Source: Abditibacterium sp.
GTDB taxonomy: Bacteria > Armatimonadota > Abditibacteriia > Abditibacteriales > Abditibacteriaceae
Length of the DNA: 64,000 nucleotides
NCBI GenBank assembly: GCA_965199495.1
Contig: CBDASK010000003.1
Coordinates: 1,120,001 to 1,184,000, forward strand
Direction of reading: 5' to 3'
Shown: piece by piece, positions 1-64,000 of the stretch
How the letters are laid out: every line of letters starts with the position of its first letter
Position numbering within the stretch: the stretch's first letter is position 1
Translations under genes and position numbers: made by a program
The notes under the pieces: model-generated
Databases searched by the model: none
What the model saw: the letters and a program-made list of their open reading frames with translations, nothing else
Told to the model about the DNA's origin: nothing

Positions 1-675
1 ACTGCTCCATCAACCGCGCGCCCTCTTCCACGCGCCGGTCAGCGGACGTGTTATTGAGCAAATAACCCTACGGGTCGAGAAACGCATTAAAACGCCAATC
101 CGCGCCATCGAGATTCACTTTATGGTCGGCCAAAAAACGCCGTTAGCATCGCTCAGTCGCCAGCGCCAACGGTGAGGGTTCTCGAAATCAAGAGCTTCCA
201 GAATTGATACTGATGCAGCCATAACTTTTCCTGAGAGAAATTAAGGTTAACTCATAGGACAAACTTTGTCTGAGTAGAAGAATTTAGAATATGCCTCAGC
301 GATTCCTATAGGTAGGCGAAAGGCGAATTGCGAAAGGGCACCGCGTTCAACCACACGTTTGGCCACACACATTAGGGCGACGCGGAGACAGTATCTAACC
401 AGTGTTGCGGATTTGGATTCGGCCACCAAAAGCGGGCCGCGAAGCGGATTCGCAACAAAATTTTCGCGTATGGTCGTATCTGTAACGAAACAAAGCGCTA
501 TTTTCAATCTTCGATATTCACGTTTCAGCCCTCGGCGCTCCTGAAGCAACCAAACCCGCAGTACTAGTCATCTACATCCGCGTATGTCTTTTTGGCCCTC
601 GACGATATTTCCCTTAGCCCCCTTGGACTGGTTCGGACATTCAGTGCCTACCAATCCGTCTTGGTTCCTTTTTCT

Positions 676-1176
676 TCATCCAAACAATTTCCGGTCGAAC
701 GCCCGATAGTTAATCGCCTCGGCGACGTGGTGCATCTCGATATTCTCGGCGCCCTCCAAGTCCGCGATGGTTCGCGAAACTTTGAGTATTCTGTCGTATC
801 CCCTGCCGCTCAAACCGAACTGCGAAATCGCGGTTTTAAGCAAATCTTTGGTCGCCCCGTCCATCTCGCAAAATTCGCGCAGCTCCTTCGCTTTCATGCG
901 CGCATTGCAACTCGCCGAACTGCCCGCCATGCGCGCCGTTTGCTGCGCCCGCGCGCCACACACGCGCCGTCGCACCGTCGCCGAACTTTCGCCCGTGCGC
1001 TTGCCCATCAGCTCCTCGGACGATAAGCGCGGCACTTCGATGTGAATGTCTATGCGATCCAACAAAGGCCCGCTTATCCGAGAGAGGTAACGCCGGATTT
1101 GCGGCGCGGTGCAGGTGCAGGGCTTTTCCGATGGCGAACCGGTGGGTGTTCCCCCCAGCAGGAAACCGCACGGACA
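676..1176 (-). pseudogene. comM: 3' half of comM/yifB (Mg-chelatase-like AAA+ ATPase), separated from its 5' half by element integration; probably the original chromosomal copy
   Basis: Reads CPCGFLLGG...CTCTAPQIRRYLSRISGPLLDRIDIHIEVP...LSGRGYDRILKVSRTIADL...HVAEAINYR, typical ComM/YifB C-terminal motifs. Homology stops abruptly at the CPCG codons (1176). Confidence 0.93.
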
Positions 1177-2843
1177 TCCATGTCAGATGCAGTTGGAACT
1201 ACATTGACAGAGATATTGGATTTATCGAAAGCATAATAGACCACGGCACGAGCCGTTTTCTTCTCAGCTATCTCTATCGTTTCCACGGTAATCTTCTCGA
1301 CTAAAGCTTCCACGATCTCGCGCTTGATTTCCCAAGAAAGTTCTTCGTCCAACCACTGATTGAAATTTTTCAACCAATCTTCAGTCGTGGCGAGTCGAGC
1401 AGAAGAATACTCGGTTTGGCGGAATTGTTTTTCTATATCCGCAACATGATTTCGCAAGACTTTCTCCTCGGCGTCGATCTTTGAGATTAGCGCGTCATAC
1501 GTGACCTCATTGAACTTCCCTTCGACTAACAGAGTCGCCGCCTTCAGTCGAGCTTTTTGTTTCTCTGCGAGAGCGCATTTGATGGACTCGATTTGTGCCC
1601 CAAGATTTTCCTGTCCCTCCCCCTCCTGCTTCATCTTTTGCTCAATTTGCTCCAGCACTTTGCCAGGGTTACGGAGAAAACTTTCAATGTCTTTCCAGAC
1701 AATCTCCTCAATGTCACCTTGTATAGACTTAGAAGGACATTTTTGGCCACGATCCGCATAGATTCCTCGCGCGTTTTGCTTACCATTGCAGACGTAATAA
1801 GAGCGGACTTTCTTATCTTGCCCCGCCTCGCTCTTCTTCTGGTAAACCCCGCTTACGGTTCCAATATAAGTCAAGCCACATAAATCGCATTTGATTAGAC
1901 CACGCAGCAGATATTTCCGCTTTGCGCTACGCTTGCTAAAGAGCATGTTTTTAGTCAGAGTTGCTTGCGCTTTGTCCCATTGCTCCACTGTTACGATAGC
2001 GGGCATCTCACGTTCAATGGGAGAACGCCCTGATTTGGAGCGACGTCCATATAAATGGACACCCTTATAGATTGGCTCTCGGAGCATATTACAAATGCGC
2101 GAAGGACGCCAAATCGCTTGAGTGCGCTTTTTACGTTTCCCATCCAGCGGATCTTGTTGGTTCACCTGACGATCATCTTTGACATAGGAGGGAGGCACCC
2201 TGAGAGCGTTTAGCTGCTCTGCGATGAAATAACACGAACGCCCCTCTTCCGCCCAGTTGTATATGGAGCGTATAACATCGACTTCTGACAAGGTATGACC
2301 GGCAATTGGTGCATCAGAAATCAATAACTTGGCATCCCTCTTCTTCCCCATTACGCGATAACCATAGGGAACGATGCCGCCGAGCCACGCCCCCTTTGCA
2401 GCCAATTGTAAAGTGGCCGTCCGCGACCGCTCAAGAAAGGTATCGCGTTCAAGTTGACCAAAAACAGACTGTATTCCAGTCATAGCGCGTCCCATTGGCG
2501 AACTCATATCGAGTGTCTCAGTCGCGCTTACGACTACGACACCAAGTTCACTCAAATCTCGCAGTGCCGTCATAGTCACGATTTGCGAGCGCCCCAATCT
2601 ATCCACCTTGTAGATAATAAGGGTAGAAATTTGTCCTCTTTTGGCAGCTTCTACCAAACGCCCCCCGGCAGGGCGTTCTTCCAGTGGTATCGTGCCAGAA
2701 ATTCCATCATCCAAAAACTCTTCTGTGACGGTATACCCGTGATTACGAGCATATTCGCTAACAACATGTATCTGGGTTTGGATGTTTTTGCTTTGTTGCT
2801 GCTTCTCAGTCGAGACGCGGCAGTAGGTAACAGCTTGTTTCAA
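1074..2843 (-). CDS. Large serine recombinase (resolvase + recombinase + zinc ribbon + coiled coil), LSR1
   Basis: YCRVST catalytic Ser motif, DDGISG, KVDRLGR, WLGGIVPYGY, LLRGLIKCDLCG...YYVCNG zinc ribbon. Confidence 0.95.
   Translation of the reverse strand: MKQAVTYCRVSTEKQQQSKNIQTQIHVVSEYARNHGYTVTEEFLDDGISGTIPLEERPAGGRLVEAAKRGQISTLIIYKVDRLGRSQIVTMTALRDLSELGVVVVSATETLDMSSPMGRAMTGIQSVFGQLERDTFLERSRTATLQLAAKGAWLGGIVPYGYRVMGKKRDAKLLISDAPIAGHTLSEVDVIRSIYNWAEEGRSCYFIAEQLNALRVPPSYVKDDRQVNQQDPLDGKRKKRTQAIWRPSRICNMLREPIYKGVHLYGRRSKSGRSPIEREMPAIVTVEQWDKAQATLTKNMLFSKRSAKRKYLLRGLIKCDLCGLTYIGTVSGVYQKKSEAGQDKKVRSYYVCNGKQNARGIYADRGQKCPSKSIQGDIEEIVWKDIESFLRNPGKVLEQIEQKMKQEGEGQENLGAQIESIKCALAEKQKARLKAATLLVEGKFNEVTYDALISKIDAEEKVLRNHVADIEKQFRQTEYSSARLATTEDWLKNFNQWLDEELSWEIKREIVEALVEKITVETIEIAEKKTARAVVYYAFDKSNISVNVVPTASDMDVRAVSCWGEHPPVRHRKSPAPAPRRKSGVTSLG
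1157..1176. other. att core (attR-like) of element B
   Basis: CCGCACGGACA at 1166-1176 is identical to 46281-46291 and marks the point where comM homology ends inside the LSR1 3' end. Confidence 0.8.
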
Positions 2844-2900
2844 CAGATTCTCCTTGAAATATAATGGATAGTCACACTCATCATATCATTGATTTTATCA

Positions 2901-2928
2901 TATTCTCATTGAATTTTCAATGAGAATA
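2901..2928. promoter_or_regulatory. Palindromic operator candidate between divergent LSR1 and RHH-like gene
   Basis: TATTCTCATTGAA-tt-TTCAATGAGAATA: perfect 13-bp arms with a 2-nt spacer. Confidence 0.6.
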
Positions 2929-2989
2929 CAGTATTTTCATTGCACAAGCAGATGTAATCAGAACATACTTGCGCATTTAAGGAAGTTAC

Positions 2990-3232
2990 ATGGCAATGAA
3001 AACAAAGGAAGGATTAATGACACAGTCCTTCATGCTCTCCGACGATGACATCAAGTTCATCGAGAAAACGCGTGAGTCCAATGGCTTGACCAACAAGAGC
3101 GCCGCCTTGCGTCAGCTACTTCATAATGCTCTGCTCTACCAACAACTCAAAGAGGGAGTGACCGGCAAAGTGACGAAACGAGTTCAGGCAGAAATAGCAC
3201 AGCAGATAGCGCACGCGTTGAAACAAGATTAA
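2990..3232 (+). CDS. Small ribbon-helix-helix/CopG-like DNA-binding protein
   Basis: AAGGAAG RBS. TQSFMLSDDDIKFIEK...NKSAALRQLL fits the RHH beta-strand/helix/helix pattern. Confidence 0.6.
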   Translation: MAMKTKEGLMTQSFMLSDDDIKFIEKTRESNGLTNKSAALRQLLHNALLYQQLKEGVTGKVTKRVQAEIAQQIAHALKQD

Positions 3233-3320
3233 ATGAAGGAGCGCGTTTCGTCAGCAACGACAACCTTTCAGAGTCACGGGATAATTGGCTCCTTATCCCA
3301 TAACTCTGAAAGGTTGGGGA

Positions 3321-3791
3321 TCACAAAGCATTCTCCCACATGAAGTCAACCATCCAATCTTCCAATCCTTGCAGGATGACGATGGCTCTGCCAATTCTGC
3401 GTTGGTTGATTTCACTCGACTCTTGGTGCTCCATGCGACTGATTACGTTAACAGACTTGAGAATCCAATCGTTAGGGCACTCAAGAAGGAAGCCAGGGAC
3501 GGGAATCGGCTCATTAGGAACGATGCCGCGCTTTGCACATTCGATCAAGCAGGCGAAGGGTAACAACACGTCAGGTAATCCGCACTCCCAATCGTGGATT
3601 GTGTTCATCGAAGAGGACACAATGGAAGTGACGAGGCCGCTTTTATGCTCGGAGATCCACTGGCGTATTCGAGGTGCAACCAAACTCTTGGGCTGAACAA
3701 TCAATTTCGGGGGGCCATTAATCCCTTGATACTCTACTCTGAAATTGAGCTTTTCGGATCGCAGATGGGCGAGTAGTTGAGATGGACACAT
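3321..3791 (-). CDS. Hypothetical protein coupled to the primase-helicase
   Basis: 156-aa ORF whose start overlaps the stop of 3791-5962. Confidence 0.6.
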   Translation of the reverse strand: MCPSQLLAHLRSEKLNFRVEYQGINGPPKLIVQPKSLVAPRIRQWISEHKSGLVTSIVSSSMNTIHDWECGLPDVLLPFACLIECAKRGIVPNEPIPVPGFLLECPNDWILKSVNVISRMEHQESSEINQRRIGRAIVILQGLEDWMVDFMWENAL

Positions 3792-5962
3792 CAGAACTCC
3801 TCCTCTTCTAAATCATCGGCAGAACTGTGTCTCAGCGTCTCGTCCCCTATAGAGGTATGAGATTGAGACTCTTCGGGAAAAGAAATCTCGTTTGCCTCTG
3901 ATTTATCTTCGGAGTTATGTCTCAGCATCTCATCCTCTATAAGGGTTTGAGATTGAGACACTTCATCCGAAGAATCTTCATCCTCGATCTCAAGCGAAGT
4001 TTGTGTGAAGTCTTCTACCAAATGGTATTTGCCACGCCCCCCACCAGTCTTTGTAATCGAACCCTGCTTTTCCAAGGCTTTTCTTACTCTGTGAAAGGTA
4101 GCGCGCGAGAGGCTTGAGGCCTTCTCCAAGTCAGTTGAAGTGGCTCCATTTGGTGATACTTCGCGCAAGAAGTTCAAGATGCTTGCCTCCTTCTCTCCTT
4201 CTTTTTCTGAGTCAGATTTTTGGTATTCGCCTTCGCAAGTCCAAGTGAAGGTTGATGGGTTCCATTGAAAAGACAGATTGATGTGTTCAACGTCACGTCC
4301 TACCACAAAAAATTTCGCTTGGTCACTATTTCGGTTCCTTTCCAGGATCAATACGCTATCTGCTGCAGCGGTTATTCCCGTTGAACCCGAAACACTCTTC
4401 AATATGTCATCTGTTACCATTTTCGTGGTATGATGAACAAGAATTATGGCGACACCAAATTTATCAGCAAGCGCCTTAAACTCTCCGATATGTTCGTAGT
4501 CTTCAGTGTAGATATCGGACCTATTAACTCTGGCCTGACGAAGTTTCTTGAACGTATCAACGATAACAAGACGAGCTTCTTGATGGGCGCTGAGCCATTC
4601 TTCCAACATCTCCTTCCCTCCTTGGTCGAAAGGAGGCCAGTCATCAGCGAAGTGGAGCGTTTCTGGTGCATCCGCTTCTTGGAGAACTTTGCCAAGCCTG
4701 TCTTGTAAACGCCTCTTCGTGTCTTCGAGCGCTAAGTAAAGAACATCTCCAGCTTCTACTGGAAACCGTCCAAATGCGGAACCACCCTTCGCAATGGTAA
4801 TCCCTAAATCAAGTGACATCCATGACTTCCCTATCTTAGGAGCGCCTACAAGAAGTGTTAATCCTTCCGGTATCAATCCCTCGACTGCCCAACGCATCGG
4901 AGGAAAATCTGCTGACATCAATTCTTTGGCAGTAAGAATCAAAGGAGATGATGGGCTGCTTAATGAGATGAGGCTCTGTAGCGTCTCACCTTCGATCAGA
5001 ATATGGTTCTCTGTAAGGTCTGCCAAAGCATCCTTTAGCGAAGAATTCTCCTTGCGACAATCTTCCCAAAAATCGGATGCGTCGTAACCTTGCTTGACCT
5101 CTGTAGGCCATTGCTTCGCGACTACGTCCAATCCAATGTGGCGAGCCGCCACGCATACGATTTTTGTTGACGATTGCCCGCATTCATCAGCATCAAGCAA
5201 GACGATCAACTTAGCGGTATTTTTGTCTTTTAGACATTGACAGATAACCTGGAAAGATTTAGCACTGCGTCCCTCTCCCAAGGGACAGATCGCACGAATT
5301 CCCTCTTGCCAGAAGAGCCAAACTGCTAATTCGCTATTGACTAAGTAAACGTCGTCGCCAGGTTCAACCAGATGGCAAGCATAAGCAACTGGAATTCCTT
5401 TGCTTTTGGTGTTGTTGTCCCACAGCGTTTTGGCAGGTTTTCTTGGTTTTCCCTGTTTGTCCTCGCTGGGTTGAAGGGCTGGATTTCGATATTTGACTCG
5501 GTGACGCCCCTCCTTCCCATCTGGGTGATGCGTGGGAAACTTTCGAGATTCACCCCATTCGGATTTAGCTCTCATAGGAGCAGAAATCTTGAAAATTTCA
5601 ACTGCTTCCTTTGATAAGCCACGCTCTTCAAGAGAACGAGTATCGTATTGCTTCTGATTGGATACTGTTTGCTTACTTGCGCTTGAGGCAAAGGAATCAG
5701 TCAAGATAGAAGTATTTGCTTCGCTCTTGTGTCCGCGTGATTGAGCTAACTCAAATACCTCTGCCTTTGTATATTTGAGTTGTCCATTTCGCTCGCTACC
5801 ATTTCCCTGAGGAAACAATGCGAACCGATCAGTCCCTTTCCCAGTGAACGGATTTGGGCCTCGGTATGTGTCACCATCTCTGATAGTGAGTCCTAAAGAA
5901 CTCGCAAGTGATGCGAGATCGCTGGGTTGCAATGAGCCAGTATTTAGAGGAAAATTTGACAT
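3791..5962 (-). CDS. Toprim-like primase fused to AAA_25/RepA-type (SF4-like) helicase
   Basis: Toprim-like IVLLDADECG, Walker A GAPKIGKS, YLALED, Walker B LVIVDTF, LVHHTTK, SGSTGITAAADSVL, C-terminal HTH. Confidence 0.85.
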   Translation of the reverse strand: MSNFPLNTGSLQPSDLASLASSLGLTIRDGDTYRGPNPFTGKGTDRFALFPQGNGSERNGQLKYTKAEVFELAQSRGHKSEANTSILTDSFASSASKQTVSNQKQYDTRSLEERGLSKEAVEIFKISAPMRAKSEWGESRKFPTHHPDGKEGRHRVKYRNPALQPSEDKQGKPRKPAKTLWDNNTKSKGIPVAYACHLVEPGDDVYLVNSELAVWLFWQEGIRAICPLGEGRSAKSFQVICQCLKDKNTAKLIVLLDADECGQSSTKIVCVAARHIGLDVVAKQWPTEVKQGYDASDFWEDCRKENSSLKDALADLTENHILIEGETLQSLISLSSPSSPLILTAKELMSADFPPMRWAVEGLIPEGLTLLVGAPKIGKSWMSLDLGITIAKGGSAFGRFPVEAGDVLYLALEDTKRRLQDRLGKVLQEADAPETLHFADDWPPFDQGGKEMLEEWLSAHQEARLVIVDTFKKLRQARVNRSDIYTEDYEHIGEFKALADKFGVAIILVHHTTKMVTDDILKSVSGSTGITAAADSVLILERNRNSDQAKFFVVGRDVEHINLSFQWNPSTFTWTCEGEYQKSDSEKEGEKEASILNFLREVSPNGATSTDLEKASSLSRATFHRVRKALEKQGSITKTGGGRGKYHLVEDFTQTSLEIEDEDSSDEVSQSQTLIEDEMLRHNSEDKSEANEISFPEESQSHTSIGDETLRHSSADDLEEEEF
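3828..3959. repeat. Two 42-bp imperfect direct repeats (90-bp period) built from inverted GTCTCA/TGAGA(C) iterons; putative ori of element B
   Basis: 3828-3869 TGTCTCAGCGTCTCGTCCCCTATAGAGGTATGAGATTGAGAC vs 3918-3959 TGTCTCAGCATCTCATCCTCTATAAGGGTTTGAGATTGAGAC. Confidence 0.7.
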
Positions 5963-6029
5963 TGGCTATATCGCGCGCCGTGAAATTACGGCGCGCTTTG
6001 TTTTCACCAAACGTTTTGTCGCTTGGGTA

Positions 6030-6164
6030 CTAATTTCCCCCTTCTTTGGATTCAAGCAAGATTGCGTTCTTAGGCCTCATCTTTGATGCAATTAAAATGA
6101 GAACCGCTTGGAGTTGGCGATCTTGGCTGGGCGTAAAAACGCGCTCAACAATAATCGGTGTCAT
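6030..6164 (-). CDS. 44-aa small protein missing from the ORF track
   Basis: ATGA overlap with the Cro-like gene stop. MTPIIVERVFTPSQDRQLQAVLILIASK... resembles a segment of the 50513-50806 ORF. Confidence 0.55.
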   Translation of the reverse strand: MTPIIVERVFTPSQDRQLQAVLILIASKMRPKNAILLESKEGGN

Positions 6165-6400
6165 GACTTCACCCCCGCTTCTTCATTCACATCAGCGTCT
6201 TCCCAGATGTCTTCTACATCCACTTCGAGCGCAGTGGCAATCTTCTGCTGAGTCGTGAGACTGGGCACAAAATCCCACTTTTCGATTGCGGTGATTGTAG
6301 AGGTGCTAACTCCTGATTTCACCGATAGTCCCCAACTGGCCAATTTTTGAGATTGGCGGATCTCCTTCAAGTTATTCTGCATGAAACTCCTCGCCGGCAA
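6161..6400 (-). CDS. XRE/Cro-family HTH regulator
   Basis: NNLKEIRQ...LSVKSGVSTSTITAIEK...PSLTTQQKIATALEVDVEDIW. Confidence 0.85.
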   Translation of the reverse strand: MPARSFMQNNLKEIRQSQKLASWGLSVKSGVSTSTITAIEKWDFVPSLTTQQKIATALEVDVEDIWEDADVNEEAGVKS

Positions 6401-6512
6401 CTGCTATTGCCGTTGCGGCTACTAACGGGTTAAAGTTGACTCGAATTTGGTTAAACTTCCATCAGCGTTTAAGGCGTTTATCTGTGACTATCTGTGACAT
6501 CAGGAGAAAATT

Positions 6513-7343
6513 TTGAGCAAGGAATCCACAAACAAAAACGATGACATTATTCTTGGTTATGAATGGATGAATTCTATTGATGATTTCTCGGGAGCGCCAT
6601 TATTGTGGGCACGAGGCGAAGCGGAAATCAATGGCGATGAGATCGGCATAAAACCACGCGAATTTTATGCGGTTGATGGGAATGAATTCCTACTCTTAAT
6701 CGACGTGTCCGATCTTGCCACCGTTTTTTTATCAGAAAAAGTCTCGCGCGCGCGCAAAGAGGAAGAGCTACATAGATTTACAGATAGACATGGGCTACTA
6801 CTTTATGGTTGGCGTGAAGACAGAATCCATGCAAAAGACTGGAAGATGACATGGACCCAGTGGGAAGAAAACTTAGCAGAAATCCAGAGCTGTTTAGTTG
6901 TCTATGCACGCCTAAAAGAGTGTCTTGATGGTAATGCCAAATTTGTAAACTGGTGGAAAGAGGAAATCAGGAAGTCTTTTTCGCGCACTGACACACTCAA
7001 TAAAATCGACATAACCAATACAATGGCCCTGCATCATGCATCTAATGTATTAGGAGCGGCTTTAAGCGCACACCTCAGCGAGTGCCCAGTTCAAGTTATT
7101 TCTCATTCCCTGATGAAGAAAGTAGGAGTTTTGCAGAGAGCCGAACCAACTCGGCTTAGTTTTGGTATCTGTGTCCGAAGCCTAATCCATGTTATTTACA
7201 GGTTTATTGCAACTATTGCTGTTGAAAGCAAACCAATCTTGATATGTGTTAATTGCGGAAGGTTATTCGAAGCACGGAGCAAAACTGCAACTTGTAGAGA
7301 TGCATGCCGTAAAGAGCTATCCCGTTCCATACCAGAAACATAG
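6513..7343 (+). CDS. Hypothetical protein with C-terminal CGNR-like zinc finger; probable element regulator
   Basis: AGGAG RBS. C-terminal CVNCGRLFEA...TCRDACRK. Divergent from the Cro-like gene. Confidence 0.6.
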   Translation: MSKESTNKNDDIILGYEWMNSIDDFSGAPLLWARGEAEINGDEIGIKPREFYAVDGNEFLLLIDVSDLATVFLSEKVSRARKEEELHRFTDRHGLLLYGWREDRIHAKDWKMTWTQWEENLAEIQSCLVVYARLKECLDGNAKFVNWWKEEIRKSFSRTDTLNKIDITNTMALHHASNVLGAALSAHLSECPVQVISHSLMKKVGVLQRAEPTRLSFGICVRSLIHVIYRFIATIAVESKPILICVNCGRLFEARSKTATCRDACRKELSRSIPET

Positions 7344-7442
7344 GAGTTACGCAGTTGGGAAATTTTGAGTGTGGACGTGATCTGCTTTTGCGTTTTTTCG
7401 CTCCACGCTCAAACGTGAAAATCTTCAACTGCGTAACTCCTA
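7341..7442. mobile_element. 102-bp MITE-like element / long hairpin
   Basis: 17-bp perfect TIRs (TAGGAGTTACGCAGTTG at 7341-7357, CAACTGCGTAACTCCTA at 7426-7442) flanked by AAACA direct repeats (7336-7340, 7443-7447). Confidence 0.65.
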
Positions 7443-7479
7443 AAACATAAGCATCAAATACACAAATGAATTCGAATTG

Positions 7480-8661
7480 TTAGCTGTTTTCGTCTGAGTC
7501 ACTCAATGCGAAATGACGGATGAGCTTATCCAACGTGAATGCGTTTGACAGGCGGCAGACGCTATTTTGGTTGGCGAACATTCCTGTTTCTCGATAGGCT
7601 TGCTCACGTTCGACAGTATGAATCCAACGCACAGGAACAACATACTCGCAATCGTCAAGGTTATCGGCATCGTGCCCCATATTGGGCGCATCTAAAGGCA
7701 ATTCCAGCAAAGGGATTTGTCCTTCTGCCCTGTCCGCTTGCCACTGCGTTGCAGGTATAGCATCGCCCTCCACGATTCCAACACCCGCGTAACCGCTACC
7801 AAAACCGTCGCCCGCAGGAAGATATGCGAATACGCGCGCTCCCTTGAATAAAAGTTGTAAGGAGCGGCTATACCACTTGCCACCGCCAGCGGCGATGAAG
7901 CCATAGCGACGACAATCTTCCCAATGGCGAAAATCGTCTTGGAGCACGTTTACGTAGAAATCTTTGCCATTCCAAACTTCACTTGTTGTGCTCTTGCTGC
8001 TCTTCTTAGGTGGTTGAACTTCTGTAGTGTGTGGATCGAGCAACCAGGTGCGTGCCAGCATTGGAGTCCCGCTTTCTTTGAAAAAGTGGAAGAATACAGC
8101 ATTGATTGGCACGCCATAATTATCTGTCAGGTAGCCAATGATCCGCTCAGTTTCACTATCCAATCGGGCGGCTACAATAACGAGGCGATGACCAGCATTT
8201 ATCACTTCGGGAAGCGAGCCGCCAAAGGATTCTTCGTAAACACTTTCAAATGCTAAAGTGGGATTATTATCGGCGAAGATACGCACGATGTCATCATAAG
8301 AAAGCCCTTGAACCCACGACCCATAATCGAGAGTCTGCGCGACTACATCACGAGGCGTTTTATCTCGCTTCAACTCGATCACGACCAAATAGCCCTCTCT
8401 ATCCATTGCCAAAATGTCGATGAACTTACCCGAAGCTGTAACGACTTGTCGCCCTAACAACATCAATCCAGGCGCAACAATAGATAAATCCTGCACAATA
8501 GCGTCTTCCAAATGACGCTCTAAATCGGGCGCACTAAACGTAATCGGCTCTGGTTTGAGTTCAGTTCCGGTAAGTCTCCAAATCTTGAGTTCAATAGGCA
8601 TAATGACACAAATTCTTTTATTTCCGCAACCACTCTCAATCGAGAGAATAAAGCAATTCAA
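7480..8661 (-). CDS. NucS/DUF91-like PD-(D/E)XK endonuclease domain protein
   Basis: ERHLED...GRQVVT..GKFIDILAMD..GYLVVIELKRDKTPRDVVAQTLDY. Start probably at the later MPIELK. Confidence 0.85.
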   Translation of the reverse strand: MNCFILSIESGCGNKRICVIMPIELKIWRLTGTELKPEPITFSAPDLERHLEDAIVQDLSIVAPGLMLLGRQVVTASGKFIDILAMDREGYLVVIELKRDKTPRDVVAQTLDYGSWVQGLSYDDIVRIFADNNPTLAFESVYEESFGGSLPEVINAGHRLVIVAARLDSETERIIGYLTDNYGVPINAVFFHFFKESGTPMLARTWLLDPHTTEVQPPKKSSKSTTSEVWNGKDFYVNVLQDDFRHWEDCRRYGFIAAGGGKWYSRSLQLLFKGARVFAYLPAGDGFGSGYAGVGIVEGDAIPATQWQADRAEGQIPLLELPLDAPNMGHDADNLDDCEYVVPVRWIHTVEREQAYRETGMFANQNSVCRLSNAFTLDKLIRHFALSDSDENS

Positions 8662-8808
8662 TTGCTCACGTCAACTTGAAAACATTGATGGATTTGGCTC
8701 ACAGTTTACGTATATTACTCAGGGTAAACTTCCGATCAACTCGCCCACTTTTGCAAGCATCAATTCTATTTTGAAAGTGCCTACAAGCTACGCTTAACGA
8801 GAGGGTAA

Positions 8809-11079
8809 TTAGGTTGACGTGATGCTGGCCGAACTTTGGCGCTGTCTCAAAATGTAATCGGCCTGCTTCTCAAATTTGGATGCAGTGAGCTTATCCAAAA
8901 CATCCCAGTTTGAGGTGTCAAGAGCCGCAATTCGAGTCTTGACCTCATCCAAATTTTCCAGCCAATCAAAAACGCCAAGGATGATTTCTACGTCATTGAA
9001 CACTGGTGGGTCGTTCACAATCGTGCTTATAGAGCGAAAATGAATGAGGAAGGTGTGCAACTGATCATCCTTTTCGATTTGAGCATTAACCCAATCTTTT
9101 AGGGTCTCTGGCTGAGTTTCTGCCCAAAAGTTGATGGAATGTAGGTAAAGGGGCGAATTCCAAAGCGTTCCGTCTATGGCATGAGCGGCGATACGCTCCA
9201 CGAGAAGCCAGCGGAGTTGACTCAATTGTTCGGTTGTTGCACATGCTTTTTGAAGTGCCCAGACTTCATTTTTAGCGTTGATGCTCTCATTCTTCTGATC
9301 TTCTTTCTGTAGTTCTGCTACAAAAGCGGCGGGAATTCCATAGGCCAAAGAATTGGTTAAAGCCTCAATCAGCACCAAACCTCGTGTTTCTACGTCTGGC
9401 ATTGTTTTCAGCACCTCCTCAATGAAAACCGACACCCAGAGATATAAATCAAGTTCTCTGCCGTGCGCGTCGCTAAAGTTTAATATCGTCGTCAGCAGAC
9501 TTATGTTGTGTTCTTCAGGAACCTTGTCGATGCGCTGTAGTATTTCTCCCAAAAAGACCGTTAAAAGTTCTTGTTTTCTAAAATCGTCGAGCTGCTCCCA
9601 CATAGCTTCGGGTTGCCCGAAGCTATAATAGAATTTTTGAATCTGAGCCTGCGAAATCTGGTTTTGTGGGACTCGCAAAGCGAAGTAGGATGAGGCTTTC
9701 CATAGTGCGTTCCGCCTGTTGTGAATGGCGTATGATTTAGCCTCTTTGGATGTCTTGAAAGCCCAATAAGCTTGAGGGAATACCCATGTCAGAACTTTGC
9801 GCCCTGCATGACTTCGGTGTCCAGAGAGCTTTAACAGGACGGCTACTATCTCAGCGTTACCAGGAACTTCATCTTCATCAAGATTAGAATTTCCTAAAAC
9901 GTGTGCATACTGGCCATGCTCTTTGTTAGTAGATCGACGCGGATTGACCAAGTATTCTTTCACGTTTGGTAATTGTGCGTATACCTTTGGTTCCGTAATA
10001 CGAAGTGCTTCAAGCGCGACAAAATCGGCTAAATCAACTTCAAGCCCAGCTTCACCCACCATGATTGCGAGCGAAAACTCAAGCGCATTAAGCAAGCGAA
10101 TAATGTCGCGGGGTTGCGAGAGCAGTTCTCCCAATCCTCCTTTCTCCCACAGCAAATCGATATCGGATTTATATTCAGCGGAAAACGAGAGTTGCCAAGA
10201 CTTCAGTATTTTCTCGATACCGTCCTTCATCAGGACTTGCCGCTGCGTAGCGTGAATAGTAGGGACATCAATGGGAAGCTGAACAATCTTATCGAGGTAA
10301 TCGCGGCCATACTCGCCGAGCCGCGTTACTAACGCTTCTTCGACGCGGTCTCTTTGCATTAAGAGCAGATAAGTAAAGTTGGGAAAGTCCGCGTTGGCCT
10401 TCACCAATTGGAAGACGAGCATCATTTCTTCGACTTCCAAGCGATCAATGTCATCAATAACAACCAACAGCGGTTTCTCTAACTTTTTGAGTGCCTCACG
10501 CAAATCCTTTTTCTGTTGCTTTAAGCTCGTCTTAAATTCACCCATCGCGTCAACACCCAAATCCAGAACATCAGAAATATCCTTGGCGCCCTTGGCAGCC
10601 GTATTACCAACAATGGAAGCACCCGCTAATCCAAACGTTTCTCCTGCAATGCCTACCCATTTCACAGTGTTACCTAATAGAGCCAGATTCTTACTATAAC
10701 TCCGCAATTTTTGACGACCATCGTTTTGCTCCTCATGCCCTATTTTGAGCGCGATCTCGCCGAAAAAAGCAGCGAACAAAGCGTTTGAATCTTTCAATTG
10801 CCAAGGGTCAAACTCCACGATCTCTGGCCCTGCATTATCCTCTTCGAGCACCTCTAAAACCATGTTCTTGATCGAGGATTTTCCGCAACCCCACGCTCCT
10901 TGCAAACAGACGACAAAACTCTCTCGCCCCTCGCGGCGTTTGATGCTCGCAGCTAAATGTCGAGCGAATTTCTCTCGCCCGAACAAGTCTTGTTCCAAAT
11001 GCTCAATGGGCCGGTCAGAAGCGAACTCAGAGTTGTTCTCTTCTGCGTTTAGTGGCTCTTGTTCAGTGTCGTTATTCAT
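8809..11079 (-). CDS. KAP family P-loop NTPase
   Basis: DLFGREKFA, LQGAWGCGKSS, FDPW, LVVIDDIDRL, YLDKIVQLP, PRDIIRLLN. Confidence 0.92.
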   Translation of the reverse strand: MNNDTEQEPLNAEENNSEFASDRPIEHLEQDLFGREKFARHLAASIKRREGRESFVVCLQGAWGCGKSSIKNMVLEVLEEDNAGPEIVEFDPWQLKDSNALFAAFFGEIALKIGHEEQNDGRQKLRSYSKNLALLGNTVKWVGIAGETFGLAGASIVGNTAAKGAKDISDVLDLGVDAMGEFKTSLKQQKKDLREALKKLEKPLLVVIDDIDRLEVEEMMLVFQLVKANADFPNFTYLLLMQRDRVEEALVTRLGEYGRDYLDKIVQLPIDVPTIHATQRQVLMKDGIEKILKSWQLSFSAEYKSDIDLLWEKGGLGELLSQPRDIIRLLNALEFSLAIMVGEAGLEVDLADFVALEALRITEPKVYAQLPNVKEYLVNPRRSTNKEHGQYAHVLGNSNLDEDEVPGNAEIVAVLLKLSGHRSHAGRKVLTWVFPQAYWAFKTSKEAKSYAIHNRRNALWKASSYFALRVPQNQISQAQIQKFYYSFGQPEAMWEQLDDFRKQELLTVFLGEILQRIDKVPEEHNISLLTTILNFSDAHGRELDLYLWVSVFIEEVLKTMPDVETRGLVLIEALTNSLAYGIPAAFVAELQKEDQKNESINAKNEVWALQKACATTEQLSQLRWLLVERIAAHAIDGTLWNSPLYLHSINFWAETQPETLKDWVNAQIEKDDQLHTFLIHFRSISTIVNDPPVFNDVEIILGVFDWLENLDEVKTRIAALDTSNWDVLDKLTASKFEKQADYILRQRQSSASITST

Positions 11080-11088
11080 AGTTTTCCT

Positions 11089-11859
11089 TTAAATTTTCTC
11101 TCCCCACTCTTCCAACTTCGCTTTGCGCGCTTTCCAATCCGGCAGAAACCGACTGAGCAAGCGATAAAACTCTGGCCCGTGATGCGGGATTTGTAGGTGG
11201 CAGAGTTCATGGAACAGCACGTATTCGATGCAATCCACTGGCGTTTTAACTAAGTCGAGGCCCAACATCAATTTGCCGCCCGCCGTGCAACTTCCCCAGC
11301 GTTTTTCCATGCGGCGCACTTCCCATGTCGGCGGCGCGCTTAACTCCAAACTACGCGCGCCCGCCAGACACTTCTCCAACCACAACGCGAATACTTCGTG
11401 TGCTCGCTCGCGATACCATTCGGTTAGCGATTTCTGCACACGCTCGGTGCGCGATGCTTCGCTCTCATCATACGGCGATTGGGCACGCACCCACAAAAAT
11501 TGGTCTTCAAGCGTAACACCTGCGCGCTCGGATTCGCCGTCGTGCAATTGAATTAATTTGAGACGATAGGCGCGGCCCAGATACCAGTGCGTTTCTCCGG
11601 CGAAGTAGCCGTGTCGGTCATTCGCGGGCTGCGCCGTGGCTGGTGAGAAGCCGCGCCACTGAGTTGCGATCCAACGTGCCTTGGCGTCCACGCGCTTGAG
11701 AACAGTAGCCACGTCAGCGCCGTGCGGCGCCACGACGCTCAAACTACGGTCGGGATGAACCGAAATCGCCACACTTTTGCGCTTGCTATTCTCGATGTTA
11801 AACGGCAATTCGAGCGCGCCGTAACTCAAGATGAAGCCGGACGAAGTTTCGCGGATCAT
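11089..11859 (-). CDS. YgjP/DUF45 (M48-like) metallohydrolase associated with type I R-M
   Basis: RWGSC, IEYVLFHELCHL..PHHGPEFY (HExxH). Coupled to the hsdR stop. Confidence 0.9.
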   Translation of the reverse strand: MIRETSSGFILSYGALELPFNIENSKRKSVAISVHPDRSLSVVAPHGADVATVLKRVDAKARWIATQWRGFSPATAQPANDRHGYFAGETHWYLGRAYRLKLIQLHDGESERAGVTLEDQFLWVRAQSPYDESEASRTERVQKSLTEWYRERAHEVFALWLEKCLAGARSLELSAPPTWEVRRMEKRWGSCTAGGKLMLGLDLVKTPVDCIEYVLFHELCHLQIPHHGPEFYRLLSRFLPDWKARKAKLEEWGEKI

Positions 11860-14800
11860 TGGGCATATCTCCGTTTAGCGACTTCGAGCGTGCGCTCTAA
11901 CAACGCATCAATGTCATCGTAATCCCATTTGAAGCCGCTATCTTTAGCGCCATCGAGCCAGGCCGATTCCAAATCGATTTTCAACTGATTTTGCAAATCT
12001 TCGTTGTTTTGCCAGTTCACAATGAGCGCCTTTTTGATGATGCCGTTGGTTTGCAAAGCCCACTGCGCGGCGGCTTCATCTATGTCGCTTTCACTGCGGT
12101 ATTTCGCTTTCAGAAGAGGTTCCAGTGCGGGGCGCAACAGGCCATAAAACGCTTGGGCGACCGATTCATCGCGCAGTGAAGCGGGTAACTCTTTGGCGCG
12201 CGCGCTGCCGCTTTCGCCCAGAGTTTTGACGCGATTGAGATACGTCGCTTCGTCAATGCGATTGCGGGCGAAGTCTTCGATGGCCTCTTCGACTAAGCGC
12301 GAAAACTTCTCGTAAAACGCGGGGTCTTCCTCCATTTTAGCGACTGCCGTTTTCTTCAAACGATGAGCGATTTGGTCGGCTTTAGCGCCATCGCTGAGAT
12401 CGGGCGCACCCTCGACTTTGGCGATTTCGCGCGCGAAAGCCTCGCTGTCGAAAATATCAAATTGTTCAACGATGATTTTCGCGGCTTCGGCTTTAACATG
12501 GTCGCCCAACAGCTTGCGTATTTGGTTCTCGTAATCCTTGAAGTCCACCTTCTCCGCATAACGACGGGCCACGCTTTGGCGCAGCGACTCGAAGAACTTG
12601 AAATCGCGATCATATTTTTTCTGCGTGGCTCCATCGGTCGAGTTGAGATAAGTCACCGAAGCCCGCGCGATTTGTAGGCACTTGGCGAACGCGGTCAAGC
12701 GTTCGTAAAACTCGTCGCGTTTAGACTGCTCGGCCAGATGGCGCTCCATCGCTTCGCCATCGGCGCGATTGACGCCCTCGAATAAAGCCCAGATTTCGCT
12801 CCAACGTTCGGGTAAATCCTCTAAAATCTTGGCAACACTGGTAACCGTATCTGCCACATCTTCGGCGTCGTAACCCTCGTTGGCGAGCTGGTCATAGAAG
12901 CTCATTGCCTGATTAAGATTGCCCAACACGCCGCGATAATCCACTATGTGCCCATAATCTTTGCCCGCGAAGCGTCGGTTGACGCGCGCGATAGCTTGCA
13001 ACAGCGTGTGCCCGTCGAGCGAGCGCGTCAAATACATCACTGTGTCGCGCGGCGCGTCGAATCCAGTGATGAGCTTGGAAACCACGATAAGGATTTCGGG
13101 GCCTTCGCTCCCCTTGAAGGCAGCGACGATTTCATCGTTATATTTCTTCTCCGAGTTGCCAAAGCGCGTCATCATCTTCTTCCAAAAGTCTTGCACCGTC
13201 GAGATGTTGCTTTCATCGGTGTCAACATGATCTTCGCGCGTATCAGGCGCCGAAATTATCACGTCGTTTTTGATGTCGCTATATTGATTCAAAAACTTCT
13301 GGTAAAGCACCGCCGTGGCTTTGTCGGGCGCGACCAATTGCGCCTTGAAACCCTTACCGCTCCAGTTGTCCTCCCAATGCTGAATAATGTCGAGAGCAAT
13401 CTCTTCGATGCGAGTTTCGACTTTATTGATTTCGTCAGCACGCGACAGTTTGCGCTTCAAGTCGGCTTTTTGTTCATCGCTCAGTTTACGGGTGACGCGC
13501 TCGAAATAACGGTCGAGGTTGGGACTATCTACCGTCTGCGGCACTTCGCGGCCTTCGTAAAGCAACGGCACGACGGCGCCATCAGCCACGGCCTGACGAA
13601 TGGTGTAAACCGGCTGAATCAGGCCGCCGAACTTATCAATCGTATCTTTACCCATTTCGCCATTGACGCCCTTTTTCTTGATCGGCGTGCCGGTGAAACC
13701 GAGATAACAGGCGTTGGGCAAAGCCTGTTTCATTTGAGTGTGAAAAATGTTGAATTGCGAGCGATGGCACTCGTCTACCATCACGAAAATATTGGGGAGA
13801 TTGAGACGTAGCGGCGCGCGCCCAGTTTTAGGATCCCCCTGAGCGGCGCTGCCAAACTTGTTGATAATCGTCGTGATAATCTGGCTGCTCTGGCTTTTCA
13901 ACAATCCTGGCAATTGCGGGCCAGTCGGTGCCTTCACGACGTCCATGCCGCAGTTGGAGAAGTTGGTCAGGATTTGACCATCCAACTCGATGCGGTCGTT
14001 GACCAGAATGATTTTAGTGCCTGGCAATTCCAGCCGCGCGATGGCTTTGGCCAGCATCACCATCGTCAGCGACTTGCCGCTGCCCTGAGTGTGCCAAACC
14101 ACCCCACCCCGCTCCTTGTCGCCACCGGCGCGCGCTTGAATGCGCTCGATGATGTTTTTGACCACGAAGAATTGTTGATAGCGCGCGACCTTCTTCTCGC
14201 CCGCATCAAACAACGTGAACTCGCGCGCCAGTTCCAACAGTCGCTGTGGACGAAACAAAGAGTAGAGCAATTGGTCTTGAGCAGTCGTTAAACGAGAAGT
14301 CTCTAACGCTTCAAACTGCGCGCGCGCGGCATCGGTGCGAGTCTTGAACATCTCGTCTTTGACCGCTTTCGATAAAGGCTTGCGAACTAAGGTTTGTAGT
14401 TCGGGCGATTCATCTTCGCGCCACAGCGACCATTCGTGGTCGGGTGCGCCGACAGTCGAGTATTTGGCCTCATTCGTGGCGATGCCGCCCAAAAGTTGGA
14501 TAGTGCCAAAGAGCGCGGGAATCTCATCGGCTTTCTGGTTTCGCAACTGCTGCGAAATCGCCTCTTTTACTCCTTTAGTCGGACGCTTACATTCGATGAC
14601 TGCGAAGGGGATGCCGTTGACGAAGAGCACCAAATCGGGCCGCCGTAGCTCAGAAGAGTTGGTTCGCTGCACCTCGAACTCTTCGGTGACGTGAAAAACA
14701 TTGTTTTGTAGACACGTCACCGGATCCCAGTCGATGTATTGCAGGGTATGGCTTTTGGTGTCTCCGTTGATGGTTTGCGGCAACGATTTACCCAACAGTA

Positions 14801-15143
14801 GCCATTGGGTTAGCTCCGCATTGACCGTGATAAGACCGGAGCCAATCGGCACCGATTTCAGGACGCGGATGGCTTCACTCAAGTTGGCCTGACTCCACGA
14901 GTGAATTTTTCCGCCCTTTTCGATGCGATTGAAAAAGGCCAGACGCTCCAGCAGAATCGGTTCGAGCAGCAAATTCGACTTGCGCCCGCCACGCAACGCG
15001 AGCGCCGCAGAGGGTGAAAGATAGCTGAAGCCCAGGTTTTGCAGAAGATGTAGCGCGGGCAGTTGGGATACATCGTCTTCGCGCAGTGATGGAGTAAAAT
15101 CGGACATAAAATTAAAAGCGCTCATCGGCTTCAATGATTTCAA
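11856..15143 (-). CDS. hsdR: Type I restriction endonuclease subunit R (start may be 15107)
   Basis: RRPDLVLFVNGIPFAVIECK nuclease motif, WHTQGSGKS, DECHRSQ, GFTGTP, LITGFDAP, LLQAIARVNR. Confidence 0.97.
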   Translation of the reverse strand: MKSLKPMSAFNFMSDFTPSLREDDVSQLPALHLLQNLGFSYLSPSAALALRGGRKSNLLLEPILLERLAFFNRIEKGGKIHSWSQANLSEAIRVLKSVPIGSGLITVNAELTQWLLLGKSLPQTINGDTKSHTLQYIDWDPVTCLQNNVFHVTEEFEVQRTNSSELRRPDLVLFVNGIPFAVIECKRPTKGVKEAISQQLRNQKADEIPALFGTIQLLGGIATNEAKYSTVGAPDHEWSLWREDESPELQTLVRKPLSKAVKDEMFKTRTDAARAQFEALETSRLTTAQDQLLYSLFRPQRLLELAREFTLFDAGEKKVARYQQFFVVKNIIERIQARAGGDKERGGVVWHTQGSGKSLTMVMLAKAIARLELPGTKIILVNDRIELDGQILTNFSNCGMDVVKAPTGPQLPGLLKSQSSQIITTIINKFGSAAQGDPKTGRAPLRLNLPNIFVMVDECHRSQFNIFHTQMKQALPNACYLGFTGTPIKKKGVNGEMGKDTIDKFGGLIQPVYTIRQAVADGAVVPLLYEGREVPQTVDSPNLDRYFERVTRKLSDEQKADLKRKLSRADEINKVETRIEEIALDIIQHWEDNWSGKGFKAQLVAPDKATAVLYQKFLNQYSDIKNDVIISAPDTREDHVDTDESNISTVQDFWKKMMTRFGNSEKKYNDEIVAAFKGSEGPEILIVVSKLITGFDAPRDTVMYLTRSLDGHTLLQAIARVNRRFAGKDYGHIVDYRGVLGNLNQAMSFYDQLANEGYDAEDVADTVTSVAKILEDLPERWSEIWALFEGVNRADGEAMERHLAEQSKRDEFYERLTAFAKCLQIARASVTYLNSTDGATQKKYDRDFKFFESLRQSVARRYAEKVDFKDYENQIRKLLGDHVKAEAAKIIVEQFDIFDSEAFAREIAKVEGAPDLSDGAKADQIAHRLKKTAVAKMEEDPAFYEKFSRLVEEAIEDFARNRIDEATYLNRVKTLGESGSARAKELPASLRDESVAQAFYGLLRPALEPLLKAKYRSESDIDEAAAQWALQTNGIIKKALIVNWQNNEDLQNQLKIDLESAWLDGAKDSGFKWDYDDIDALLERTLEVAKRRYAQ

Positions 15144-15196
15144 AGCGTTCGAGCTTAAATATTGGTAGAGACTGTCGAGCTTGCGCCCAAACCGGT

Positions 15197-15595
15197 TTAA
15201 ACCTCAGCCAGTTTGGGCGACTTGGAGCTACGTTTGTTGATGATACGGCGCGCGGGTTTCTTCCTGACTTTAGCGGTAATAACGACTTTATCACTGGGCG
15301 CTTGGGCGATAAGTTTTAGCACGTCGGGTCTTTGTGCAACGAGGGTGAGCAAGACGCGCGCGGGGCCGGTCGGCTGGCGGCGTCCCTGTTCCCAGTTGCG
15401 CACGGTGCCCGCACTGACATCTAAAGCCTGAGAAAACGCTTTTTGCGATAGGCCCAGACTCTCGCGCAGTGGCTTCACTGCGGGAGCAGCAGGAGTGGAA
15501 AGCGTGGTGGTGCGCGTGGGTTGGGCTTCGCCGCGCACAATCGCGCCCGCCTCGCGCACGCTTTGCATCAGTTCTTCAAACAGTTCGGTTTCCAT
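15197..15595 (-). CDS. HigA/NadS-like HTH antitoxin
   Basis: LFEELMQSVREA...LGLSQKAFS..L.VS..TVRNWEQGRRQPTGPARVLL. Directly downstream of the toxin. Confidence 0.88.
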   Translation of the reverse strand: METELFEELMQSVREAGAIVRGEAQPTRTTTLSTPAAPAVKPLRESLGLSQKAFSQALDVSAGTVRNWEQGRRQPTGPARVLLTLVAQRPDVLKLIAQAPSDKVVITAKVRKKPARRIINKRSSKSPKLAEV

Positions 15596-15943
15596 TTATT
15601 TCTCCTTGGCAATCGTTTCGGACAAGGTTTCTGCTTCGACCAGAGCGCGCAACATACGCTTCTGTTCGGCGGTTAGATCGTCGGCCCGACTTTTATCGTA
15701 AATGAGTAGCAACAGGATTTGCTGCCGATCCACGAGCCGGTAATAAATCACGCGGGCACCTCCACGTTTACCGCGTCCTTCGAGCGCCACGCGTAGTTTT
15801 CTCATGCCTCCGGTGCCCTGAATGACTTGTCCCACTTCGGGATTCTCCAACAACCTGTTTTGCATTGCGCCCAACTCCTCATCCGATAGAAGCTCGACGA
15901 CATATTTAGTGAAAATTGGAGTTTCCAGAAAAGTCTGAGTCAC
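15596..15943 (-). CDS. RelE/HigB2-family toxin
   Basis: FLETPIF...NPEVGQVIQGTGGMRKLR...GRGKRGGARVIYY...LLLIYDK...DDLT. Confidence 0.9.
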   Translation of the reverse strand: MTQTFLETPIFTKYVVELLSDEELGAMQNRLLENPEVGQVIQGTGGMRKLRVALEGRGKRGGARVIYYRLVDRQQILLLLIYDKSRADDLTAEQKRMLRALVEAETLSETIAKEK

Positions 15944-15998
15944 CTTCCAAGTATAAGTCAGCGGCGCACCAAATGCACATTATGTAGAGCGATGTTTG

Positions 15999-16985
15999 TT
16001 AGCGTTTTCCTTTTGCTTCCCGTTCAGCTTCCTCTGATTCCAAAACTGTGAACCGTCCGTCGTCTATTCGCTGACCAAGATGGGTAATAGCCCCAAAGTT
16101 ATTTCGTCCCCTACCAATGAAGTTGCCTGTTGCGAGACCGACAATGCTGCTGCCATCTACGGCAAGAACTTCTCCGACAGAAACATCTGTTGCAGCCGAG
16201 ACTTCGGGAGACCGTCCAACGCCACCAATACGCCCCATTGCTATGGCCCCGACAGCCTGTTGTATTTGATCTTGCTGCTGCTGGTTGGTCAGTTCGGCGT
16301 CCTGATGGCGGCGCTCAATCGAAGCGTAGTCGAGCAAACCTTGCGCTTCGAGTTGCGCCATCCAACGACGGGTGCCGAATGAACCAGCCACGATGCCTTG
16401 CACCAGCAAATCCGCATCGAGTTCTTCCCAGTGCAATCCGCTCCCGCCGCCCAGCAATTCCACGCGTTCGATCAATTCGGGCGGCGCACCAGCCACGCCC
16501 TGCAAAAGCTCGACGGGCACCAGCAGAAGCGCGCCGCCGCGCAACGTCAGCGCCAGATCGCCCGACGCGCGGTCGTAACGCGCCGCGATTGCGTGCGCCT
16601 CGCGCTCGCTCGATTCCAAATCGTCAAAATCTTCCTCGTCCTCTTCAATGTCTTGTGTGTCCGCATCTGTTTCCATCGTTCGCAAACCATTATATTTGAC
16701 CAGCGACAGCAGTTTCAACGCGGGGCCAGAGGGCGATTTTTCACCGCGTTCCCACTGCGAAATCAAACCGGGCGTCACACCGAGATAACGGGCGAAGACG
16801 GCTTGACTGGCCAGAGTTTCGGCGCGAATAGCGCGGATTTGTTCGGGCGAGAGTTTCTCGACGGGCATCAGGCACGATTCGTCCAGTTCGCGCATCGTCA
16901 TTTTATCGAGTATGCCGACGCGGTGCAGTCCTTCGGCGGTGCGGTGGAGCGCCGCCATCGCGTCACTCTTGTAAGTTTTCTTCAT
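15999..16985 (-). CDS. HigA-like HTH antitoxin fused to a DUF2442-like domain
   Basis: Likely start MKKTYKSDAMAALH (16985). SQAVFARYL...SQWERGEKSPSGPALKLL, then an acidic linker, then VELLGGGSGLHWEELDADLLV (DUF2442-like). Confidence 0.75.
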   Translation of the reverse strand: MKKTYKSDAMAALHRTAEGLHRVGILDKMTMRELDESCLMPVEKLSPEQIRAIRAETLASQAVFARYLGVTPGLISQWERGEKSPSGPALKLLSLVKYNGLRTMETDADTQDIEEDEEDFDDLESSEREAHAIAARYDRASGDLALTLRGGALLLVPVELLQGVAGAPPELIERVELLGGGSGLHWEELDADLLVQGIVAGSFGTRRWMAQLEAQGLLDYASIERRHQDAELTNQQQQDQIQQAVGAIAMGRIGGVGRSPEVSAATDVSVGEVLAVDGSSIVGLATGNFIGRGRNNFGAITHLGQRIDDGRFTVLESEEAEREAKGKR

Positions 16986-17403
16986 TGCATTTGACCTCGG
17001 TGAGTTCGCCGGTTTCGATGAGTTCATCGAGTCGGCTGTCGTCGGCATCGAGCGTTGGGCCAGCGACAAGTTTGTAGGCTTTCAGTTCGGCAACATTGAG
17101 ATTGGCGCGATTGCTTTTGGCAAAGCCGTAAACAAAAAATGTGCGGTGCGCGGCGCGGAAAAAGAGGATCGAACGAAACCCGCCCGATTTGCCCTGTCCA
17201 GGCCGCGCGATGCGCTGTTTGATGACGCCGCCACCCAAATCGGCGTCAATCAAACCGCGCTCGGCGCGTGCCACGACCTCGCACAATTGAGCGTCGCTGA
17301 TACCGTTGCGCCGCGCGAAACGAGCGAACTCCGCGAATTTGAAAACTCGCATCGCCGCCGCTTCGGGCGTCGCGCCCTCAGATTCGACGTTGAGTTCGTT
17401 CAT
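16963..17403 (-). CDS. RelE/ParE-like toxin (DUF1044 type)
   Basis: FARFARR.GISD..L...GLIDADLGGGVIKQRIARPGQGKSGGFR...FFVYGFAKS.RAN. ATGA overlap with the hsdS stop. Confidence 0.88.
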   Translation of the reverse strand: MNELNVESEGATPEAAAMRVFKFAEFARFARRNGISDAQLCEVVARAERGLIDADLGGGVIKQRIARPGQGKSGGFRSILFFRAAHRTFFVYGFAKSNRANLNVAELKAYKLVAGPTLDADDSRLDELIETGELTEVKCNEENLQE

Positions 17404-18611
17404 CTCTCACCCTCAGTGTTAGAGCGCGTCACATCATCAAGGTTCCCTGCGTTTGCCACTGCGACCGATTTTTCGCCCGAAAGCAGCAGTTGCATCAACC
17501 CGCGTTTCTGCGTTTTGAGCGCGTCGAGTTGCTTTTGCAGCAGTTGTATCTCCGACGTGGCTGCATCGAGCACATCGGCGATGCGACGTTGTTCAGCTAC
17601 TACGGGAACCTCAACTTTTAATCGAGCGAAGTTGACATATTTCAGGCTCAATGTATCGGCGACCATTCCTTGCGAGTGGCGATGAAACAGCGAAATCATC
17701 GGGCCAAACTTAAACAGGTGTCCGGCAAACTCCGCGTCGATTAACTTGGTAGGAGTGCAGACCGTGTAAGCGGGGCTGATAATACCTTCTAAGCGCGAAA
17801 CTGCCGAAACGCCCTGCCACATTCGCATCGTGTTATATCCGATGTCGCCTGGCACAATTCGCAAATAAGCCTTTTTATCTTTGTTCGAGCTATCCTTGCG
17901 TTCCATTTCGTCGCGCGGAACAACACCACGAGTTCCCGTAATGGAGAGCAAAGGTAAATCAGGACGATTTGCTTCACCCCGCTCGGAGAACAGTTCACCC
18001 AGCTTTCGCGTTTGCCACGCTTGTCCCTCGAACTCGGCAAAGCGCCGCTCGCCGGTGAGCAATTGTTGCATCAGCCCGCGTTTGTGCTGGGTTTTGGCGG
18101 CGATGAGTTGCGCCGTGTCGCCGATTGCCGCATCCCAAACGCCCAAAATGCGCGCGATTTCGATTTGTTCGGGAAGCGGCGGCCAACTCCATTCTGATTG
18201 CGAGACAGCACTCCATTTCATGCGTGGCATCTTCGAGCCATGCGAAGCTCTCAAGACGTGAGCAATGAAATCATCGTGCATCAGGAAGTAAAGTAAGAAA
18301 TCTTGGCTGAATCCTTCTTTTGAGCGCAGCACGATAATTTCAGTTGAACAAACGCCCGACATTGGCGGTTTGACTACTTTTCGCAAGTAAGGGCGCAAAC
18401 TACCAAACAGCACATCGCCCGCTTCAAACTTTCTTTTTGTGCTTTGCGTTTCCGAAGATTGGCCGATATCATCGAGCAGCAAAGTTTGCTGCTCGATGTG
18501 TTCTAAGCCGATATAAGTCAAATCTTCGTTTGCGTTGGGTTCGTAGGCATCACGTAGCTCTTGAGCGACCTCGCTCAATTTGACTTTTTTCCAACCTTTA
18601 GGCAAGCTCAT
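17400..18611 (-). CDS. hsdS: Type I R-M specificity subunit
   Basis: LPKGWKKVKL, two TRDs, PPLPEQIEIARIL and EQRRIADVL, repeated KRGLMQQLLTG conserved regions. Confidence 0.95.
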   Translation of the reverse strand: MSLPKGWKKVKLSEVAQELRDAYEPNANEDLTYIGLEHIEQQTLLLDDIGQSSETQSTKRKFEAGDVLFGSLRPYLRKVVKPPMSGVCSTEIIVLRSKEGFSQDFLLYFLMHDDFIAHVLRASHGSKMPRMKWSAVSQSEWSWPPLPEQIEIARILGVWDAAIGDTAQLIAAKTQHKRGLMQQLLTGERRFAEFEGQAWQTRKLGELFSERGEANRPDLPLLSITGTRGVVPRDEMERKDSSNKDKKAYLRIVPGDIGYNTMRMWQGVSAVSRLEGIISPAYTVCTPTKLIDAEFAGHLFKFGPMISLFHRHSQGMVADTLSLKYVNFARLKVEVPVVAEQRRIADVLDAATSEIQLLQKQLDALKTQKRGLMQLLLSGEKSVAVANAGNLDDVTRSNTEGER

Positions 18612-20287
18612 CGAAGCCCCAACTCCTTCAAACACGCGTCCATTTGCGAGCGGGTCTGGGCGAGTTGCAATTCCAACTCATCTATCTGGTCTTGCAATGC
18701 AGCCACGTCGATGGGGTCTTCGGCTTCGCTGGTGTCCACATAGCGCGCGATATTCAGATTGAAGTCGTTGCCCTCGATTTCGGCGAAGCTGGCGCGGTGC
18801 GCGTATTTATCGGCGCCCTCGAACGCCCGATAAGTCTCGACAACTTTGTCGATGTCCTGCGCGCGCAGCTTGTTTTGCTTTTTCTCGTCGCCAAAGTCGC
18901 GCGAGGCATCAATGAACAGCACGTCGGTTGATTCGCGTCCGCGCTCGAAAATCAAGATCGCGGCGGGAATGCCGGTGCCGAAAAACAGGTTGGTCGGCAA
19001 ACCGACGACCGCTTTGAGCAGGTTCTCTTCGATGAGTTTCTGTCGAATCGTGCCTTCGGCGCCGCCCCGAAACAACACGCCGTGCGGCACGATAACGCCC
19101 ATGCGTCCGCCCTGCGCGGTCGTCTCGATCATGTGCGAGATGAACGCATAATCGCCCTTGCTTTTGGGCGGCACGCCGCGCCAGAAGCGGTTATAACCTT
19201 TGGCCGAGGGCGTTTTCTTGTCCAGACCGGCTTCGATTGTGGCGGCTTCGGCGCCCCATTTATCGAGCGAAAACGGCGGATTGGCGACGACGATATCGAA
19301 CTTCATCAAACGGTCGCCTTCGATGAGACGCGGATTGTTGAGCGTATCGCCCCACTCGATGCGCGCCGAATCTAAGCCGTGCAAGAACATATTCATGCGG
19401 CACAGCGCCCACGTCGAGCCGTTGTTTTCCTGCCCGAACAGCGAGAAGTTTTTCGAGGGCGAACCGTCGGCGTTGGTCACCTGATGCGCGACCTGAATCA
19501 GCAGCGAGCCGCTGCCATCGGCGGGATCGCAGATGCGATCGCCAGGCTGCGGGTCAACTAACCGGGCAAGCAAATGCGAAACCTCTTTGGGCGTATAAAA
19601 CTCGCCCGCCTTTTTGCCCGCGTCAGCAGCAAAGCGGTCAATCAAATACTCGTAAACATCGCCGAACACATCGCGCTTTTGCGCGTGCGTCAAAGCCAAA
19701 TCCAAACGTTCATCGGCAAAGTCTTCCAACAGATTTTTGAGCCGCCGCTTCTTCTCGGCGGGCTGTCCCAAGTTGGCTTCGGAGTTGAAATCAATGTTGC
19801 GAAAAACGCCGTTGAGCTTCGATTTGTTGGCGTCTTCGATGCTTTCCAAAGCCTTGTTGATGAGGTCGCCGATGTTGTCTTGTTCGCGCGCCGCAAACAG
19901 CGAATCGAAATCGCTGCCAACGGGCAATACGAACCGTTGGCGCGCCAAATCGCGTTCGACGCGGGTTTCGTCGTCGCGGTATTTCTCGCGCAGTTCGGCG
20001 CGGATTTGCTTCCACAAATCGGACAGATACTTGAGGAACAACATCGTCAAAATGTAGTTCTTGTAATCGGATGGCTCGACCGTGCCGCGAAAGGTATCGC
20101 AAGCGCGCCAAACCAGTTGGTTGAGTTCATCCTGCGTGATCGCAGTGCGAACCGGCTTGCCCGTGGCTGCTGCGGGCGGACTTCCGGGCGCGGCATCGGG
20201 AGCGGGCGCCGCTTCGGGATGAGCGAGCGGCAATTCAGTTTCTGGCGCATGAGAAAGCGGCAGCAATTGTTGGTCTTGATTTTTCAT
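18608..20287 (-). CDS. hsdM: Type I R-M N6-adenine methyltransferase
   Basis: GEFYTP, DPADGSGSLL, VANPPF, PHGVLFRGG. Confidence 0.97.
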   Translation of the reverse strand: MKNQDQQLLPLSHAPETELPLAHPEAAPAPDAAPGSPPAAATGKPVRTAITQDELNQLVWRACDTFRGTVEPSDYKNYILTMLFLKYLSDLWKQIRAELREKYRDDETRVERDLARQRFVLPVGSDFDSLFAAREQDNIGDLINKALESIEDANKSKLNGVFRNIDFNSEANLGQPAEKKRRLKNLLEDFADERLDLALTHAQKRDVFGDVYEYLIDRFAADAGKKAGEFYTPKEVSHLLARLVDPQPGDRICDPADGSGSLLIQVAHQVTNADGSPSKNFSLFGQENNGSTWALCRMNMFLHGLDSARIEWGDTLNNPRLIEGDRLMKFDIVVANPPFSLDKWGAEAATIEAGLDKKTPSAKGYNRFWRGVPPKSKGDYAFISHMIETTAQGGRMGVIVPHGVLFRGGAEGTIRQKLIEENLLKAVVGLPTNLFFGTGIPAAILIFERGRESTDVLFIDASRDFGDEKKQNKLRAQDIDKVVETYRAFEGADKYAHRASFAEIEGNDFNLNIARYVDTSEAEDPIDVAALQDQIDELELQLAQTRSQMDACLKELGLR

Positions 20288-20315
20288 GGTGGTTTGAGGT
20301 GTGGGTCAGAGGAAG

Positions 20316-20348
20316 CAACGTCTCAGTAGGATTACTGCTGAGACGTTG
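20316..20348. terminator. Hairpin between the TIR gene and hsdM (possible terminator/attenuator)
   Basis: CAACGTCTCAG...CTGAGACGTTG, 11-bp stem. Confidence 0.45.
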
Positions 20349-20379
20349 GAAAAAGACCGCTTAGGTTCGATCTAAATCT

Positions 20380-21255
20380 TCAGTCGCGTAGAACTTCGGC
20401 TAATTGTTGGGCGATTTCTGCGACTGTATTGGTAGAGGAGTTGAGCGCGATTTTATCGGCCAGTGAGGGGCTGAATTGAGTCACTTCGTCTTTTGAGACT
20501 TTGTGCCAGATAGGAAGGATGACCTTCTTGCCTTGCATCTCTTTAGCAACGAGACCGTTCAGTTCGTAGGCGGGCCAGTTTTTAGCGAAGAAAGCGCTGG
20601 AAAACACGACCACTCCGAAACGGGAGTTGGCGAGTCCCCTATCAATGGATTGACGCAAGCTGTCTCCGACTTTGAGCGTCAGTTCATCGAACCACACGTC
20701 AAAGCCAGACTCGATCAGAGCTTCGGCGAGAGGGCGCACGAACTCCTCCTTATCTTCGCTGGCGTGTGAAATGAACACATCATAAGCGACGGGTTCAGCG
20801 GTCGGTGAAGAGGTTGGGGGTGACTGCGCCAGTTGGCGTTGGCGTTGAATTTCAGAGGTCACAGCTTTTTCGCGGTCGAGTCGCTCACGATGGCGCTTTT
20901 TATCCGCGTCTTCCAACTTTTTCTGATGATCTTGGTGCTTTCTGTTTTCACTTTCGACTTCTCTGCTCAACTGTTGTTCGTAGCGGTTGAGGTCTTTGGT
21001 TTTGTCGGCTAATTTTCGCCCCAAATCCGCTTTTTTGGTGGCGATTTTAGCTAAATCGTCGTTACAGCGTGCTATGTCGCGCAACTTGGATTCGAGAGTA
21101 GACGCGCTAACGTTGCCGCGAATCGCGGATTGGGCTGAGTTAAGTTTGCGAATGGCATCGCCATCGTCTTTGTTCTGCCGAGACATCTGCGTGTTCAAAT
21201 CGGCGATGTCGCGGCGCAGACGGTCAATTGTGCTTTGTGTAGAGGAGATGGACAT
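20380..21255 (-). CDS. Coiled-coil + TIR domain protein (TcpC/BtpA/TirS-like NADase)
   Basis: YDVFISHASEDK, VWFDE..LKVGDSLRQSIDRGL, KNWPAYELNGL with the catalytic-type Glu. Confidence 0.92.
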   Translation of the reverse strand: MSISSTQSTIDRLRRDIADLNTQMSRQNKDDGDAIRKLNSAQSAIRGNVSASTLESKLRDIARCNDDLAKIATKKADLGRKLADKTKDLNRYEQQLSREVESENRKHQDHQKKLEDADKKRHRERLDREKAVTSEIQRQRQLAQSPPTSSPTAEPVAYDVFISHASEDKEEFVRPLAEALIESGFDVWFDELTLKVGDSLRQSIDRGLANSRFGVVVFSSAFFAKNWPAYELNGLVAKEMQGKKVILPIWHKVSKDEVTQFSPSLADKIALNSSTNTVAEIAQQLAEVLRD

Positions 21256-21258
21256 AGT

Positions 21259-21843
21259 TTAAGTTTCTGAGCGCGCGAGTTGGAGCGTGAGAGCATCCAT
21301 CCACTGCACGCGCTTTTCAGTCAGTTCTTGGGCGAGTTTTTGTTCTCGCCGGTGCATCCCATCAAGTTGGGCGATTTGGTTTTGGGTTTTGAGTGATGGC
21401 ACATCAATTTCGATTTCTTCGACAACACTACGCGAAATCACCGGAATGTTGGTTTTATGAGCGAGCGCCATCAAAGCAGCTTGCGTTTCGGGATGATTGA
21501 GAAACCACGCCAGATAAGCAGGCGCGAGTTGCTTCGTATCGTGGGGACGTAGAATCCAGAAAAGATGAACGGCAATGGTATTTTCGACGGGCACATTTAC
21601 GAGCGTGGCGCTAAAGCGACGCCCACGACCGAGGAAGAGCACATCACCCTGCTTAACGGCGTAGGCTTCGACATTCTTGCGAGGTCGAGCGCTTTCAATT
21701 TCGTCGGGCAGAAAATTCCCAGCTTCGACATCCTTAATTTGAATGACACGAACTGGTTCTGTATCGGTTGTTTCGTCCTTCAACCCGCCCCGGAACTGAT
21801 AGCCGGAACGGATTGAAGTAAGGTCAGTGAGTCGATGTCTCAT
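21259..21843 (-). CDS. Single-TRD HsdS-like protein
   Basis: IRSGYQFR, IQIKD, GDVLF, YLAWFLN, IDVPSLKTQNQI. Confidence 0.8.
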   Translation of the reverse strand: MRHRLTDLTSIRSGYQFRGGLKDETTDTEPVRVIQIKDVEAGNFLPDEIESARPRKNVEAYAVKQGDVLFLGRGRRFSATLVNVPVENTIAVHLFWILRPHDTKQLAPAYLAWFLNHPETQAALMALAHKTNIPVISRSVVEEIEIDVPSLKTQNQIAQLDGMHRREQKLAQELTEKRVQWMDALTLQLARSET

Positions 21844-21850
21844 GATGTAT

Positions 21851-22492
21851 CTATTCACTCTGGCGAACGCGAAAGGGAAGCGGCTGATCTTGCCAGCGTT
21901 CGAGCGCCTCCGTGCCTGTCGCATAGCAGGGCAAATACGGCTCGTCCGGCGTGGGTTGCAGCCAACCAGTTCGCTCGGCGACTAAACCGCCATCAGGCAA
22001 ATTAGGATTGATGACGCTGCCCCCGAACGAACTACGCCCCCAAGATGAGATTGCCAAGCTCTTCATCTCCTCGTTTAGCGTCCAAACCCGCCACACATCG
22101 TTTTCATCTCCCGTTGTGGTGAAGAAGAAACTCACCCAGGGAGCGGGCAATTTTTCGGCATGGTATCGCTGGAGTTCTTCCATGCTAAGAACGAGGTGCT
22201 CTTGCTGAATTTGGCAGAAAACCAAGGCATCATCGTTGGGATAGGTGCGCGGCCCGATGATGAGTTCGGGATAACGTGGGTGCTGCTGCCAACGTCTTTC
22301 ACTCTCAGAGTCCAGCCAAACGAAAGGTTGGCGCGGCGGGTTGTTAGTCTGCTCGGTGAAGAGGTCGCCTAACTTCTCAGGAGCGATGTTCTTTTGCAAG
22401 TCGCAAAAGATGGCGCGCGGAGTCGTGTGCGCCGGTGTCGTGGTTTGGTAGCAGACCGCGACGGGTGCCACCAATTCAATTTGAACCAACAT
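21851..22492 (-). CDS. Hypothetical protein
   Basis: 213-aa ORF in operon orientation, ending 7 bp before the next start. Confidence 0.55.
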   Translation of the reverse strand: MLVQIELVAPVAVCYQTTTPAHTTPRAIFCDLQKNIAPEKLGDLFTEQTNNPPRQPFVWLDSESERRWQQHPRYPELIIGPRTYPNDDALVFCQIQQEHLVLSMEELQRYHAEKLPAPWVSFFFTTTGDENDVWRVWTLNEEMKSLAISSWGRSSFGGSVINPNLPDGGLVAERTGWLQPTPDEPYLPCYATGTEALERWQDQPLPFRVRQSE

Positions 22493-23858
22493 AATGTGTT
22501 AGCGTTCAGCCCAGCTTCTCGACATTGAAGCCAAGCGTTTGCCTTCAACGCGATCTCTCTGGATTGGCGCGAAGGTCTTGGTTTGAAAGATAGAGAGCAA
22601 ACAACTAAACTGATAAATGAACTCCAATCAGTCCACATCTCTATCAAGGGCCAGTGGTCAGGTTTGATTAAGGCTTCGTGTTGGTAGCACGGAGCCTTAC
22701 CCTTTCTCAAAGCGCGATGTCGTCGCACTTCAAATTTACCCCTGTTCGCATTAGCGATAAATAAATTATATCGCATAACTCCGTAGAGTGCAAGTCATAA
22801 ACGGATAAAAATCCAACTTATTTTTGCGCGCGGCTTTTGGCCGATATTTGCAGCCAAGTATCGGCCTGATCGCGAGCTGTATTCTGTTCATTTTAGCATT
22901 AGATTACGTTCAACCCGAATTGAGCCTAATAGTCGTTCGTATCAACATCAAGAAGGATCTGGCCTCAAGCACTTATGCTTATGGCCAGTCTTCCCCCATC
23001 TCCTGCGCCAGCGAATATTTGGTGCTGGCCGAGGCAAACTTCCCCAGTCCTCAACTCGCTATCTACGCTAAAGGCACCACCGAAGCGGAAAGTCATCTGT
23101 TCCCATCTTTCGTAAGTTTTGAACCGCGTAAATCAAATTGACATTGATGACGCCTGATGCAAGTGCTGAATAGTTGCGCAGACAGTTTTCTAACGTTGAC
23201 CTCTCAGGGATTCAAGGGCAGTAGGCGATAAAAGAGGCTGACACTTTAGCATTCCCCCCTATTAGCGCCGCCTATGGGCCTTAGGTGCGTTGGGGACGGA
23301 GTAGGCAGGTTACTACTCCCCTACCGCCTAATAACGGCAGCATGGGGCCTCTACGCGCAGACGCGAACCCTCCCCATTCGATTTGCTCAGACGAATGCAT
23401 TTAATCTTCGTCCATATCCTCTGTTTTCAGCCAGCAATTGATAGAAGCCGTGAGCGAGGCAAGCGGTAGTTGTGCCATGCCTGGCAATATCAATCCCAGA
23501 GGCGAATTTGCACTCGTGATGCCCCTCATCGAAAGGTTTTACCTGATGGGTTTAGAAGTGCCTGGCAAGCCGAAGAAGAGGCGGAACGCAAAGACCAAAC
23601 AAAAAGTTACTTTGCGACGCATAAAACTTCAGTCCCTCAAGGATGGAACTCACTCCAAATCTCACTGCCACCGCCACTTCTCCTCCTTCCGTCGAAATGG
23701 GGAGTAGTTTGAATTAGGTGAAACAGAATTCGCAGAGTTGAGAAGCTTCTCTAAAATGTAAAATCCCACGGGATGCCTTGCCACTCTATGGCAGTATCGA
23801 ATTAGCCAAAAAGGAGGCTTTTCAGGCTTACCTTCCATATTCACAAAATCAGAGACCA

Positions 23859-24084
23859 CATGGAAGCTAACAGACCACATGGATGCAACGGAAATTGGGT
23901 ATTTCACGAGTTTTAGAATCGTTGCGGTGGCCCATGCCGATTAAGGCTAAATAGCCCCATAAGCGATCAAGCAAATCCACTCAAATTTGCGTGTCGCGAT
24001 TCGCTCTCTAAATCGGATACCTCATGGAAGCTAACATACCACATGGATGCCACGGAAATCGGGTATTTCACGAGTTTTAGAATC
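23859..24084. repeat. 62-bp direct repeat pair (59/62 identical)
   Basis: 23859-23920 and 24023-24084, CATGGAAGCTAACA(G/T)ACCACATGGATGC...CACGAGTTTTAGAATC. Confidence 0.9.
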
Positions 24085-24339
24085 CCTTTCAACTCTCGCG
24101 GAAAACCAGAAAGAACTCCTTCCTCAGCAAAAAGATGGCAGCGTCCATTTGAGACATGGAAACACGAGGTCGTGCCATCGTCTCACAGAACTCATAGATT
24201 TTGGGGGAAGGAAGAGGAGTAACTGGCTCAAGTCTTCGCAACGGACAAAAGAGCAAAAACTAAAGCTGCTACCGGGGCACAAATTACCCTATTATTAAGT
24301 AACATGGACGGGAAAGGCTTATCTTTCGCCTGGCGTCAG

Positions 24340-24672
24340 TTATCGAGGGGAGGTCTCGTTTTCCGAGATGGCGTTCTTCTGCCTTAGCGCTTTCACGGCG
24401 TCGGCCACAGTTGAGGCGAACTGCGTGAAATCCAATTTCAGCGCGTCGCAATAGTCCAACAGCTCCACGATATTGATCTCGCGCTCACCGTGTTCGACTT
24501 TATGAGGGAAGGCGGCGGGCTTGCCCAGACGAGCAGCCACCTCGCGCTGCGTCAGACCAGATTTCTGACGAGCTTCCAATAACAGACTTGCCACCAATTT
24601 ATATTCGTCGCTGTGAGCTGAACGGGGGCGTAAGTGAATGACCTTTGACCTCAACAGGTCATTCTGAACCAT
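24340..24672 (-). CDS. XRE-family HTH regulator
   Basis: LLEARQKSGLTQREVAARLGKP....KVEHGEREINIVEL...CDAL. Confidence 0.88.
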   Translation of the reverse strand: MVQNDLLRSKVIHLRPRSAHSDEYKLVASLLLEARQKSGLTQREVAARLGKPAAFPHKVEHGEREINIVELLDYCDALKLDFTQFASTVADAVKALRQKNAISENETSPR

Positions 24673-24917
24673 TTACCCCTTGCTCCTAAATTGGAAGCAC
24701 AGAAAGTCGATTGAAGGTAAACTTTAGTAGGAAAGAGAGGAGAAACAAAAACCTTTTTAAGTTCGATGAATTCCGCTTCGTTTCTGGTAGCAAGGATTCA
24801 ATCCAGACAGGAAAACACGATTAACACCGAAGTATCTGACTAAATTGAAAACAATGATTTCATTACTACTTAAGCGATTAGACGACGAAGTTCATCCTCT
24901 CGGCACCGACTCACATT

Positions 24918-25433
24918 ATGACACCACAATCAACTCACGCCATCGAGAACGGCATTAGAATCGAAGAAGAACTCTCGGCTCTTGCGAAGCGAATCCTAAT
25001 GCTACGTTGCAGATATCAAGAAGCATTAGCGCATAAAGAAAAGGTGGTAGAAGAGGCCATTCAGCGCGCCGATTCTCTACGTGCCGAAGAAAAGGCCGTC
25101 TGGGAACAACACGAGAGCTATGTATCCGAAATCTTGGCCCATCGAGAAGAGCTAACAGGAGTTCCCGACTTTACGTGCCGATTCGGCACTTTTTCTCTTC
25201 GAGACACACCGCCAATAGTTACCGTTTCGGACATGAACGATTTACAAAAGTGGATGGGAGATTTTCTCGCAAACCTCATGCTTTTGTATTCTGCGCTCCC
25301 CCAAGACCGGCGCACCAAAAAGGACTTTTATGGGATGACATCTCCCATGCTAACCGATTTTTACAATCGCACGGGCGTGCTACCTGATGGATGCGAGCTG
25401 TCTTCATCGTGCAGGAAACCAGTTCTTCAATGA
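24918..25433 (+). CDS. Phage-like protein, weak Gp157/Gam-like
   Basis: Coiled-coil N-terminus, FGTFSLRDTPPIVTV, and C-terminal TGVLPDGCEL. Confidence 0.5.
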   Translation: MTPQSTHAIENGIRIEEELSALAKRILMLRCRYQEALAHKEKVVEEAIQRADSLRAEEKAVWEQHESYVSEILAHREELTGVPDFTCRFGTFSLRDTPPIVTVSDMNDLQKWMGDFLANLMLLYSALPQDRRTKKDFYGMTSPMLTDFYNRTGVLPDGCELSSSCRKPVLQ

Positions 25434-26292
25434 GCTTACGCCTAATTCTCTTGACAACTTCAACCCCTCCAATAAACCAATGTCCCATCCCTCAACTGAC
25501 GTAATAGAACTTCAAGCCCTCTCTGCCCACGTAAAAACGCTGGGCCACGATATGACGGTGTTTTACCACGAGACTTACGACGAAATAGACGATGCGCGTC
25601 AAAACGCCTGTTGCAAAAGATGCGGGAGAAAACTCTCTTACGGAGGTGCAGACTATGACAACGACGCAATGAAGTTCCCCTGCCTCCCCGATGAGGAACG
25701 CGCACGGGAATCAAGCGCGTGGCTCACTGGTGCTTCACCCCGTCTACTGCTTGAACGCCTAACCCAAGAAGTCGCAAAACTTCCCATTGAACTTCAACGA
25801 CTATTCGATCCCGGGCACTTCGATGCAGGGCGGGAGCGCCTCGATTCAGAAGACTGGATTTGGCGGCTGAAATGGTATTTGCGGGATCGACCTCAAGACC
25901 CAATCAGCGCAAGTAATCCGCAGCCCCCAGGTGGCATTGTCGAGTTGGAGCGCTTGGTGTCCAAGGAAAATATCTTCAAAGCCCGCTACATTGGGCCAAA
26001 AGTTAATCCCAATATCGGCGACAATCCCGACTACTGGTTGGTAGAGGAACTTGATACGGATACCGATGGTATCGCCTACCAAGACGAAGGAGGCGTGTGG
26101 CGCTTTCGGCGCATCACAGGAGCCGTCGGTTATCGCGTTCCCTACGAACATCTTCGACTTCTGCCCGCTGAAAACCAGGTGTTAGAGCCGGTATCGGAAG
26201 AGGACGAGGACAGCGAGAGGGGCGATTTCTATTTCAACGACTCGCCGATGACTTCGGGCGATGAACTCGATCCGATGTCGGGAGGGTTTTAG
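25387..26292 (+). CDS. Hypothetical protein (CxxC-containing)
   Basis: Long ORF in the + strand operon. Real start probably 25480. Confidence 0.6.
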   Translation: MDASCLHRAGNQFFNELTPNSLDNFNPSNKPMSHPSTDVIELQALSAHVKTLGHDMTVFYHETYDEIDDARQNACCKRCGRKLSYGGADYDNDAMKFPCLPDEERARESSAWLTGASPRLLLERLTQEVAKLPIELQRLFDPGHFDAGRERLDSEDWIWRLKWYLRDRPQDPISASNPQPPGGIVELERLVSKENIFKARYIGPKVNPNIGDNPDYWLVEELDTDTDGIAYQDEGGVWRFRRITGAVGYRVPYEHLRLLPAENQVLEPVSEEDEDSERGDFYFNDSPMTSGDELDPMSGGF

Positions 26293-26295
26293 CCT

Positions 26296-26625
26296 GTGAG
26301 CCAAATCAAAGGCGGTAAGACCGTTTCTCGCCAGAACTTCTCGATGCACCCCGAACTGATGAAAGCGATCTTTGAAACGGCCAGCATAATGTCCGCCCAA
26401 AGAAGCGAAGAAATCCTCGAAAACCGTTCGATGCGCGTGACCTACTCCAAAGTTGTGGCGGCACTGGTTTTCGATGCTTTAGAGCGCGGCCTCATCCAAA
26501 ACGAGGGAGAGAAGTTCATCCCAACCGCAGCGATGGATGAACTCATCGTGCGCTTTGAGTGCAGCGACTACGAACAAGTAATTCCCGTTGAACCCAAAAA
26601 GCCTCAAGGAGGAAAAAGTGGCTAA
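26296..26625 (+). CDS. Small hypothetical, possibly RHH-like DNA-binding protein
   Basis: GGAGGG RBS, tightly packed in the operon. Confidence 0.5.
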   Translation: MSQIKGGKTVSRQNFSMHPELMKAIFETASIMSAQRSEEILENRSMRVTYSKVVAALVFDALERGLIQNEGEKFIPTAAMDELIVRFECSDYEQVIPVEPKKPQGGKSG

Positions 26626-27070
26626 TTTACCGCTCTTCGAAGTGACGGTTTCAGAGTTATCAATTCAAGGCGTGATAGGTTTCACTGGAACTCAGCACGG
26701 CTTAACGGAACTACAAAAGCATGGAATTAAAAGCTACTTGCAGCAGTTACAGCCTCGTGAAGTGCATCATGGTGATTGTATCGGTGCAGACGCTCAATTT
26801 CATGCGCTGGTGCGAGAGGTATTGCCTGAGACTCGAATCGTGATTCATCCGCCGCTCAGTGAGAGCAAGAGAGCGTTTTGCGATGGCGACGAAACCAAAG
26901 AGGCTCGTGCTTATCTCAAACGTAACCGAGACATCGTGCGCGACAGCGACGTTCTGTTGGCCGCTCCACAATCGCCAGAAGAAATTTTACGCTCCGGCAC
27001 ATGGGCCACGATCCGCTTTGCCAGGAAGCGCAACTCTCCCGTCATCTTGGTGCCACCGGACACCACTTAA
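26588..27070 (+). CDS. SLOG-superfamily (SMF/DprA/LOG, YspA-like) protein
   Basis: IGFTGTQ, HHGDCIGAD, RNRDIV..SDVLLA, SGTWATIRFA.K...PVILV. Confidence 0.8.
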   Translation: MNPKSLKEEKVANLPLFEVTVSELSIQGVIGFTGTQHGLTELQKHGIKSYLQQLQPREVHHGDCIGADAQFHALVREVLPETRIVIHPPLSESKRAFCDGDETKEARAYLKRNRDIVRDSDVLLAAPQSPEEILRSGTWATIRFARKRNSPVILVPPDTT

Positions 27071-27092
27071 AAACTGAATCACCAACTGCTCC

Positions 27093-27130
27093 CAAACGAC
27101 GCTTGTTCTTTTATGAACGAGCGTCGTTTG
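27093..27130 (+). terminator. 16-bp stem hairpin (terminator or nick-site hairpin)
   Basis: CAAACGACGCTTGTTC-ttttat-GAACGAGCGTCGTTTG with one G-U pair. Confidence 0.5.
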
Positions 27131-27192
27131 CGTTTGAAAAAGAGGTTTTTAGGAGTTTTCATTAGCCCTAATAAAGTCTCAAACCTGCTCTC

Positions 27193-28404
27193 ATGGAACA
27201 TTCCCTTTTGTCATCATTGCCCTCAGCATCTTCCCCTTCCCCTCCTCCCAATCAGCAGCATATCGCCACCGTAGAGGAGCAAACGAGGTATCCCGATGCA
27301 AGTGACTTCTCTTTCCGGGAGAATAAATCTCCCGCTTCGCAAGTTCGTCTCGGAGCCACCGGAATAGACACGCTCAAATTGTTCTTTCCTTTGCGACTCA
27401 ACCGTCGCCCTGATTTTCACGTTCTCCAGCGCAATCAGACGCGGGGACGTGATGTAGGGGAAGGTTATCTGTGGCGCGATCCAACGGGAAAACTCGCCTA
27501 CGGTTCAATTGCCGTGCGACGTTCGGGAGAGTTCCGCTTTCGCATCGGCCCCGTCGGAACGGAAACAAAGCTGCGCGCCTTCTTCTCCGCTTCCACTGCC
27601 ACCTTTGGCAATAATACCTACGCAATTACCCAAGCAGAGCTACAAAGTGCCTTAGAACGCATGGAAAGCACACTCTACGATTTGGGATTAGATGTGAACT
27701 GGCGCGAAGGACAAGTTTCACGCGTTGATGTGCATCGAGATGTCTCGTTACCTCGCCCCTTCCACTACTACTTGGCCGCCCTCCAAATCATCGAACCTCG
27801 CTATGGGCGCATCTTCCAGAATTTCCCTACTGGCGTGCTACGCGGAGCCGCCACGCGCTTGGTTTATAATCTCTACGATAAACGAGCGCAGTGCCGCCAT
27901 CGTGCTATTTCACCACCGCCAGAGACAGATTCTTATCCGGCGTGGCTCCGCTGCGAAGCCCGTCTCCCGACCGCCTCCGCCGTTCGCAGTGCGTTAAATA
28001 TCGGCACTGCCGGAGAATTAGTAGAAGTCTTCGACCAGCTCCCGAATTGGTTGAGTGAACGTATCGGCCAAGACCTTCTCCACGAAGCAGTGCCCGATTA
28101 CATAGGGATGCCCAAAATGGCAAGCCCCACTTTTACGCCGGAAGATGAGACGTGGTGGGCAGCACAACTTCTGGGAGAGGCCGAGGGTTTGCGAGACCGT
28201 CTCGCTCTAATCGCTTTGCGCCTTGCTTCTTCAACGATTGGGCCGCAGAGATTTTGGGAATTAGCCAGGCAAGAGGATTGGAGCCAGAGCCTGCAAGTCA
28301 CTAAACACCGTAAGCATCTGAGACAAGTGGCGATGAACTCTTTCTCTGATGAAATGATTCCCGTCGCCCAACTTTATCGCGAATTGAAAGTAGCGTTGCT
28401 TTAA
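27193..28404 (+). CDS. Rep_trans / phage-plasmid gene II-like rolling-circle initiator or relaxase
   Basis: GIDTLKL, VSRVDVHRD, YNLYDK, WLRCEARL motifs. Confidence 0.7.
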   Translation: MEHSLLSSLPSASSPSPPPNQQHIATVEEQTRYPDASDFSFRENKSPASQVRLGATGIDTLKLFFPLRLNRRPDFHVLQRNQTRGRDVGEGYLWRDPTGKLAYGSIAVRRSGEFRFRIGPVGTETKLRAFFSASTATFGNNTYAITQAELQSALERMESTLYDLGLDVNWREGQVSRVDVHRDVSLPRPFHYYLAALQIIEPRYGRIFQNFPTGVLRGAATRLVYNLYDKRAQCRHRAISPPPETDSYPAWLRCEARLPTASAVRSALNIGTAGELVEVFDQLPNWLSERIGQDLLHEAVPDYIGMPKMASPTFTPEDETWWAAQLLGEAEGLRDRLALIALRLASSTIGPQRFWELARQEDWSQSLQVTKHRKHLRQVAMNSFSDEMIPVAQLYRELKVALL

Positions 28405-28487
28405 CCGAATAACAAGAGAGAGAGACCAGTCAAATCACGAAATTTCACAACCGATTTGATAGGGCTAATGTTGTTAACTATAAGCCT

Positions 28488-28886
28488 ATGAATAATAGAA
28501 GCATAACAGTGGGAGGAAATGTCACGAACAGCCCTTTGAGCACTGGAGACAACGCCTTCATTCAGCAATTCAACCAGACGAGCTTGCAAGCGGAAGACGT
28601 AAATATCCAACAAGAGGTCGCTGGTCTACGTGAGATACTCTCGCAACTCCAAACTCCCGATCAAGGAAAAATAGATCGGGCCTTGACTGATGTAGAAGAA
28701 GAGACTGATAAAACTGAGCCTGACAAATCTGAGGTCGAGAAGAGTATCGAGCGCGCGATGGATTACGCAAAGAAAGCCGACGGCTATGCTGAAGTCATGG
28801 AAAAACTGGCGGTGAGATTGCTGCCGATAGCAATATGGTTGGGCTTGAATGCGGACAAATTCACCCAAATCACATCGAGTTTTTAA
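28488..28886 (+). CDS. Small protein: N-terminal Asn/Gly-rich amyloid-like motif plus helical-bundle domain
   Basis: MNNRSITVGGNVTNSPLSTGDN followed by amphipathic helices ending LLPIAIWLG. Stop overlaps the convergent gene. Confidence 0.75.
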   Translation: MNNRSITVGGNVTNSPLSTGDNAFIQQFNQTSLQAEDVNIQQEVAGLREILSQLQTPDQGKIDRALTDVEEETDKTEPDKSEVEKSIERAMDYAKKADGYAEVMEKLAVRLLPIAIWLGLNADKFTQITSSF

Positions 28887-31800
28887 AGTGGTGCGTTGCG
28901 GTAATGGTCGTATACATCATCAAAATTAGAGTTACCTTGGCGAGCCAGTAAGTCCAGCAGTTCGAGAGTGTCTTGGCGTGAGTCCCTGTTTTTAGCAGCC
29001 GTCTCTAAAATGAATCTGGCATTGTCCTCTGATAAATAGGAAGGACGCGTCACATGAGCGCGCATTCGAGAGTAAACGCGGATTGCAATTGTGGGGTCTT
29101 GCTGAACGTGTTTCGCGATGAATCCTTCTAACTCTTCCCATGCGTGCCGAATTCCTTTCTGGCCCTCTAAATGCGGAATGGTATCTAAAAGCAAGGAGCT
29201 AAGGGATGCCAGACTCTCTTCTTCTGGAGCCGCATTCACCAAAAGACAAAGCCACTGCATTTCTTCATCGAAATCGGCGGGATGGCTCTTTTGTGAAGAC
29301 TCGTCGGCACGCCATTGCCAGAACTCACGGACTTTTTGCCACAGCAGCGCCAAAGGCGGTCTTATAATTCCATCTTCTGAATTCTCCTGATTAGCCGCTC
29401 TTTTTTTCTCCTCTGTCATGGTGCGCCAGAGAGTCCATGCGACTTTTCCGCGTTGCTCAGGCGTCGCTTTTTCCATGAAGAGTCTCAGTAGGTTATTAGG
29501 GCCAGCCTCCGAACGCAGATCATACTTCAGGCCAAGTTCTTCGTCGTTGAAATACTCCGCAAACAAATGAACCGCGAAGCTCTCAGTTCGCCGTAGATAC
29601 GTTTTAGTAAGAAATCCCAATTCCATCGCTTCGATTGCTTGAACGTAGATCGGGCGCATTTTGTCGAACAGCGGTAGGTAAAGTTGAGGATTGCTAACGA
29701 TATAAGAATCCCAAGCGGCAGCGAAATACCAGCGGCTCTCTTTGTCTGTGCCCAAAGGGAAGATGTCGTATAAATGCGCTTCTGTCCATTCTTGATGGAG
29801 CCAGTAAAAGCTGACCAAATGCCGTCCATAAACAGAACGCACAGCATGGCTGGGATCATAGTTCAAATTTAAATGAGTTGTCAAAGTGGCGAGCACTTGT
29901 GGTTCGATGCGTCTTAACCCCGCGCCTATGCGAGGATGACCATCTAAGCCGCGCTCCCAAAGAGTGGATGAGTAGACCTCCAAAGCACTCAAAGCCTCTG
30001 TTCTGACATGGTTAATAGCGACGATAAGCGGGTCTTGATGCCCCAACCAACCCTCTTGTGGTCTGTCGCTCATAGCATCAGGATCAGGGTCTTCAGCGAA
30101 AAGCATTAGCGAATCACGGACGCGGGGTAGAAGGCTATCTGGAATTTTGCGTTGATCTTTCTGAGCCAATCCATTGCTGATCATAGACACCAAACTGCGG
30201 CGCACGTCAGACCAGCCACCGTGGATGTTACGAGTCATATCAACGCTCAATTTTTGGTCAGCGAGAATGCTTTCTGCTAATTGTAAACGCCACTCCCACA
30301 TCTCGTCATCGCTCATAGGAACTAAAAGCATCGCATCGAAGGTCGAGTTAGGCTCAACATTTACGACAATCGCATCCTCTTCTGGCAAAGTGTTCTCAAC
30401 GTCAATTGTAAAAATTTCTCCCGAAGAAATCCCAGAATTATTCTCTTGCGAAGACACAGCTTCTGTTTCAACTGAATCGGAAGATGAATATACGCGACGC
30501 GTTCTTCCACGTCTTGGGTTCCGAATAGAGCCTTGAGTTCCTTTGTGCGATGATTGTTTTGGAAGCTCAGATTCTTCGAGAGAAAAAGTGACGTTGATCA
30601 TTGCCAAAGCCAAAGCTGGGCGCAACTTAAATAACGGCACGATCCAACGGTCGTAATAGAGCAAATTCTGGCGCAGCACATAAGCGATATCACTGGCCAA
30701 TCCATCCCAGTTGACCTCTACAAGACCTCCCCCTTGCAAAGTCGGTGATTCCCAAGTGCTGAGAAAATCCCAGAGTTGCGACGGCGTGTAGCGACTCAGT
30801 TCTTCGCGTGATAACGGACTACTATTAGATACAAAGCCTCCCATCATATAGTTGTTGAAGGAGGGATGTTCGGGCTTCTTAAAGCGTGCAACTATGTCGT
30901 CCAACAAAGTCTTCTCCGCGTTTGGCAGATGCGCCCTTATCATCCATAACCGGTCACGCCGCCACAAATCAAGATAAAGCTGGCGAAACTCCGCAGCATC
31001 CCCGCCCTTAATGGACAACCCCCATTCTACGCTGCTCTCCAAATACTCTTCCGAAGGCCCTCGCAAAATAATATCGAGCGCGGTTCGCTGATCAACCTCA
31101 CTCATCAAAGGAAATCCTTCTGCCAAAACGTTGAAGAATTCGTGGTGAATATCAGAGTCGTGGTAATTATCTGCGTCCAACAATATTTCCGTTACAAACG
31201 GAATCAACTCGCCTGGAAAGAAGCTCAGCAGGTGAATTCCTAAACGGCGCAAAATCTGACGAGGGTGAGCGAGATAACGCTCGATGTGTCCTCGCACATC
31301 CTCTATGTTGTCTTTGCCTTGATCTTGCAACGTGTCGCGCAACAGCTCCAAGAGGAAATCTTTGTGGGAAAACCCGTTATCCTGATCAGATTCTTCAATA
31401 GCCCTCCGCCACCATGTATGATCGGGCGCCTTTCCACTAAAGCCTTGCGTCTCTGCTTCAACATCCAAGGTTTCAAGCAACCGAGCTTCCCACACTTCGC
31501 GCAGAGCCTCAAAATCGCACTGTCGGAGCAGAGAAAAAAGAGGTCTTTCCTCTTTGTTGTCTAAACGCAATCGAGATGTCGTATCCAACACTGACAACGC
31601 GTCTGCGTTGAGGACGTATTCCCCTTCACCTGAACCAGATATAGCTCTTGCATTGCCGTTGGGGTGAGGTTTAGCCAAAGCCTTCAAAAGCTCGAACGCG
31701 GCGGCGTGGCTGTGTCCAACAAGAGCTTCGACCAACTCAAACGCTTCGTAAACCAATGAGGCGGATAGAGCTATGTCTTCGATCCAACTACGCACTAAAA

Positions 31801-32239
31801 ATAAGACAGGTTCGATGTGGTCGGGATCGGTAACTACTAAATTGGTAAGCGCGCGCAAACCAGCCTGTAAGAACCGAACATCAGCCTTTTCAGAATTCAA
31901 GAAATTCAAGTGTTCCAACACATAGTTGGGACGCTTCACAGCGTGGTAAATCAAGAACTCCTGCAAGTCCCAGAAACGGAACCAACCGGAGTTGTCTTCC
32001 AAAGTCTCAATAGCAGGAATAACTTTATAGAAGCCTTCTTCCCAAAGGACATCTAACCATGCAACGTGAGGTCGCGCTCTGAAGAATTCGCGTCTCAAAT
32101 CTTTCTTCTGACGTAACACGTCCAAAGTCACTGCCAACGCGGCAGCATCCGACCGGGGACTACTCTGTTGGGCATAGTCGGTCAGAATAGCTGTTTGTGT
32201 ATGGAACGTTACCTGATGCGTATTTTCAGATTTAGACAT
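28883..32239 (-). CDS. Large helical-repeat protein resembling the sensor half of Avs-type STAND proteins, with no NTPase motif
   Basis: 1118 aa, overlaps the upstream ATPase by 8 bp. AINHVRTEAL..L...DPSHAVR resembles AVINNERGIAF...DPSPVMR in 33475-38145. Confidence 0.7.
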   Translation of the reverse strand: MSKSENTHQVTFHTQTAILTDYAQQSSPRSDAAALAVTLDVLRQKKDLRREFFRARPHVAWLDVLWEEGFYKVIPAIETLEDNSGWFRFWDLQEFLIYHAVKRPNYVLEHLNFLNSEKADVRFLQAGLRALTNLVVTDPDHIEPVLFLVRSWIEDIALSASLVYEAFELVEALVGHSHAAAFELLKALAKPHPNGNARAISGSGEGEYVLNADALSVLDTTSRLRLDNKEERPLFSLLRQCDFEALREVWEARLLETLDVEAETQGFSGKAPDHTWWRRAIEESDQDNGFSHKDFLLELLRDTLQDQGKDNIEDVRGHIERYLAHPRQILRRLGIHLLSFFPGELIPFVTEILLDADNYHDSDIHHEFFNVLAEGFPLMSEVDQRTALDIILRGPSEEYLESSVEWGLSIKGGDAAEFRQLYLDLWRRDRLWMIRAHLPNAEKTLLDDIVARFKKPEHPSFNNYMMGGFVSNSSPLSREELSRYTPSQLWDFLSTWESPTLQGGGLVEVNWDGLASDIAYVLRQNLLYYDRWIVPLFKLRPALALAMINVTFSLEESELPKQSSHKGTQGSIRNPRRGRTRRVYSSSDSVETEAVSSQENNSGISSGEIFTIDVENTLPEEDAIVVNVEPNSTFDAMLLVPMSDDEMWEWRLQLAESILADQKLSVDMTRNIHGGWSDVRRSLVSMISNGLAQKDQRKIPDSLLPRVRDSLMLFAEDPDPDAMSDRPQEGWLGHQDPLIVAINHVRTEALSALEVYSSTLWERGLDGHPRIGAGLRRIEPQVLATLTTHLNLNYDPSHAVRSVYGRHLVSFYWLHQEWTEAHLYDIFPLGTDKESRWYFAAAWDSYIVSNPQLYLPLFDKMRPIYVQAIEAMELGFLTKTYLRRTESFAVHLFAEYFNDEELGLKYDLRSEAGPNNLLRLFMEKATPEQRGKVAWTLWRTMTEEKKRAANQENSEDGIIRPPLALLWQKVREFWQWRADESSQKSHPADFDEEMQWLCLLVNAAPEEESLASLSSLLLDTIPHLEGQKGIRHAWEELEGFIAKHVQQDPTIAIRVYSRMRAHVTRPSYLSEDNARFILETAAKNRDSRQDTLELLDLLARQGNSNFDDVYDHYRNAPL

Positions 32240-33461
32240 CGAAAATTCTCCTTAATCTCGCTTCGCGCGTGGGGTCTTCTAACTCGTCAACTTTGGCAAT
32301 TTTTTCCATCCACACTATAACATTCTGTGCTCTAAAAATTCCTAATGCACTGGAAATATCGCTCTCGTTCATTCCATCTTTCAGAGCATTGGTGGCGTAA
32401 ACGAAGTTTTGCAAATTTTCATGCGAGAAGATGCAGATTCGAGAATTTTGCGAACGTCGTCGAATGAATCCTTCGCTAATTAGCCGGTTGTGGTGTTTGT
32501 TTTCTGGATCATCTAATCGAAAAGTGCCCTCTGGCGATTTGAGAGTTTTAGCCGCTAACAGACTCAATTCAGCCATCAACGCATCTCCTGATTCTGTATG
32601 TTGGCGTTGGAAAACGTCAAGCCTCGCCTTCCACAGCATCACGTCATTAGTCAAATTACTGAAGTCGAAATCAGGATTTTTCTGATGAATAGCGGCTATC
32701 AGCGAAAGGTTTAATAGGTTCCTCCCCAACTCCACCACTTCCTCCGAAGAATTTATAATTTTTAGCTTTTTGAAATATGGCAATGAGTCGAGTAGTTGAA
32801 TGCTTTCGACCCTATGAAATGAGCGACTATCCACGAGAGGAGCCAGCAATGCCTCCTCTCGAACTTCCTTTTGCCGTGAGATGACAACGACATGTATGCC
32901 CAAGCTGTGGCAATCCAAAGCAGTCTGGATGATTTCTCTCCCAGCAGCAGAACCCGCGATATTATCAACTTGGTCGAAGACAAGCAAGAAATCCATATTT
33001 GGCTCTTGCCATTCCTTGGTGATTTCCAAGCACGCTCGACTTAGGGAGAGATTTCCCAAAGAGAGATAATTCTGTAAATCCACTGAATTGCTCACGCCAT
33101 AGAAGTTACGGCAATCGAGCATTAATCGAGGTTGTTTTCGCTTTTCAGCGCCATCCATAAGTAGAAATCCCAAACCACTTTTGCCTGTCCCAGAATCTCC
33201 CACGATTAAAGCAGACTGTCCTCTCTTGAAAGCACTCTCAACATCATTGACTTCATCACGCATGATCAAATCTAAGCCCTCAATGAATGGTCGGCTATTG
33301 CGCGTTGCGCGGATATTTCTGTCCTCAAAAGTCTCCCAAATAGAAGACATGATGTTAATATAAACTTTGGAGTTATCGCCTGTAACAACGGGGCTGTTAT
33401 TGAGGTCACCATTGATATTGACTGTTCTGTTGTTCATTGGATTTTCGATGAAGACATTCAC
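32232..33461 (-). CDS. Short STAND/NACHT-like P-loop ATPase with N-terminal amyloid-like motif
   Basis: Walker A GDSGTGKS, Walker B LLVFDQVD, VVISR, RNLLNLSLI, winged-helix FSHENLQNF. Confidence 0.8.
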   Translation of the reverse strand: MNVFIENPMNNRTVNINGDLNNSPVVTGDNSKVYINIMSSIWETFEDRNIRATRNSRPFIEGLDLIMRDEVNDVESAFKRGQSALIVGDSGTGKSGLGFLLMDGAEKRKQPRLMLDCRNFYGVSNSVDLQNYLSLGNLSLSRACLEITKEWQEPNMDFLLVFDQVDNIAGSAAGREIIQTALDCHSLGIHVVVISRQKEVREEALLAPLVDSRSFHRVESIQLLDSLPYFKKLKIINSSEEVVELGRNLLNLSLIAAIHQKNPDFDFSNLTNDVMLWKARLDVFQRQHTESGDALMAELSLLAAKTLKSPEGTFRLDDPENKHHNRLISEGFIRRRSQNSRICIFSHENLQNFVYATNALKDGMNESDISSALGIFRAQNVIVWMEKIAKVDELEDPTREARLRRIFDV

Positions 33462-33474
33462 ATATTAATGCTGC

Positions 33475-36400
33475 CTAACGTCTGTCCCACTCTGTCAGTA
33501 GGTTTTGAGCAACACCGACATTTTGCTCCATCAGTTGATCGAAGGTTTTCAAGGCTCTTTCTCTCCAATCGTCGCTACAAAGCGGATCGGTATATACACG
33601 TAAGGCTAAGCGCATCCAGTCCTCGGATAAGTAGAATCGGTTCTTCTCCTGGTATGTATTGGACAGACTTTTCTCCAAAAGAAAAAGCATATCTTCCGGC
33701 TGTGCCTCGCAAATAGACCATAAGAAGTCGCGCCAACCATCCAATCCATCAAACAGCGATTTTGAATCAGCGAACGAAGTGGCAAAATCGTAAATCGCGT
33801 CGGGCGGAAGATTCACTTGATTCTTAGTGACCCGTCTGAAGACGCTTGCCACTATCTGTCTAACTTTTTCGTTCTCGTCATTCAGAAGCAACTTTAGCCA
33901 CTGAAGACACTCATCTGCCGCAGCACTTGTGAGATTATTGACCGCGATATTAGCCACTGCCAAACGCCACGGAACACGCCCACTTACACAACGATTAGCA
34001 ATAGCACGCACTTCATTCCGAACAGAATCACTTTCAAGAACTAACGGAGATATTGTGGCGATACAAACTAATTCTGCGCCACTTTGGGCGCATTCATCGT
34101 CGTGAGGTGAAGTATTAAGTTCGCGTTCTCGCTTTACATGGGAAGACCAATCTCTCATGCTATCTCTGCCTAAAATTGCGTTAGAAGGCCGAGTCTCCGG
34201 CTCCGGTATCACCGTCGCTTTCGTTGGGTTTTCCGCCCCTTGATTCATCATCTTTTCTATATGCGGCAACAATACCTGCAATTGACCGTTCATTGCCCAG
34301 TAGATAAATTCTCGAGTCGCGCCAGCACGCAATATCTCTGGGCGACCTCTCACTGATTGTTGGAAAAGCGTAGTCGCTTCTCCTTTACAGTTTTGGAGAT
34401 GATATTTCAATTCCTCAATGCCAGCGACACGCATTACAGGTGACGGATCTTGCGCAACAAACTCCAGTAACTTCCAGCGACGCTCCTCGTAAATCACCGA
34501 ATTCCGGTTGTCGAAAATTCTCATCAAGGTTTGAAAAGCAATTCCCCTTTCGTTGTTGATGACGGCGTTGTGTGAGTCTTGAGCTGAATGCGTGACCAAT
34601 CGTTCTCTTTCTTTTTGAAAATCGTCATCTAAGTCGATCTCGCCATGAGGCAAGCCACGCACATAGCTTTCCAGCAAGTCGATTAAGTCTGGTGGCAAAA
34701 TCTCTATGCGCTTTTCCAAATTCCAAGCTAAATAGCGACGTGTCTCAGCCCATGACAGCATTCCTCCCTTTCCGTATCCCTGAATGCCTGGGGACGGTGC
34801 CAAAAGCCTAACTGCTTCAAAAAACCAATCAACAGGCGCGACAAAGGGCGAAATCAACTGCTCGTGAGTTGACGATTGATTTGTTTTCTCTTCCACCTCT
34901 TCCTGCAGAAGAATATTACGTTCTTCGAGAGGCTTTGTCGCCCCAGAGAAACCCTCCATAAAAGCGTGTCGGTAAGGTAAATCCAGAGATTTATATTCAC
35001 CCGAATCTTGAAGGCGGGTGAGCAAATTCTTGAAGCGTTGCGGCTGAGCGACAATGCTATCTACTAAGGCGCCCGAAAAGGAATTGCGCTGTTCAGCAAT
35101 GTCACGCGCATCGAGTGAGTCAACGGGCTTATTCCATGTAATATGAAATATGTCGAGCCACTGCCGATCAGATATTTTCAGGGCTTTATCGAGTGGCAAA
35201 GCCATACGATTTCTCATTGACCGAAAAATGCTGGGAGAAGTTTCAGCTTCTGCTTCAGGGAATTTCCGCCGCAACTCGCGCACAACGGCACGCGCGTTAT
35301 CACTCCGCAGTTCCGGTGCAAATGCTTCCAAGTGCAGTAATTCCTCTTCGCCTCGAAATTTGAGCATATGTCGCCCGTTTCCATACCAACGCCTGACATC
35401 ACGCGAACACTCGATAAGAAACTCTTGCAACTCTTCGCGTGTTTCTATCGAAAGATTTGGGCTGATGAGCGTGATTAGATGCCTCGAATCGAACACCTTG
35501 CGGTCTCCTATTCTCAATCGGCGACTATCTCCCATCAGGTAGAGAGCAGCTTCTTCCCCCAGTAATTCCGGAGAAAGCTGAAAAGTGTGCACCAGTATTT
35601 GGTGCATGGACAAACGCTCCCAAACTGCTATTCGCCCCATCCACTGTTGAAACAACGCGCGATTACTTGTGGCAAGTTGGACTAACGCATTGGCTACGCC
35701 TTCCACAATGAAGTGGCGCACACAGTGTCCACTGCCATGCCAAATCTCATAGATTTCGTCATCACCGTAATGGTAACGGGATTCAGTGTGCTTGTTAGTA
35801 GTTCCCAACGCCCTTTCAATCCAAGGCACAATTTGGTTAATGAATTCTTCTGGTTCGAGTGTAGGCAACTCTTCAAACAGATCATGAGCAGAACTACCAT
35901 TCAGAATCTCAAGTCGTTCTGACAGCGAGTAGGTTTGGAGCCGTAACAATTCATGTGAACTATCGGGATATTTTGACTCCGTGCGATGAGCATTGAATAC
36001 CGCCAGTAATCCATCCAAGATAATACGAGTGACGCGACACGCGGCAGCAGGATCGAACTTCATTAGCTCTTTCAAACTCCACATATTTCCAACCATCAAT
36101 TTTTCTCCTCGCGCTAAGACAGTATTAATTTTGGTAGAGATAACGGTTTCGAGTAAAGTAACGGCAGACTTCGACTTCCACTCACCAATGTTACCCAGCC
36201 ACCCTTCCAAACGTTCGTTCCAAGCATCACTTCGCCCAACGAAGGAAGTAAGTAATTCTGCCACATCATCTTGTGCTACATGATTCATCGAACTCAGATA
36301 ACGGAACACCACGTGGTTCAGAAATTCATCCTCTGACAATTGTAACCATGAAGGAAGTAATGATTTTTTGACGCGGAGGAACCAACCCAAATTGTTCCCC

Positions 36401-38145
36401 ATCCAAGGTAACAATTCATCGCGCTGAGTTGATGAATTTAATAATCGCTGTGCAACACGCCATTCGCCTTCGGTGGGATCGCGTAAGGCACCAAACCAAC
36501 TTCTCAACAATGTTTTCAGATGTTGTCGCAGAGAAGGTGAAGATAATAGTTGTTGAAGCTGGACTAAATAAGCATCAGGGTCGCTGCCTCTCAAGTAAGC
36601 AATGGTCTGGAGCATTTGAGGACGAGCGTATAAAGATTGATCGCCCTCTAAGATAAATGCCGTCAGATCGCCTCGATTTTCTACAAACGATTTAGCGACA
36701 CAGAAGTCTATGAACGTTTGGTGTAGAAATGCCCATTCATTACCCGCTTCCACTAAGATTCCAACACTCGCTAACCATCTCACTGAAGATTCCAGATCGC
36801 GGTTTTCAGGCTGCGAGAAGAGGGAGCGTGGAGCAGAAGTTTTCCGATTTTCTCTCATATACTCTGCAACTTTCTCAACAGCCGCTTCTCTTTCTGCAAT
36901 AGGAGGCGCTCCAGACTCCTCACGACGCAAGACGGAGTTCCATAACAAACGATACAAATCTTGGAGTGTCGTGACTCCATAGCCTAAATCAGCCACAGAC
37001 TGCGTAATGTTCTTTGACGATTTCTCAAGCGCGGTGATAAAAATATCGAGGTGCAATGGCACTCGCAGCAGTTCGCGAGTAGAAGTGGAAAGCGAATTCC
37101 AGTCCAGCCCTTGGTTCTGGATGAAGGGGCGAACATCTTCCTCGTTCAACAGAGGAATATCGAAGGTGCTGCAAATCGCCAGATGACGCAGACGCGTATC
37201 AGAGTGCAAATCGAAAGTGCGACAGGATATAAGAATGCGAACTTTTGGTATTTCTTTGAGACGAGCGACTACTTCCAAAATAATATCCATCGCGCGTTGG
37301 TCACGGGATAAAGATAAAGATAAGGCATCGAGTTGATCAACTATAACAAGGACAGGGCCATTAGCAGCCAATCGACTCACAACTTCTTCCAGAGAGGTAG
37401 GTAAGTTCAAAGAGATGGCAAGGTCTTCCGGTATCTGAACACCTGCGAGTTGTTGGTCAGATTTTATTGCTAAGACGCATCCCCAATCCTTTTCCAGAGT
37501 GAGCATTACGTCGCGCGCAACACTGGTTTTCCCCATACCTGCACCATCAAGCAAAACGCCGATACGAGAATTTCCTTTTTCTTGCGCGTTCGATGAAAGC
37601 TCTGACTCGCTAATTTTGGCCCATTCCACTATTTTGCTAACCACATCTCGTGAGATAGCCTTTCCACTTTGTCCAACGGTGTGTTTGTGACTACGTAGAA
37701 GGGCGCCACAATTATGAGCACTGTCCCGCAGTTGTTCCAGTGAAATAGGCTCAGAGTCCTTTGAGAATTCGCTCTTTCCGATGGAAATACGCGCTTTTTC
37801 TTCGGCGTCAGTCTTCCATTGTTGCAAAACAGGAACAGGATGACGACTGACGTCATTGTCTATGTGCTTAGCACAGTTCTGACACAGCCAGATGCCATTG
37901 CCAATATCTTTTCTTTGTTCTGAGGTTAGGTTTGAATCATAACGTGGGCCACCCACTGCCGCTGCCGTGATATGAGCGCCTACGCCGACATTAACTGATT
38001 TGCTCTCATCATCTTGGGGGCCACAAGTTAATGCACGACAATCGGGATTAGAACATTTTTGTCCAACCCTGTCCGCCATTATACGCACAATCGAAGGAGG
38101 AAAATTATCTCTCTTTGACATCATAAAGTAGCCTCTGTGATTCAA
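33475..38145 (-). CDS. HNH-like nuclease + STAND ATPase + helical sensor (Avs-like NLR)
   Basis: CSNPDC...AHITAA..GGPRYD...NGIWLCQNCAKHID, Walker A GAGMGKT, Walker B IVDQLD, ISCRTFD, LLRVPLHL, FLHQTFIDF. Confidence 0.88.
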   Translation of the reverse strand: MNHRGYFMMSKRDNFPPSIVRIMADRVGQKCSNPDCRALTCGPQDDESKSVNVGVGAHITAAAVGGPRYDSNLTSEQRKDIGNGIWLCQNCAKHIDNDVSRHPVPVLQQWKTDAEEKARISIGKSEFSKDSEPISLEQLRDSAHNCGALLRSHKHTVGQSGKAISRDVVSKIVEWAKISESELSSNAQEKGNSRIGVLLDGAGMGKTSVARDVMLTLEKDWGCVLAIKSDQQLAGVQIPEDLAISLNLPTSLEEVVSRLAANGPVLVIVDQLDALSLSLSRDQRAMDIILEVVARLKEIPKVRILISCRTFDLHSDTRLRHLAICSTFDIPLLNEEDVRPFIQNQGLDWNSLSTSTRELLRVPLHLDIFITALEKSSKNITQSVADLGYGVTTLQDLYRLLWNSVLRREESGAPPIAEREAAVEKVAEYMRENRKTSAPRSLFSQPENRDLESSVRWLASVGILVEAGNEWAFLHQTFIDFCVAKSFVENRGDLTAFILEGDQSLYARPQMLQTIAYLRGSDPDAYLVQLQQLLSSPSLRQHLKTLLRSWFGALRDPTEGEWRVAQRLLNSSTQRDELLPWMGNNLGWFLRVKKSLLPSWLQLSEDEFLNHVVFRYLSSMNHVAQDDVAELLTSFVGRSDAWNERLEGWLGNIGEWKSKSAVTLLETVISTKINTVLARGEKLMVGNMWSLKELMKFDPAAACRVTRIILDGLLAVFNAHRTESKYPDSSHELLRLQTYSLSERLEILNGSSAHDLFEELPTLEPEEFINQIVPWIERALGTTNKHTESRYHYGDDEIYEIWHGSGHCVRHFIVEGVANALVQLATSNRALFQQWMGRIAVWERLSMHQILVHTFQLSPELLGEEAALYLMGDSRRLRIGDRKVFDSRHLITLISPNLSIETREELQEFLIECSRDVRRWYGNGRHMLKFRGEEELLHLEAFAPELRSDNARAVVRELRRKFPEAEAETSPSIFRSMRNRMALPLDKALKISDRQWLDIFHITWNKPVDSLDARDIAEQRNSFSGALVDSIVAQPQRFKNLLTRLQDSGEYKSLDLPYRHAFMEGFSGATKPLEERNILLQEEVEEKTNQSSTHEQLISPFVAPVDWFFEAVRLLAPSPGIQGYGKGGMLSWAETRRYLAWNLEKRIEILPPDLIDLLESYVRGLPHGEIDLDDDFQKERERLVTHSAQDSHNAVINNERGIAFQTLMRIFDNRNSVIYEERRWKLLEFVAQDPSPVMRVAGIEELKYHLQNCKGEATTLFQQSVRGRPEILRAGATREFIYWAMNGQLQVLLPHIEKMMNQGAENPTKATVIPEPETRPSNAILGRDSMRDWSSHVKRERELNTSPHDDECAQSGAELVCIATISPLVLESDSVRNEVRAIANRCVSGRVPWRLAVANIAVNNLTSAAADECLQWLKLLLNDENEKVRQIVASVFRRVTKNQVNLPPDAIYDFATSFADSKSLFDGLDGWRDFLWSICEAQPEDMLFLLEKSLSNTYQEKNRFYLSEDWMRLALRVYTDPLCSDDWRERALKTFDQLMEQNVGVAQNLLTEWDRR

Positions 38146-38488
38146 TCATCCAAATCATTCAGGATACATCTCTATAATTTTGCACTTCATTCAAGTCAGC
38201 AATGGTGCGCGAAAAGTTGAGAATTCGGTCGTAGTCCCACTCCGACTAAAAAACTGCACGACAGAGGTTTTGAGCAAATCTTTGTTTTGCTCATAATCCC
38301 AATCCTTATTCTAAAGAACGACAAACAAAGTTATATATTGGGTGGTCTTCTAATCACGAAAGAGCGAGCGAATACCGGGCCTGCTGAAGATGTGCCTACG
38401 TCTGACAACACCAATTTCTGATTTGGGAAATTATTAGTGTCCGAGACTTTTACAACCTCTTCAACAGAACATGACCACGCGGAACTTA

Positions 38489-39367
38489 GAGTCTGTGCTC
38501 GAAAGGAGTCATTTTCTACCATTCGGGTTCCAAGGTATGCAGTATTTTATCGATCATGGCCCATAGCATCCAAGCTCGGCTGAGATAAGTGTGGCCTTCG
38601 TAGTCTTTGCTTAATGCTTAAGCGCCGGTAGTAATTCATCCAGCCAAAGCTGCGTTCCACAACCCAGCGCACGGGCAATACCTCGAAGCCCTCTGCTCCG
38701 TCGTTGCGCTTAACGATTTCCACCTCGAAGCCAAACTGCCGCTCCATCTTCTCCTGCCACCCCCGACCCGCAAAGCCGCCATCGGCCCACATCACATCCA
38801 ATGACGCGCACATCGACTGCCCAACTATGCGCCAGAATCTCGCCTCGGCTCCTGCGCGTTCGGGCACACTGGCAGGTAAAACTAAAACTTCAAGCCAGTA
38901 GCCCAGAGTGTCCACCACAACAAAGCGCTTGCGTCCGCTCAGGCGTTTGGCTCCATCATAGCCGCGTTGTAGCAAACAGGAGTGCCCCCTTTTGATACCA
39001 CTTTGACGCTCTGACTATCTGTGATAGCGGCTGTAGGTGTTGCTTTTTGCCGTGGAATGTGCGCACTTCTTTGTGGAGCGAGGTATAAAGTTTGTCTAAC
39101 ACGCCGTTCCAGGCCCGGCGATGGTAGCAAGAATACACCGTGCTCCAATTAGGAAGATCATGGGGCAAGTTATGCCATTGACATCCGGTGCGCGCGATAT
39201 ACAAGATGGCGTTGACAATCTCGCGTCTATCCACGCTCGAACGACGCCCTCTGGCGCTTTCGACGTAAGGCCGCACCTCGGCCCACTGTTCATCTGTCAA
39301 ATCGGTATCGTAAGAGCGGCGCATCACAACTCAATTTGACTCCATTACTCCTTTCGAGCACAGACTC
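38489..39367 (-). mobile_element. IS5-family insertion sequence (879 bp)
   Basis: 21-bp perfect TIRs (GAGTCTGTGCTCGAAAGGAGT at 38489-38509, inverse at 39347-39367) with TA on both flanks. Confidence 0.92.
38547..39327 (-). pseudogene. IS5-family transposase split over at least three frames
   Basis: YDTDLTDEQW...RTGCQW..LP.D, then TAAITDSQSVK, then GYDGAKRLSGRKR..VVDTLG...WADGGF...RWVVERSFGW, each in a different frame. Confidence 0.85.
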
Positions 39368-42300
39368 TATGAAATGTATGTTGTGGACCAAAATATCACT
39401 GGATTTTGCAAGTAGCTTTGCAATCGATCCCATAGATCGGGGCGCATCAATAGTTCGCAGCCGATAAAACGTGGGCACTGCTCGTCCATTCCACTTCCAA
39501 TAGAACGCACAGACCAATGACGAAAGACAATGCCGATGTCGCCAGAATCATCGACAAGATGAAGTCTTTTCGGCCAATTGCCAGGCGACAAGCCAAGCCA
39601 CGCCGCAATCTGTGGAGAGAGAGACAAAATCCAACTCTCCCCTAACGTATCTTGGATTTCATCCAGCCCCACGATGCCGCCGCATCGAGAAGGATGCAAG
39701 TGCCCGTGTTGTGCAATTGCATCGTCAGAGCCAATGAACCAATCCTGCGGGTCACCTTGAATGAAGGGATATCCGTTCGCTGAGGGCAAGTCGGATGGCC
39801 CACGCGAAATTAGGGCACCTTGTAAAGTCCTGATCGAGGAAGATAGATACTGCTCGGAGTAAGATGTAACATCACTACCAAGTTCTTCTTCGATAGCAGC
39901 CAGTCTGATCCAGCCATTGAAGACAGAATTTTCTTGAACGGCGTTGGGAGTTGCAAGCAGTTCCACTTCTTGGCTCGAAACAGCGTAAAGCTTTCGGGGA
40001 AGCGGTAAAAACGGACGGGGAATCCGGCTGTTCCAAAGAGAAGTATGTAATCGTATGGAGGAAGTAACTCGTTGAAGTAGCCCCAGTGTAGATTCCGGTG
40101 CCCAAAGCCCCTGACGCACTAAATGGTTGTCAATGTTGTCGAGTAATTCTTGGAAGCTCGCTTCATATATCTCTTGATGCCACCAAAAACACCGAGTTGT
40201 CGGAGCATGGGGATGAACGCGGCTCTTGGCGGATTTCATCAACTCGCCGTCTCTGATTTGGTGTCTTTTGCTGGCGTGGCTTTGTCCCTGCCAAATAGAT
40301 TCGAAATGTTGGATTACAAGAGATGGAAAGTCGGGCCAAACTCTCTTGATTGTATTCGCACGATTGCCCCAATCCAAAGCTGCAATCTTATTCTCAAGAC
40401 GAGGATCGAGAGTCGGCACGTGGTCTACGTGATCCGACAGGAAAGGTAAGTGAGATTTCACTTGGGTAAATCTTTCTAACAGAAGATTCGCCGTGGCTCG
40501 CAGAGCGAAGTGTTTGCATTGTCGCAGCGCAGACAGCTCGTCATACAGAAACTCCGTGATAGGATATGGTTCAATTTCGCTGTTCCAGAGAATTTGCAGA
40601 CAGTGAATCGCCGTTGTTCCATTGATATCGGATTTGAGTAACTCCTTGATCGGAATTTTTAAAGTCAATGGGGCGGTCTGCAAAACGGCACAGACGCCAA
40701 CACAAGCCGCTTGACGCCTTTTATATTCGGGATGACCTAATCGAACCAACAAAAGAAAACTCAGCGCTTCATCAGGTGTCCATTTCGGGACTTGTTGCGG
40801 TTCATAAACCGCAAATGTGCGGTAGCCGGATCCGATGTCAGGTAATCGGGTTTCCAGAACGCGACAAACCTCCTCCCAGGCATCAAAAGCTAAGTTGGGA
40901 TTTTGGTGCCGCGCGCAGAACTTGATGAGGTTTTGTGCCATACCATTAAGATATTCCTTATTGGCGTAGAAGGCGACCTCATTAAATAACACCTCGAAGG
41001 CGACCGGAGAATTTAAATCCCTGGCTTGAAGTAACCAAGATTCAAACTCATTTCCTCCCAGGAATTGGTAGCCGCCCTCGCTGCGCGAACTTGCGTAAGC
41101 CAATGCGAAGGCCACGGCTGCCAGCCATATTTTGCCATAGCGTAAGAAGCCTTCTCCCAAGTGTCCCAGAGGAGTTGCGCCATGATAGAACAGATTCTCG
41201 CGTGCAAAGTGGCGAAGTAGTCTTAGCACCTCGCCCTCGCCCTCACCCTCACCATCATCTTCAGCCAAAGCCAATAGACGATATCCGAAAGCATTGACAA
41301 AATTATCCCAGTGCCCACTTTCCTCTTTGGAGTTGTAAGAATGAAACGAACGGAAAATCGACACCAAATCCGCAGGAGTCGCGTTTGGAGGAAAAACTGG
41401 CTCCCATACAGGCTTTTTTGTTCCTTCCAAAGAAGATTGATGCGCAGGCGGTGAGGGTTGTGAATTCTCACTGGCTTGTGCCTCGCTCACTTCTACTTCT
41501 TCGAACTCATTCTCAGGAGGTAAAATAATGTTCCACTGCGCTGCGAACTCTCGAACAAGTTCAAGAGCCTCTAAGGGACGGCTTGGGCCATCGCCTTCGG
41601 CTTGGGCCAAAAAGTTTTCTGTAGCGCGTTCACCCCATTCGTTATGGACTTGACTGCCACGGCCCTTCTCCATCAAACAGCTCAGTGTTTCCAAGCGACT
41701 TTGGGCCTCTCTCTTCACGTCATCACCATATTCGCGGGAGAGAGCAGGAAAAGGGCGAGTGGCGTCCAGAAAGGTGACAATCAGTGGGTCACAGTCGTCT
41801 CGCTTGCGAGCCTCGTCCAAAACAGATCCGAGGGCCTCATTCAGCATCCAACCGGTCTGATCATCGTCTTGACGCAGAGTTTGAGCCATAACATGGACGG
41901 CGCCGACAAAATCAACGCGCAATAGGGCTTCGAGCCACGAAATCGGCAGACGATTAGTGCTACGGCCATCCGTATGCTTCACCACTGCATCGGGTAAACG
42001 TTGCACACGACAGCACAGACTTTTAGCGCGTTCACCATCGAGATCGGCCAAAAGCGTTAATGGATCGAGGATTTCGTAGAGGGAAATGTCTTTGCGAAAT
42101 CCATACGCCGAAAGAAACTGAGCAGACTTCTCCCAAGCTGTGCTTGCTTCTTCGACACGCTCTGTCGCTAAGAGCGCGCGAACCCTCCAAAATTCATTCT
42201 CGGCGTGCGTCTCATAGTATTGACTATGCTGTTGCCAATCATCGGCCAGTCCTAACAAAAATCTCAGAGCCGATTCTTTGAGTTGAGGCTCATTGGCTAA

Positions 42301-45300
42301 ATTCAGCAAAGACTCAAAAAGGCGAATAGGAGCAAAAGGCCCATTGCCTGACCTATCGAGCCAAGTCGTTGTCTCATAGGAGATGGTGCGAAGAAAAGAT
42401 AAAGTCTGATCCAGAACATCAGGATGCCTTATTAGCGCAGTAGCCCGTCCAAGAATGCCAGTTATGACCGAGTGAATCTGATACAAATCACAGGCTCGCG
42501 GGTTACCCTCGAAAGGCTTTATATCGTGAGCCAAATTCTCCAGAGAGGCTGAAATAAGCTGCTCGGAAGGCAAAGGAGCCGAGTTGGAATCTGCGCCAAC
42601 TTGATCTTCTTGGCGGCGCAGGTTTTCAGCTTGCATAAGCTGAGGGACAAACCGCAACCACTGACGATACCAACCAATTCCTTGTGGCAAGGCTTTGGTG
42701 GTCTCCAAAAGAGTTGGATTCGTCCAAGAAAGCAATTCATTTATCCACACCCAGGAATCGACTAAAAAAGTGTTGGGGTGTCGCTCTGAATTCAAAGACT
42801 GAGCTAAATCCGTTAGCTGTTGGAGTGTCGGTTCAAATGCAGATAGCAGCGTCGCGTCGCAACTTAAAGAAGCACATTCAACCACCAATTCCAAAGGCGG
42901 TGAGTAAGTCAAGGCGAGATCGGCAGCCTGCCGCGCTTCAGTAAACCGAGCGGCACTCAAGTAAGCACGAGCGACTTCGACTTGGATTAGAGCCACGATT
43001 TCTTGGCTATAAGCACCTGCGTCAGCCTGCATCCCAATCAACTCCTCCAAAGCCTCCACACCTATGACTTCCCTAACAGTAGTGATGTAGCCGCGTGCGC
43101 GACCAAGTGGGTAATCGTCGTGAATACTACGGCGCGCTGGCGCGCCGTTAGGAGCTTTAGTTTGCTGACGATCTCGACCGAATTGCCCCAACCAATTGCA
43201 TAGCCCTTGCTTACAAACATCCCAACCAAATACCCGTAACTCGCCTTGAAATTGTGCGGAGCTTTCTAAATCGCTAAAATGCGATTGGTATGAACCTTCG
43301 GTCGTTGTATCAGATAAACCCAAATATTCTGCCCAAGGAACGGATTTCCCCTCTCTATCTCCAATCGAGCAGAGAATGAGACCCTCTTGGCGAATCATCG
43401 TAGGACGGCCATCAAAAAGCAGACGCTCACTCAATATATCCGCGCCATGCACTTGAGCCAGGGTGCGCCCATATTCGAGCATTTCCAACTTGCCCTCGAA
43501 TACCATGCTGGCGTAGCGCAGATGAATGAGACGACACATCGCGGCCCAGTCACCTAATTCAGTGGCAACTGCTAAACCTAAAGCAATGCTGGAATTGATC
43601 GCTTGTCGGGGTTGGCCAGCGGCGATACTGTGAGCAACGAACTCGGTTTCAAGGTATTCAAGAACTTGCGCCCCGTATCCAGCCCGCCGCAAATTAGGCA
43701 GTAGAAATCGGTAGGCTTTGGCATCGAAGTAAAAAGGGCGTTTGCGGAGCCAGTCAATTAGCGGCTGCAAAAGCTGAGGCAAAGTTTGGGAGCCTCCTTG
43801 AATCCTTTCCAAAACGAAACGTCGAAAACTTTCGTGGTAGATGCGAATGCCACCTTGAGATGAAGTTTGCTTGAGGATGGGCCGCAACCGTTTCAACCAT
43901 CCTTCAAGGCGATGACCCAGCAAAGGGAAAATCTCGCGCAACTCGTCGGATTTCAATCCGAAATCGACTACCCCCAAAAGTTCGGCGGCAAAAACAGCAC
44001 TGGCGTCTTCCTTCTCCAGAGCATGAAGTAAAAAGTCATAGTAATTAGAAATTCGGCCAGAGAATGCCGGAAGTTCGTTCAGCTTCTCGTGCCAGAAAAC
44101 CGCGCTCTTTTCTGCACCCAATTGAAGCAATTCCGCACAAAGAAACGTGGCGTAAAGTGGATTACCTTCGCATCGCTCATGTAATTCACCCACGATTTCA
44201 TTCCAAGCTATATCAGCGGCTTCGTCTGGCTGTTCCCATCTTCTGGGCACCAGATGCCCAGAGCGAGACAATACGGTCTTGAGTTCACGCCGCAAGGCCA
44301 ACTCTTCAACATCGGAGAGCGACCAATCTGGCACCACAATCTCTTGCGTCCGATCTCGGATCGGGTCGAGATGTTGCCCCGGTTGGGAACCTAAAATTAG
44401 AGTTACTCCTTCAGGCACACGAAGCGCTTTGAGTTGTTCGATGATATCCACATCGCTCTGGCTGAGATCGCGCTCTTCGCTCAAAACACGCGCGATATGG
44501 TCGAGGCCATCGACAAAAATAATGACTTGCCTTGTCGAACTACTCGTCACTGCATGAGGAAGTAATTGTTCAAAAGCAGCCGCATCTGCGGCGTATATCG
44601 GTTGATGCTGCGCTCTAAGAGTCGGCGCATTTTCTATAAGTTCGACGATGACATTACCCCACATCGCGTTCGTCGTGATGCGCTTCTGAACTTCGACATC
44701 GCCCGGCTCCAAATAACAGTAGTGGCGCGCCACTAAATGCCCCGCCTCTCTCAATTCTCGGCTTAAAGATTCTTGCAGCCAGGATTTGCCAGCTCCAGGT
44801 AAACCTGTCAGCAGAATCAACTCGCCATCTGCAGACTCTATTTTTTGATGCAGATGATCCTGAAACTGAGAGCGGCGAACAAACTCTTTTTCTTCGAGTG
44901 GAAAGCGTTGTGCGACTCGCCCAAAATCGCGCCGCAAGCGTAGAAAGGTTTCCAAGGAATCGACCGTAACCTGACCATCTTCCACTCTGCACTTCTGTGC
45001 TAACCACATCATACTCGCCGCCACATCTATTGGAGTTCGTTCCTGATTCGGGTAGCGACCAATACCAATTCTGTCACGCAAAACCTCAAGGATGAGCATT
45101 TCCAAAGCACCAGGCTTACTAAAGTCGTTGGAAATCGCTGGGCACTTCAACTCTAAAATAAATAGGGATGCAAATTCAACAAAATCCTCGCGCGTGATGT
45201 CAGGTGCATCTTTCAAAGGCTTCCATCGAGATTCTTCTCCGAGAGGCCAGATTTCTTCAACGTTGAAGCGAAATGTCGAGGTGGCGTGACCTTCGAAGCT

Positions 45301-45732
45301 GCTGGAAACGTTGGCATTCTCTAAGAACCCCAAGACACTTGCGTCCGTGGGGTTCAGCCAAGTCGCACAAAATCGGTATTGGGACGCTTGCGAAGCGCCT
45401 GCATCACGGTGACTGCGAATAAGATCATCAATGCGCGCCCTATTTCGGCGCGTAGTTAAATCTTCCAACTGGAACTGTTTCGTAGCATCAGCGCTATGCT
45501 TAATCTGCCGCCGCGTATGACCCTCCGAGTTAGCAAGGGCAACGTCATCGAACTTATCAGTTTTGTGGATGAGCTGATTCGCAGTGAGAACACCTTCCTG
45601 TGCAGCCACAGTTTTGAGCATCAAGTAACAGACAACTGCATCTTGGTAGGTGTAACCACGCATAGCGGCTTCGAGGCTTGATGGGGTTAATGGAACAGAG
45701 GGAGCCAGAATTGTGGAAGCAAGTGAAACCAT
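39367..45732 (-). CDS. PD-(D/E)XK (Cap4/Mrr-like) nuclease + STAND ATPase + long sensor (Avs-like NLR)
   Basis: AAMRGYTYQD...FDDV...QIKH nuclease motif, Walker A GLPGAGKS, Walker B FVDGLDH, GNPLY, IYHESF; 2121 aa. Confidence 0.88.
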   Translation of the reverse strand: MVSLASTILAPSVPLTPSSLEAAMRGYTYQDAVVCYLMLKTVAAQEGVLTANQLIHKTDKFDDVALANSEGHTRRQIKHSADATKQFQLEDLTTRRNRARIDDLIRSHRDAGASQASQYRFCATWLNPTDASVLGFLENANVSSSFEGHATSTFRFNVEEIWPLGEESRWKPLKDAPDITREDFVEFASLFILELKCPAISNDFSKPGALEMLILEVLRDRIGIGRYPNQERTPIDVAASMMWLAQKCRVEDGQVTVDSLETFLRLRRDFGRVAQRFPLEEKEFVRRSQFQDHLHQKIESADGELILLTGLPGAGKSWLQESLSRELREAGHLVARHYCYLEPGDVEVQKRITTNAMWGNVIVELIENAPTLRAQHQPIYAADAAAFEQLLPHAVTSSSTRQVIIFVDGLDHIARVLSEERDLSQSDVDIIEQLKALRVPEGVTLILGSQPGQHLDPIRDRTQEIVVPDWSLSDVEELALRRELKTVLSRSGHLVPRRWEQPDEAADIAWNEIVGELHERCEGNPLYATFLCAELLQLGAEKSAVFWHEKLNELPAFSGRISNYYDFLLHALEKEDASAVFAAELLGVVDFGLKSDELREIFPLLGHRLEGWLKRLRPILKQTSSQGGIRIYHESFRRFVLERIQGGSQTLPQLLQPLIDWLRKRPFYFDAKAYRFLLPNLRRAGYGAQVLEYLETEFVAHSIAAGQPRQAINSSIALGLAVATELGDWAAMCRLIHLRYASMVFEGKLEMLEYGRTLAQVHGADILSERLLFDGRPTMIRQEGLILCSIGDREGKSVPWAEYLGLSDTTTEGSYQSHFSDLESSAQFQGELRVFGWDVCKQGLCNWLGQFGRDRQQTKAPNGAPARRSIHDDYPLGRARGYITTVREVIGVEALEELIGMQADAGAYSQEIVALIQVEVARAYLSAARFTEARQAADLALTYSPPLELVVECASLSCDATLLSAFEPTLQQLTDLAQSLNSERHPNTFLVDSWVWINELLSWTNPTLLETTKALPQGIGWYRQWLRFVPQLMQAENLRRQEDQVGADSNSAPLPSEQLISASLENLAHDIKPFEGNPRACDLYQIHSVITGILGRATALIRHPDVLDQTLSFLRTISYETTTWLDRSGNGPFAPIRLFESLLNLANEPQLKESALRFLLGLADDWQQHSQYYETHAENEFWRVRALLATERVEEASTAWEKSAQFLSAYGFRKDISLYEILDPLTLLADLDGERAKSLCCRVQRLPDAVVKHTDGRSTNRLPISWLEALLRVDFVGAVHVMAQTLRQDDDQTGWMLNEALGSVLDEARKRDDCDPLIVTFLDATRPFPALSREYGDDVKREAQSRLETLSCLMEKGRGSQVHNEWGERATENFLAQAEGDGPSRPLEALELVREFAAQWNIILPPENEFEEVEVSEAQASENSQPSPPAHQSSLEGTKKPVWEPVFPPNATPADLVSIFRSFHSYNSKEESGHWDNFVNAFGYRLLALAEDDGEGEGEGEVLRLLRHFARENLFYHGATPLGHLGEGFLRYGKIWLAAVAFALAYASSRSEGGYQFLGGNEFESWLLQARDLNSPVAFEVLFNEVAFYANKEYLNGMAQNLIKFCARHQNPNLAFDAWEEVCRVLETRLPDIGSGYRTFAVYEPQQVPKWTPDEALSFLLLVRLGHPEYKRRQAACVGVCAVLQTAPLTLKIPIKELLKSDINGTTAIHCLQILWNSEIEPYPITEFLYDELSALRQCKHFALRATANLLLERFTQVKSHLPFLSDHVDHVPTLDPRLENKIAALDWGNRANTIKRVWPDFPSLVIQHFESIWQGQSHASKRHQIRDGELMKSAKSRVHPHAPTTRCFWWHQEIYEASFQELLDNIDNHLVRQGLWAPESTLGLLQRVTSSIRLHTSLWNSRIPRPFLPLPRKLYAVSSQEVELLATPNAVQENSVFNGWIRLAAIEEELGSDVTSYSEQYLSSSIRTLQGALISRGPSDLPSANGYPFIQGDPQDWFIGSDDAIAQHGHLHPSRCGGIVGLDEIQDTLGESWILSLSPQIAAWLGLSPGNWPKRLHLVDDSGDIGIVFRHWSVRSIGSGMDEQCPRFIGCELLMRPDLWDRLQSYLQNPVIFWSTTYIS

Positions 45733-45793
45733 AGGTGAGTCGCTGTTAAAATTTCATCTACACGAGTGACAACATATCTTTAAAGGTGCATCT

Positions 45794-46291
45794 CTATCCG
45801 AATAGCTTCCGGTCGAACGCTCTGTAATTGATCGCTTCCGCAACGTGATGCATCTCTATATTTTGTGCGTCATCCAAGTCGGCAATCGTGCGCGAAACTT
45901 TCAGAATACGGTCATAACCGCGCCCCGATAAACCAAATTGCGCGATAGCGGTCTTGAGTAAGTCTTTAGTTGACGCATCCATTTCACACCATTGTCTCAA
46001 CTCTTTAGCTCTCATGCGCGCATTACAACTTACGCTCGAACCTTCCATGCGAGCCGTCTGTTGCGCCCGTGCGCGTTGCACGCGTTTTCTCACGGTGGCA
46101 GAGCTTTCACCTACTCTCTTGCCCATCAATTCTTCGGACGAAAGTCGCGGCACCTCAATGTGAATGTCAATGCGGTCGAGCAATGGTCCCGATATGCGCG
46201 ATAGGTATCTACGAATCTGCGGAGCCGTGCAAGTGCAGGGTTTTACATCTGGTGAACTCGACGTATTACCCAACAGGTTTCCGCACGGACA
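45794..46291 (-). pseudogene. comM: Second, diverged comM 3' half (element-borne replacement, now detached from the 5' half by element A)
   Basis: CPCGNLLG...SRISGPLLDRID...RAFDRKLFG. 15 differences in the last 129 aa versus 676-1065, plus many synonymous changes. Confidence 0.92.
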
Positions 46292-46370
46292 CCAACGCCA
46301 AATTTCGCTCGCCAAATTCACAAACTCGTCACAAACGTTAGATGCGAGCTACTAATATGTGAGCGGGGTT

Positions 46371-47009
46371 TTAGTCGGTCAACTCAATCGGGCGGAAATA
46401 GCCCAAGATACAGCTCACGTCGCGCACGCAGATTTGGATGTGGTTGAACTCGCTCACGCCCGCGCCCTCGTAAATCGGCGCGCCTTCCCAGAAAAGCCCA
46501 CGCACAGTGTCATAAGCGGGCAACCCACCAGCATCGCGTATTCGGTGAAGCGAGTTTGCGACGGCACAGTCGAGTCGGCGTAGTCGCAAATTTTTCCCGT
46601 TTGAAGGCAGAGGGACGCGGTTAATTTGCGAGGATAAAGCCAACTCGCCATAGGCTTCTTGAAGTTGAGCTATGGCGCTACTATCCGCGAGGTCAAGGCA
46701 CCTTTTCAAATTGAGCACCGCTCCCAACACAAAAGGTTTGACAATTTCCCCACGCGAGTTGAGTCCGCCAGAGGCCCGCTCCTGAGCGAATTGGAGCGCA
46801 CGCTTTGGATTGCTTTCCCAAAAGTAGATACCTGAACCCAGCCAGTCGTAATCGTTGCGGCTCGATTCGAGATGAGTCACCTCACCACGGAGAATCGCTT
46901 CGCCAACGCTCTGGTCGCAACCGTGAAAGCCAATGATGGGCGAGGGCAGAAACTCGTAATTAGCCCAGCGCATGGAGTCGAGCGTGGCCGTGTTTTCAAG
47001 AAGGCTCAT
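46371..47009 (-). CDS. Putative ADP-ribosyltransferase-fold protein
   Basis: GFHGC...WLGSGIYFWE...ALQFA...YDTVRG...HIQICVR, an H-Y-Q pattern like PARP/DUF3990-type ART folds. Confidence 0.6.
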   Translation of the reverse strand: MSLLENTATLDSMRWANYEFLPSPIIGFHGCDQSVGEAILRGEVTHLESSRNDYDWLGSGIYFWESNPKRALQFAQERASGGLNSRGEIVKPFVLGAVLNLKRCLDLADSSAIAQLQEAYGELALSSQINRVPLPSNGKNLRLRRLDCAVANSLHRIRDAGGLPAYDTVRGLFWEGAPIYEGAGVSEFNHIQICVRDVSCILGYFRPIELTD

Positions 47010-47299
47010 CGCGGTGAAATTTGGGGAGAGTGCTCAGGGTCAGGAGTTCCATCACCGTTTGAAGCCCCATTCGAGTGCGCGCCGTTAGCCGTAGCTGCGG
47101 CCTCTTCCTGCTCTTCGAGGCGCTGTTGCTCCATCATTTCGTAGTAACCGATGTCACGCAGCAATTTCTCTGCAACCGCAGGGTCTTGGATCATACGCTC
47201 ACGGAAATGGGCAGCAGCCACGGTAAAGCGATCGGCTTCTTCGCTTGGCGAAAGCAATGGACCATCTTTACCAGAAGTTAAAGGTTTGGTTTGAGTCAT
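47006..47299 (-). CDS. Small acidic protein coupled to the ART-like gene (candidate antitoxin)
   Basis: AAGGAG RBS and ATGA overlap with the downstream gene. Confidence 0.6.
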   Translation of the reverse strand: MTQTKPLTSGKDGPLLSPSEEADRFTVAAAHFRERMIQDPAVAEKLLRDIGYYEMMEQQRLEEQEEAAATANGAHSNGASNGDGTPDPEHSPQISPR

Positions 47300-47353
47300 G
47301 GTGTTCTCCTTTTCTCTTGTAAGTATAAACTTTACAGAAAGACACGCCCAATA

Positions 47354-49537
47354 TCAGAGCGTTGCCTTTTCGCCAAATGAAGCTGTCGGAGTTGGCAAAG
47401 TAGCCTTGTCGGTCGCCGCAGAAGGCGCCGAGTGCATCTGGTGTGTCGTGCGCAGCGACAGCGCCGAGGCACTCACGTCCTCAACATTTGCAGCGACCGC
47501 TTTGGCCGACGTTGCCGTTCCGTTGTTGCGTTTTCCTCTGGCGGCCCGATTGGCATCGGGCGCCTCGAAGCGGTAGGTGATGCGAACAATGGCCGTGCGT
47601 TGCTTGCCGCGCGGCGCACCCGCATCGAAGCGCGATTCGACTTCAATACCCGCCACCAACTCTTCCACGATGCGGCGTTTAATTTCCCACGCAAGCTCCT
47701 CGTCGCCGCTCGCGTCCAGCTTGAGGCGCAAACGTTCGAGCAACTGCTGCGCGCTTTCCAAGGCGCCCTGCGAGTTGCGGGCGCGTTCCCACTCACCTTG
47801 CAACCGCTCACGTTCATCGGTCAAAGCGCCCGCTTCGCCCGCGATTTCGGCGATCTGCGCTTCGAGGTCGCTCTCGGTCATCGCGCCGCGCCGGAACAGG
47901 CGGTAGAGCGTGGCACGCTGCTCATCATGCCCGCTCACCATTTTCTCCAACCGGTCAAGTTCGGCTTTGGCCTTGTCAGGGTCGGCGCCGCGAGAGTGCA
48001 GTTCGACGCGCAACCTGTTCAAAACATCCCCCGGCGCGCGCAGAAAACCCGCGATATCGCTCCACACCAAGTTTTCCAGTTCGAGGGCGCGGATGTGGCC
48101 CGACGTGCAGCGCGCATCCAATTTGCCGTAGCTCTGGTGCGAGCCGTTCTTGCCGTTGCACAGGTAGTATTTGCGCAACACCAAATCGCCCCGCACTTCC
48201 AGCCCCGCGCGCTCGGATTCGGGCACGCGGTCGAGTTTGCGGCCTTCCGAAACGGTGCCGACGTAGGTCAGCCCGCAGTGCGCGCACTTCATCAGGCCGC
48301 GCAAGAGGTATTTGCGCTTGACGATGTCGGGACGGCACAGCCTGTTGCGCCGCAACGTCTCCTGCGCCCGCGCCCATAATTCTGCGTCCACGATAGAAGG
48401 CACCGCGCGCTCGATCAGCATTGGTTCGGTTTGTTGCGAAGAGCTTGCGGCTTTGCGCGAGCGGCGTTTGCCCCAAGTGTGGATGCCTTTGTAAGTCGTC
48501 TCCACCAGCATGTTGCGCACGCGCCCCGCCCGCCACACTCCGCGCGTGGCGACGCGACGTTTGCCACGCGGCGCATCGGCCTGGGCGGCGGCAGATGCGT
48601 CACCGTTTGTCGCGTCCGAACCCAAATCCGAACCCTCTTCCAACGCGCCCACCAGACTGGCCGAAGGCGGAATTTTGCGTCCATCGCGGGTATAGCAGGT
48701 CGGCACGTTCAGCGCGTTCAACCGTTTGGCGATCTCGATACAGGAGACGCCCTCGTCGCCCGCCCACCCGTAAACCTTGCGCATCACCTCGACCTCGCTC
48801 AGGCCGCTGCGCGCCTCCACTTGCGTCGAAAGCACCAGACGCGCGGCGCGGTCGCAGCCTTCAACGCGGTAGCCGTAGGGCACGATGCCGCCGAGCCAGG
48901 TGCCCTCGCGCGCTAATCTGTGCGTGGCGTCTCGCGAGCGGCGCAGCGTGTTCTCGCGCTCCAATTTGCCGATGGCGCTCTGGAAGGTGAACATCGCCCG
49001 CCCGATCGGGGTGTCCAGCTCGATGCTCTCGGCCACGCCATAAACCCGCACGCCCAACTCGTCGTGCAGCAGGCGCGCCGCCATCTCGTTGACCAGCACA
49101 TCGCGCCCGATGCGGTCGGACTTGTAAACCACCAGGGACTTGAACTGGCCCGCCCGCGCATCACGGAGCAACCTCGCGCCCGCCGGACGCGCTTCGAGCG
49201 GGAGTGTGCCGCTCACGCCGTCGTCGCAGTAGACCTCGCCCAGGCGCCAACCCCGGGCGCGGCACTCGGCTTCGATGCACTCGATCTGGGTGCGGATGCT
49301 CTCCTTCTCGCGCTGCAAGTCGGTCGAAACCCGAGCGTAGCCCACCACGGTTTGCGGGATGGGATTTTGCGGCATTGCCAGCGACACGAGAGTGCCATTT
49401 TGGTGAAGTGGGATGTGCGTGACGAGAGTGTCGGGGCGCTGGAGCGAGGTTTGGACTCTGGAGTTAGCCGGTTCGGAGATATTAGTGGAAGCGCCGTTGG
49501 GCGAAGTGCTCAGTGGCGCGCGAGGAGTTGTGTTCAT
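47354..49537 (-). CDS. Large serine recombinase LSR2 (start 49537 or 49375), homologous to LSR1
   Basis: YARVST, DDGVSG, WLGGIVPYGYRV, LSEVEV, LLRGLMKCAHCG...YYLCNG. Confidence 0.95.
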   Translation of the reverse strand: MNTTPRAPLSTSPNGASTNISEPANSRVQTSLQRPDTLVTHIPLHQNGTLVSLAMPQNPIPQTVVGYARVSTDLQREKESIRTQIECIEAECRARGWRLGEVYCDDGVSGTLPLEARPAGARLLRDARAGQFKSLVVYKSDRIGRDVLVNEMAARLLHDELGVRVYGVAESIELDTPIGRAMFTFQSAIGKLERENTLRRSRDATHRLAREGTWLGGIVPYGYRVEGCDRAARLVLSTQVEARSGLSEVEVMRKVYGWAGDEGVSCIEIAKRLNALNVPTCYTRDGRKIPPSASLVGALEEGSDLGSDATNGDASAAAQADAPRGKRRVATRGVWRAGRVRNMLVETTYKGIHTWGKRRSRKAASSSQQTEPMLIERAVPSIVDAELWARAQETLRRNRLCRPDIVKRKYLLRGLMKCAHCGLTYVGTVSEGRKLDRVPESERAGLEVRGDLVLRKYYLCNGKNGSHQSYGKLDARCTSGHIRALELENLVWSDIAGFLRAPGDVLNRLRVELHSRGADPDKAKAELDRLEKMVSGHDEQRATLYRLFRRGAMTESDLEAQIAEIAGEAGALTDERERLQGEWERARNSQGALESAQQLLERLRLKLDASGDEELAWEIKRRIVEELVAGIEVESRFDAGAPRGKQRTAIVRITYRFEAPDANRAARGKRNNGTATSAKAVAANVEDVSASALSLRTTHQMHSAPSAATDKATLPTPTASFGEKATL

Positions 49538-49540
49538 AGG

Positions 49541-49558
49541 AGCGGGAAACCGCACGGA
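49541..49558. other. Third att-core-like site upstream of LSR2
   Basis: AGCGGGAAACCGCACGGA matches 1157-1174 (AGCAGGAAACCGCACGGA) at 17/18. Confidence 0.6.
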
Positions 49559-49666
49559 ATTGTGATAAATTCGTGCGATTATTTTTCCGACGCGTGGTGA
49601 AATTTTCTGGTTTCTGGCGAGAGTTACGAGAGCCAAACCGGCGTTAAATTGCCGAATCATGCACCG

Positions 49667-50525
49667 CTAATATGTGCGAAATCTGGCACTGCCGAGGCCG
49701 CATTGCACGCCGCTAATATGTAAGGCACAGGCGCGCGCAATGGCGAATATTGTATTTCTACCATGTGCCGAAAAGACCGGAGAACGTGGGTAATTCCAAA
49801 TGCAAGAGGCACACAGAATGGCGCCCTCGGCGCACAAAAGCGCCAACTCGCGCCTCTCTAACATATTGTGCCCCGTCTTTTGTTTCCGGCTGTTTCCCGC
49901 GAGCCGACATGAAATACAGCATTTGGCATAGCCTCGACAGCGCGCCGCTAATATGGTGAACCCGGTGGAAACCAGTGTTTGAAACTCCTACGAGAGAAGC
50001 GCTAAACAGAATAGAGCGAGCGCAGCAGACTGCCAGCGCAGACTGCGAGTTACGCTTCGCTAATATGTGAGCAGAGCCGCAACCAAGGCACAGCGCCATG
50101 ATCCGGAGCGCAAACGGAGAAGGTTTCGGGACTCGTTCGTGGGGAAAATGCAACCAAAAGCTGCGAACCCGAGCATCAACGATTTCCTCGACCAGTGACG
50201 CAGTGACGCAGTGACGCTCTCTGATCCCGATCGGGGAAAAGCATTGCCATTTTTCCGTGTTCATACCCCGTTTAGACTGGATTCTTGGATTAAAGAAGAG
50301 GAGGAAGCCCCGAATCAAGCCTCACTGGCGTCACCGCGTCACCACCTCGCAGGATTTTGCCCGCCCTTTACAGACACTTCCTAAGATGTAAATCATGGCT
50401 ATGCGAATCCGCGATTTGGATGTCGCTAATTTAGTTGAAGGGCGCGTTGGGTCCCAAATCGAGCGTTCCTAAGATTTGAATCGCGAGAGAGCGGAATCGC
50501 AGGTTGCCTTTCCTAATATGGTGAG
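49667..50525. repeat. Cluster of CTAATATG(G)TGAG-like motifs, with outliers at 46352 and 56785
   Basis: CTAATATG at 49667, 49713, 49948, 50060 and 50513, all in the same orientation. Confidence 0.75.
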
Positions 50526-51002
50526 GGTTCGTCGTTCCGATCTTCAGTGGAAGGTGCATCCACCAGTAAACGCAGAGCGCTGAGTTGTTTTTCCTCGTCG
50601 GGCGCAAAGGTTCGGACCAATTGCAAACTTTGAGAGCTTTCTGAATTTGAAGACGCAGTTCCGCAAAGCGGATGCGTTGCCCCGGATGGAGAGATTTTAC
50701 TGGCACCTTCAGACTGATGTGGGCAAACAACACTCGCAAGGGTTTCGGCAGACGCGGGGGCGTCGGTCTCATTGGTATCGGGGAACGAGGTTAATTCGTG
50801 AGCCATAAAGGAAAAACTACGAAACATAAAGCCCTTCTCCATACCCCGGAAGTGACGCTGTGACGATAGTGACACTTCATATCCCCTGTGGGCAGAAAAT
50901 CAGCGTTTTCCTTTTTCCTTGCTCCGGCTCGGACAACCGGCTTCGAGGCGAGTAGAGAATTGTTACGGTTGTTCCTGGTGTCACTATCGTCACAGCGTCA
51001 CT
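50193..51002. repeat. Two pairs of inverted GTGAC(G) iteron arrays; putative ori of element A
   Basis: (CAGTGACG)x3 at 50193-50216, inverse GCGTCAC array at 50319-50343, and a perfect 25-bp inverted repeat at 50851-50875 / 50978-51002. Confidence 0.75.
50513..50806 (-). CDS. Small hypothetical protein
   Basis: Contains LVRTFAPDEEKQLSALRLL, similar to the 6030-6164 product. Confidence 0.4.
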   Translation of the reverse strand: MAHELTSFPDTNETDAPASAETLASVVCPHQSEGASKISPSGATHPLCGTASSNSESSQSLQLVRTFAPDEEKQLSALRLLVDAPSTEDRNDEPSPY

Positions 51003-51244
51003 ATCGCCGAAGTTGATGAGATGATTCTTTTCTGTCCTCGCTCATTTTGCAAACGCCATCGACAACGTGATCAACGCCCGGCATGGCTGAAACTGTTTTG
51101 GCGATTATAATGCGAAATTTTGCGGTTAGCTGACTGCATAAAGGGCTTGGAGCTTATAGGCCCCCAATTTAGCCCCACACGCCGATATTTGGATTTTACG
51201 GCACCTCTGCCTTTTGCGAGGGCAGAGGTGCCGTAAGAGACATT

Positions 51245-53857
51245 TCATCGAAGCACACGGAGAAACTCTTCGCCGATATCGTCGTCGCCCTGCCCTTTAC
51301 CATCATGCTCTTGATCGCCCTGCCCTTCATCTCCAGTCTCGGCAACCCCCTCGGTTGAGCTTTCGCTCTCGGGATTTTCCTTCGCCTGGTCTTTCTCGCC
51401 TTCATCGCCTTCGCTTTGACTTGGCTGAGCTTTTGGATTCGCTGAAGGACGAATAAACACTAATTCCCACATCGCGCCCTTGTTAGTTCTCTGCTCCTGG
51501 CGCTGAATGATGAACTCCCCGACTCCGTCCACGCCAAAGACGCGTTCTCGTTGTTTGAGGAGCAACGTCCCCAATCTTTGGGCCTGCGACTCCTCTTTTT
51601 CGCCGAGTATCGCCATGAAGTCGTCGCACTTTTTGTTGGCGAGGGCCAAAACCTGCTTGGCGGTGACCGGTTCATCCGCGAATTCTTCAAACCACGCTCC
51701 GACCAGTCCGCTCCAGGCTTCACGCGAAGTGTCGTTATAGAGTCGCTCGGATTTAAGGTTTTCCAAAAACCCGGGAATACCCGCGACTTGCAAGATGCCT
51801 CCCATGATTCGGCTCCAACGATTGAAACGGTGCTTACGGGTAGTGAATTCGGGTTTTCCTGCAGCCTTCCAACACTCGACCATAGTCACGAGCGCGCTCA
51901 AAACTTCGGATCGATGTTCATTGACGTAGGCCCAAGCATCACTTTTAAACTCGCGCTCGGCAGGCTCCTCCATTCGGGGATCGATGCGAATTTTGAGCAT
52001 TCGGGAAACGATGTCGGGGCTCAGTGTCGCGTTGTTGGCCGAGCCAACCCAAGTTGTTCTTCGGGTTTCGACAGGGGCCATGATGTTGCCACCGAGCAAG
52101 CGGTCTGTCTTAAACGGTTCCGTGATGTAGCTCGACAGAGCCGGAGAGCTAAGTTTGCTGGTAATGTTATCCACAAAAATAACCGATGCGCCCTTAATGA
52201 ATGCAGAGTGCAGGGATTTCCTCCACTCTTCGTGTTGCCAGGAGTCGTCAACCGAGACCGCTTTCTCGTAAGGCGCAATGGCAAGCGAGGCCGCATAGCT
52301 TTTACCACTGCTCCGCTGAGCGGCTTCAAAGAGGTGAAAGGGAGTTGCCCCATCGATCATCAAGCGCACAAGCGGCAAAAGCATGAGCGCAATGGTGTGA
52401 GAGCGAGAAGCGTCGTCTCGAAAGGCGACCTCTCCCAGAATCTCTTCCACGATGAGATCATGAGCAGCGGCAAGGTTCTCTTCCGTGGGATCGATATCCT
52501 CCAAAACGAAATCATCTGGCAAATTCAAGAAGGTCTGGGTTAGCGCGTCGTATCCGGGCTTGGCACACAACGTTCCGTCGGCCCGGTAAAAAGGCGCGGA
52601 CATTACGCGCGTGATGGCAGGAAGAGAAAAACGCGCGTGACTGGCCAAAAAGATATCCATCAGACTCTTGGGTGGGAAGATTTCTCCTCGGCTCCCATAC
52701 CAGACCGCAACTTCTCCCGCGAGCCACTGAAGTTGATTGGCATTCGCCGTGTTCAAAGAAATCTGGCCTTTCAAGTCCCTTTCAACGATGGTAAATCCAC
52801 CGGCCCCCCGGTAAAGCACAGGAAAGTCGGGGTTCTTAGCATTGGCCTTGTTTATTGCCTCGAAAAACTCTTTGAGAACTTCGGAAAGTTGGCCATCTAT
52901 AACGATAGAAGGGCACGCGCGCGTGCGCTCTTTCTTTTCGATGGCGCGCTGTTTCTGAGCCTTGGTGCGTTCGGACTTGGTCGGCAGTTCCCGAATCAGG
53001 TGCTTGAATTCTTCTAAAGTGCCGCCGCCCGCAAAGAAGTCGTCCAGGCCCATCTTGTCGCCGTTGAGTTGGCACGGTAGCTCAACGATATACACACGGG
53101 CACCCCGACTTTTCAGGGCGGCTGCTAATCTAACCAGAGCATCGTAAACGCCGTCTTTTTCGACCCAGTCCGAGTCGAAAACCAGCCAAACCTCGCGCGC
53201 GATGAGCTTGCCGTCGATTCTGCCCTTCAAAACGATCTCGTCCAGTTCGGTCAAATTGGCGATCCCGCCTTTGTCGTTGCCCCCTCGAAAAGCGAAAGTT
53301 CCGTGCAAGTTAAGCGCGGGCAACCCCCGCGACGCGGCACTGTCAGCTTTCTTTGCACCTTCGGTGATGATGAGCGGCACGGTGGGATCGCCGATCATTT
53401 TGAGCGTCAGGGGCGCGACGTCCAAAGATTGATGGCTGCCCTTGGCCTTCTCATATTTTATTACCTTTCCTTTTTCGTTCATGCGCGGTTCGCTGGGACG
53501 CAGCACATATTCGGTGATTTCGCCAACCCGATTGTAAAATGGTATCACCAAGCATTCGCCCACACGTTGCTGGCGAGCGCTGAAGTTCTGTTCGCGCAAC
53601 CATTTCCGGCCTTCGTTTCCTGCTGGTAAGGTGAAGTAGCCACGCGCCGCGATGGCTTCTGGCGAGATGCTCGACTCGCTCTCAAGCATCTCGCGGTGTT
53701 CGGCACTTAAAGACCAAGTGGTGTTTTGCTGGGCAGCCGGAGCGGCGGCGCTATTTTTGGGCAAGGACTGTTGAGAAGTCGTTGCCGATGTGTTCTTAGG
53801 CGTCGTGTTGACGCCAGAAATGTTTGAATGGGGAGTGTGCGGTGTGTTGTTGCGCAT
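51245..53857 (-). CDS. DUF3854-type Toprim primase fused to a P-loop helicase-like domain
   Basis: IITEGAKKADS, VWLVFDSD, KMGLDDF, EAAQRSSGKS, IFVDNI, SANN. Confidence 0.85.
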   Translation of the reverse strand: MRNNTPHTPHSNISGVNTTPKNTSATTSQQSLPKNSAAAPAAQQNTTWSLSAEHREMLESESSISPEAIAARGYFTLPAGNEGRKWLREQNFSARQQRVGECLVIPFYNRVGEITEYVLRPSEPRMNEKGKVIKYEKAKGSHQSLDVAPLTLKMIGDPTVPLIITEGAKKADSAASRGLPALNLHGTFAFRGGNDKGGIANLTELDEIVLKGRIDGKLIAREVWLVFDSDWVEKDGVYDALVRLAAALKSRGARVYIVELPCQLNGDKMGLDDFFAGGGTLEEFKHLIRELPTKSERTKAQKQRAIEKKERTRACPSIVIDGQLSEVLKEFFEAINKANAKNPDFPVLYRGAGGFTIVERDLKGQISLNTANANQLQWLAGEVAVWYGSRGEIFPPKSLMDIFLASHARFSLPAITRVMSAPFYRADGTLCAKPGYDALTQTFLNLPDDFVLEDIDPTEENLAAAHDLIVEEILGEVAFRDDASRSHTIALMLLPLVRLMIDGATPFHLFEAAQRSSGKSYAASLAIAPYEKAVSVDDSWQHEEWRKSLHSAFIKGASVIFVDNITSKLSSPALSSYITEPFKTDRLLGGNIMAPVETRRTTWVGSANNATLSPDIVSRMLKIRIDPRMEEPAEREFKSDAWAYVNEHRSEVLSALVTMVECWKAAGKPEFTTRKHRFNRWSRIMGGILQVAGIPGFLENLKSERLYNDTSREAWSGLVGAWFEEFADEPVTAKQVLALANKKCDDFMAILGEKEESQAQRLGTLLLKQRERVFGVDGVGEFIIQRQEQRTNKGAMWELVFIRPSANPKAQPSQSEGDEGEKDQAKENPESESSTEGVAETGDEGQGDQEHDGKGQGDDDIGEEFLRVLR

Positions 53858-54016
53858 GTCTATAAATACGAAGCGATGCTTCTCTCCCCATCGGGATCGA
53901 GGACACTAAACGTGAAACCGGGTGTTTTTGTTGGTAATTTCCTGTCTATTGGTCTCATAAACCGACTCAATATCGGACATTAAAATGGCTCTGCACCAAT
54001 TTTAAATCTCAATATT

Positions 54017-55006
54017 ATGCGCCCAGAAGAAAATAAAAATCAAAACCGCCGATCATTTCTACTGAAACAAGTTGAGCGGCTGGTGGGCGAAGGCAAAAGT
54101 ATTCGGGACGCTTGCGCGCAAGTTAATGTGCCCCGCTCGCAATTTTACAAATGGCGCTCTCGCCGAGATGAAGATCCGGTCAACGGTCTTTACGATCTTT
54201 CTCGACGCGCGCCTGACCATAGCAGCAACGTTTCATTGACCGAACGAAAACGGATATGTGAACTGTCACTGCAGTTTCCAAAAGAAGGATGTGACCGATT
54301 AAAGGTGCGTTTAGAGCGCGAGGGTATTACTCGTAGTAGCACAACGATTCAGGAAGTGCTTCGACAAAATGGTTTGGAAAATATTGGTCTGCGCCAATGG
54401 CAAAAGAATAGGCAGCTAAAACAGTTAATTCAAGGAAAACGACGTCAACTTCAACAGCTTCCACGTCGGCGCGCCCGCTCCCAAAGAGCGCGACTCTATG
54501 AGAGTCAGCGCGCGCTCCTCAATCCCGGTGAGTCGTTTTTCCAAGGGTTTTATAAAGTCGTAATACCAGAAGGGTTAGTCAAGTCAGGCAGATCGGATGG
54601 TCTCTACTTACATTTTATATTCGATTTTGCCACGGAATTGGTCTGGTTCGATTTGAAGTGGTCGTGGAATCCTATAAGTTTACCGAGCGCCCGCGACGTC
54701 ACGGATTTATTGCAAAGCGGGGTTGTTGAGGCTTTCAAACAAAAAGACATCGCGATCAATTCTATAATGACCAGTAACCAGTCGGCATTTGTTGAGCGGA
54801 AATCCTTTCCACGTCCTGGCACAAATGGCCCAGACCATCCCCTCGAATATAGCAGGGAAGTCGGTCTGTTGGGTCTACGGCATATAATAATTAAAAAAGA
54901 AACAGCAGAAGTGAAAGCGGTGATCGCTTACGTCTTAGAGCGACTACAAGCAGAGTTTCCCGATCAGATTACCCTGACTTATTTTATAGATCCCACGAAG
55001 GCGTAG
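54017..55006 (+). CDS. IS481-like transposase-derived protein (two HTHs, degenerate integrase core)
   Basis: SIRDACAQVNVPRSQFYKW..R....GL.DLSRR, G..RL...L.REGI..S.TTIQ.VLR.NGL. Expected DDE positions look substituted (e.g. IMTSNQSAF). Confidence 0.6.
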   Translation: MRPEENKNQNRRSFLLKQVERLVGEGKSIRDACAQVNVPRSQFYKWRSRRDEDPVNGLYDLSRRAPDHSSNVSLTERKRICELSLQFPKEGCDRLKVRLEREGITRSSTTIQEVLRQNGLENIGLRQWQKNRQLKQLIQGKRRQLQQLPRRRARSQRARLYESQRALLNPGESFFQGFYKVVIPEGLVKSGRSDGLYLHFIFDFATELVWFDLKWSWNPISLPSARDVTDLLQSGVVEAFKQKDIAINSIMTSNQSAFVERKSFPRPGTNGPDHPLEYSREVGLLGLRHIIIKKETAEVKAVIAYVLERLQAEFPDQITLTYFIDPTKA

Positions 55007-55012
55007 AATCGT

Positions 55013-55876
55013 TCAGCTTCGCACATCAACCAAAGATATTGCGCCTTCGCGGACAAAGCGGTTGGGCATGACGTGAACTTGGACAAGGCCGGTTTCCATT
55101 GATCTTGTTTGCAGCACCAGTTCGACGCGGGCGAAATTATTCAGCGTGCCTAAAGCAGTGCATTGCAGTGAATTATTAGGGCGCCCATTCGCTGCGCGGC
55201 GAGAATGGAGATTCCTTTTTAGGGGTAGCTCTGCCACGATCAGCCCGGCACCGCAAGCGCGCGCGAATCCGCTCAACTTGACCAGCAAACGGTAGAACAT
55301 CTGCCCCTGCCTTCGCGAGTTGGATATTCTGTGCTCACTGTTTTGCCCCTTAGCGAAATTGGTTTCAACAACAGCAACCAAAGAATCCACCACCAATAGG
55401 CTGGGCACGCCATCGGCTTCGCCACGGCGCCAGGCATCCACCAAAAGGGCGACATCCGACATCGTGGTCAGTTGAAGGCGCTTAAACAAACCCCGGGCTT
55501 CAAATGCGTCCAAACCGGCGGCTCGCAGTATCGCCGCGCCAAATCGGTTCGAGGCATCAATGATACAGACGCGTTCTCCCCTCGCGCACGCGGCGCGGCA
55601 GAGTTCGAGCAATAGCGCATCGGCGGCAAAAGTATGTGGTGCCCGCCAGTGCGTCACCATAGACGATGGAAGGCCCACACCGCCCAAAGCGCGGTCAAAG
55701 TTGGGCACTCCGGTCGAAAGGAAACGCAGTTCGGGCGGATGGTTCTCGAAAAAGGGCGCCAATTCATTGAACTCCGTGCGGGCCTGTTCGGGCGTGAGTT
55801 GGCAGGGTCTGGGTGTTGGTTTGTTGATTTTGAGAGTTCCCATACCTGGGATTTTAACCCACGAAAAATCGGCCAA
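55013..55876 (-). CDS. RecA-like paralogue lacking Walker A
   Basis: LSTGVPNFDRALGGVGLP, GERVCIIDA, LLVVDSLVA. The Walker A position reads RAPHTFAAD. Confidence 0.75.
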   Translation of the reverse strand: MADFSWVKIPGMGTLKINKPTPRPCQLTPEQARTEFNELAPFFENHPPELRFLSTGVPNFDRALGGVGLPSSMVTHWRAPHTFAADALLLELCRAACARGERVCIIDASNRFGAAILRAAGLDAFEARGLFKRLQLTTMSDVALLVDAWRRGEADGVPSLLVVDSLVAVVETNFAKGQNSEHRISNSRRQGQMFYRLLVKLSGFARACGAGLIVAELPLKRNLHSRRAANGRPNNSLQCTALGTLNNFARVELVLQTRSMETGLVQVHVMPNRFVREGAISLVDVRS

Positions 55877-56128
55877 AAACCCGCGCTCCCCGCGCAGCTA
55901 ATCATCGGTATCTATCGGCTGAATTATTTATTGTTCTGGTATAGTTACAGGGAAAGGCAATTTGGGATCTTCACATCAACCGCCGGATAAGCCACCTTAA
56001 GAGATCTACTCAAAAGGTTGTGCCACTTTATCTTGCCCTAAATCTGCGTCATAGTCCTACCAATGATTCTGTGTCTTTGGTAGTCGTAATTCAATACCTT
56101 TAATTGCTCGTTGCAGGAAGATTGCGGC

Positions 56129-56359
56129 CTACCATATTATCCAAGCTTTACCGTTGCTCGCTCGTCCCTTCTCGACGTGAGCCTCGGATTCTCCGCAATT
56201 AGGACACTTGCGCACTCCATTGTTGATATTGGTAGCACCACTGACTAAGAACACTTTGCCACACCCTTCCATAGGGCAGGTGAAAGCGGCGTTGTTTCCA
56301 ATCCAATCCTCGTCAAGATCTTTATCAACAGTGCTTGAATTAATATTGTGTTTGGGCAT
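56129..56359 (-). CDS. Small zinc-ribbon protein
   Basis: CPMEGCG...CPNCG. Confidence 0.6.
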   Translation of the reverse strand: MPKHNINSSTVDKDLDEDWIGNNAAFTCPMEGCGKVFLVSGATNINNGVRKCPNCGESEAHVEKGRASNGKAWIIW

Positions 56360-56856
56360 AAGTGAATATTGTTGTCGGAAATTAGCTTCTCTGGCGGTAT
56401 GGTAGGTATACCATCAATATATGCTTTCATTGTGAGAATTCAGAAGGCACATCTGTCAAGTAAACATCGAAAGTTTCTTCAGATATGAGAATTTTTCGAT
56501 ATCCGCTCGACGCCCTATGCGTTCTCGAAATAGGACGGCCCCCGAAAAAAATCTGCCAAAGCTATCATTGTAGAGGGAAAAAGGATTTCGTAGCGAAAGT
56601 TGATTAGCGTTTAAGCATTCATCACAAGTTCGTTTCCTCGCGCGAAACGGTCGCTCTCTTAATTTAGTCGAAGTGTGCGCGTGATGCTAAGCGCTGGACA
56701 TCCATTTCCTTGGATTTATCTGAGAGTTGAATGGTTTACTGACGAATTTTGAAGATGCGGGCTGAATTGTTTAGATTTAATTTTCTAATATGTGAGAAAA
56801 TTCTCTGCAAAAACGATACATTTTCAGGTGATTTTCGCTAATTTAAACTTTGGGAT

Positions 56857-57732
56857 GTGTCCTTTCCCTCCACACCTCTCGACTTCTCGCACCTGACCCC
56901 GCTGCAACGTTTAGTTGTGTTGCAACTGATCCGCGTCCGCGAACGGGCCGGATTATCCCGCGCGCAAATGGCGCAACGCACCGGCTTTGCGCCCGCTGAA
57001 ATTGAACGCATTGAAACCGGCCACCGTGCGCTGGATATGCTGGAAGTGCGCCAGTGGTGCCGTGCGGCGGGCACAACGCTGGTCGAGTTCGCGCGCGAGT
57101 TGGACGCACCGATCGCGGCCTTGTTAGATCAAGAGGACGAAGAGCGCAGGCGCGCACAAGAGGCGCAGGTGGCGCAATCGGAGAAACCCGGCACGCACCT
57201 ACTGTGCTTTGCGCCCGATGCCCCACCCAAATTACTATCGGTTAAAAACGTGTTTGCGGCGATAGAATTTCTGCTGTGCACCAGCCGCGTGCGCGTCTTT
57301 GCGACCGACAGCTCGGCGACGCTGGGGTTTTCCGCTAACGACACCACGCGGGAGAACGTGATGCGCGGTGACGGGAACAGCGGCGACGGGAACAGCAGCG
57401 ACGACGCAGCGGGCGAATATACGCTACTGCGCCCGACCGGAGCGTTTCTGGTCGTGGCCGGAAAACTGAAAGGCAGCCACATTTCCGCCTCGGCGCCGCG
57501 TAACCCGGACTTGTCGTGGGCACCAATTGAGGCGTGGGTGTCGCTATGCCCCTATGCGCTCGATCTGACAAACCCAAATAACATCCAACGCTTGCGGTTG
57601 GGTTCGCTTTCGCCGTTGCAACTGGAGCTTGTCCTCGATAAATTTGCGCCCCAGCTTTCGGACGGCGCCGTCGAGCAGATCATGGGTGAACACCCCGATG
57701 GTGCCGCGTGGATGGCGGAGTGGAACGACTAA
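56857..57732 (+). CDS. XRE-family HTH protein with an unknown C-terminal domain
   Basis: LIRVRERAGLSRAQMAQRTG....IERIETGHRALDMLEV..WCRA. Confidence 0.8.
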   Translation: MSFPSTPLDFSHLTPLQRLVVLQLIRVRERAGLSRAQMAQRTGFAPAEIERIETGHRALDMLEVRQWCRAAGTTLVEFARELDAPIAALLDQEDEERRRAQEAQVAQSEKPGTHLLCFAPDAPPKLLSVKNVFAAIEFLLCTSRVRVFATDSSATLGFSANDTTRENVMRGDGNSGDGNSSDDAAGEYTLLRPTGAFLVVAGKLKGSHISASAPRNPDLSWAPIEAWVSLCPYALDLTNPNNIQRLRLGSLSPLQLELVLDKFAPQLSDGAVEQIMGEHPDGAAWMAEWND

Positions 57733-57806
57733 CGATAGCTGAAGCACAATTTGATTTGAATAAATACGGCAATATGGCAAGGCACTTAATTCGGACTTCG
57801 CGTTGT

Positions 57807-60800
57807 TTATTTCGGCAAAATCACGATGCGGCCTTCCTTGGTGCGGCGTCCTCCTGAATTGCCATCGTTCCATGTTGGGGCGTGGAAAATATCAAGGCCG
57901 CGCCCCAGAATAATCAGCCAATTGGGAAGCTCCATTTTGCGGTCGTGAATGCGGTCGCTGAATTCAAACGTAAAATTGATGCCAGTTGCCTTTAATCTCT
58001 CCTGTAAATCTTCCAATCGGGCGCGAGAATCCTCTTCACCGTAATCACTTTGCGCGTCGAACATCGTGATGAGATGAAATTTGGCTCCGATTGCCAGAGG
58101 GCACTCGCGCAGCAAATCTTCGATGTTGCGCATCTGATAAAAAGCGCGAATATAAGGATCAACGAGAGTTACTTCCTTTACACCCGCGAGGTAACTTCCG
58201 AAAATCTCGCGGAAGCTACGCAAATCGCCATCGCCCATCTCGATGATTTTATGCGACGCGACCTGCGCAACGCTCGGAGTGTTCGCGCTCTGAAACGAAG
58301 CGGGCGTTACCTTTGTGGCGCTTTTGAACACTGTTTCAAGAGTCTCGAACGCCAGGCGCGCCGTTTTCGCATCCTCGCTGTAGACGAGCGAAAGGCTTGC
58401 TTCGTCCAACTCCGGCGCCAGCGGGAACGCTTGACCCTCGACCGCCAAACATAGCGGTGACTCGCCCTGTAATGCCACTTGCCACTGAGCAGTTTCAGGC
58501 GAAGAGCTTGGAAGATGGCGCACCAAGATTCCGGCCTCGATCCAATCGAGCACGGTTTTCACGCGCGCGAAGTTCTCTTCGGTGAGCGATTCGAGCGTCG
58601 GCAGAGCGGCCAGCACGATGGTAATTTCGCAATCGGCGTGAGCGCGTTTCCACTCGCACAAAAAGCGTCCCCAATTTTGCGCGCCCGTAGAGGCCTCACT
58701 GCTGACTTCGCCCACGAATAATATTGTTTGAAGCGGCGCAATCCGGCGCCAGGCGCGTTGCAGCCACGCCGCTCGGCGCGTGCTGCCCAGGAGTTTCGCG
58801 CCCGCGCCAAACGTGGCCAAACGCGCGTGGGTTTCTGGTGCGTTACCCGCGATGAGCGCGTCCAAATAAGGCGCGATGAGATTCTTATCAAGCAAATCGT
58901 GCTGGCGCTGATTGCCATAGGTGCGCAGACATTTATAGCACGAGCGGTCACAGTCGCAACCGTCCAAAATTGCGCGCGCCGCCGCCAATACTTCAGTAAA
59001 ACGCGAGGCGACCTTTCGAACGTAACCCGCGCCGCCAGGAACGCCATCGAACAACACCAACTCGCGCTCGAAAAGAGCGCCCTCGCTGCCTTCTGCTCGC
59101 CCGATCCGGCGCGAGAAACCGCCGATCTCGCCAGTTTCAGCGCCCGCGACGGTTGTCGAAGCGCCCAGCAACGCACTTTGCAACGAAGCAAAGAATTCTT
59201 CGCCCCTGTCCTCGACTTCCGAAAAGCGCAAACATAGCGCGTCGGTATCAAAGCGATAGCCCAAATGCGCCACGAGCGGATTGCCACCGCAAACCTGTTT
59301 GCGATTATGCAGTAACTTGTGTTCTTCCCACTTCGCTTTGCTGGTCGGCGAATGCCAGTAACCGCAGCTCCGGCACAGCGAAAAGCCCTGGCCCTCCTCT
59401 TCGACCAGCCCTGTATTGGTTTGTAGAATTTCGGCGCGGCGCCGCAACAGCGCGCTCGCACCAATCCAATTCCAGTTTTCTCCCTCGCCCTCTTCGCCTT
59501 CGAGCAAATGAGTGCCGCTACCGAAAAACGCGCGCTGGCGATACTCTTCGTCGGCGCCGATGGCCTCGGCGCGCTCGGCGACAAATGAAGTCGCCATCAA
59601 GACAGGTTGCGTGTGCGGCGACAGATCAACTTTGCAGTGCGGGCAACGCATCGCCATTGGGTCGAACGACACGAAATCGCAGCGGTCGCACATTTTAAAC
59701 GACGCGTCCAAATCGGGCTTGGGCGCGCGATGAAAATCGAGGCCGATGACCTGATATTTGCGCCCATCCATGTAAATCGAGTTGCCAGGCGCGTATTCGC
59801 TCAACGCCACGCCCGCCGCGCGCAAAACCGGCGCTTTCACTTCGTCTTTGGGAATTAAGCGCGCCGCATCCGAAGGGAAAGCGTAGGACGGCAGAAAGCT
59901 CTTATCCGACAAATAAGAAAGCGGATAAGCGCCATCAACGGTGCTCATCAAATCGAACAAAAAGCTCTCGCGTTCCGAGAGCGCCGCCGCTGCTTTGGGA
60001 TCGCGCCGCGCCAGCTTCGCCTTTTCGATGGCCAGAGCCAAAGTTTCCTCCAGCAGAATGTTGCGCTCCTGCGTCCAAGGCTCGAACGCGGCCATCAAAC
60101 CGGCGTAGAATTCGTCCACGATGCGTTCGGCTTCGACTTGCGTCACCCATTCCAGGCCCGCTTCGCCACGCCCGAACGCTTCCAAAACGCCCTTGACGAT
60201 GGCGCCGCGCCGCGCCGCCAATTCGGTTTGGAGATCGGGAAACTCAAGCGTGTCGCTATCCTCCGCCAACAATTCGCCCAGCCGCGTGGGAAACTGAAAA
60301 TCGAGTTTTTCCAGCAGTAGCGAATGAATCTGGCGCCGCAAAATACGCTGGTTGTCGAGCGAAAATTCGGGTGGCTCGATGGCGCCGGTAATCATCTGTG
60401 TGGGGCGCTCGTAGAAATAAGAATCGTGCGCCCGCGATAGCGCGAACGCGTTGACCAACGAGATGCGCTCTTTGCGGCCAGCTCGTCCGCTACGCTGGGC
60501 GTAGTTGGCGGGGCCGGGCGGCATATTGCGCAGAAAAACGCCGGGCAAATCGCCGATATCCACGCCCATTTCCATCGTCGGCGTGCAAACCAAAACATCC
60601 GATTCGCCTGATTTGAAAGCGCGTTCGACTTCGATGCGCCTTTTGCCGCTCAGTTGGGCCGAATGTTCGCCCGCCAACAACCGAAACGGTTCGCGGTGAC
60701 GATAAGTGTCCACATAATAGTTCTGGTCATCGCTCTCGAAGGGCGACAAACGCCCGTTGCATTGCCAGCGCGCGCAAACGCCGCGCGCATTGTGCTCCGA

Positions 60801-63752
60801 AGCATTGCCACAAACGTTGCACTTCCAAACGCCCTGCGGCACATGAAACATCAAACCTTGATGATTGACCATGATCGCGTCGGCGAGTTGGGTTTTCTCG
60901 TTGCCAATCGTTGTTCGCACCAGAAAATGATGATCGAACAGCCAATCCACGCAATCGGTGAGCGCCGCGCTCGCGCGGTCTTTGCCAACGATTTTACCCA
61001 GATAATTGGAAAGCGAAGTTTGGCCACCCGAAATCGAGTTAAAGCCCATCGTGCGATACGGCACGCCAGTCACGCTGCTTTTCTGCAACAGAAACCCGAC
61101 CGGCAAATTTGCGCGGCCAAACATCGCATGGCGCGCATCGAGCGGTTTCAGCAACTGCGGGTGCGATAGCGCGCGTTTGAGGCGCATTTCATCGAGCAGA
61201 GTCGCCAGAATCGCGCTCAGTTCGGGCGCGGTAAAATTCCATTTCAGTTGCAACGCAGTCTCGGCACTCGCCAAGTCTTCGAGAGCGTGATCGCCCTGAA
61301 AATAGCGCACGCCGAGCAGACCCAGGCCTTCAAGCGAAACGCGCCGCGCGCCGGGTCGCGCGACTTCGGCTAATATCTGCAACTGAATATCGGCGTATTC
61401 GAGCGCGCTATCGTCGGGATTAGCGGGGCGGCGCGACACCCAAAACAAGCGCCCGTCCTCCTCGCGCGTCGGCTTGGCGCAAAAAGTGGCGTATTGCATC
61501 CGCTTCTTGAAAATCGCCTCCTGCAGCTTCTCGAACGAAACGCCGTTTGCGCCCGCTTCATCGCGCAAAACCTGAAACACCAATTGGCGCCCGATGAACT
61601 GACCGTGTTTGTTGTTGAGGTAGGCCGCTTGAAATGCCGTGTCCTGGCGGTTGTCGCAAAACATTAGCAAGCGGCGCTGTTCTGGGAGCAGATGCTGAAA
61701 AATCGCTTCGACCAAAATGTTGATCGAAACCATCGTCGCCGACCGCAACGGCGTCACCACTTCCAAACCGCCGCCGTAAGCGCCCCTGCACGCCGGACAT
61801 TTGAAGATCGGGCCGAGAAACGCGTGCAGTTGCGGCGCGCGGACGGCAACGCGCGCGTCTTCGCGCGCCCGCGAGTCTTCAGCGCAACCACAACGCGAAA
61901 TCCCGTCGGGCGAAAGCGTGCCGCACGCCGGACACCAACTCGCCGCGTCCATTTGCTGCGCGGGCGTGGTTTCATCGTCGCCTTCGTCTTCGTCGCCGAT
62001 CTGCTGCAACTCGAAAGTCAAGTGCAGCGGTGTCGCGCTGCCCGAACGCGCTTCGCCATCCAAACTCAAACCTTCGGGTTCGCTCGCGGCTTCGCGCGCC
62101 GCGCGTTTGCCGCGCTTGGACGGTTTGGGCTTCAGATGTGCCAGATCGCCGCTGCCCTGCGTCGAGTAGGCGCGCAGGAAATCCTGGCCGCACGAGCGGC
62201 AGACTTCGACCGGCAAACATTTGGCGGCGCACACGGCGCAGGCGTCAGAAAATTCGGTGTGCAGATGGCCGCAGTTCGGATTTGAGCAGCGGAAAAAGCC
62301 CTGCAAACCGCGCCAGAAGATGTGGACTTTGGGCCGAATCAGCGGTTGGCCATCGCTTTTGGCGCGCGCGCCCAGCAGCAAATAAGCCTCGACTTCGCGG
62401 CGCACCGCGTCTTCGTCCAGGCCCGCGCGCGGCGGGGTTTCAAAGGGCAAGGCGACGTGGCTGCTCTCGCCTTCCGCGCCCTCGCGCGTGGGCCAGGTTC
62501 CTTCGCGCAAAAAAGCGACGACCTCTTCGAGCGAACACGGCTCGTGCAACAGCGTTTCGATGGCGCGAAACAGGCCGTTGCCGCGCAAAATCACGCTGAG
62601 AAATTCGCCGGGTGCGTCGGCGCAATCTTTGACCGCTTCCATCTTATCCAAAACCAAATCTTGCGGCCCGATGTGATCGAAACAGAAATCGTAAACCGGC
62701 TGTAAATCGGACAAGTCGCGTAACTTCGCCACGTCCTCGACCGAAATATCGGCGGCACGCGGCCAGTAAAAGGCGCCGTCTGGCGTCGGCACGGCGAGCG
62801 TGATTTCGGTGTGAATATCTTCGGAGCGAAACTCTTCGCCAAACAATCGGGTCGCAAAGGCAGCCACGGGCGCGAGCGTCTCGCCTTTCACCGTTGCCGA
62901 AGTAGCGATGCAGGTGAGCGCACCCGGTTCTTTGCCGGTGTGTTCTTTGAGGCGACGCAGCAGACAGGCGACTTCGACGCCGCGCGCGCCGTGATAGGTA
63001 TGAACTTCGTCCAGAACCAGAAACTTGAGGCGCCCATCGAACAAAACGCGGTCGAGTTTGCGCAACAGCAAAAGCTCAAGCATCGCGTAGTTGGTGAGCA
63101 GAATGTTGGGCAGATGTTTGGGATCGCGGATGTCGCGGCGAAACCACACGGCTTCTGCGGGCAAATCGGCAGGCGGCGCTTCTTTGCCTTTGGCGCGTTC
63201 GTCTTCGGGCGTGTCGCCGGTATAGCGGGCGAACGAAACGCCCGTGCCGCGCAGATAGCGGCCCATGCGCTCCCATTGGTCGTTGGCGAGGGCGTTCATC
63301 GGATACAAAATCAGCGCCTTGATGCCGGGGCCAGGATTTTTCAGACAGTGATCGAGAATCGGCAGAAAGAATGCCTCGGTTTTGCCCGAACCGGTGCCCG
63401 AAGAGACGAGCGCGTTATTTCCCTGTAAAATCGAGGCGATGGCGTTTTTCTGATGCGCGAACAACTGCCAATCGCCAAAGGGCGGCGACTCGCGCCCGCG
63501 CTCATCGGTGAAGCGCCCCGCTTGCAGAACTTTGGGATGCAAACCCAGAATGTCGGCGATGTCGCGCAGCGCCGCCGTCTCGCGCTCGAAAGGCCGCTGC
63601 AACGCCAGAAACGGCCCGCGCCACAGCAAACCTTCTTCCTCGACGCGCGCATGAACCTGCGCCCGCAACTCCGCCGACGCAATCGGAAACGCCGTGCGAA
63701 TGTAGCGCTTATATTCTTCTTGAACGCGATGAACGACTTCAATGGGTTGCAT
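57807..63752 (-). CDS. DEAD/DEAH SF2 helicase + DUF1998 + C-terminal MITD1-like PLD domain (DrmAB/DruE-like defence helicase)
   Basis: GTGSGKTE, YPMNALANDQ, LDEVHTY, SAT, CTPTMEMGVDIG, YAQRSGRAGR, DGVPGGAG...CDCDRSCYKCL, VDPYIR...IHDR...LGRGLDIF. Confidence 0.9.
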   Translation of the reverse strand: MQPIEVVHRVQEEYKRYIRTAFPIASAELRAQVHARVEEEGLLWRGPFLALQRPFERETAALRDIADILGLHPKVLQAGRFTDERGRESPPFGDWQLFAHQKNAIASILQGNNALVSSGTGSGKTEAFFLPILDHCLKNPGPGIKALILYPMNALANDQWERMGRYLRGTGVSFARYTGDTPEDERAKGKEAPPADLPAEAVWFRRDIRDPKHLPNILLTNYAMLELLLLRKLDRVLFDGRLKFLVLDEVHTYHGARGVEVACLLRRLKEHTGKEPGALTCIATSATVKGETLAPVAAFATRLFGEEFRSEDIHTEITLAVPTPDGAFYWPRAADISVEDVAKLRDLSDLQPVYDFCFDHIGPQDLVLDKMEAVKDCADAPGEFLSVILRGNGLFRAIETLLHEPCSLEEVVAFLREGTWPTREGAEGESSHVALPFETPPRAGLDEDAVRREVEAYLLLGARAKSDGQPLIRPKVHIFWRGLQGFFRCSNPNCGHLHTEFSDACAVCAAKCLPVEVCRSCGQDFLRAYSTQGSGDLAHLKPKPSKRGKRAAREAASEPEGLSLDGEARSGSATPLHLTFELQQIGDEDEGDDETTPAQQMDAASWCPACGTLSPDGISRCGCAEDSRAREDARVAVRAPQLHAFLGPIFKCPACRGAYGGGLEVVTPLRSATMVSINILVEAIFQHLLPEQRRLLMFCDNRQDTAFQAAYLNNKHGQFIGRQLVFQVLRDEAGANGVSFEKLQEAIFKKRMQYATFCAKPTREEDGRLFWVSRRPANPDDSALEYADIQLQILAEVARPGARRVSLEGLGLLGVRYFQGDHALEDLASAETALQLKWNFTAPELSAILATLLDEMRLKRALSHPQLLKPLDARHAMFGRANLPVGFLLQKSSVTGVPYRTMGFNSISGGQTSLSNYLGKIVGKDRASAALTDCVDWLFDHHFLVRTTIGNEKTQLADAIMVNHQGLMFHVPQGVWKCNVCGNASEHNARGVCARWQCNGRLSPFESDDQNYYVDTYRHREPFRLLAGEHSAQLSGKRRIEVERAFKSGESDVLVCTPTMEMGVDIGDLPGVFLRNMPPGPANYAQRSGRAGRKERISLVNAFALSRAHDSYFYERPTQMITGAIEPPEFSLDNQRILRRQIHSLLLEKLDFQFPTRLGELLAEDSDTLEFPDLQTELAARRGAIVKGVLEAFGRGEAGLEWVTQVEAERIVDEFYAGLMAAFEPWTQERNILLEETLALAIEKAKLARRDPKAAAALSERESFLFDLMSTVDGAYPLSYLSDKSFLPSYAFPSDAARLIPKDEVKAPVLRAAGVALSEYAPGNSIYMDGRKYQVIGLDFHRAPKPDLDASFKMCDRCDFVSFDPMAMRCPHCKVDLSPHTQPVLMATSFVAERAEAIGADEEYRQRAFFGSGTHLLEGEEGEGENWNWIGASALLRRRAEILQTNTGLVEEEGQGFSLCRSCGYWHSPTSKAKWEEHKLLHNRKQVCGGNPLVAHLGYRFDTDALCLRFSEVEDRGEEFFASLQSALLGASTTVAGAETGEIGGFSRRIGRAEGSEGALFERELVLFDGVPGGAGYVRKVASRFTEVLAAARAILDGCDCDRSCYKCLRTYGNQRQHDLLDKNLIAPYLDALIAGNAPETHARLATFGAGAKLLGSTRRAAWLQRAWRRIAPLQTILFVGEVSSEASTGAQNWGRFLCEWKRAHADCEITIVLAALPTLESLTEENFARVKTVLDWIEAGILVRHLPSSSPETAQWQVALQGESPLCLAVEGQAFPLAPELDEASLSLVYSEDAKTARLAFETLETVFKSATKVTPASFQSANTPSVAQVASHKIIEMGDGDLRSFREIFGSYLAGVKEVTLVDPYIRAFYQMRNIEDLLRECPLAIGAKFHLITMFDAQSDYGEEDSRARLEDLQERLKATGINFTFEFSDRIHDRKMELPNWLIILGRGLDIFHAPTWNDGNSGGRRTKEGRIVILPK

Positions 63753-63764
63753 AGGTTGGTTAGA

Positions 63765-64000
63765 TTACGCGTGCTGGGCTTTCCAAAAGATACGTTTGGC
63801 TAATTCATCAATTTCCGCTAACTGCTTAACAGTTACTGATTTCTCGCTTTGGTAAATTGAGCGGATAATTCCACTCAGTTGTTGTGCTTCTTTCGGAGCT
63901 ATGTTTGGTTTCGGAACAGGAATTTCCCTAACTTGCTTCGGATACACGTCAGAAAAATCTCCTTGGAGAGTCTTTGTAGCAAGTGTGTTCTTGAAGATTT
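63765..64000 (-). CDS. C-terminal end of a probable Eco57I/TaqI-type adenine methyltransferase (partial)
   Basis: Frame open to the window edge. TLQGDFSDVYPKQVREIPVP resembles a TaqI_C ending, directly upstream of the DUF1998 helicase. Confidence 0.5.
   Translation of the reverse strand, partial: IFKNTLATKTLQGDFSDVYPKQVREIPVPKPNIAPKEAQQLSGIIRSIYQSEKSVTVKQLAEIDELAKRIFWKAQHA

Follow-up and report, generated by a model that had tools for sequence, protein, structure and literature searches.

Insertions into comM have often been interpreted as mobile elements sabotaging competence. In the available text of one survey, Mg-chelatase homologues were the target of 12.4% of predicted site-specific large serine recombinases (LSRs), comM was the most enriched single LSR target, and insertion was described as disruptive (Durrant et al. 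2022, PMC10083194). Similarly, in the accessible part of a report on Wolbachia phage WO, sr1WO integrates into the Wolbachia Mg-chelatase gene, which is described as disrupted (PMC9203015). The array described here shares its recombinase class and its target gene with these elements. However, whereas sr1WO and the surveyed LSR elements are described as disrupting their target, the elements of this array appear to bring a new 3′ third for comM, which remains intact.

Other integrating elements rebuild the gene that they enter. In icd, about 165 nt are replaced, with synonymous differences, by phage 21 and e14. Like islands in the 3′ ends of tRNA and tmRNA genes, they carry a diverged 3′ segment of the target from the crossover on, rebuild the gene and displace the old end, as the comM islands appear to do. 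The site used by phage 21 and e14 is within icd (PMC12803456). However, elements of the icd and tRNA type use a tyrosine integrase and replace a few tens of codons or nucleotides, whereas the comM islands have a serine recombinase and a segment of 166 codons, a third of the protein, with the whole Mg_chelatase_C domain. Because the recombinases at the island ends are of the serine type only, the array acts like the gene-restoring group without being a member of the classical integrase class.

A further parallel is found in Dehalococcoides, where, in the available text of McMurdie et al. 2011 (PMC3146451), serine-recombinase islands stack in tandem downstream of the single-copy ssrA. As in the comM array, each island in that description carries a repeat of the target's 3′ end and some have no integration module; its recombinase ORF overlaps the att repeat, much as LSR1 reads across the core here. 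The repeat described there, however, is 20 bp of an RNA gene, whereas the comM repeat is about 500 bp of protein-coding DNA in which the frame must be kept. In an island table for Acidithiobacillus ferrooxidans (PMC10322971), a comM-associated island has the direct repeat entry '702,14', which looks like a short repeat and not a 500-bp replacement. LSRs that target comM and islands that restore the gene they enter each have precedents; an LSR island that brings along a third of comM, and the stacking of such islands there, looks new as a variant. No published comM-restoring LSR element was found in a literature search that did not include Mageeney et al. 2020 (NAR 48:4052), the likeliest precedent, and no paper on Abditibacterium mobile elements was among the literature matches listed.

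We analyzed a 64,000-nt stretch of an Abditibacterium genome (the window; contig CBDASK010000003.1, positions 1,120,001 to 1,184,000, with contig coordinates prefixed C3). In the whole genome, comM has a single 5′ part, together with four 3′ thirds that are intact and one remnant that has decayed; all of them lie on the minus strand. Two of the intact thirds and the remnant lie inside the window; the other two lie 12 kb (c3) and 70 kb (c4) beyond its end.

676..1176 (C3:1120676-1121176), minus strand: c1, the most distal comM 3′ third, 166 codons plus stop, beginning at CPCG
1166..1176, minus strand: core TGTCCGTGCGG, attR-like, at the junction of island E1a and c1 (sequence match)
about 38163..38284, minus strand: decayed, frameshifted comM 3′ remnant, 77% identical to c2 over 123 nt (E 6e-21)
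45794..46291 (C3:1165794-1166291), minus strand: c2, the comM 3′ third of island E1b, 165 codons plus stop, beginning at CPCG
46281..46291, minus strand: core TGTCCGTGCGG, attR-like, at the junction of island E2 and c2 (sequence match)
C3:1196495-1196995, minus strand: c3, the comM 3′ third ending island E2, beginning at TGTCCGTGCGG
C3:1254336-1254837, minus strand: c4, the comM 3′ third joined to the 5′ part, beginning at TGTCCGTGCGG

All four intact thirds start with TGTCCGTGCGG, the 11-nt core at the CPCG codons. Counting both strands, the 4.72-Mb contig has seven occurrences of this 11-mer, four of which are the comM junctions. Unrelated DNA precedes c1 and c2, and the core is common to both. 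Copies c1, c2 and c3 have island DNA ahead of the core, and c4 alone is joined to a 5′ part (C3:1254838-1255883). This in-frame fusion is an open 515-aa comM with three complete Pfam domains (ChlI PF13541, 1.8e-44; Mg_chelatase PF01078, 2.5e-90; Mg_chelatase_C PF13335, 8.2e-32), as expected of gene-restoring insertion, which leaves the target ORF intact. Matches to the comEC and dprA families are present in the same genome. Moreover, with five comM repeats and at least four islands in series, the locus has the layout of tandem accretion.

The original prediction, made from the window alone, held that two comM 3′ halves begin at the CPCG codons and an 11-bp core, are about 88% identical over their last 129 aa, differ at many synonymous positions and keep intact frames. 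We found both copies as described: 114 of the 129 residues are identical (88.4%), both frames are open, and 165 aligned codons of c1 and c2 differ by 86 synonymous and 21 non-synonymous changes (71.5% nt identity). The prediction looked for the comM 5′ half beyond position 64000, possibly fused to another 3′ copy, which is where its only occurrence proved to be, on c4. It would have been contradicted by a separate full paralogue for each half, and the genome has no second full comM. The decayed remnant, the two further intact copies and the attachment of the single 5′ part to the last of them go beyond what it had described.

Across all pairs, the copies are 71.5-84.7% identical in nucleotides and 85.5-97% in amino acids, with dS of at least 0.7. 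Their dN/dS is 0.03-0.09 (NG86, YN00), far from 1; the single outlier is the maximum-likelihood value of 0.73 for c2 and c3, for which dS is saturated. The most divergent copy is c2, with a GC3 of 0.52 compared with 0.69-0.72 in the others. The comM segment had been proposed to be under purifying selection as part of the element. The low dN/dS does reflect selection, but it does not separate time spent on an element from time spent in a host comM, so purifying selection is supported for the sequence, whether it acted on the element or in a host comM. In trees, c1, c3, c4 and both copies of the related genome G004 form one cluster (support 92/83), and c2 groups with G000/G004 at weak support (64/76). 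The attached and detached copies of G004 are 98% identical. This identity and the host-clade-like clustering could mean gene conversion or conspecific donors, and they make native and foreign copies hard to tell apart in the genome studied here.

The DNA between the comM copies comprises at least four islands, three of which have an LSR gene at or near the core-proximal end.

1074..2843, minus strand: LSR1, a large serine recombinase of 589 aa (Pfam Resolvase, Recombinase, Zn_ribbon_recom)
1177..38162, minus strand: island E1a, LSR1 plus cargo genes
3791-5962: AAA_25 primase/helicase-like protein of E1a
7480-8661: PDC-S11 of E1a
8809-11079: PifA-like KAP NTPase of E1a
11856-15143 (HsdR), 17400-18635 (HsdS) and 18608-20287 (HsdM): type I R-M system of E1a
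20380-21255: TIR protein of E1a
further genes of E1a: RelE/HTH genes and three large ORFs of 1118, 409 and 1556 aa
38547..39327, minus strand: IS5-family transposase in two frames, adjoining the comM remnant (DUF4096 plus DDE_Tnp_1)
39367..45732, minus strand: Avs-like STAND NTPase of 2121 aa (Avs1b match, 6.6e-19)
46292..64000, minus strand: window part of island E2 (whole island C3:1166292-1196494, 30.2 kb)
46371..47299, minus strand: two small genes (212 aa and 97 aa) between the core and LSR2
47354..49660, minus strand: LSR2, a large serine recombinase of 768 aa (Pfam)
51245-53857: DUF3854 primase-like protein of E2, in which regulators are also present
57807-63752: DruE-like 1981-aa helicase/PLD protein of E2

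LSR1, LSR2 and LSR3, the recombinase of island E3, each score above the cut-offs for PF00239, PF07508 and PF13408; LSR2 shares 38% identity with LSR1 and 77% with LSR3. The LSR1 frame spans the core and stops about 100 nt within c1, in a different frame from comM. Beyond the window, E2 continues with a DrmMI-like methylase, a BrxHII/DrmD-like helicase and a PLD protein, followed by its own copy, c3. The module of 212-aa and 97-aa genes also adjoins the core of E3, which carries a Dpd system. Neither these two genes nor a 184-aa gene beside c4 had a Pfam match even at E<=0.5; the 212-aa protein matched PHROG 14664, a family of unknown function, and was the sole PHROG match among the core-adjacent genes. 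In E3, LSR3 lies 13 kb from the core, and E1b has no recombinase, two observations that count against the main model.

Decay is concentrated in the distal island, with its IS, missing recombinase and comM remnant. The original prediction had the element of c2 carry about 165 codons of comM. The carried third stands, but the island E1b appears to be a recombinase-less remnant, consisting of the Avs-like gene, its sole remaining cargo, and the IS5-family insertion sequence. It is separate from the island of LSR1, and the decayed comM remnant stands between the two. This remnant is probably what is left of the copy that E1a carried, with both ends lost, and a deletion caused by the IS5-family element likely cost the neighbouring island its recombinase end. 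Additionally, c1 is likely the host's original comM 3′ end, now detached, as suggested by its dS to G004 (0.80), which is near that of the 5′ part (0.70), compared with 1.37 for c4. The genes flanking c1 downstream (GH43 and GH2) had no counterpart beside comM in the relatives checked, and the GH43 protein was not near comM in the five genus genomes examined; therefore, synteny gives no independent support to c1 as the native end.

Overall, we propose that the locus is very probably a tandem array of at least four comM islands, with a separate copy of the final 166 comM codons as the boundary of each island. Entry is predicted by LSR crossover at the CPCG codons. In the circular form, the comM 3′ third of the island would follow the LSR and the core, in that order. 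A crossover within the shared GTGTCCGTGCGG would fuse this third to the 5′ two-thirds of the host comM and displace the earlier 3′ third downstream, and the resulting ComM, currently the fusion with c4, is expected to be functional. The arms of the putative attachment site are unequal: the recombinase-side arm has only the 11-12-nt core in common with comM, and the other arm is about 500 nt of homologous comM (72-85%), which is atypical for LSR elements. Each new junction of comM 5′ part, core and 3′ third would again be a usable attB. Newcomers would insert beside the comM 5′ part, so E3, the proximal island, would be the newest, and E1, distal and most decayed, the oldest. Restoration of ComM by the element of c2, as originally predicted, is thus supported as a mechanism, but c2 is no longer the working copy and has been displaced by two later islands.

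A GGCGTT...AACGCC dyad at the E2-type site was considered as a guide to the crossover dinucleotide and set aside, its centre falling outside the sequence common with c2. We also searched the contigs of four public runs, in one of which 96% and in another 48% of sampled words were found. At the c3 junction, these contigs, which miss rare forms, contained no alternative junction, circle or empty site, and no join of the comM 5′ part to c3 or circle join was among the loose ends listed. The loose ends at this junction were rejected as alternative joints, being cross-mapping of the c1 copy.

Sister genomes place a boundary at the same codons. Between G005 and G006, 150-nt intervals of comM have an identity of 0.90-0.96 as far as nt 1050 and of 0.66-0.72 beyond it, CPCG being at nt 1048; the dS of the pair rises from 0.32 in the 5′ part to 1.33 in the attached 3′ part. 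The detached copies of G006 are 81-85% identical to the attached 3′ part of G005. A tree with host comM had been suggested as a check, and both the trees and the identity profiles favour a foreign attached 3′ third in the sister comparisons. AU tests on the 500-nt alignment did not reject the placement of the attached copies of G006 and G012 with the host clade (p 0.25 and 0.18), so the donor argument rests on the identity and dS contrasts, which support an attached third foreign to the host lineage. At E<=1e-30, 8 of 11 further genomes in the genus contained two or more comM pieces, compared with 0 of 11 from the family's other genera. A full-length comM hit was obtained in nine genus genomes; in each of them the gene is open and accompanied by extra 3′ pieces. 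Among the detached fragments in relatives, 13 of 14 begin at the core or at a form of it with 1-2 mismatches, and one is truncated. Many comM 3′ pieces in relatives are short or contain stops, with up to 24 matches in one genome.

Relatives of these LSRs in other phyla use the same position. At 35 of 80 such loci, the comM 5′ part ends at residue 349-361 beside the LSR, and at a further 15 the comM 3′ part begins beside it, giving 50 of 80 with a comM piece that ends or begins at the CPCG site (residue about 350). The gene is broken at these codons in Bacillota, Chloroflexota, Acidobacteriota and others. Because the LSR relatives use the same comM codons, the homology boundary corresponds to the target site of this recombinase clade. 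In all five Bacillota genomes checked, comM is split into one 5′ and one 3′ part 40-57 kb apart, and a restoring 3′ copy is absent.

The architecture alone would also fit RecA-dependent (Campbell-type) homologous recombination through the ~500-bp comM segment, which likewise yields a complete comM with a truncated copy downstream of it. Moreover, the 98% identity in G004 and the clustering of copies by genome indicate that exchange or conversion between copies probably occurs. However, copies with only 72-85% identity would recombine poorly by the homologous route, an LSR gene lies directly against the core, and the homology starts exactly at the site used by the LSR relatives of other phyla, where no homologous segment is carried. 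The identity break in the sister genomes also sits at the core and is not spread across the 3′ third. We therefore regard entry by RecA instead of the serine recombinase as quite improbable. Segmental duplication of the comM 3′ end by the host itself, or separate paralogues, with unrelated islands settling later in between, would explain the repetition itself and nothing more. The genome has a single 5′ part, dS between copies is at least 0.7, and every copy begins at the same nucleotide beside a recombinase-side arm with the shared motif, which makes duplication extremely improbable.

An origin of the comM third as a passive hitchhiker, acquired by imprecise or composite excision in an earlier host with its coding not maintained on the element, shares the mechanism of the main explanation, and the target of selection alone differs. 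Low dN/dS may reflect only time spent within host comM, displaced copies decay, and most copies are host-clade-like, all of which would suit such an origin. On the other hand, the full-length comM of all nine genus genomes is open despite 1 to >20 insertions, which is unlikely if incoming copies were often defective, and c2 is intact with a strong Mg_chelatase_C match (1.3e-33) despite its differing composition. We consider the hitchhiker improbable and retain the array of islands that carry their own comM third and enter by LSR crossover.

At a known LSR target, this array would provide a counter-example in which a lineage of the same recombinase clade keeps comM whole. Additionally, it would account for the abundance of orphan comM C-terminal fragments in annotations and for the sharp mosaic boundary within an otherwise vertically inherited comM, and it illustrates the stacking of type I R-M, Avs-like, Druantia/DISARM-like and Dpd defence systems at a single locus. 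A serine recombinase able to act again on the site that it has produced may serve as a tool for inserting repeatedly at one position, and such reuse raises directionality control as a testable question. We tentatively suggest, as a possible but rather doubtful extension, that in this genus comM has become an integron-like docking platform, in which a portable Mg_chelatase_C third is swapped at each integration of an LSR defence island with no competence cost. The island-side and host-side right arms are near-identical, c3 and c4 having 23 nt in common from the core onward, so on this reading attL would in effect be the new attB and attR the new attP. If so, the recombinase alone, without a directionality factor, would be able to insert and excise, and the C-terminus of the host ComM would have been repeatedly replaced by horizontally acquired versions.

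The original prediction described two comM 3′ pieces, c1 and c2, that open at the CPCG codons and at a shared 11-nt core, and both were confirmed in this genome (4.81 Mb, three contigs; the window is positions 1120001-1184000 of contig 3, C3). Searching the genome with the copies by BLAST and with Pfam PF01078 added two further intact copies, c3 and c4, and revealed no second comM 5′ part. The single 5′ part lies, as foreseen, beyond window position 64000 and is attached to c4 alone, so the two halves do not belong to separate full paralogues. comM is on the minus strand, and downstream here denotes lower coordinates.

comM copies and large serine recombinases (LSRs) of the array
Window 676-1176, minus strand: c1, comM 3′ third, CPCG codons to stop, 166 codons
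Window 45794-46291, minus strand: c2, comM 3′ third, CPCG codons to stop, 165 codons
Window about 38163-38284: comM remnant, a fifth copy, frameshifted, 77% identical to c2 over 123 nt
C3:1196495-1196995: c3, intact comM 3′ copy
C3:1254336-1254837: c4, intact comM 3′ copy
C3:1254336-1255883, minus strand: full comM (5′ part plus c4), open, 515 aa; ChlI, Mg_chelatase and Mg_chelatase_C matched full length
Window 1074-2843: LSR1 of island E1a, 589 aa, reads through the core into c1
Window 47354-49660: LSR2 of island E2, 768 aa, two small genes between it and the core
C3:1210057-1212207: LSR3 of island E3, 717 aa, a small-gene module and about 12 kb of dehydrogenase/stress genes between it and the core

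Along the minus strand, the array runs from the comM 5′ part and c4 through E3 (57.3 kb), c3, E2 (30.2 kb) and c2, and continues with a remnant island (E1b), the comM remnant, E1a (~37 kb), c1 and the host genes GH43/GH2. The core, TGTCCGTGCGG, opens c1 and c2, and the DNA directly upstream of each is unrelated; this 11-mer occurs seven times on the contig (both strands), four times at comM junctions. c1 and c2 are 71.5% identical in nucleotides and 87.3% in amino acids, and 114 of their last 129 residues match, in agreement with the ~88% of the original prediction. The many synonymous differences described there were also present (86 synonymous and 21 non-synonymous codon differences across 165 aligned codons).

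Each of the three recombinases contains all three LSR Pfam domains and lies at or near the island end that abuts the next comM copy. LSR2 and LSR3 are 77% identical, and LSR1 is 38% identical to LSR2 over the whole length of LSR1. The motif TTGGCGTTGG is common to the recombinase-side arms of E2 and E3, and the E1a arm ends in CATGGA. The right arms differ, c2 opening with AAACCTGTTGGG and c1, c3 and c4 with TTTCCTGCTGGG; since the related LSR2 and LSR3 nevertheless abut c2 and c3, respectively, the right arm is apparently read loosely. The LSR1 frame crosses the att core (window 1074-1176) and takes its last ~30 codons from c1 in a different frame, so that its C-terminal tail would differ between the integrated and excised forms. 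Many LSR relatives in other phyla have an LSR match whose end overlaps the neighbouring comM piece by 10-109 nt. A conserved pair of 212-aa and 97-aa genes (window 46371-47299; C3:1197069-1198031) always lies between the att core and an LSR2/LSR3-type recombinase and also adjoins the core in a relative (locus L042). The pair matched no family except one PHROG of unknown function and is a candidate directionality factor or addiction module.

The cargo of the islands consists mostly of defence genes. Primase/helicase-like genes (AAA_25, DUF3854) are present in E1a, E2 and E3, and no capsid or conjugation genes were recognised in the island cargo.

Island cargo
E1a: PDC-S11, PifA-like KAP NTPase, type I R-M system, TIR protein (PDC-S66/ThsB-like), RelE-like gene, and very large ORFs with an HNH-like N-terminus or Dsr1-like stretches
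E1b: Avs-like STAND NTPase (2121 aa) and an IS5-family element
E2: DruE-like 1981-aa protein, DrmMI-like methylase, BrxHII/DrmD-like helicase, PLD protein
E3: DpdA-H, DpdJ and DpdK matches, and a LexA/ImuB-like/DnaE2-like cassette

Two stretches of E3, an island beyond the window, stand out. In the first (C3:1198031-1210076), some 12 kb of genes unrelated to defence, including two zinc alcohol dehydrogenases, an SDR, a catalase-like protein, a TMEM175-like channel, DUF4142 and a DUF1559/N-methyl protein, separates the small-gene module from the recombinase, unlike in E2, where the two adjoin each other. At C3:1225396-1231211, a LexA-like repressor, an ImuB-like Y-family polymerase, DUF6504 and a DnaE2-like error-prone polymerase neighbour the Dpd system. 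In E1b, the IS5-family element, with two overlapping transposase frames, lies directly beside the comM remnant (window 38163-39327) and appears to be single-copy, as a megablast search with E1 detected it nowhere else in the genome. Loss of the recombinase end of the Avs-bearing island, and of most of the comM copy next to it, is likely due to a deletion by this element.

For pairs of the four intact copies, dN/dS was 0.03-0.09 (NG86, YN00), far from the value near 1 that would have counted against the original prediction, with dS ranging from 0.7 to saturation; maximum likelihood gave similar values, save for c2-c3, an outlier at 0.73 where dS is saturated. The proposal that an element-borne third rebuilds ComM is supported by the intact fusion gene and by low dN/dS, although dN/dS does not separate selection on the element from selection in a host gene. 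Displaced copies, in this genome and in relatives, are often short or stop-containing, as would be expected if selection is lost on copies no longer joined to the 5′ part.

Comparisons within the genus revealed a mosaic comM. In G005 and G006, two sister genomes, identity per 150 nt was 0.90-0.96 up to nt 1050 and 0.66-0.72 thereafter, the CPCG codons lying at nt 1048, and dS rose from 0.32 in the 5′ part to 1.33 in the attached 3′ part. The detached copies of G006 were 84.5% and 81.1% identical to the attached 3′ part of G005, compared with 69.7% for the attached copy of G006. G012 and G010 followed the same pattern (80.7% in the 5′ part, 65.6% attached, 75.3% detached). Between this genome and G004, dS was 0.70 for the 5′ part, 0.80 for c1 and 1.37 for c4; therefore, c1 behaves as the orthologous end and c4 as an import. 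In the host-comM tree envisaged in the original prediction, the 5′ parts resolved the clades (G008,(G005,G006)), (G000,G004) and (G009,(G002,(G010,G012))). AU tests on the 500-nt alignment of the 3′ third did not reject placement of the attached copies of G006 and G012 with their host clades (p 0.25 and 0.18). c1, c3, c4 and both G004 copies formed one cluster (support 92/83), and the attached and detached G004 copies were 98% identical, suggesting that donors are often close relatives or that conversion homogenises the copies.

No synteny of the flank below c1 was found with the relatives checked. In the comM-downstream flank of one relative, a ~130-nt repeat (L042:344-495) matches about 12 dispersed C3 sites at 77-89% on both strands and looks like a small dispersed repeat family. 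G020, which belongs to a different genus of this family, has its comM interrupted near residue 200, a break point different from the CPCG site, with the halves 30 kb apart (C1:2145603-2146568 and 2175444-2176103).

Beside the observed architecture, intact fusion gene, shared core, recombinase adjacency and mosaic break in sister genomes, we set a replacement mechanism by LSR islands at comM, which we regard as highly probable. The free island would be circular, in the order LSR, core and the island's comM third; in assembled contigs of the sequencing runs containing this DNA, where rare forms would not show, neither a circle nor an empty site was seen. The LSR would recombine the island attP with comM at the CPCG codons, and the crossover must fall in GTGTCCGTGCGG, as it is the sole sequence common to all partner sites. 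The host 5′ two-thirds would fuse in frame to the island third, and the old third would shift to the island's far end, where it would have neither promoter nor start codon. With its left arm unchanged and its right arm homologous, the new junction would again be an attB; the next island would insert there, so that the newest island adjoins the gene. This order fits the array, since the distal island region contains an IS, lacks one recombinase and has the only decayed comM copy of the array. Overall, the original observation was confirmed and its reading is supported, with corrections.

It is well known from tRNA and tmRNA genes that an element can bring a 3′ end that restores its target, and icd is likewise restored by phage 21 and e14. 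These two integrate at a site within icd (PMC12803456), and many islands restore their target gene, according to PMC12884075. Insertion of LSR elements into comM is well documented, and is described as disruptive. According to Durrant et al. 2022 (PMC10083194), 12.4% of predicted site-specific LSRs target Mg-chelatase homologues, and LSR targets are enriched in competence genes; Bordenstein and Bordenstein 2022 (PMC9203015) describe phage WO sr1WO as integrating in the Mg-chelatase gene of Wolbachia. Dehalococcoides has tandem LSR islands as here, but the repeat bounding them is 20 bp of ssrA (PMC3146451), rather than a third of comM. In the literature searched, no description was found of an LSR island that brings a whole third of a protein-coding gene, complete domain included, and stacks at that gene. 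Since LSR insertion in comM, gene restoration and tandem LSR islands have each been described, we regard the combination as apparently new and its parts as known.

Alignment of the three recombinases led to 80 loci from other genomes, with named hosts including Bacillota, Chloroflexota, Acidobacteriota and Desulfobacterota; the nearest were from Abditibacterium sp. (L056-L060). At 35 of the 80 loci, the comM 5′ part ends at residue 349-361, head-on against the LSR gene end, and at 15 the 3′ part starts beside the LSR on the same strand. Fourteen were classed as other, at least eight of them being 5′ pieces that break off at residue 347-357 next to the LSR and so classed because they were reported in two segments or starting late; the remaining 16 had no comM piece, several ending early at contig ends. 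The comM homology boundary is thus the predicted recombinase target. All five Bacillota genomes checked have one 5′ and one 3′ comM part, 40-57 kb apart, and no restoring copy, and one also has a full-length paralogue at a distance; insertion outside the genus is disruptive in these five genomes.

Within the genus, all nine genomes with a full-length comM match have an open comM and extra 3′ pieces (up to 24 matches in G012, 12 in G010 and 11 in G002); in G004, G009, G002 and G006 these pieces share the strand of comM and are found downstream of it. Thirteen of 14 detached fragments open at the core, exact or with 1-2 mismatches, and the other is truncated. Many of the G012 matches lie hundreds of kb from the intact comM on both strands (C1 57 kb-295 kb and 6.18-6.59 Mb); either the arrays were rearranged or fragments travel to other sites. 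At least two comM pieces (E<=1e-30) were found in 8/11 other genomes of the genus versus 0/11 genomes of other family genera, and the restoring form of comM insertion is the rule within the genus.

Follow-up and report, generated by a model that had tools for sequence, protein, structure and literature searches.

Genes of the locus

The window, a stretch of 64,000 nucleotides from Abditibacterium sp., carries a small protein of 132 residues (the partner, a putative effector) in an open reading frame at 28488..28886 on the plus strand. It consists of a BASS6-type motif in residues 1–22 (28488..28553, plus strand), a short linker, a predicted four-helix bundle (residues 40–118) and an amphipathic helix (residues 122–130). 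On the minus strand are a stand-alone helical-repeat sensor of 1118 residues (28883..32239), which is a relative of the Dsr1/Avs7-type sensors by Dsr1 profiles, and a STAND NTPase (32232..33437) made of a motif and an NBD-HD1-WHD core. The ATPase has 401 residues from the ATG at 33437 and 409 from the GTG at 33461, and its BASS6-like motif occupies residues 1–22 from the ATG (33372..33437, minus strand). A sequence-only reading of this DNA had placed both frames and both motifs where we find them. It had also begun the ATPase motif at a second Met; the motif does begin at ATG 33437, but the upstream start at 33461 is GTG and not Met.

The sensor gene lies between the ATPase and partner genes and is counted as part of the module. 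It shares 8 nt with the end of the ATPase gene at its start and 4 nt with the end of the partner gene at its stop. The partner and ATPase genes are on opposite strands, convergent and 3.3 kb apart. A second STAND protein of 1556 residues (33475..38145, minus strand), with an N-terminal HNH nuclease assigned by HNH profile matches, adjoins the ATPase gene upstream in the same direction. A third of 2121 residues (39367..45732, minus strand) is Avs1/Avs3-like (Avs1b, E 6.6e-19) with a weak N-terminal match to Cap4_nuclease (E 0.037); both belong to the context of the module. A consensus scan gave no promoter-like site before the partner gene, and a terminator scan around that gene was likewise empty.

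The motif pair and its co-variation

Residues 1–22 of the ATPase and the partner, counted from ATG 33437 and ATG 28488, are identical at 12 positions (55%), and the other ten are mostly conservative as the earlier reading had stated, with six positive, three zero and one negative score in BLOSUM62. The identical residues do lie mostly on different codons (seven different, five the same, one of these being Met), nucleotide identity over the motif is 38/66, and recent DNA duplication as the origin of the motif is ruled out by this comparison. BLASTP of the partner against the ATPase returned one significant local match, between ATPase residues 1–43 and partner residues 1–41 (E 2e-7). In a whole-genome chance test on 4.63 million 21-residue windows from 41,754 stop-to-stop frames of at least 60 residues, the best non-self match of each motif was the other motif, with a score of 71 against next best scores of 39 and 42. 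A receptor-side profile made from 34 loci, none of them the window, ranked the ATPase first (26.4 bits) and the partner second (20.5) among the same frames, the next scoring 7.5; the partner-side profile was less sharp on the ATPase (8.3 bits, rank four). A profile search of the reading frames of this genome, which is 95% complete, found no third motif-bearing protein. Within the genome the motif is thus exclusive to the ATPase and its partner, and the concern that it might be equally common in unrelated proteins is answered by its not being found elsewhere in the 41,754 frames.

The proposal of a bacterial amyloid signaling family proved apt, since by sequence comparison the motif is not new and matches the published family BASS6. 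In the accessible part of the dataset of Dyrka et al. (10.1101/2020.01.06.895854), the partner motif is identical to entry C09_s004 at 13 of 19 positions and to A9WJ48 at 11 of 19 (counted by eye), and the family consensus word RSVSIGG occurs eight times, with C09 entries in every passage shown; C09 denotes BASS6 in the dataset README (PMC8086366 supplement 1). The motif family is rich in G/S/N/V/T/I and poor in charge, as published for amyloid motifs, and some relatives (L008, L034, L039, L045) have two pseudo-repeats, a trait described for BASS6. Proline is depleted in the BASS motifs described there; both window proteins have one at motif position 16. A BASS6 motif is expected to be shared between a STAND/NLR N-terminus and a protein encoded within about 5 kb, and the window pair shares it at a distance of 3.3 kb. 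The published work, in its accessible portions, reports fibrils and cross-seeding at 43–56% pair identity for the sister families BASS1, 3 and 11, and BASS6 is not among the families tested experimentally for fibrils there. Membership in RHIM, PP or BASS3 is ruled out, as the G-hydrophobic-Q-hydrophobic-G core is absent from both window motifs.

Homologous loci keep the two genes together, as had been predicted. A P-loop NTPase neighbor with a matching N-terminal motif was found, within the flanking sequence available, at 35 of 52 partner loci, a match shown by none of 433 control proteins, and 12 of 15 stand-alone partners are paired with a matching receptor. The expected co-variation of the motifs was also observed: with receptors picked blind to their own partner, motif scores within and across loci were 59.9 vs 42.4 (n=11) and 57.8 vs 45.0 (n=19), values reached by 0 of 100,000 permutations, which do not remove relatedness. 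Among close cyanobacterial kin a receptor ranked its own partner first in only 9 of 35 cases. Receptors are swapped, the partner being paired with at least three classes of them (Avs7-like, nSTAND1-WD40 and NB-ARC-TPR). The convergent layout, which the earlier reading had singled out, is genuine but uncommon, being seen at 2 of the 35 matched loci, and is not needed. It is kept in a second genome, G161, at 45–49% protein identity to the window and with a different yet matched motif (scores of 77 and 55 within the loci against 45 and 29 between them), and in contigs of sequencing run X4 about 90% alike to the window. The G161 counterpart of the 1556-residue STAND has a BASS6-like N-terminus where the window protein has HNH. 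The exact combination of receptor and partner was seen in two genomes only.

Split receptor and partner fold

Judged by its sequence, the receptor is an Avs7/Dsr1-like STAND. The ATPase has Walker A (GDSGTGKS), Walker B (LLVFDQVD) and sensor Arg elements and lacks an enzymatic effector domain. Its best solved relative is SeAvs7 (PDB 9N00/9N01/9YIX; E 5.4e-14 over profile positions 50–372), to which its Walker A, Walker B Asp and Arg all align; the upstream 1556-residue STAND matches SeAvs7 more strongly (E 3.9e-20), and the match is thus not discriminating. Dsr1 profiles match the sensor at E 6.5e-13 and 1.7e-12, and its fused relatives at E down to 7e-89. A model of the sensor from its single sequence was unusable (pLDDT 41). 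Since a PDB search with the sensor profile at a cutoff of E 1 did not retrieve the SeAvs7 chain, and the upstream STAND is closer to SeAvs7, a capsid trigger for the module is suggested by the Dsr1 link only.

The split of the receptor had been called unusual, and it is not. Of 44 family loci, 28 have a separate sensor gene after the ATPase and six have the two fused, so that the split is a common family trait, and split proteins in the Avs7/Dsr1 sensor family were mentioned by Lee et al. (2026, PMC13581612). An assembly frameshift is ruled out as its cause by the 28 split loci and by contigs of runs X2 and X4 that bridge the ATPase/sensor junction without gaps. In relatives of the ATPase, whose family has 206 representatives, the place of the motif is taken by nuclease, PNP, phosphoesterase or membrane-helix regions, as read from the sequences. 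A motif score was obtained for 5 of 125 representatives, all of which have no room for another effector. The family occurs in 10 of 401 genomes of the phylum; both members with the motif N-terminus are accompanied by the partner, which was not found in the eight genomes whose ATPase has a long N-terminal domain. It was also absent from all 44 metagenome ATPase loci, among which the sole motif-like N-terminus (L075) is uninformative because its contig is only 1.6 kb. Viral contigs yielded neither the ATPase nor the partner, and the partner was absent from phage records as well.

A word search with the single partner protein recovered three near-copies only, and a four-row alignment was needed to reach the family, of which 96 relatives were found and 50 aligned. 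The partner had no family match in Pfam, NCBIfam or PDB, and its family appears to be undescribed: a motif, then a bundle of four helices whose C-terminal end is an amphipathic hairpin. PADLOC gave a weak match with PDC-M14B, in its C-terminal part (E 2e-4), and the language-model neighbors of the partner include TCAD2 and DUF4404 clusters, which are leads only and tied to no description. In the AlphaFold2 monomer model the N-terminal 30 residues, with the motif (pLDDT under 50), are unstructured. A fold search with the bundle gave generic four-helix bundles (best Z 8.1, rmsd 2.7, 84 aligned), and Foldseek gave no clear match, with Bab, HeLo and MLKL absent among the matches listed. The motif stands ahead of the helical domain in the window partner and throughout the 50 aligned relatives, in which W117-x-G119 is invariant and the last helices are amphipathic; charged residues K61, D68, E82 and R89 of the bundle are conserved. 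Hydrophobicity peaks at residues 102–120, and the best 19-residue Kyte-Doolittle mean is 1.24 (family median 1.0, one of 50 above 1.6), so the helix LLPIAIWLG appears amphipathic and below the usual transmembrane threshold, with a plausible candidate role at the membrane. A genome search showed the helical domain to be present in a single copy.

Of 37 longer relatives, 34 have a caspase-like CHAT domain with His/Cys motifs ahead of the partner module, and the CHAT proteases that precede it in cyanobacteria look intact. In an unrooted tree of 105 columns, which left out L041, L054, L055 and one duplicate sequence, the window partner falls in a group of 23 rows, 22 of them stand-alone forms and one other, which is separate from every CHAT fusion (support 98/94). 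This grouping rules out a recent origin of the partner by breakage of a CHAT fusion.

Proposed mechanism and alternatives

The module resembles several known systems. The BASS6 Bell/NLR pairs, as far as the accessible text of Dyrka et al. describes them, have the same motif family of 22–25 residues at a STAND N-terminus, common to the receptor and a small helical protein nearby, with identity in the cross-seeding range. In those pairs, however, the motif is C-terminal, the Bell domain opens with a hydrophobic helix, the receptors are NB-ARC or NACHT proteins, and the genes are collinear in 91% of pairs. The window has a split Avs7-like STAND, convergent genes and a partner with the motif at its N-terminus, the helical domain after it and the amphipathic part last, and the hydrophobic N-terminal helix of Bell/HeLo is absent. 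Bab/Agp of E. coli (BASS11; Ibarlosa et al., 10.1101/2024.11.07.622273), in the portions of that report available, provides an experimental model for the mechanism proposed below: a phage sensor bearing the motif at its N-terminus switches on a small helical effector that has the motif too. Agp, however, is a TPR-GreA-PIN protein and not a STAND, Bab has its effector domain first and motif last, the reverse of the window partner, and the two motifs are set apart by family label. The Avs7/Dsr1 proteins of Lee et al. (2026, PMC13581612) share with the window a SeAvs7-related ATPase, a Dsr1-profile sensor, interchangeable N-terminal effectors and split forms. SeAvs7 is one chain of 1523 residues with a Cap4 nuclease, whereas the window has separate genes and the motif alone in the effector slot. 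SeAvs7 is activated by the phage major capsid protein, as a tetramer with EF-Tu, and the word amyloid is absent from the main text of that paper. In fungal NWD2/HET-S and HELLP/PP and animal RHIM-RIPK3-MLKL, a receptor oligomer likewise provides an amyloid seed for a four-helix-bundle membrane effector, but the window motif is not of the RHIM/PP/BASS3 G-x-Q-x-G type and the polarity is reversed.

We consider it somewhat better than an even chance that the three genes form an anti-phage module in which a back-to-front death effector is activated by amyloid templating, and we infer its amyloid formation, toxicity and trigger as follows. By homology to Avs7/Dsr1, the sensor would bind a protein of the phage, with the major capsid protein as the most likely candidate, and would work in trans with the separately encoded ATPase. 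The ATPase would oligomerize, as is established for SeAvs7 and other STANDs, and gather its N-terminal BASS6 motifs into a cross-beta seed. The shared motif, the co-variation and the analogy to NWD2/HET-S and Agp/Bab suggest that this seed would template the partner motif. In the weakest step, clustering may open the bundle and free the C-terminal amphipathic hairpin to damage the membrane and stop the infected cell; the partner would then have the order of Bell/HeLo effectors inverted, with the motif leading and the membrane-acting end trailing. The 55% identity of the pair lies within the published 43–56% range. Because the genome has a single copy of the bundle and only two motif proteins were found in it, there is no further motif-bearing enzyme that could carry out the killing. 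Counted against are the motif proline, the C-terminal helices that are not transmembrane-like, and the CHAT fusions, in which the protease might act as effector with the bundle in an accessory role.

The last two points bear on an unlikely but serious alternative, that the motif does couple the proteins through amyloid and the partner makes no membrane attack itself, being an adaptor or amplifier whose bundle recruits a non-motif effector, or a restraint that caps or dampens spontaneous seeding. Its generic fold (best Z 8.1) with conserved charges, its modest hydrophobicity, the TCAD2 and DUF4404 leads, the place of the module behind intact-looking cyanobacterial CHAT proteases and the two nuclease-bearing STANDs upstream are all compatible with such a role. 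The genome, however, offers neither a second bundle for homotypic coupling nor a third motif protein, the window partner groups with the stand-alone forms, and, with an ATPase that bears no effector itself, a partner acting purely as a brake would lack a target. For the decoy role raised in the sequence-only reading the case is weak here, because the search of the 95%-complete genome turned up no third motif-bearing protein and the ATPase leaves no space for a further effector.

Co-variation reveals pairing and not the type of polymer, and a finite contact, by beta-strand addition or a short beta-arch stack on the STAND tetramer, might dock the partner on the activated receptor with no self-propagating fibrils. 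SeAvs7 assembles as a tetramer only (PMC13581612) and both motifs contain proline; we nevertheless regard this as improbable given the amyloid-like composition, the BASS6-like pseudo-repeats in four relatives and the amyloid nature of the sister families tested in the published work available. A functionless copied or low-complexity leader, with the partner as an unrelated passenger of the island, is very improbable. Although the motif is short and biased in composition, and the genes stand 3.3 kb apart on opposite strands with no promoter-like site by consensus scan before the partner, the residues are kept despite differing codons, the layout is kept in G161 and the X4 contigs, and pairing and co-variation span unrelated receptor classes; together with the genome ranking, these largely refute coincidence.

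A broader proposal, to which we give a little less than an even chance, is that the partner founds a widespread class of reversed, amyloid-switched effectors that plugs into any BASS6-tipped receptor, with two different Avs sensors able to drive it from the one locus of G161 and the cyanobacterial CHAT fusions forming a receptor-amyloid-protease-pore cascade within a single chain. Published surveys, in the portions available, found amyloid signaling motifs at effector C-termini by screening C-termini, and a motif-first family would therefore be missed by design. If our reading of the module holds, it would be a second architecture of amyloid-switched effector and would tie amyloid signaling to the Avs capsid-sensing receptors, whose triggers and structures exist. 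It may also explain STAND genes that seemingly have no effector domain, and it offers a small, clonable three-gene system for a direct test of BASS6 and of the function of BASS/NLR pairs.

Shared motif and its setting

The sequence-only reading described two ORFs with similar N-terminal stretches, and both ORFs and both motifs were found at the coordinates it gave. The partner gene (132 aa, 28488..28886, +) opposes a run of minus-strand genes and overlaps the last stop, that of the helical-repeat sensor gene (1118 aa, 28883..32239, −), by 4 nt. The sensor start overlaps the stop of the STAND ATPase gene (401 aa, 32232..33437, −) by 8 nt, and the same strand carries an HNH-STAND gene (1556 aa, 33475-38145) and an Avs1/3-like STAND gene (2121 aa). 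Short frames at 38547-39327 (−), which we take to be transposase-like, break the STAND run between the last two. Since the neighbourhood also contains type I restriction-like genes (so labelled from their sequences) and a TIR gene, the module sits in a defence island. A coiled-coil and TIR protein (20380-21255, −; PADLOC PDC-S66 match, E 9e-109) lies within a type I restriction-modification-like operon. A 403-aa ORF without a family match (27193-28404, +), presumably resembling a replication-initiator-type protein, is separated from the partner gene downstream by 83 nt and closes a series of genes of phage or plasmid type that begins at 24918; no counterpart was seen before the partner gene in genome G161.

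As previously counted, the motifs are identical at 12 of 22 residues, mostly on different codons (same codon in only 5 of the 12; nucleotide identity 38/66), and no significant match was found between the two proteins outside the motif. The motif is not common elsewhere in the genome: among 41,754 frames (4.63 million windows) the top match of each motif was the other (score 71; next best 39-42). A receptor-side profile from 34 other loci placed the ATPase at the top (26.4 bits), followed by the partner (20.5 bits), with the next frame at 7.5. The similarity is specific and conserved at the protein level.

The family consensus is present in class C09 of a published BASS dataset (PMC8086366), whose README equates C09 with BASS6, and the partner motif is identical to C09_s004 at 13/19 positions (counted by eye); the motif is therefore already known. 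In that dataset, however, BASS6 is C-terminal on Bell domains, whereas it is N-terminal in the window partner. The preprint of Dyrka et al. (bioRxiv 10.1101/2020.01.06.895854) screened Bell C-termini against NLR N-termini. It also lists partners of CHAT, TIR, hydrolase and cyclase types whose motifs are C-terminal, and its tests covered BASS1 and 3. Amyloid-triggered abortive infection was demonstrated for Bab/Agp (Ibarlosa et al., bioRxiv 10.1101/2024.11.07.622273), and effector motifs are still located at C-termini in a methods paper of 2025 and a review of 2026. In the literature searched, no account of a helical partner with the motif in front came up. The CHAT fusion may already figure in Fig. 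S5 of Dyrka et al., which could lower the novelty claim.

Co-occurrence and co-variation of the motifs

The pairing recurs in other loci. The 52 partner loci examined comprise the window, G161, one plasmid and 49 loci from genome contigs. Of these, 44 have a P-loop ORF, and in 35 its N-terminal stretch scores at least 40 against the motif of its own partner, a score reached by 0/433 control ORFs (maximum 35). Matched pairs are co-directional in 33 cases and convergent in 2; among 14 proteins scanned, the matched receptors comprise 6 nSTAND1 (5 with WD40), 1 P-loop-TPR and 2 without a Pfam hit. Stand-alone partners are paired with a matching P-loop receptor in 12/15 cases. Longer fusions account for 37/52 partners, and 34 of these fusions show the His/Cys motifs of CHAT; the fusions come mostly from related cyanobacteria and are not independent counts.

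Cyanobacterial CHAT protease-motif-bundle proteins (L008:7290-8402, L013, L015-L018, L029-L032 and other loci) lie beside nSTAND1-WD40 receptors whose N-terminus carries a matching motif, and their own motif is sometimes doubled as two pseudo-repeats. Loci L015, L017, L036 and L051 have two motif-tipped receptors each. In L035 (8153-10402) motif and bundle together form the end of a 749-aa pentapeptide-repeat protein, and no P-loop ORF was found within the locus.

Within the phylum, the partner occurs in 3/401 genomes and the ATPase family in 10/401. The two motif-tipped ATPases (G000, apparently the genome of the window, and G161) are both in genomes carrying the partner, which was not found in the 8 genomes whose ATPases have long N-terminal domains (3 of these are 87-89% complete). 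In G040, the third partner genome, the partner gene is followed after 16 nt by the gene of a P-loop-TPR receptor bearing its own matching motif.

The motifs also co-vary, which the sequence-only reading had proposed as a check. The layout is retained in G161 at 45-49% identity, with the motif altered in both genes, and scores are 77 and 55 within loci vs 45 and 29 across. When receptors were picked without regard to their own partner, mean scores within vs across loci were 56.6 vs 47.6 (n=35), 57.8 vs 45.0 (n=19, <80% identity) and 59.9 vs 42.4 (n=11, <65% identity), each reached by 0/100,000 permutations, which leave relatedness in. The own partner ranked top in 9/35, 7/19 and 6/11, respectively, and the co-varying pairs cover unrelated receptor classes.

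Partner and receptor proteins

A four-row profile retrieved 96 partner relatives (72-266 aa). All 50 that were aligned have the order motif, linker, helical domain, with A65, E82, R89, W117 and G119 invariant. No curated family or solved sequence matched. The AlphaFold2 model is disordered over residues 1-30 and then forms a confident bundle (72 residues at pLDDT of at least 90), for which fold searches matched only generic four-helix bundles. The final two helices have amphipathic character (moments 0.37 and 0.31 in the window protein) and are not transmembrane-like. An unrooted tree built from 69 bundle sequences places the window partner among the stand-alone forms and separates it from every CHAT fusion (98/94).

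At E ≤0.001, 206 relatives of the ATPase were found; among the best 150 of these, 125 have Walker A (92 of <800 aa, some being fragments, and 33 long). Family N-termini, as read from the sequences, are highly variable (nuclease, PNP, phosphoesterase, protease or membrane-helix types), and 5 of those 125 score for the motif; in all 5 a further domain would not fit. Among 44 metagenome loci, 28 encode ATPase and sensor in separate adjacent genes and 6 as a fusion, with 10 unassigned, and contigs from two further runs span the junction without gaps; the split is thus a family trait rather than damage. P0021 (1184 aa) joins a motif-tipped ATPase directly to the sensor, with the match to the ATPase stopping close to query residue 267, and is either a natural short fusion or an assembly join. 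In L086 (2669-12044) a fused ATPase-sensor gene of this family is preceded by a stand-alone gene for a Dsr1/Avs7-type sensor, some 2 kb upstream.

SeAvs7 is the best solved relative of the ATPase profile (E 5.4e-14), and Dsr1 profiles match the sensor. Avs7 and Dsr1 have a common sensor for phage major capsid protein, SeAvs7 tetramerises, and split proteins exist in this sensor family (Lee et al. 2026, PMC13581612). By sequence the receptor appears Avs7/Dsr1-like; against a firm Avs7 assignment count the lack of a match between the sensor profile and the SeAvs7 chain and the match of the upstream 1556-aa STAND to SeAvs7. Major capsid protein has about an even chance of being the trigger. Amyloid coupling to Avs7 did not come up in the literature searched, and the words split, amyloid, Unknown and BASS do not occur in the seven word-searched supplementary files of Lee et al.

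Proposed signalling and its alternatives

The partner is a putative effector because the ATPase lacks one and the genome (95% complete) has neither a second bundle copy nor a third motif protein. It might instead act as an adaptor or brake rather than attack membranes, a role that we consider unlikely, at perhaps one chance in four. The motifs could also make a finite, non-amyloid contact, a reading that we hold to be improbable. That the similarity is a mere relic seems very improbable; the motifs match and co-vary across loci.

We lean narrowly towards the whole chain from sensor to membrane damage, in which the amyloid, binding and toxicity steps are proposed. The sensor would detect a phage protein and the ATPase would then oligomerise; its tips would seed a cross-beta stack that would template the partner, whose C-terminal hairpin would damage the membrane.

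The G161 counterpart of the HNH-STAND (L005:15487-19920, −) lacks HNH and starts BASS6-like, scoring 35 against its own partner and up to 53 against others. In G161 a single partner may therefore serve two distinct Avs-type sensors.
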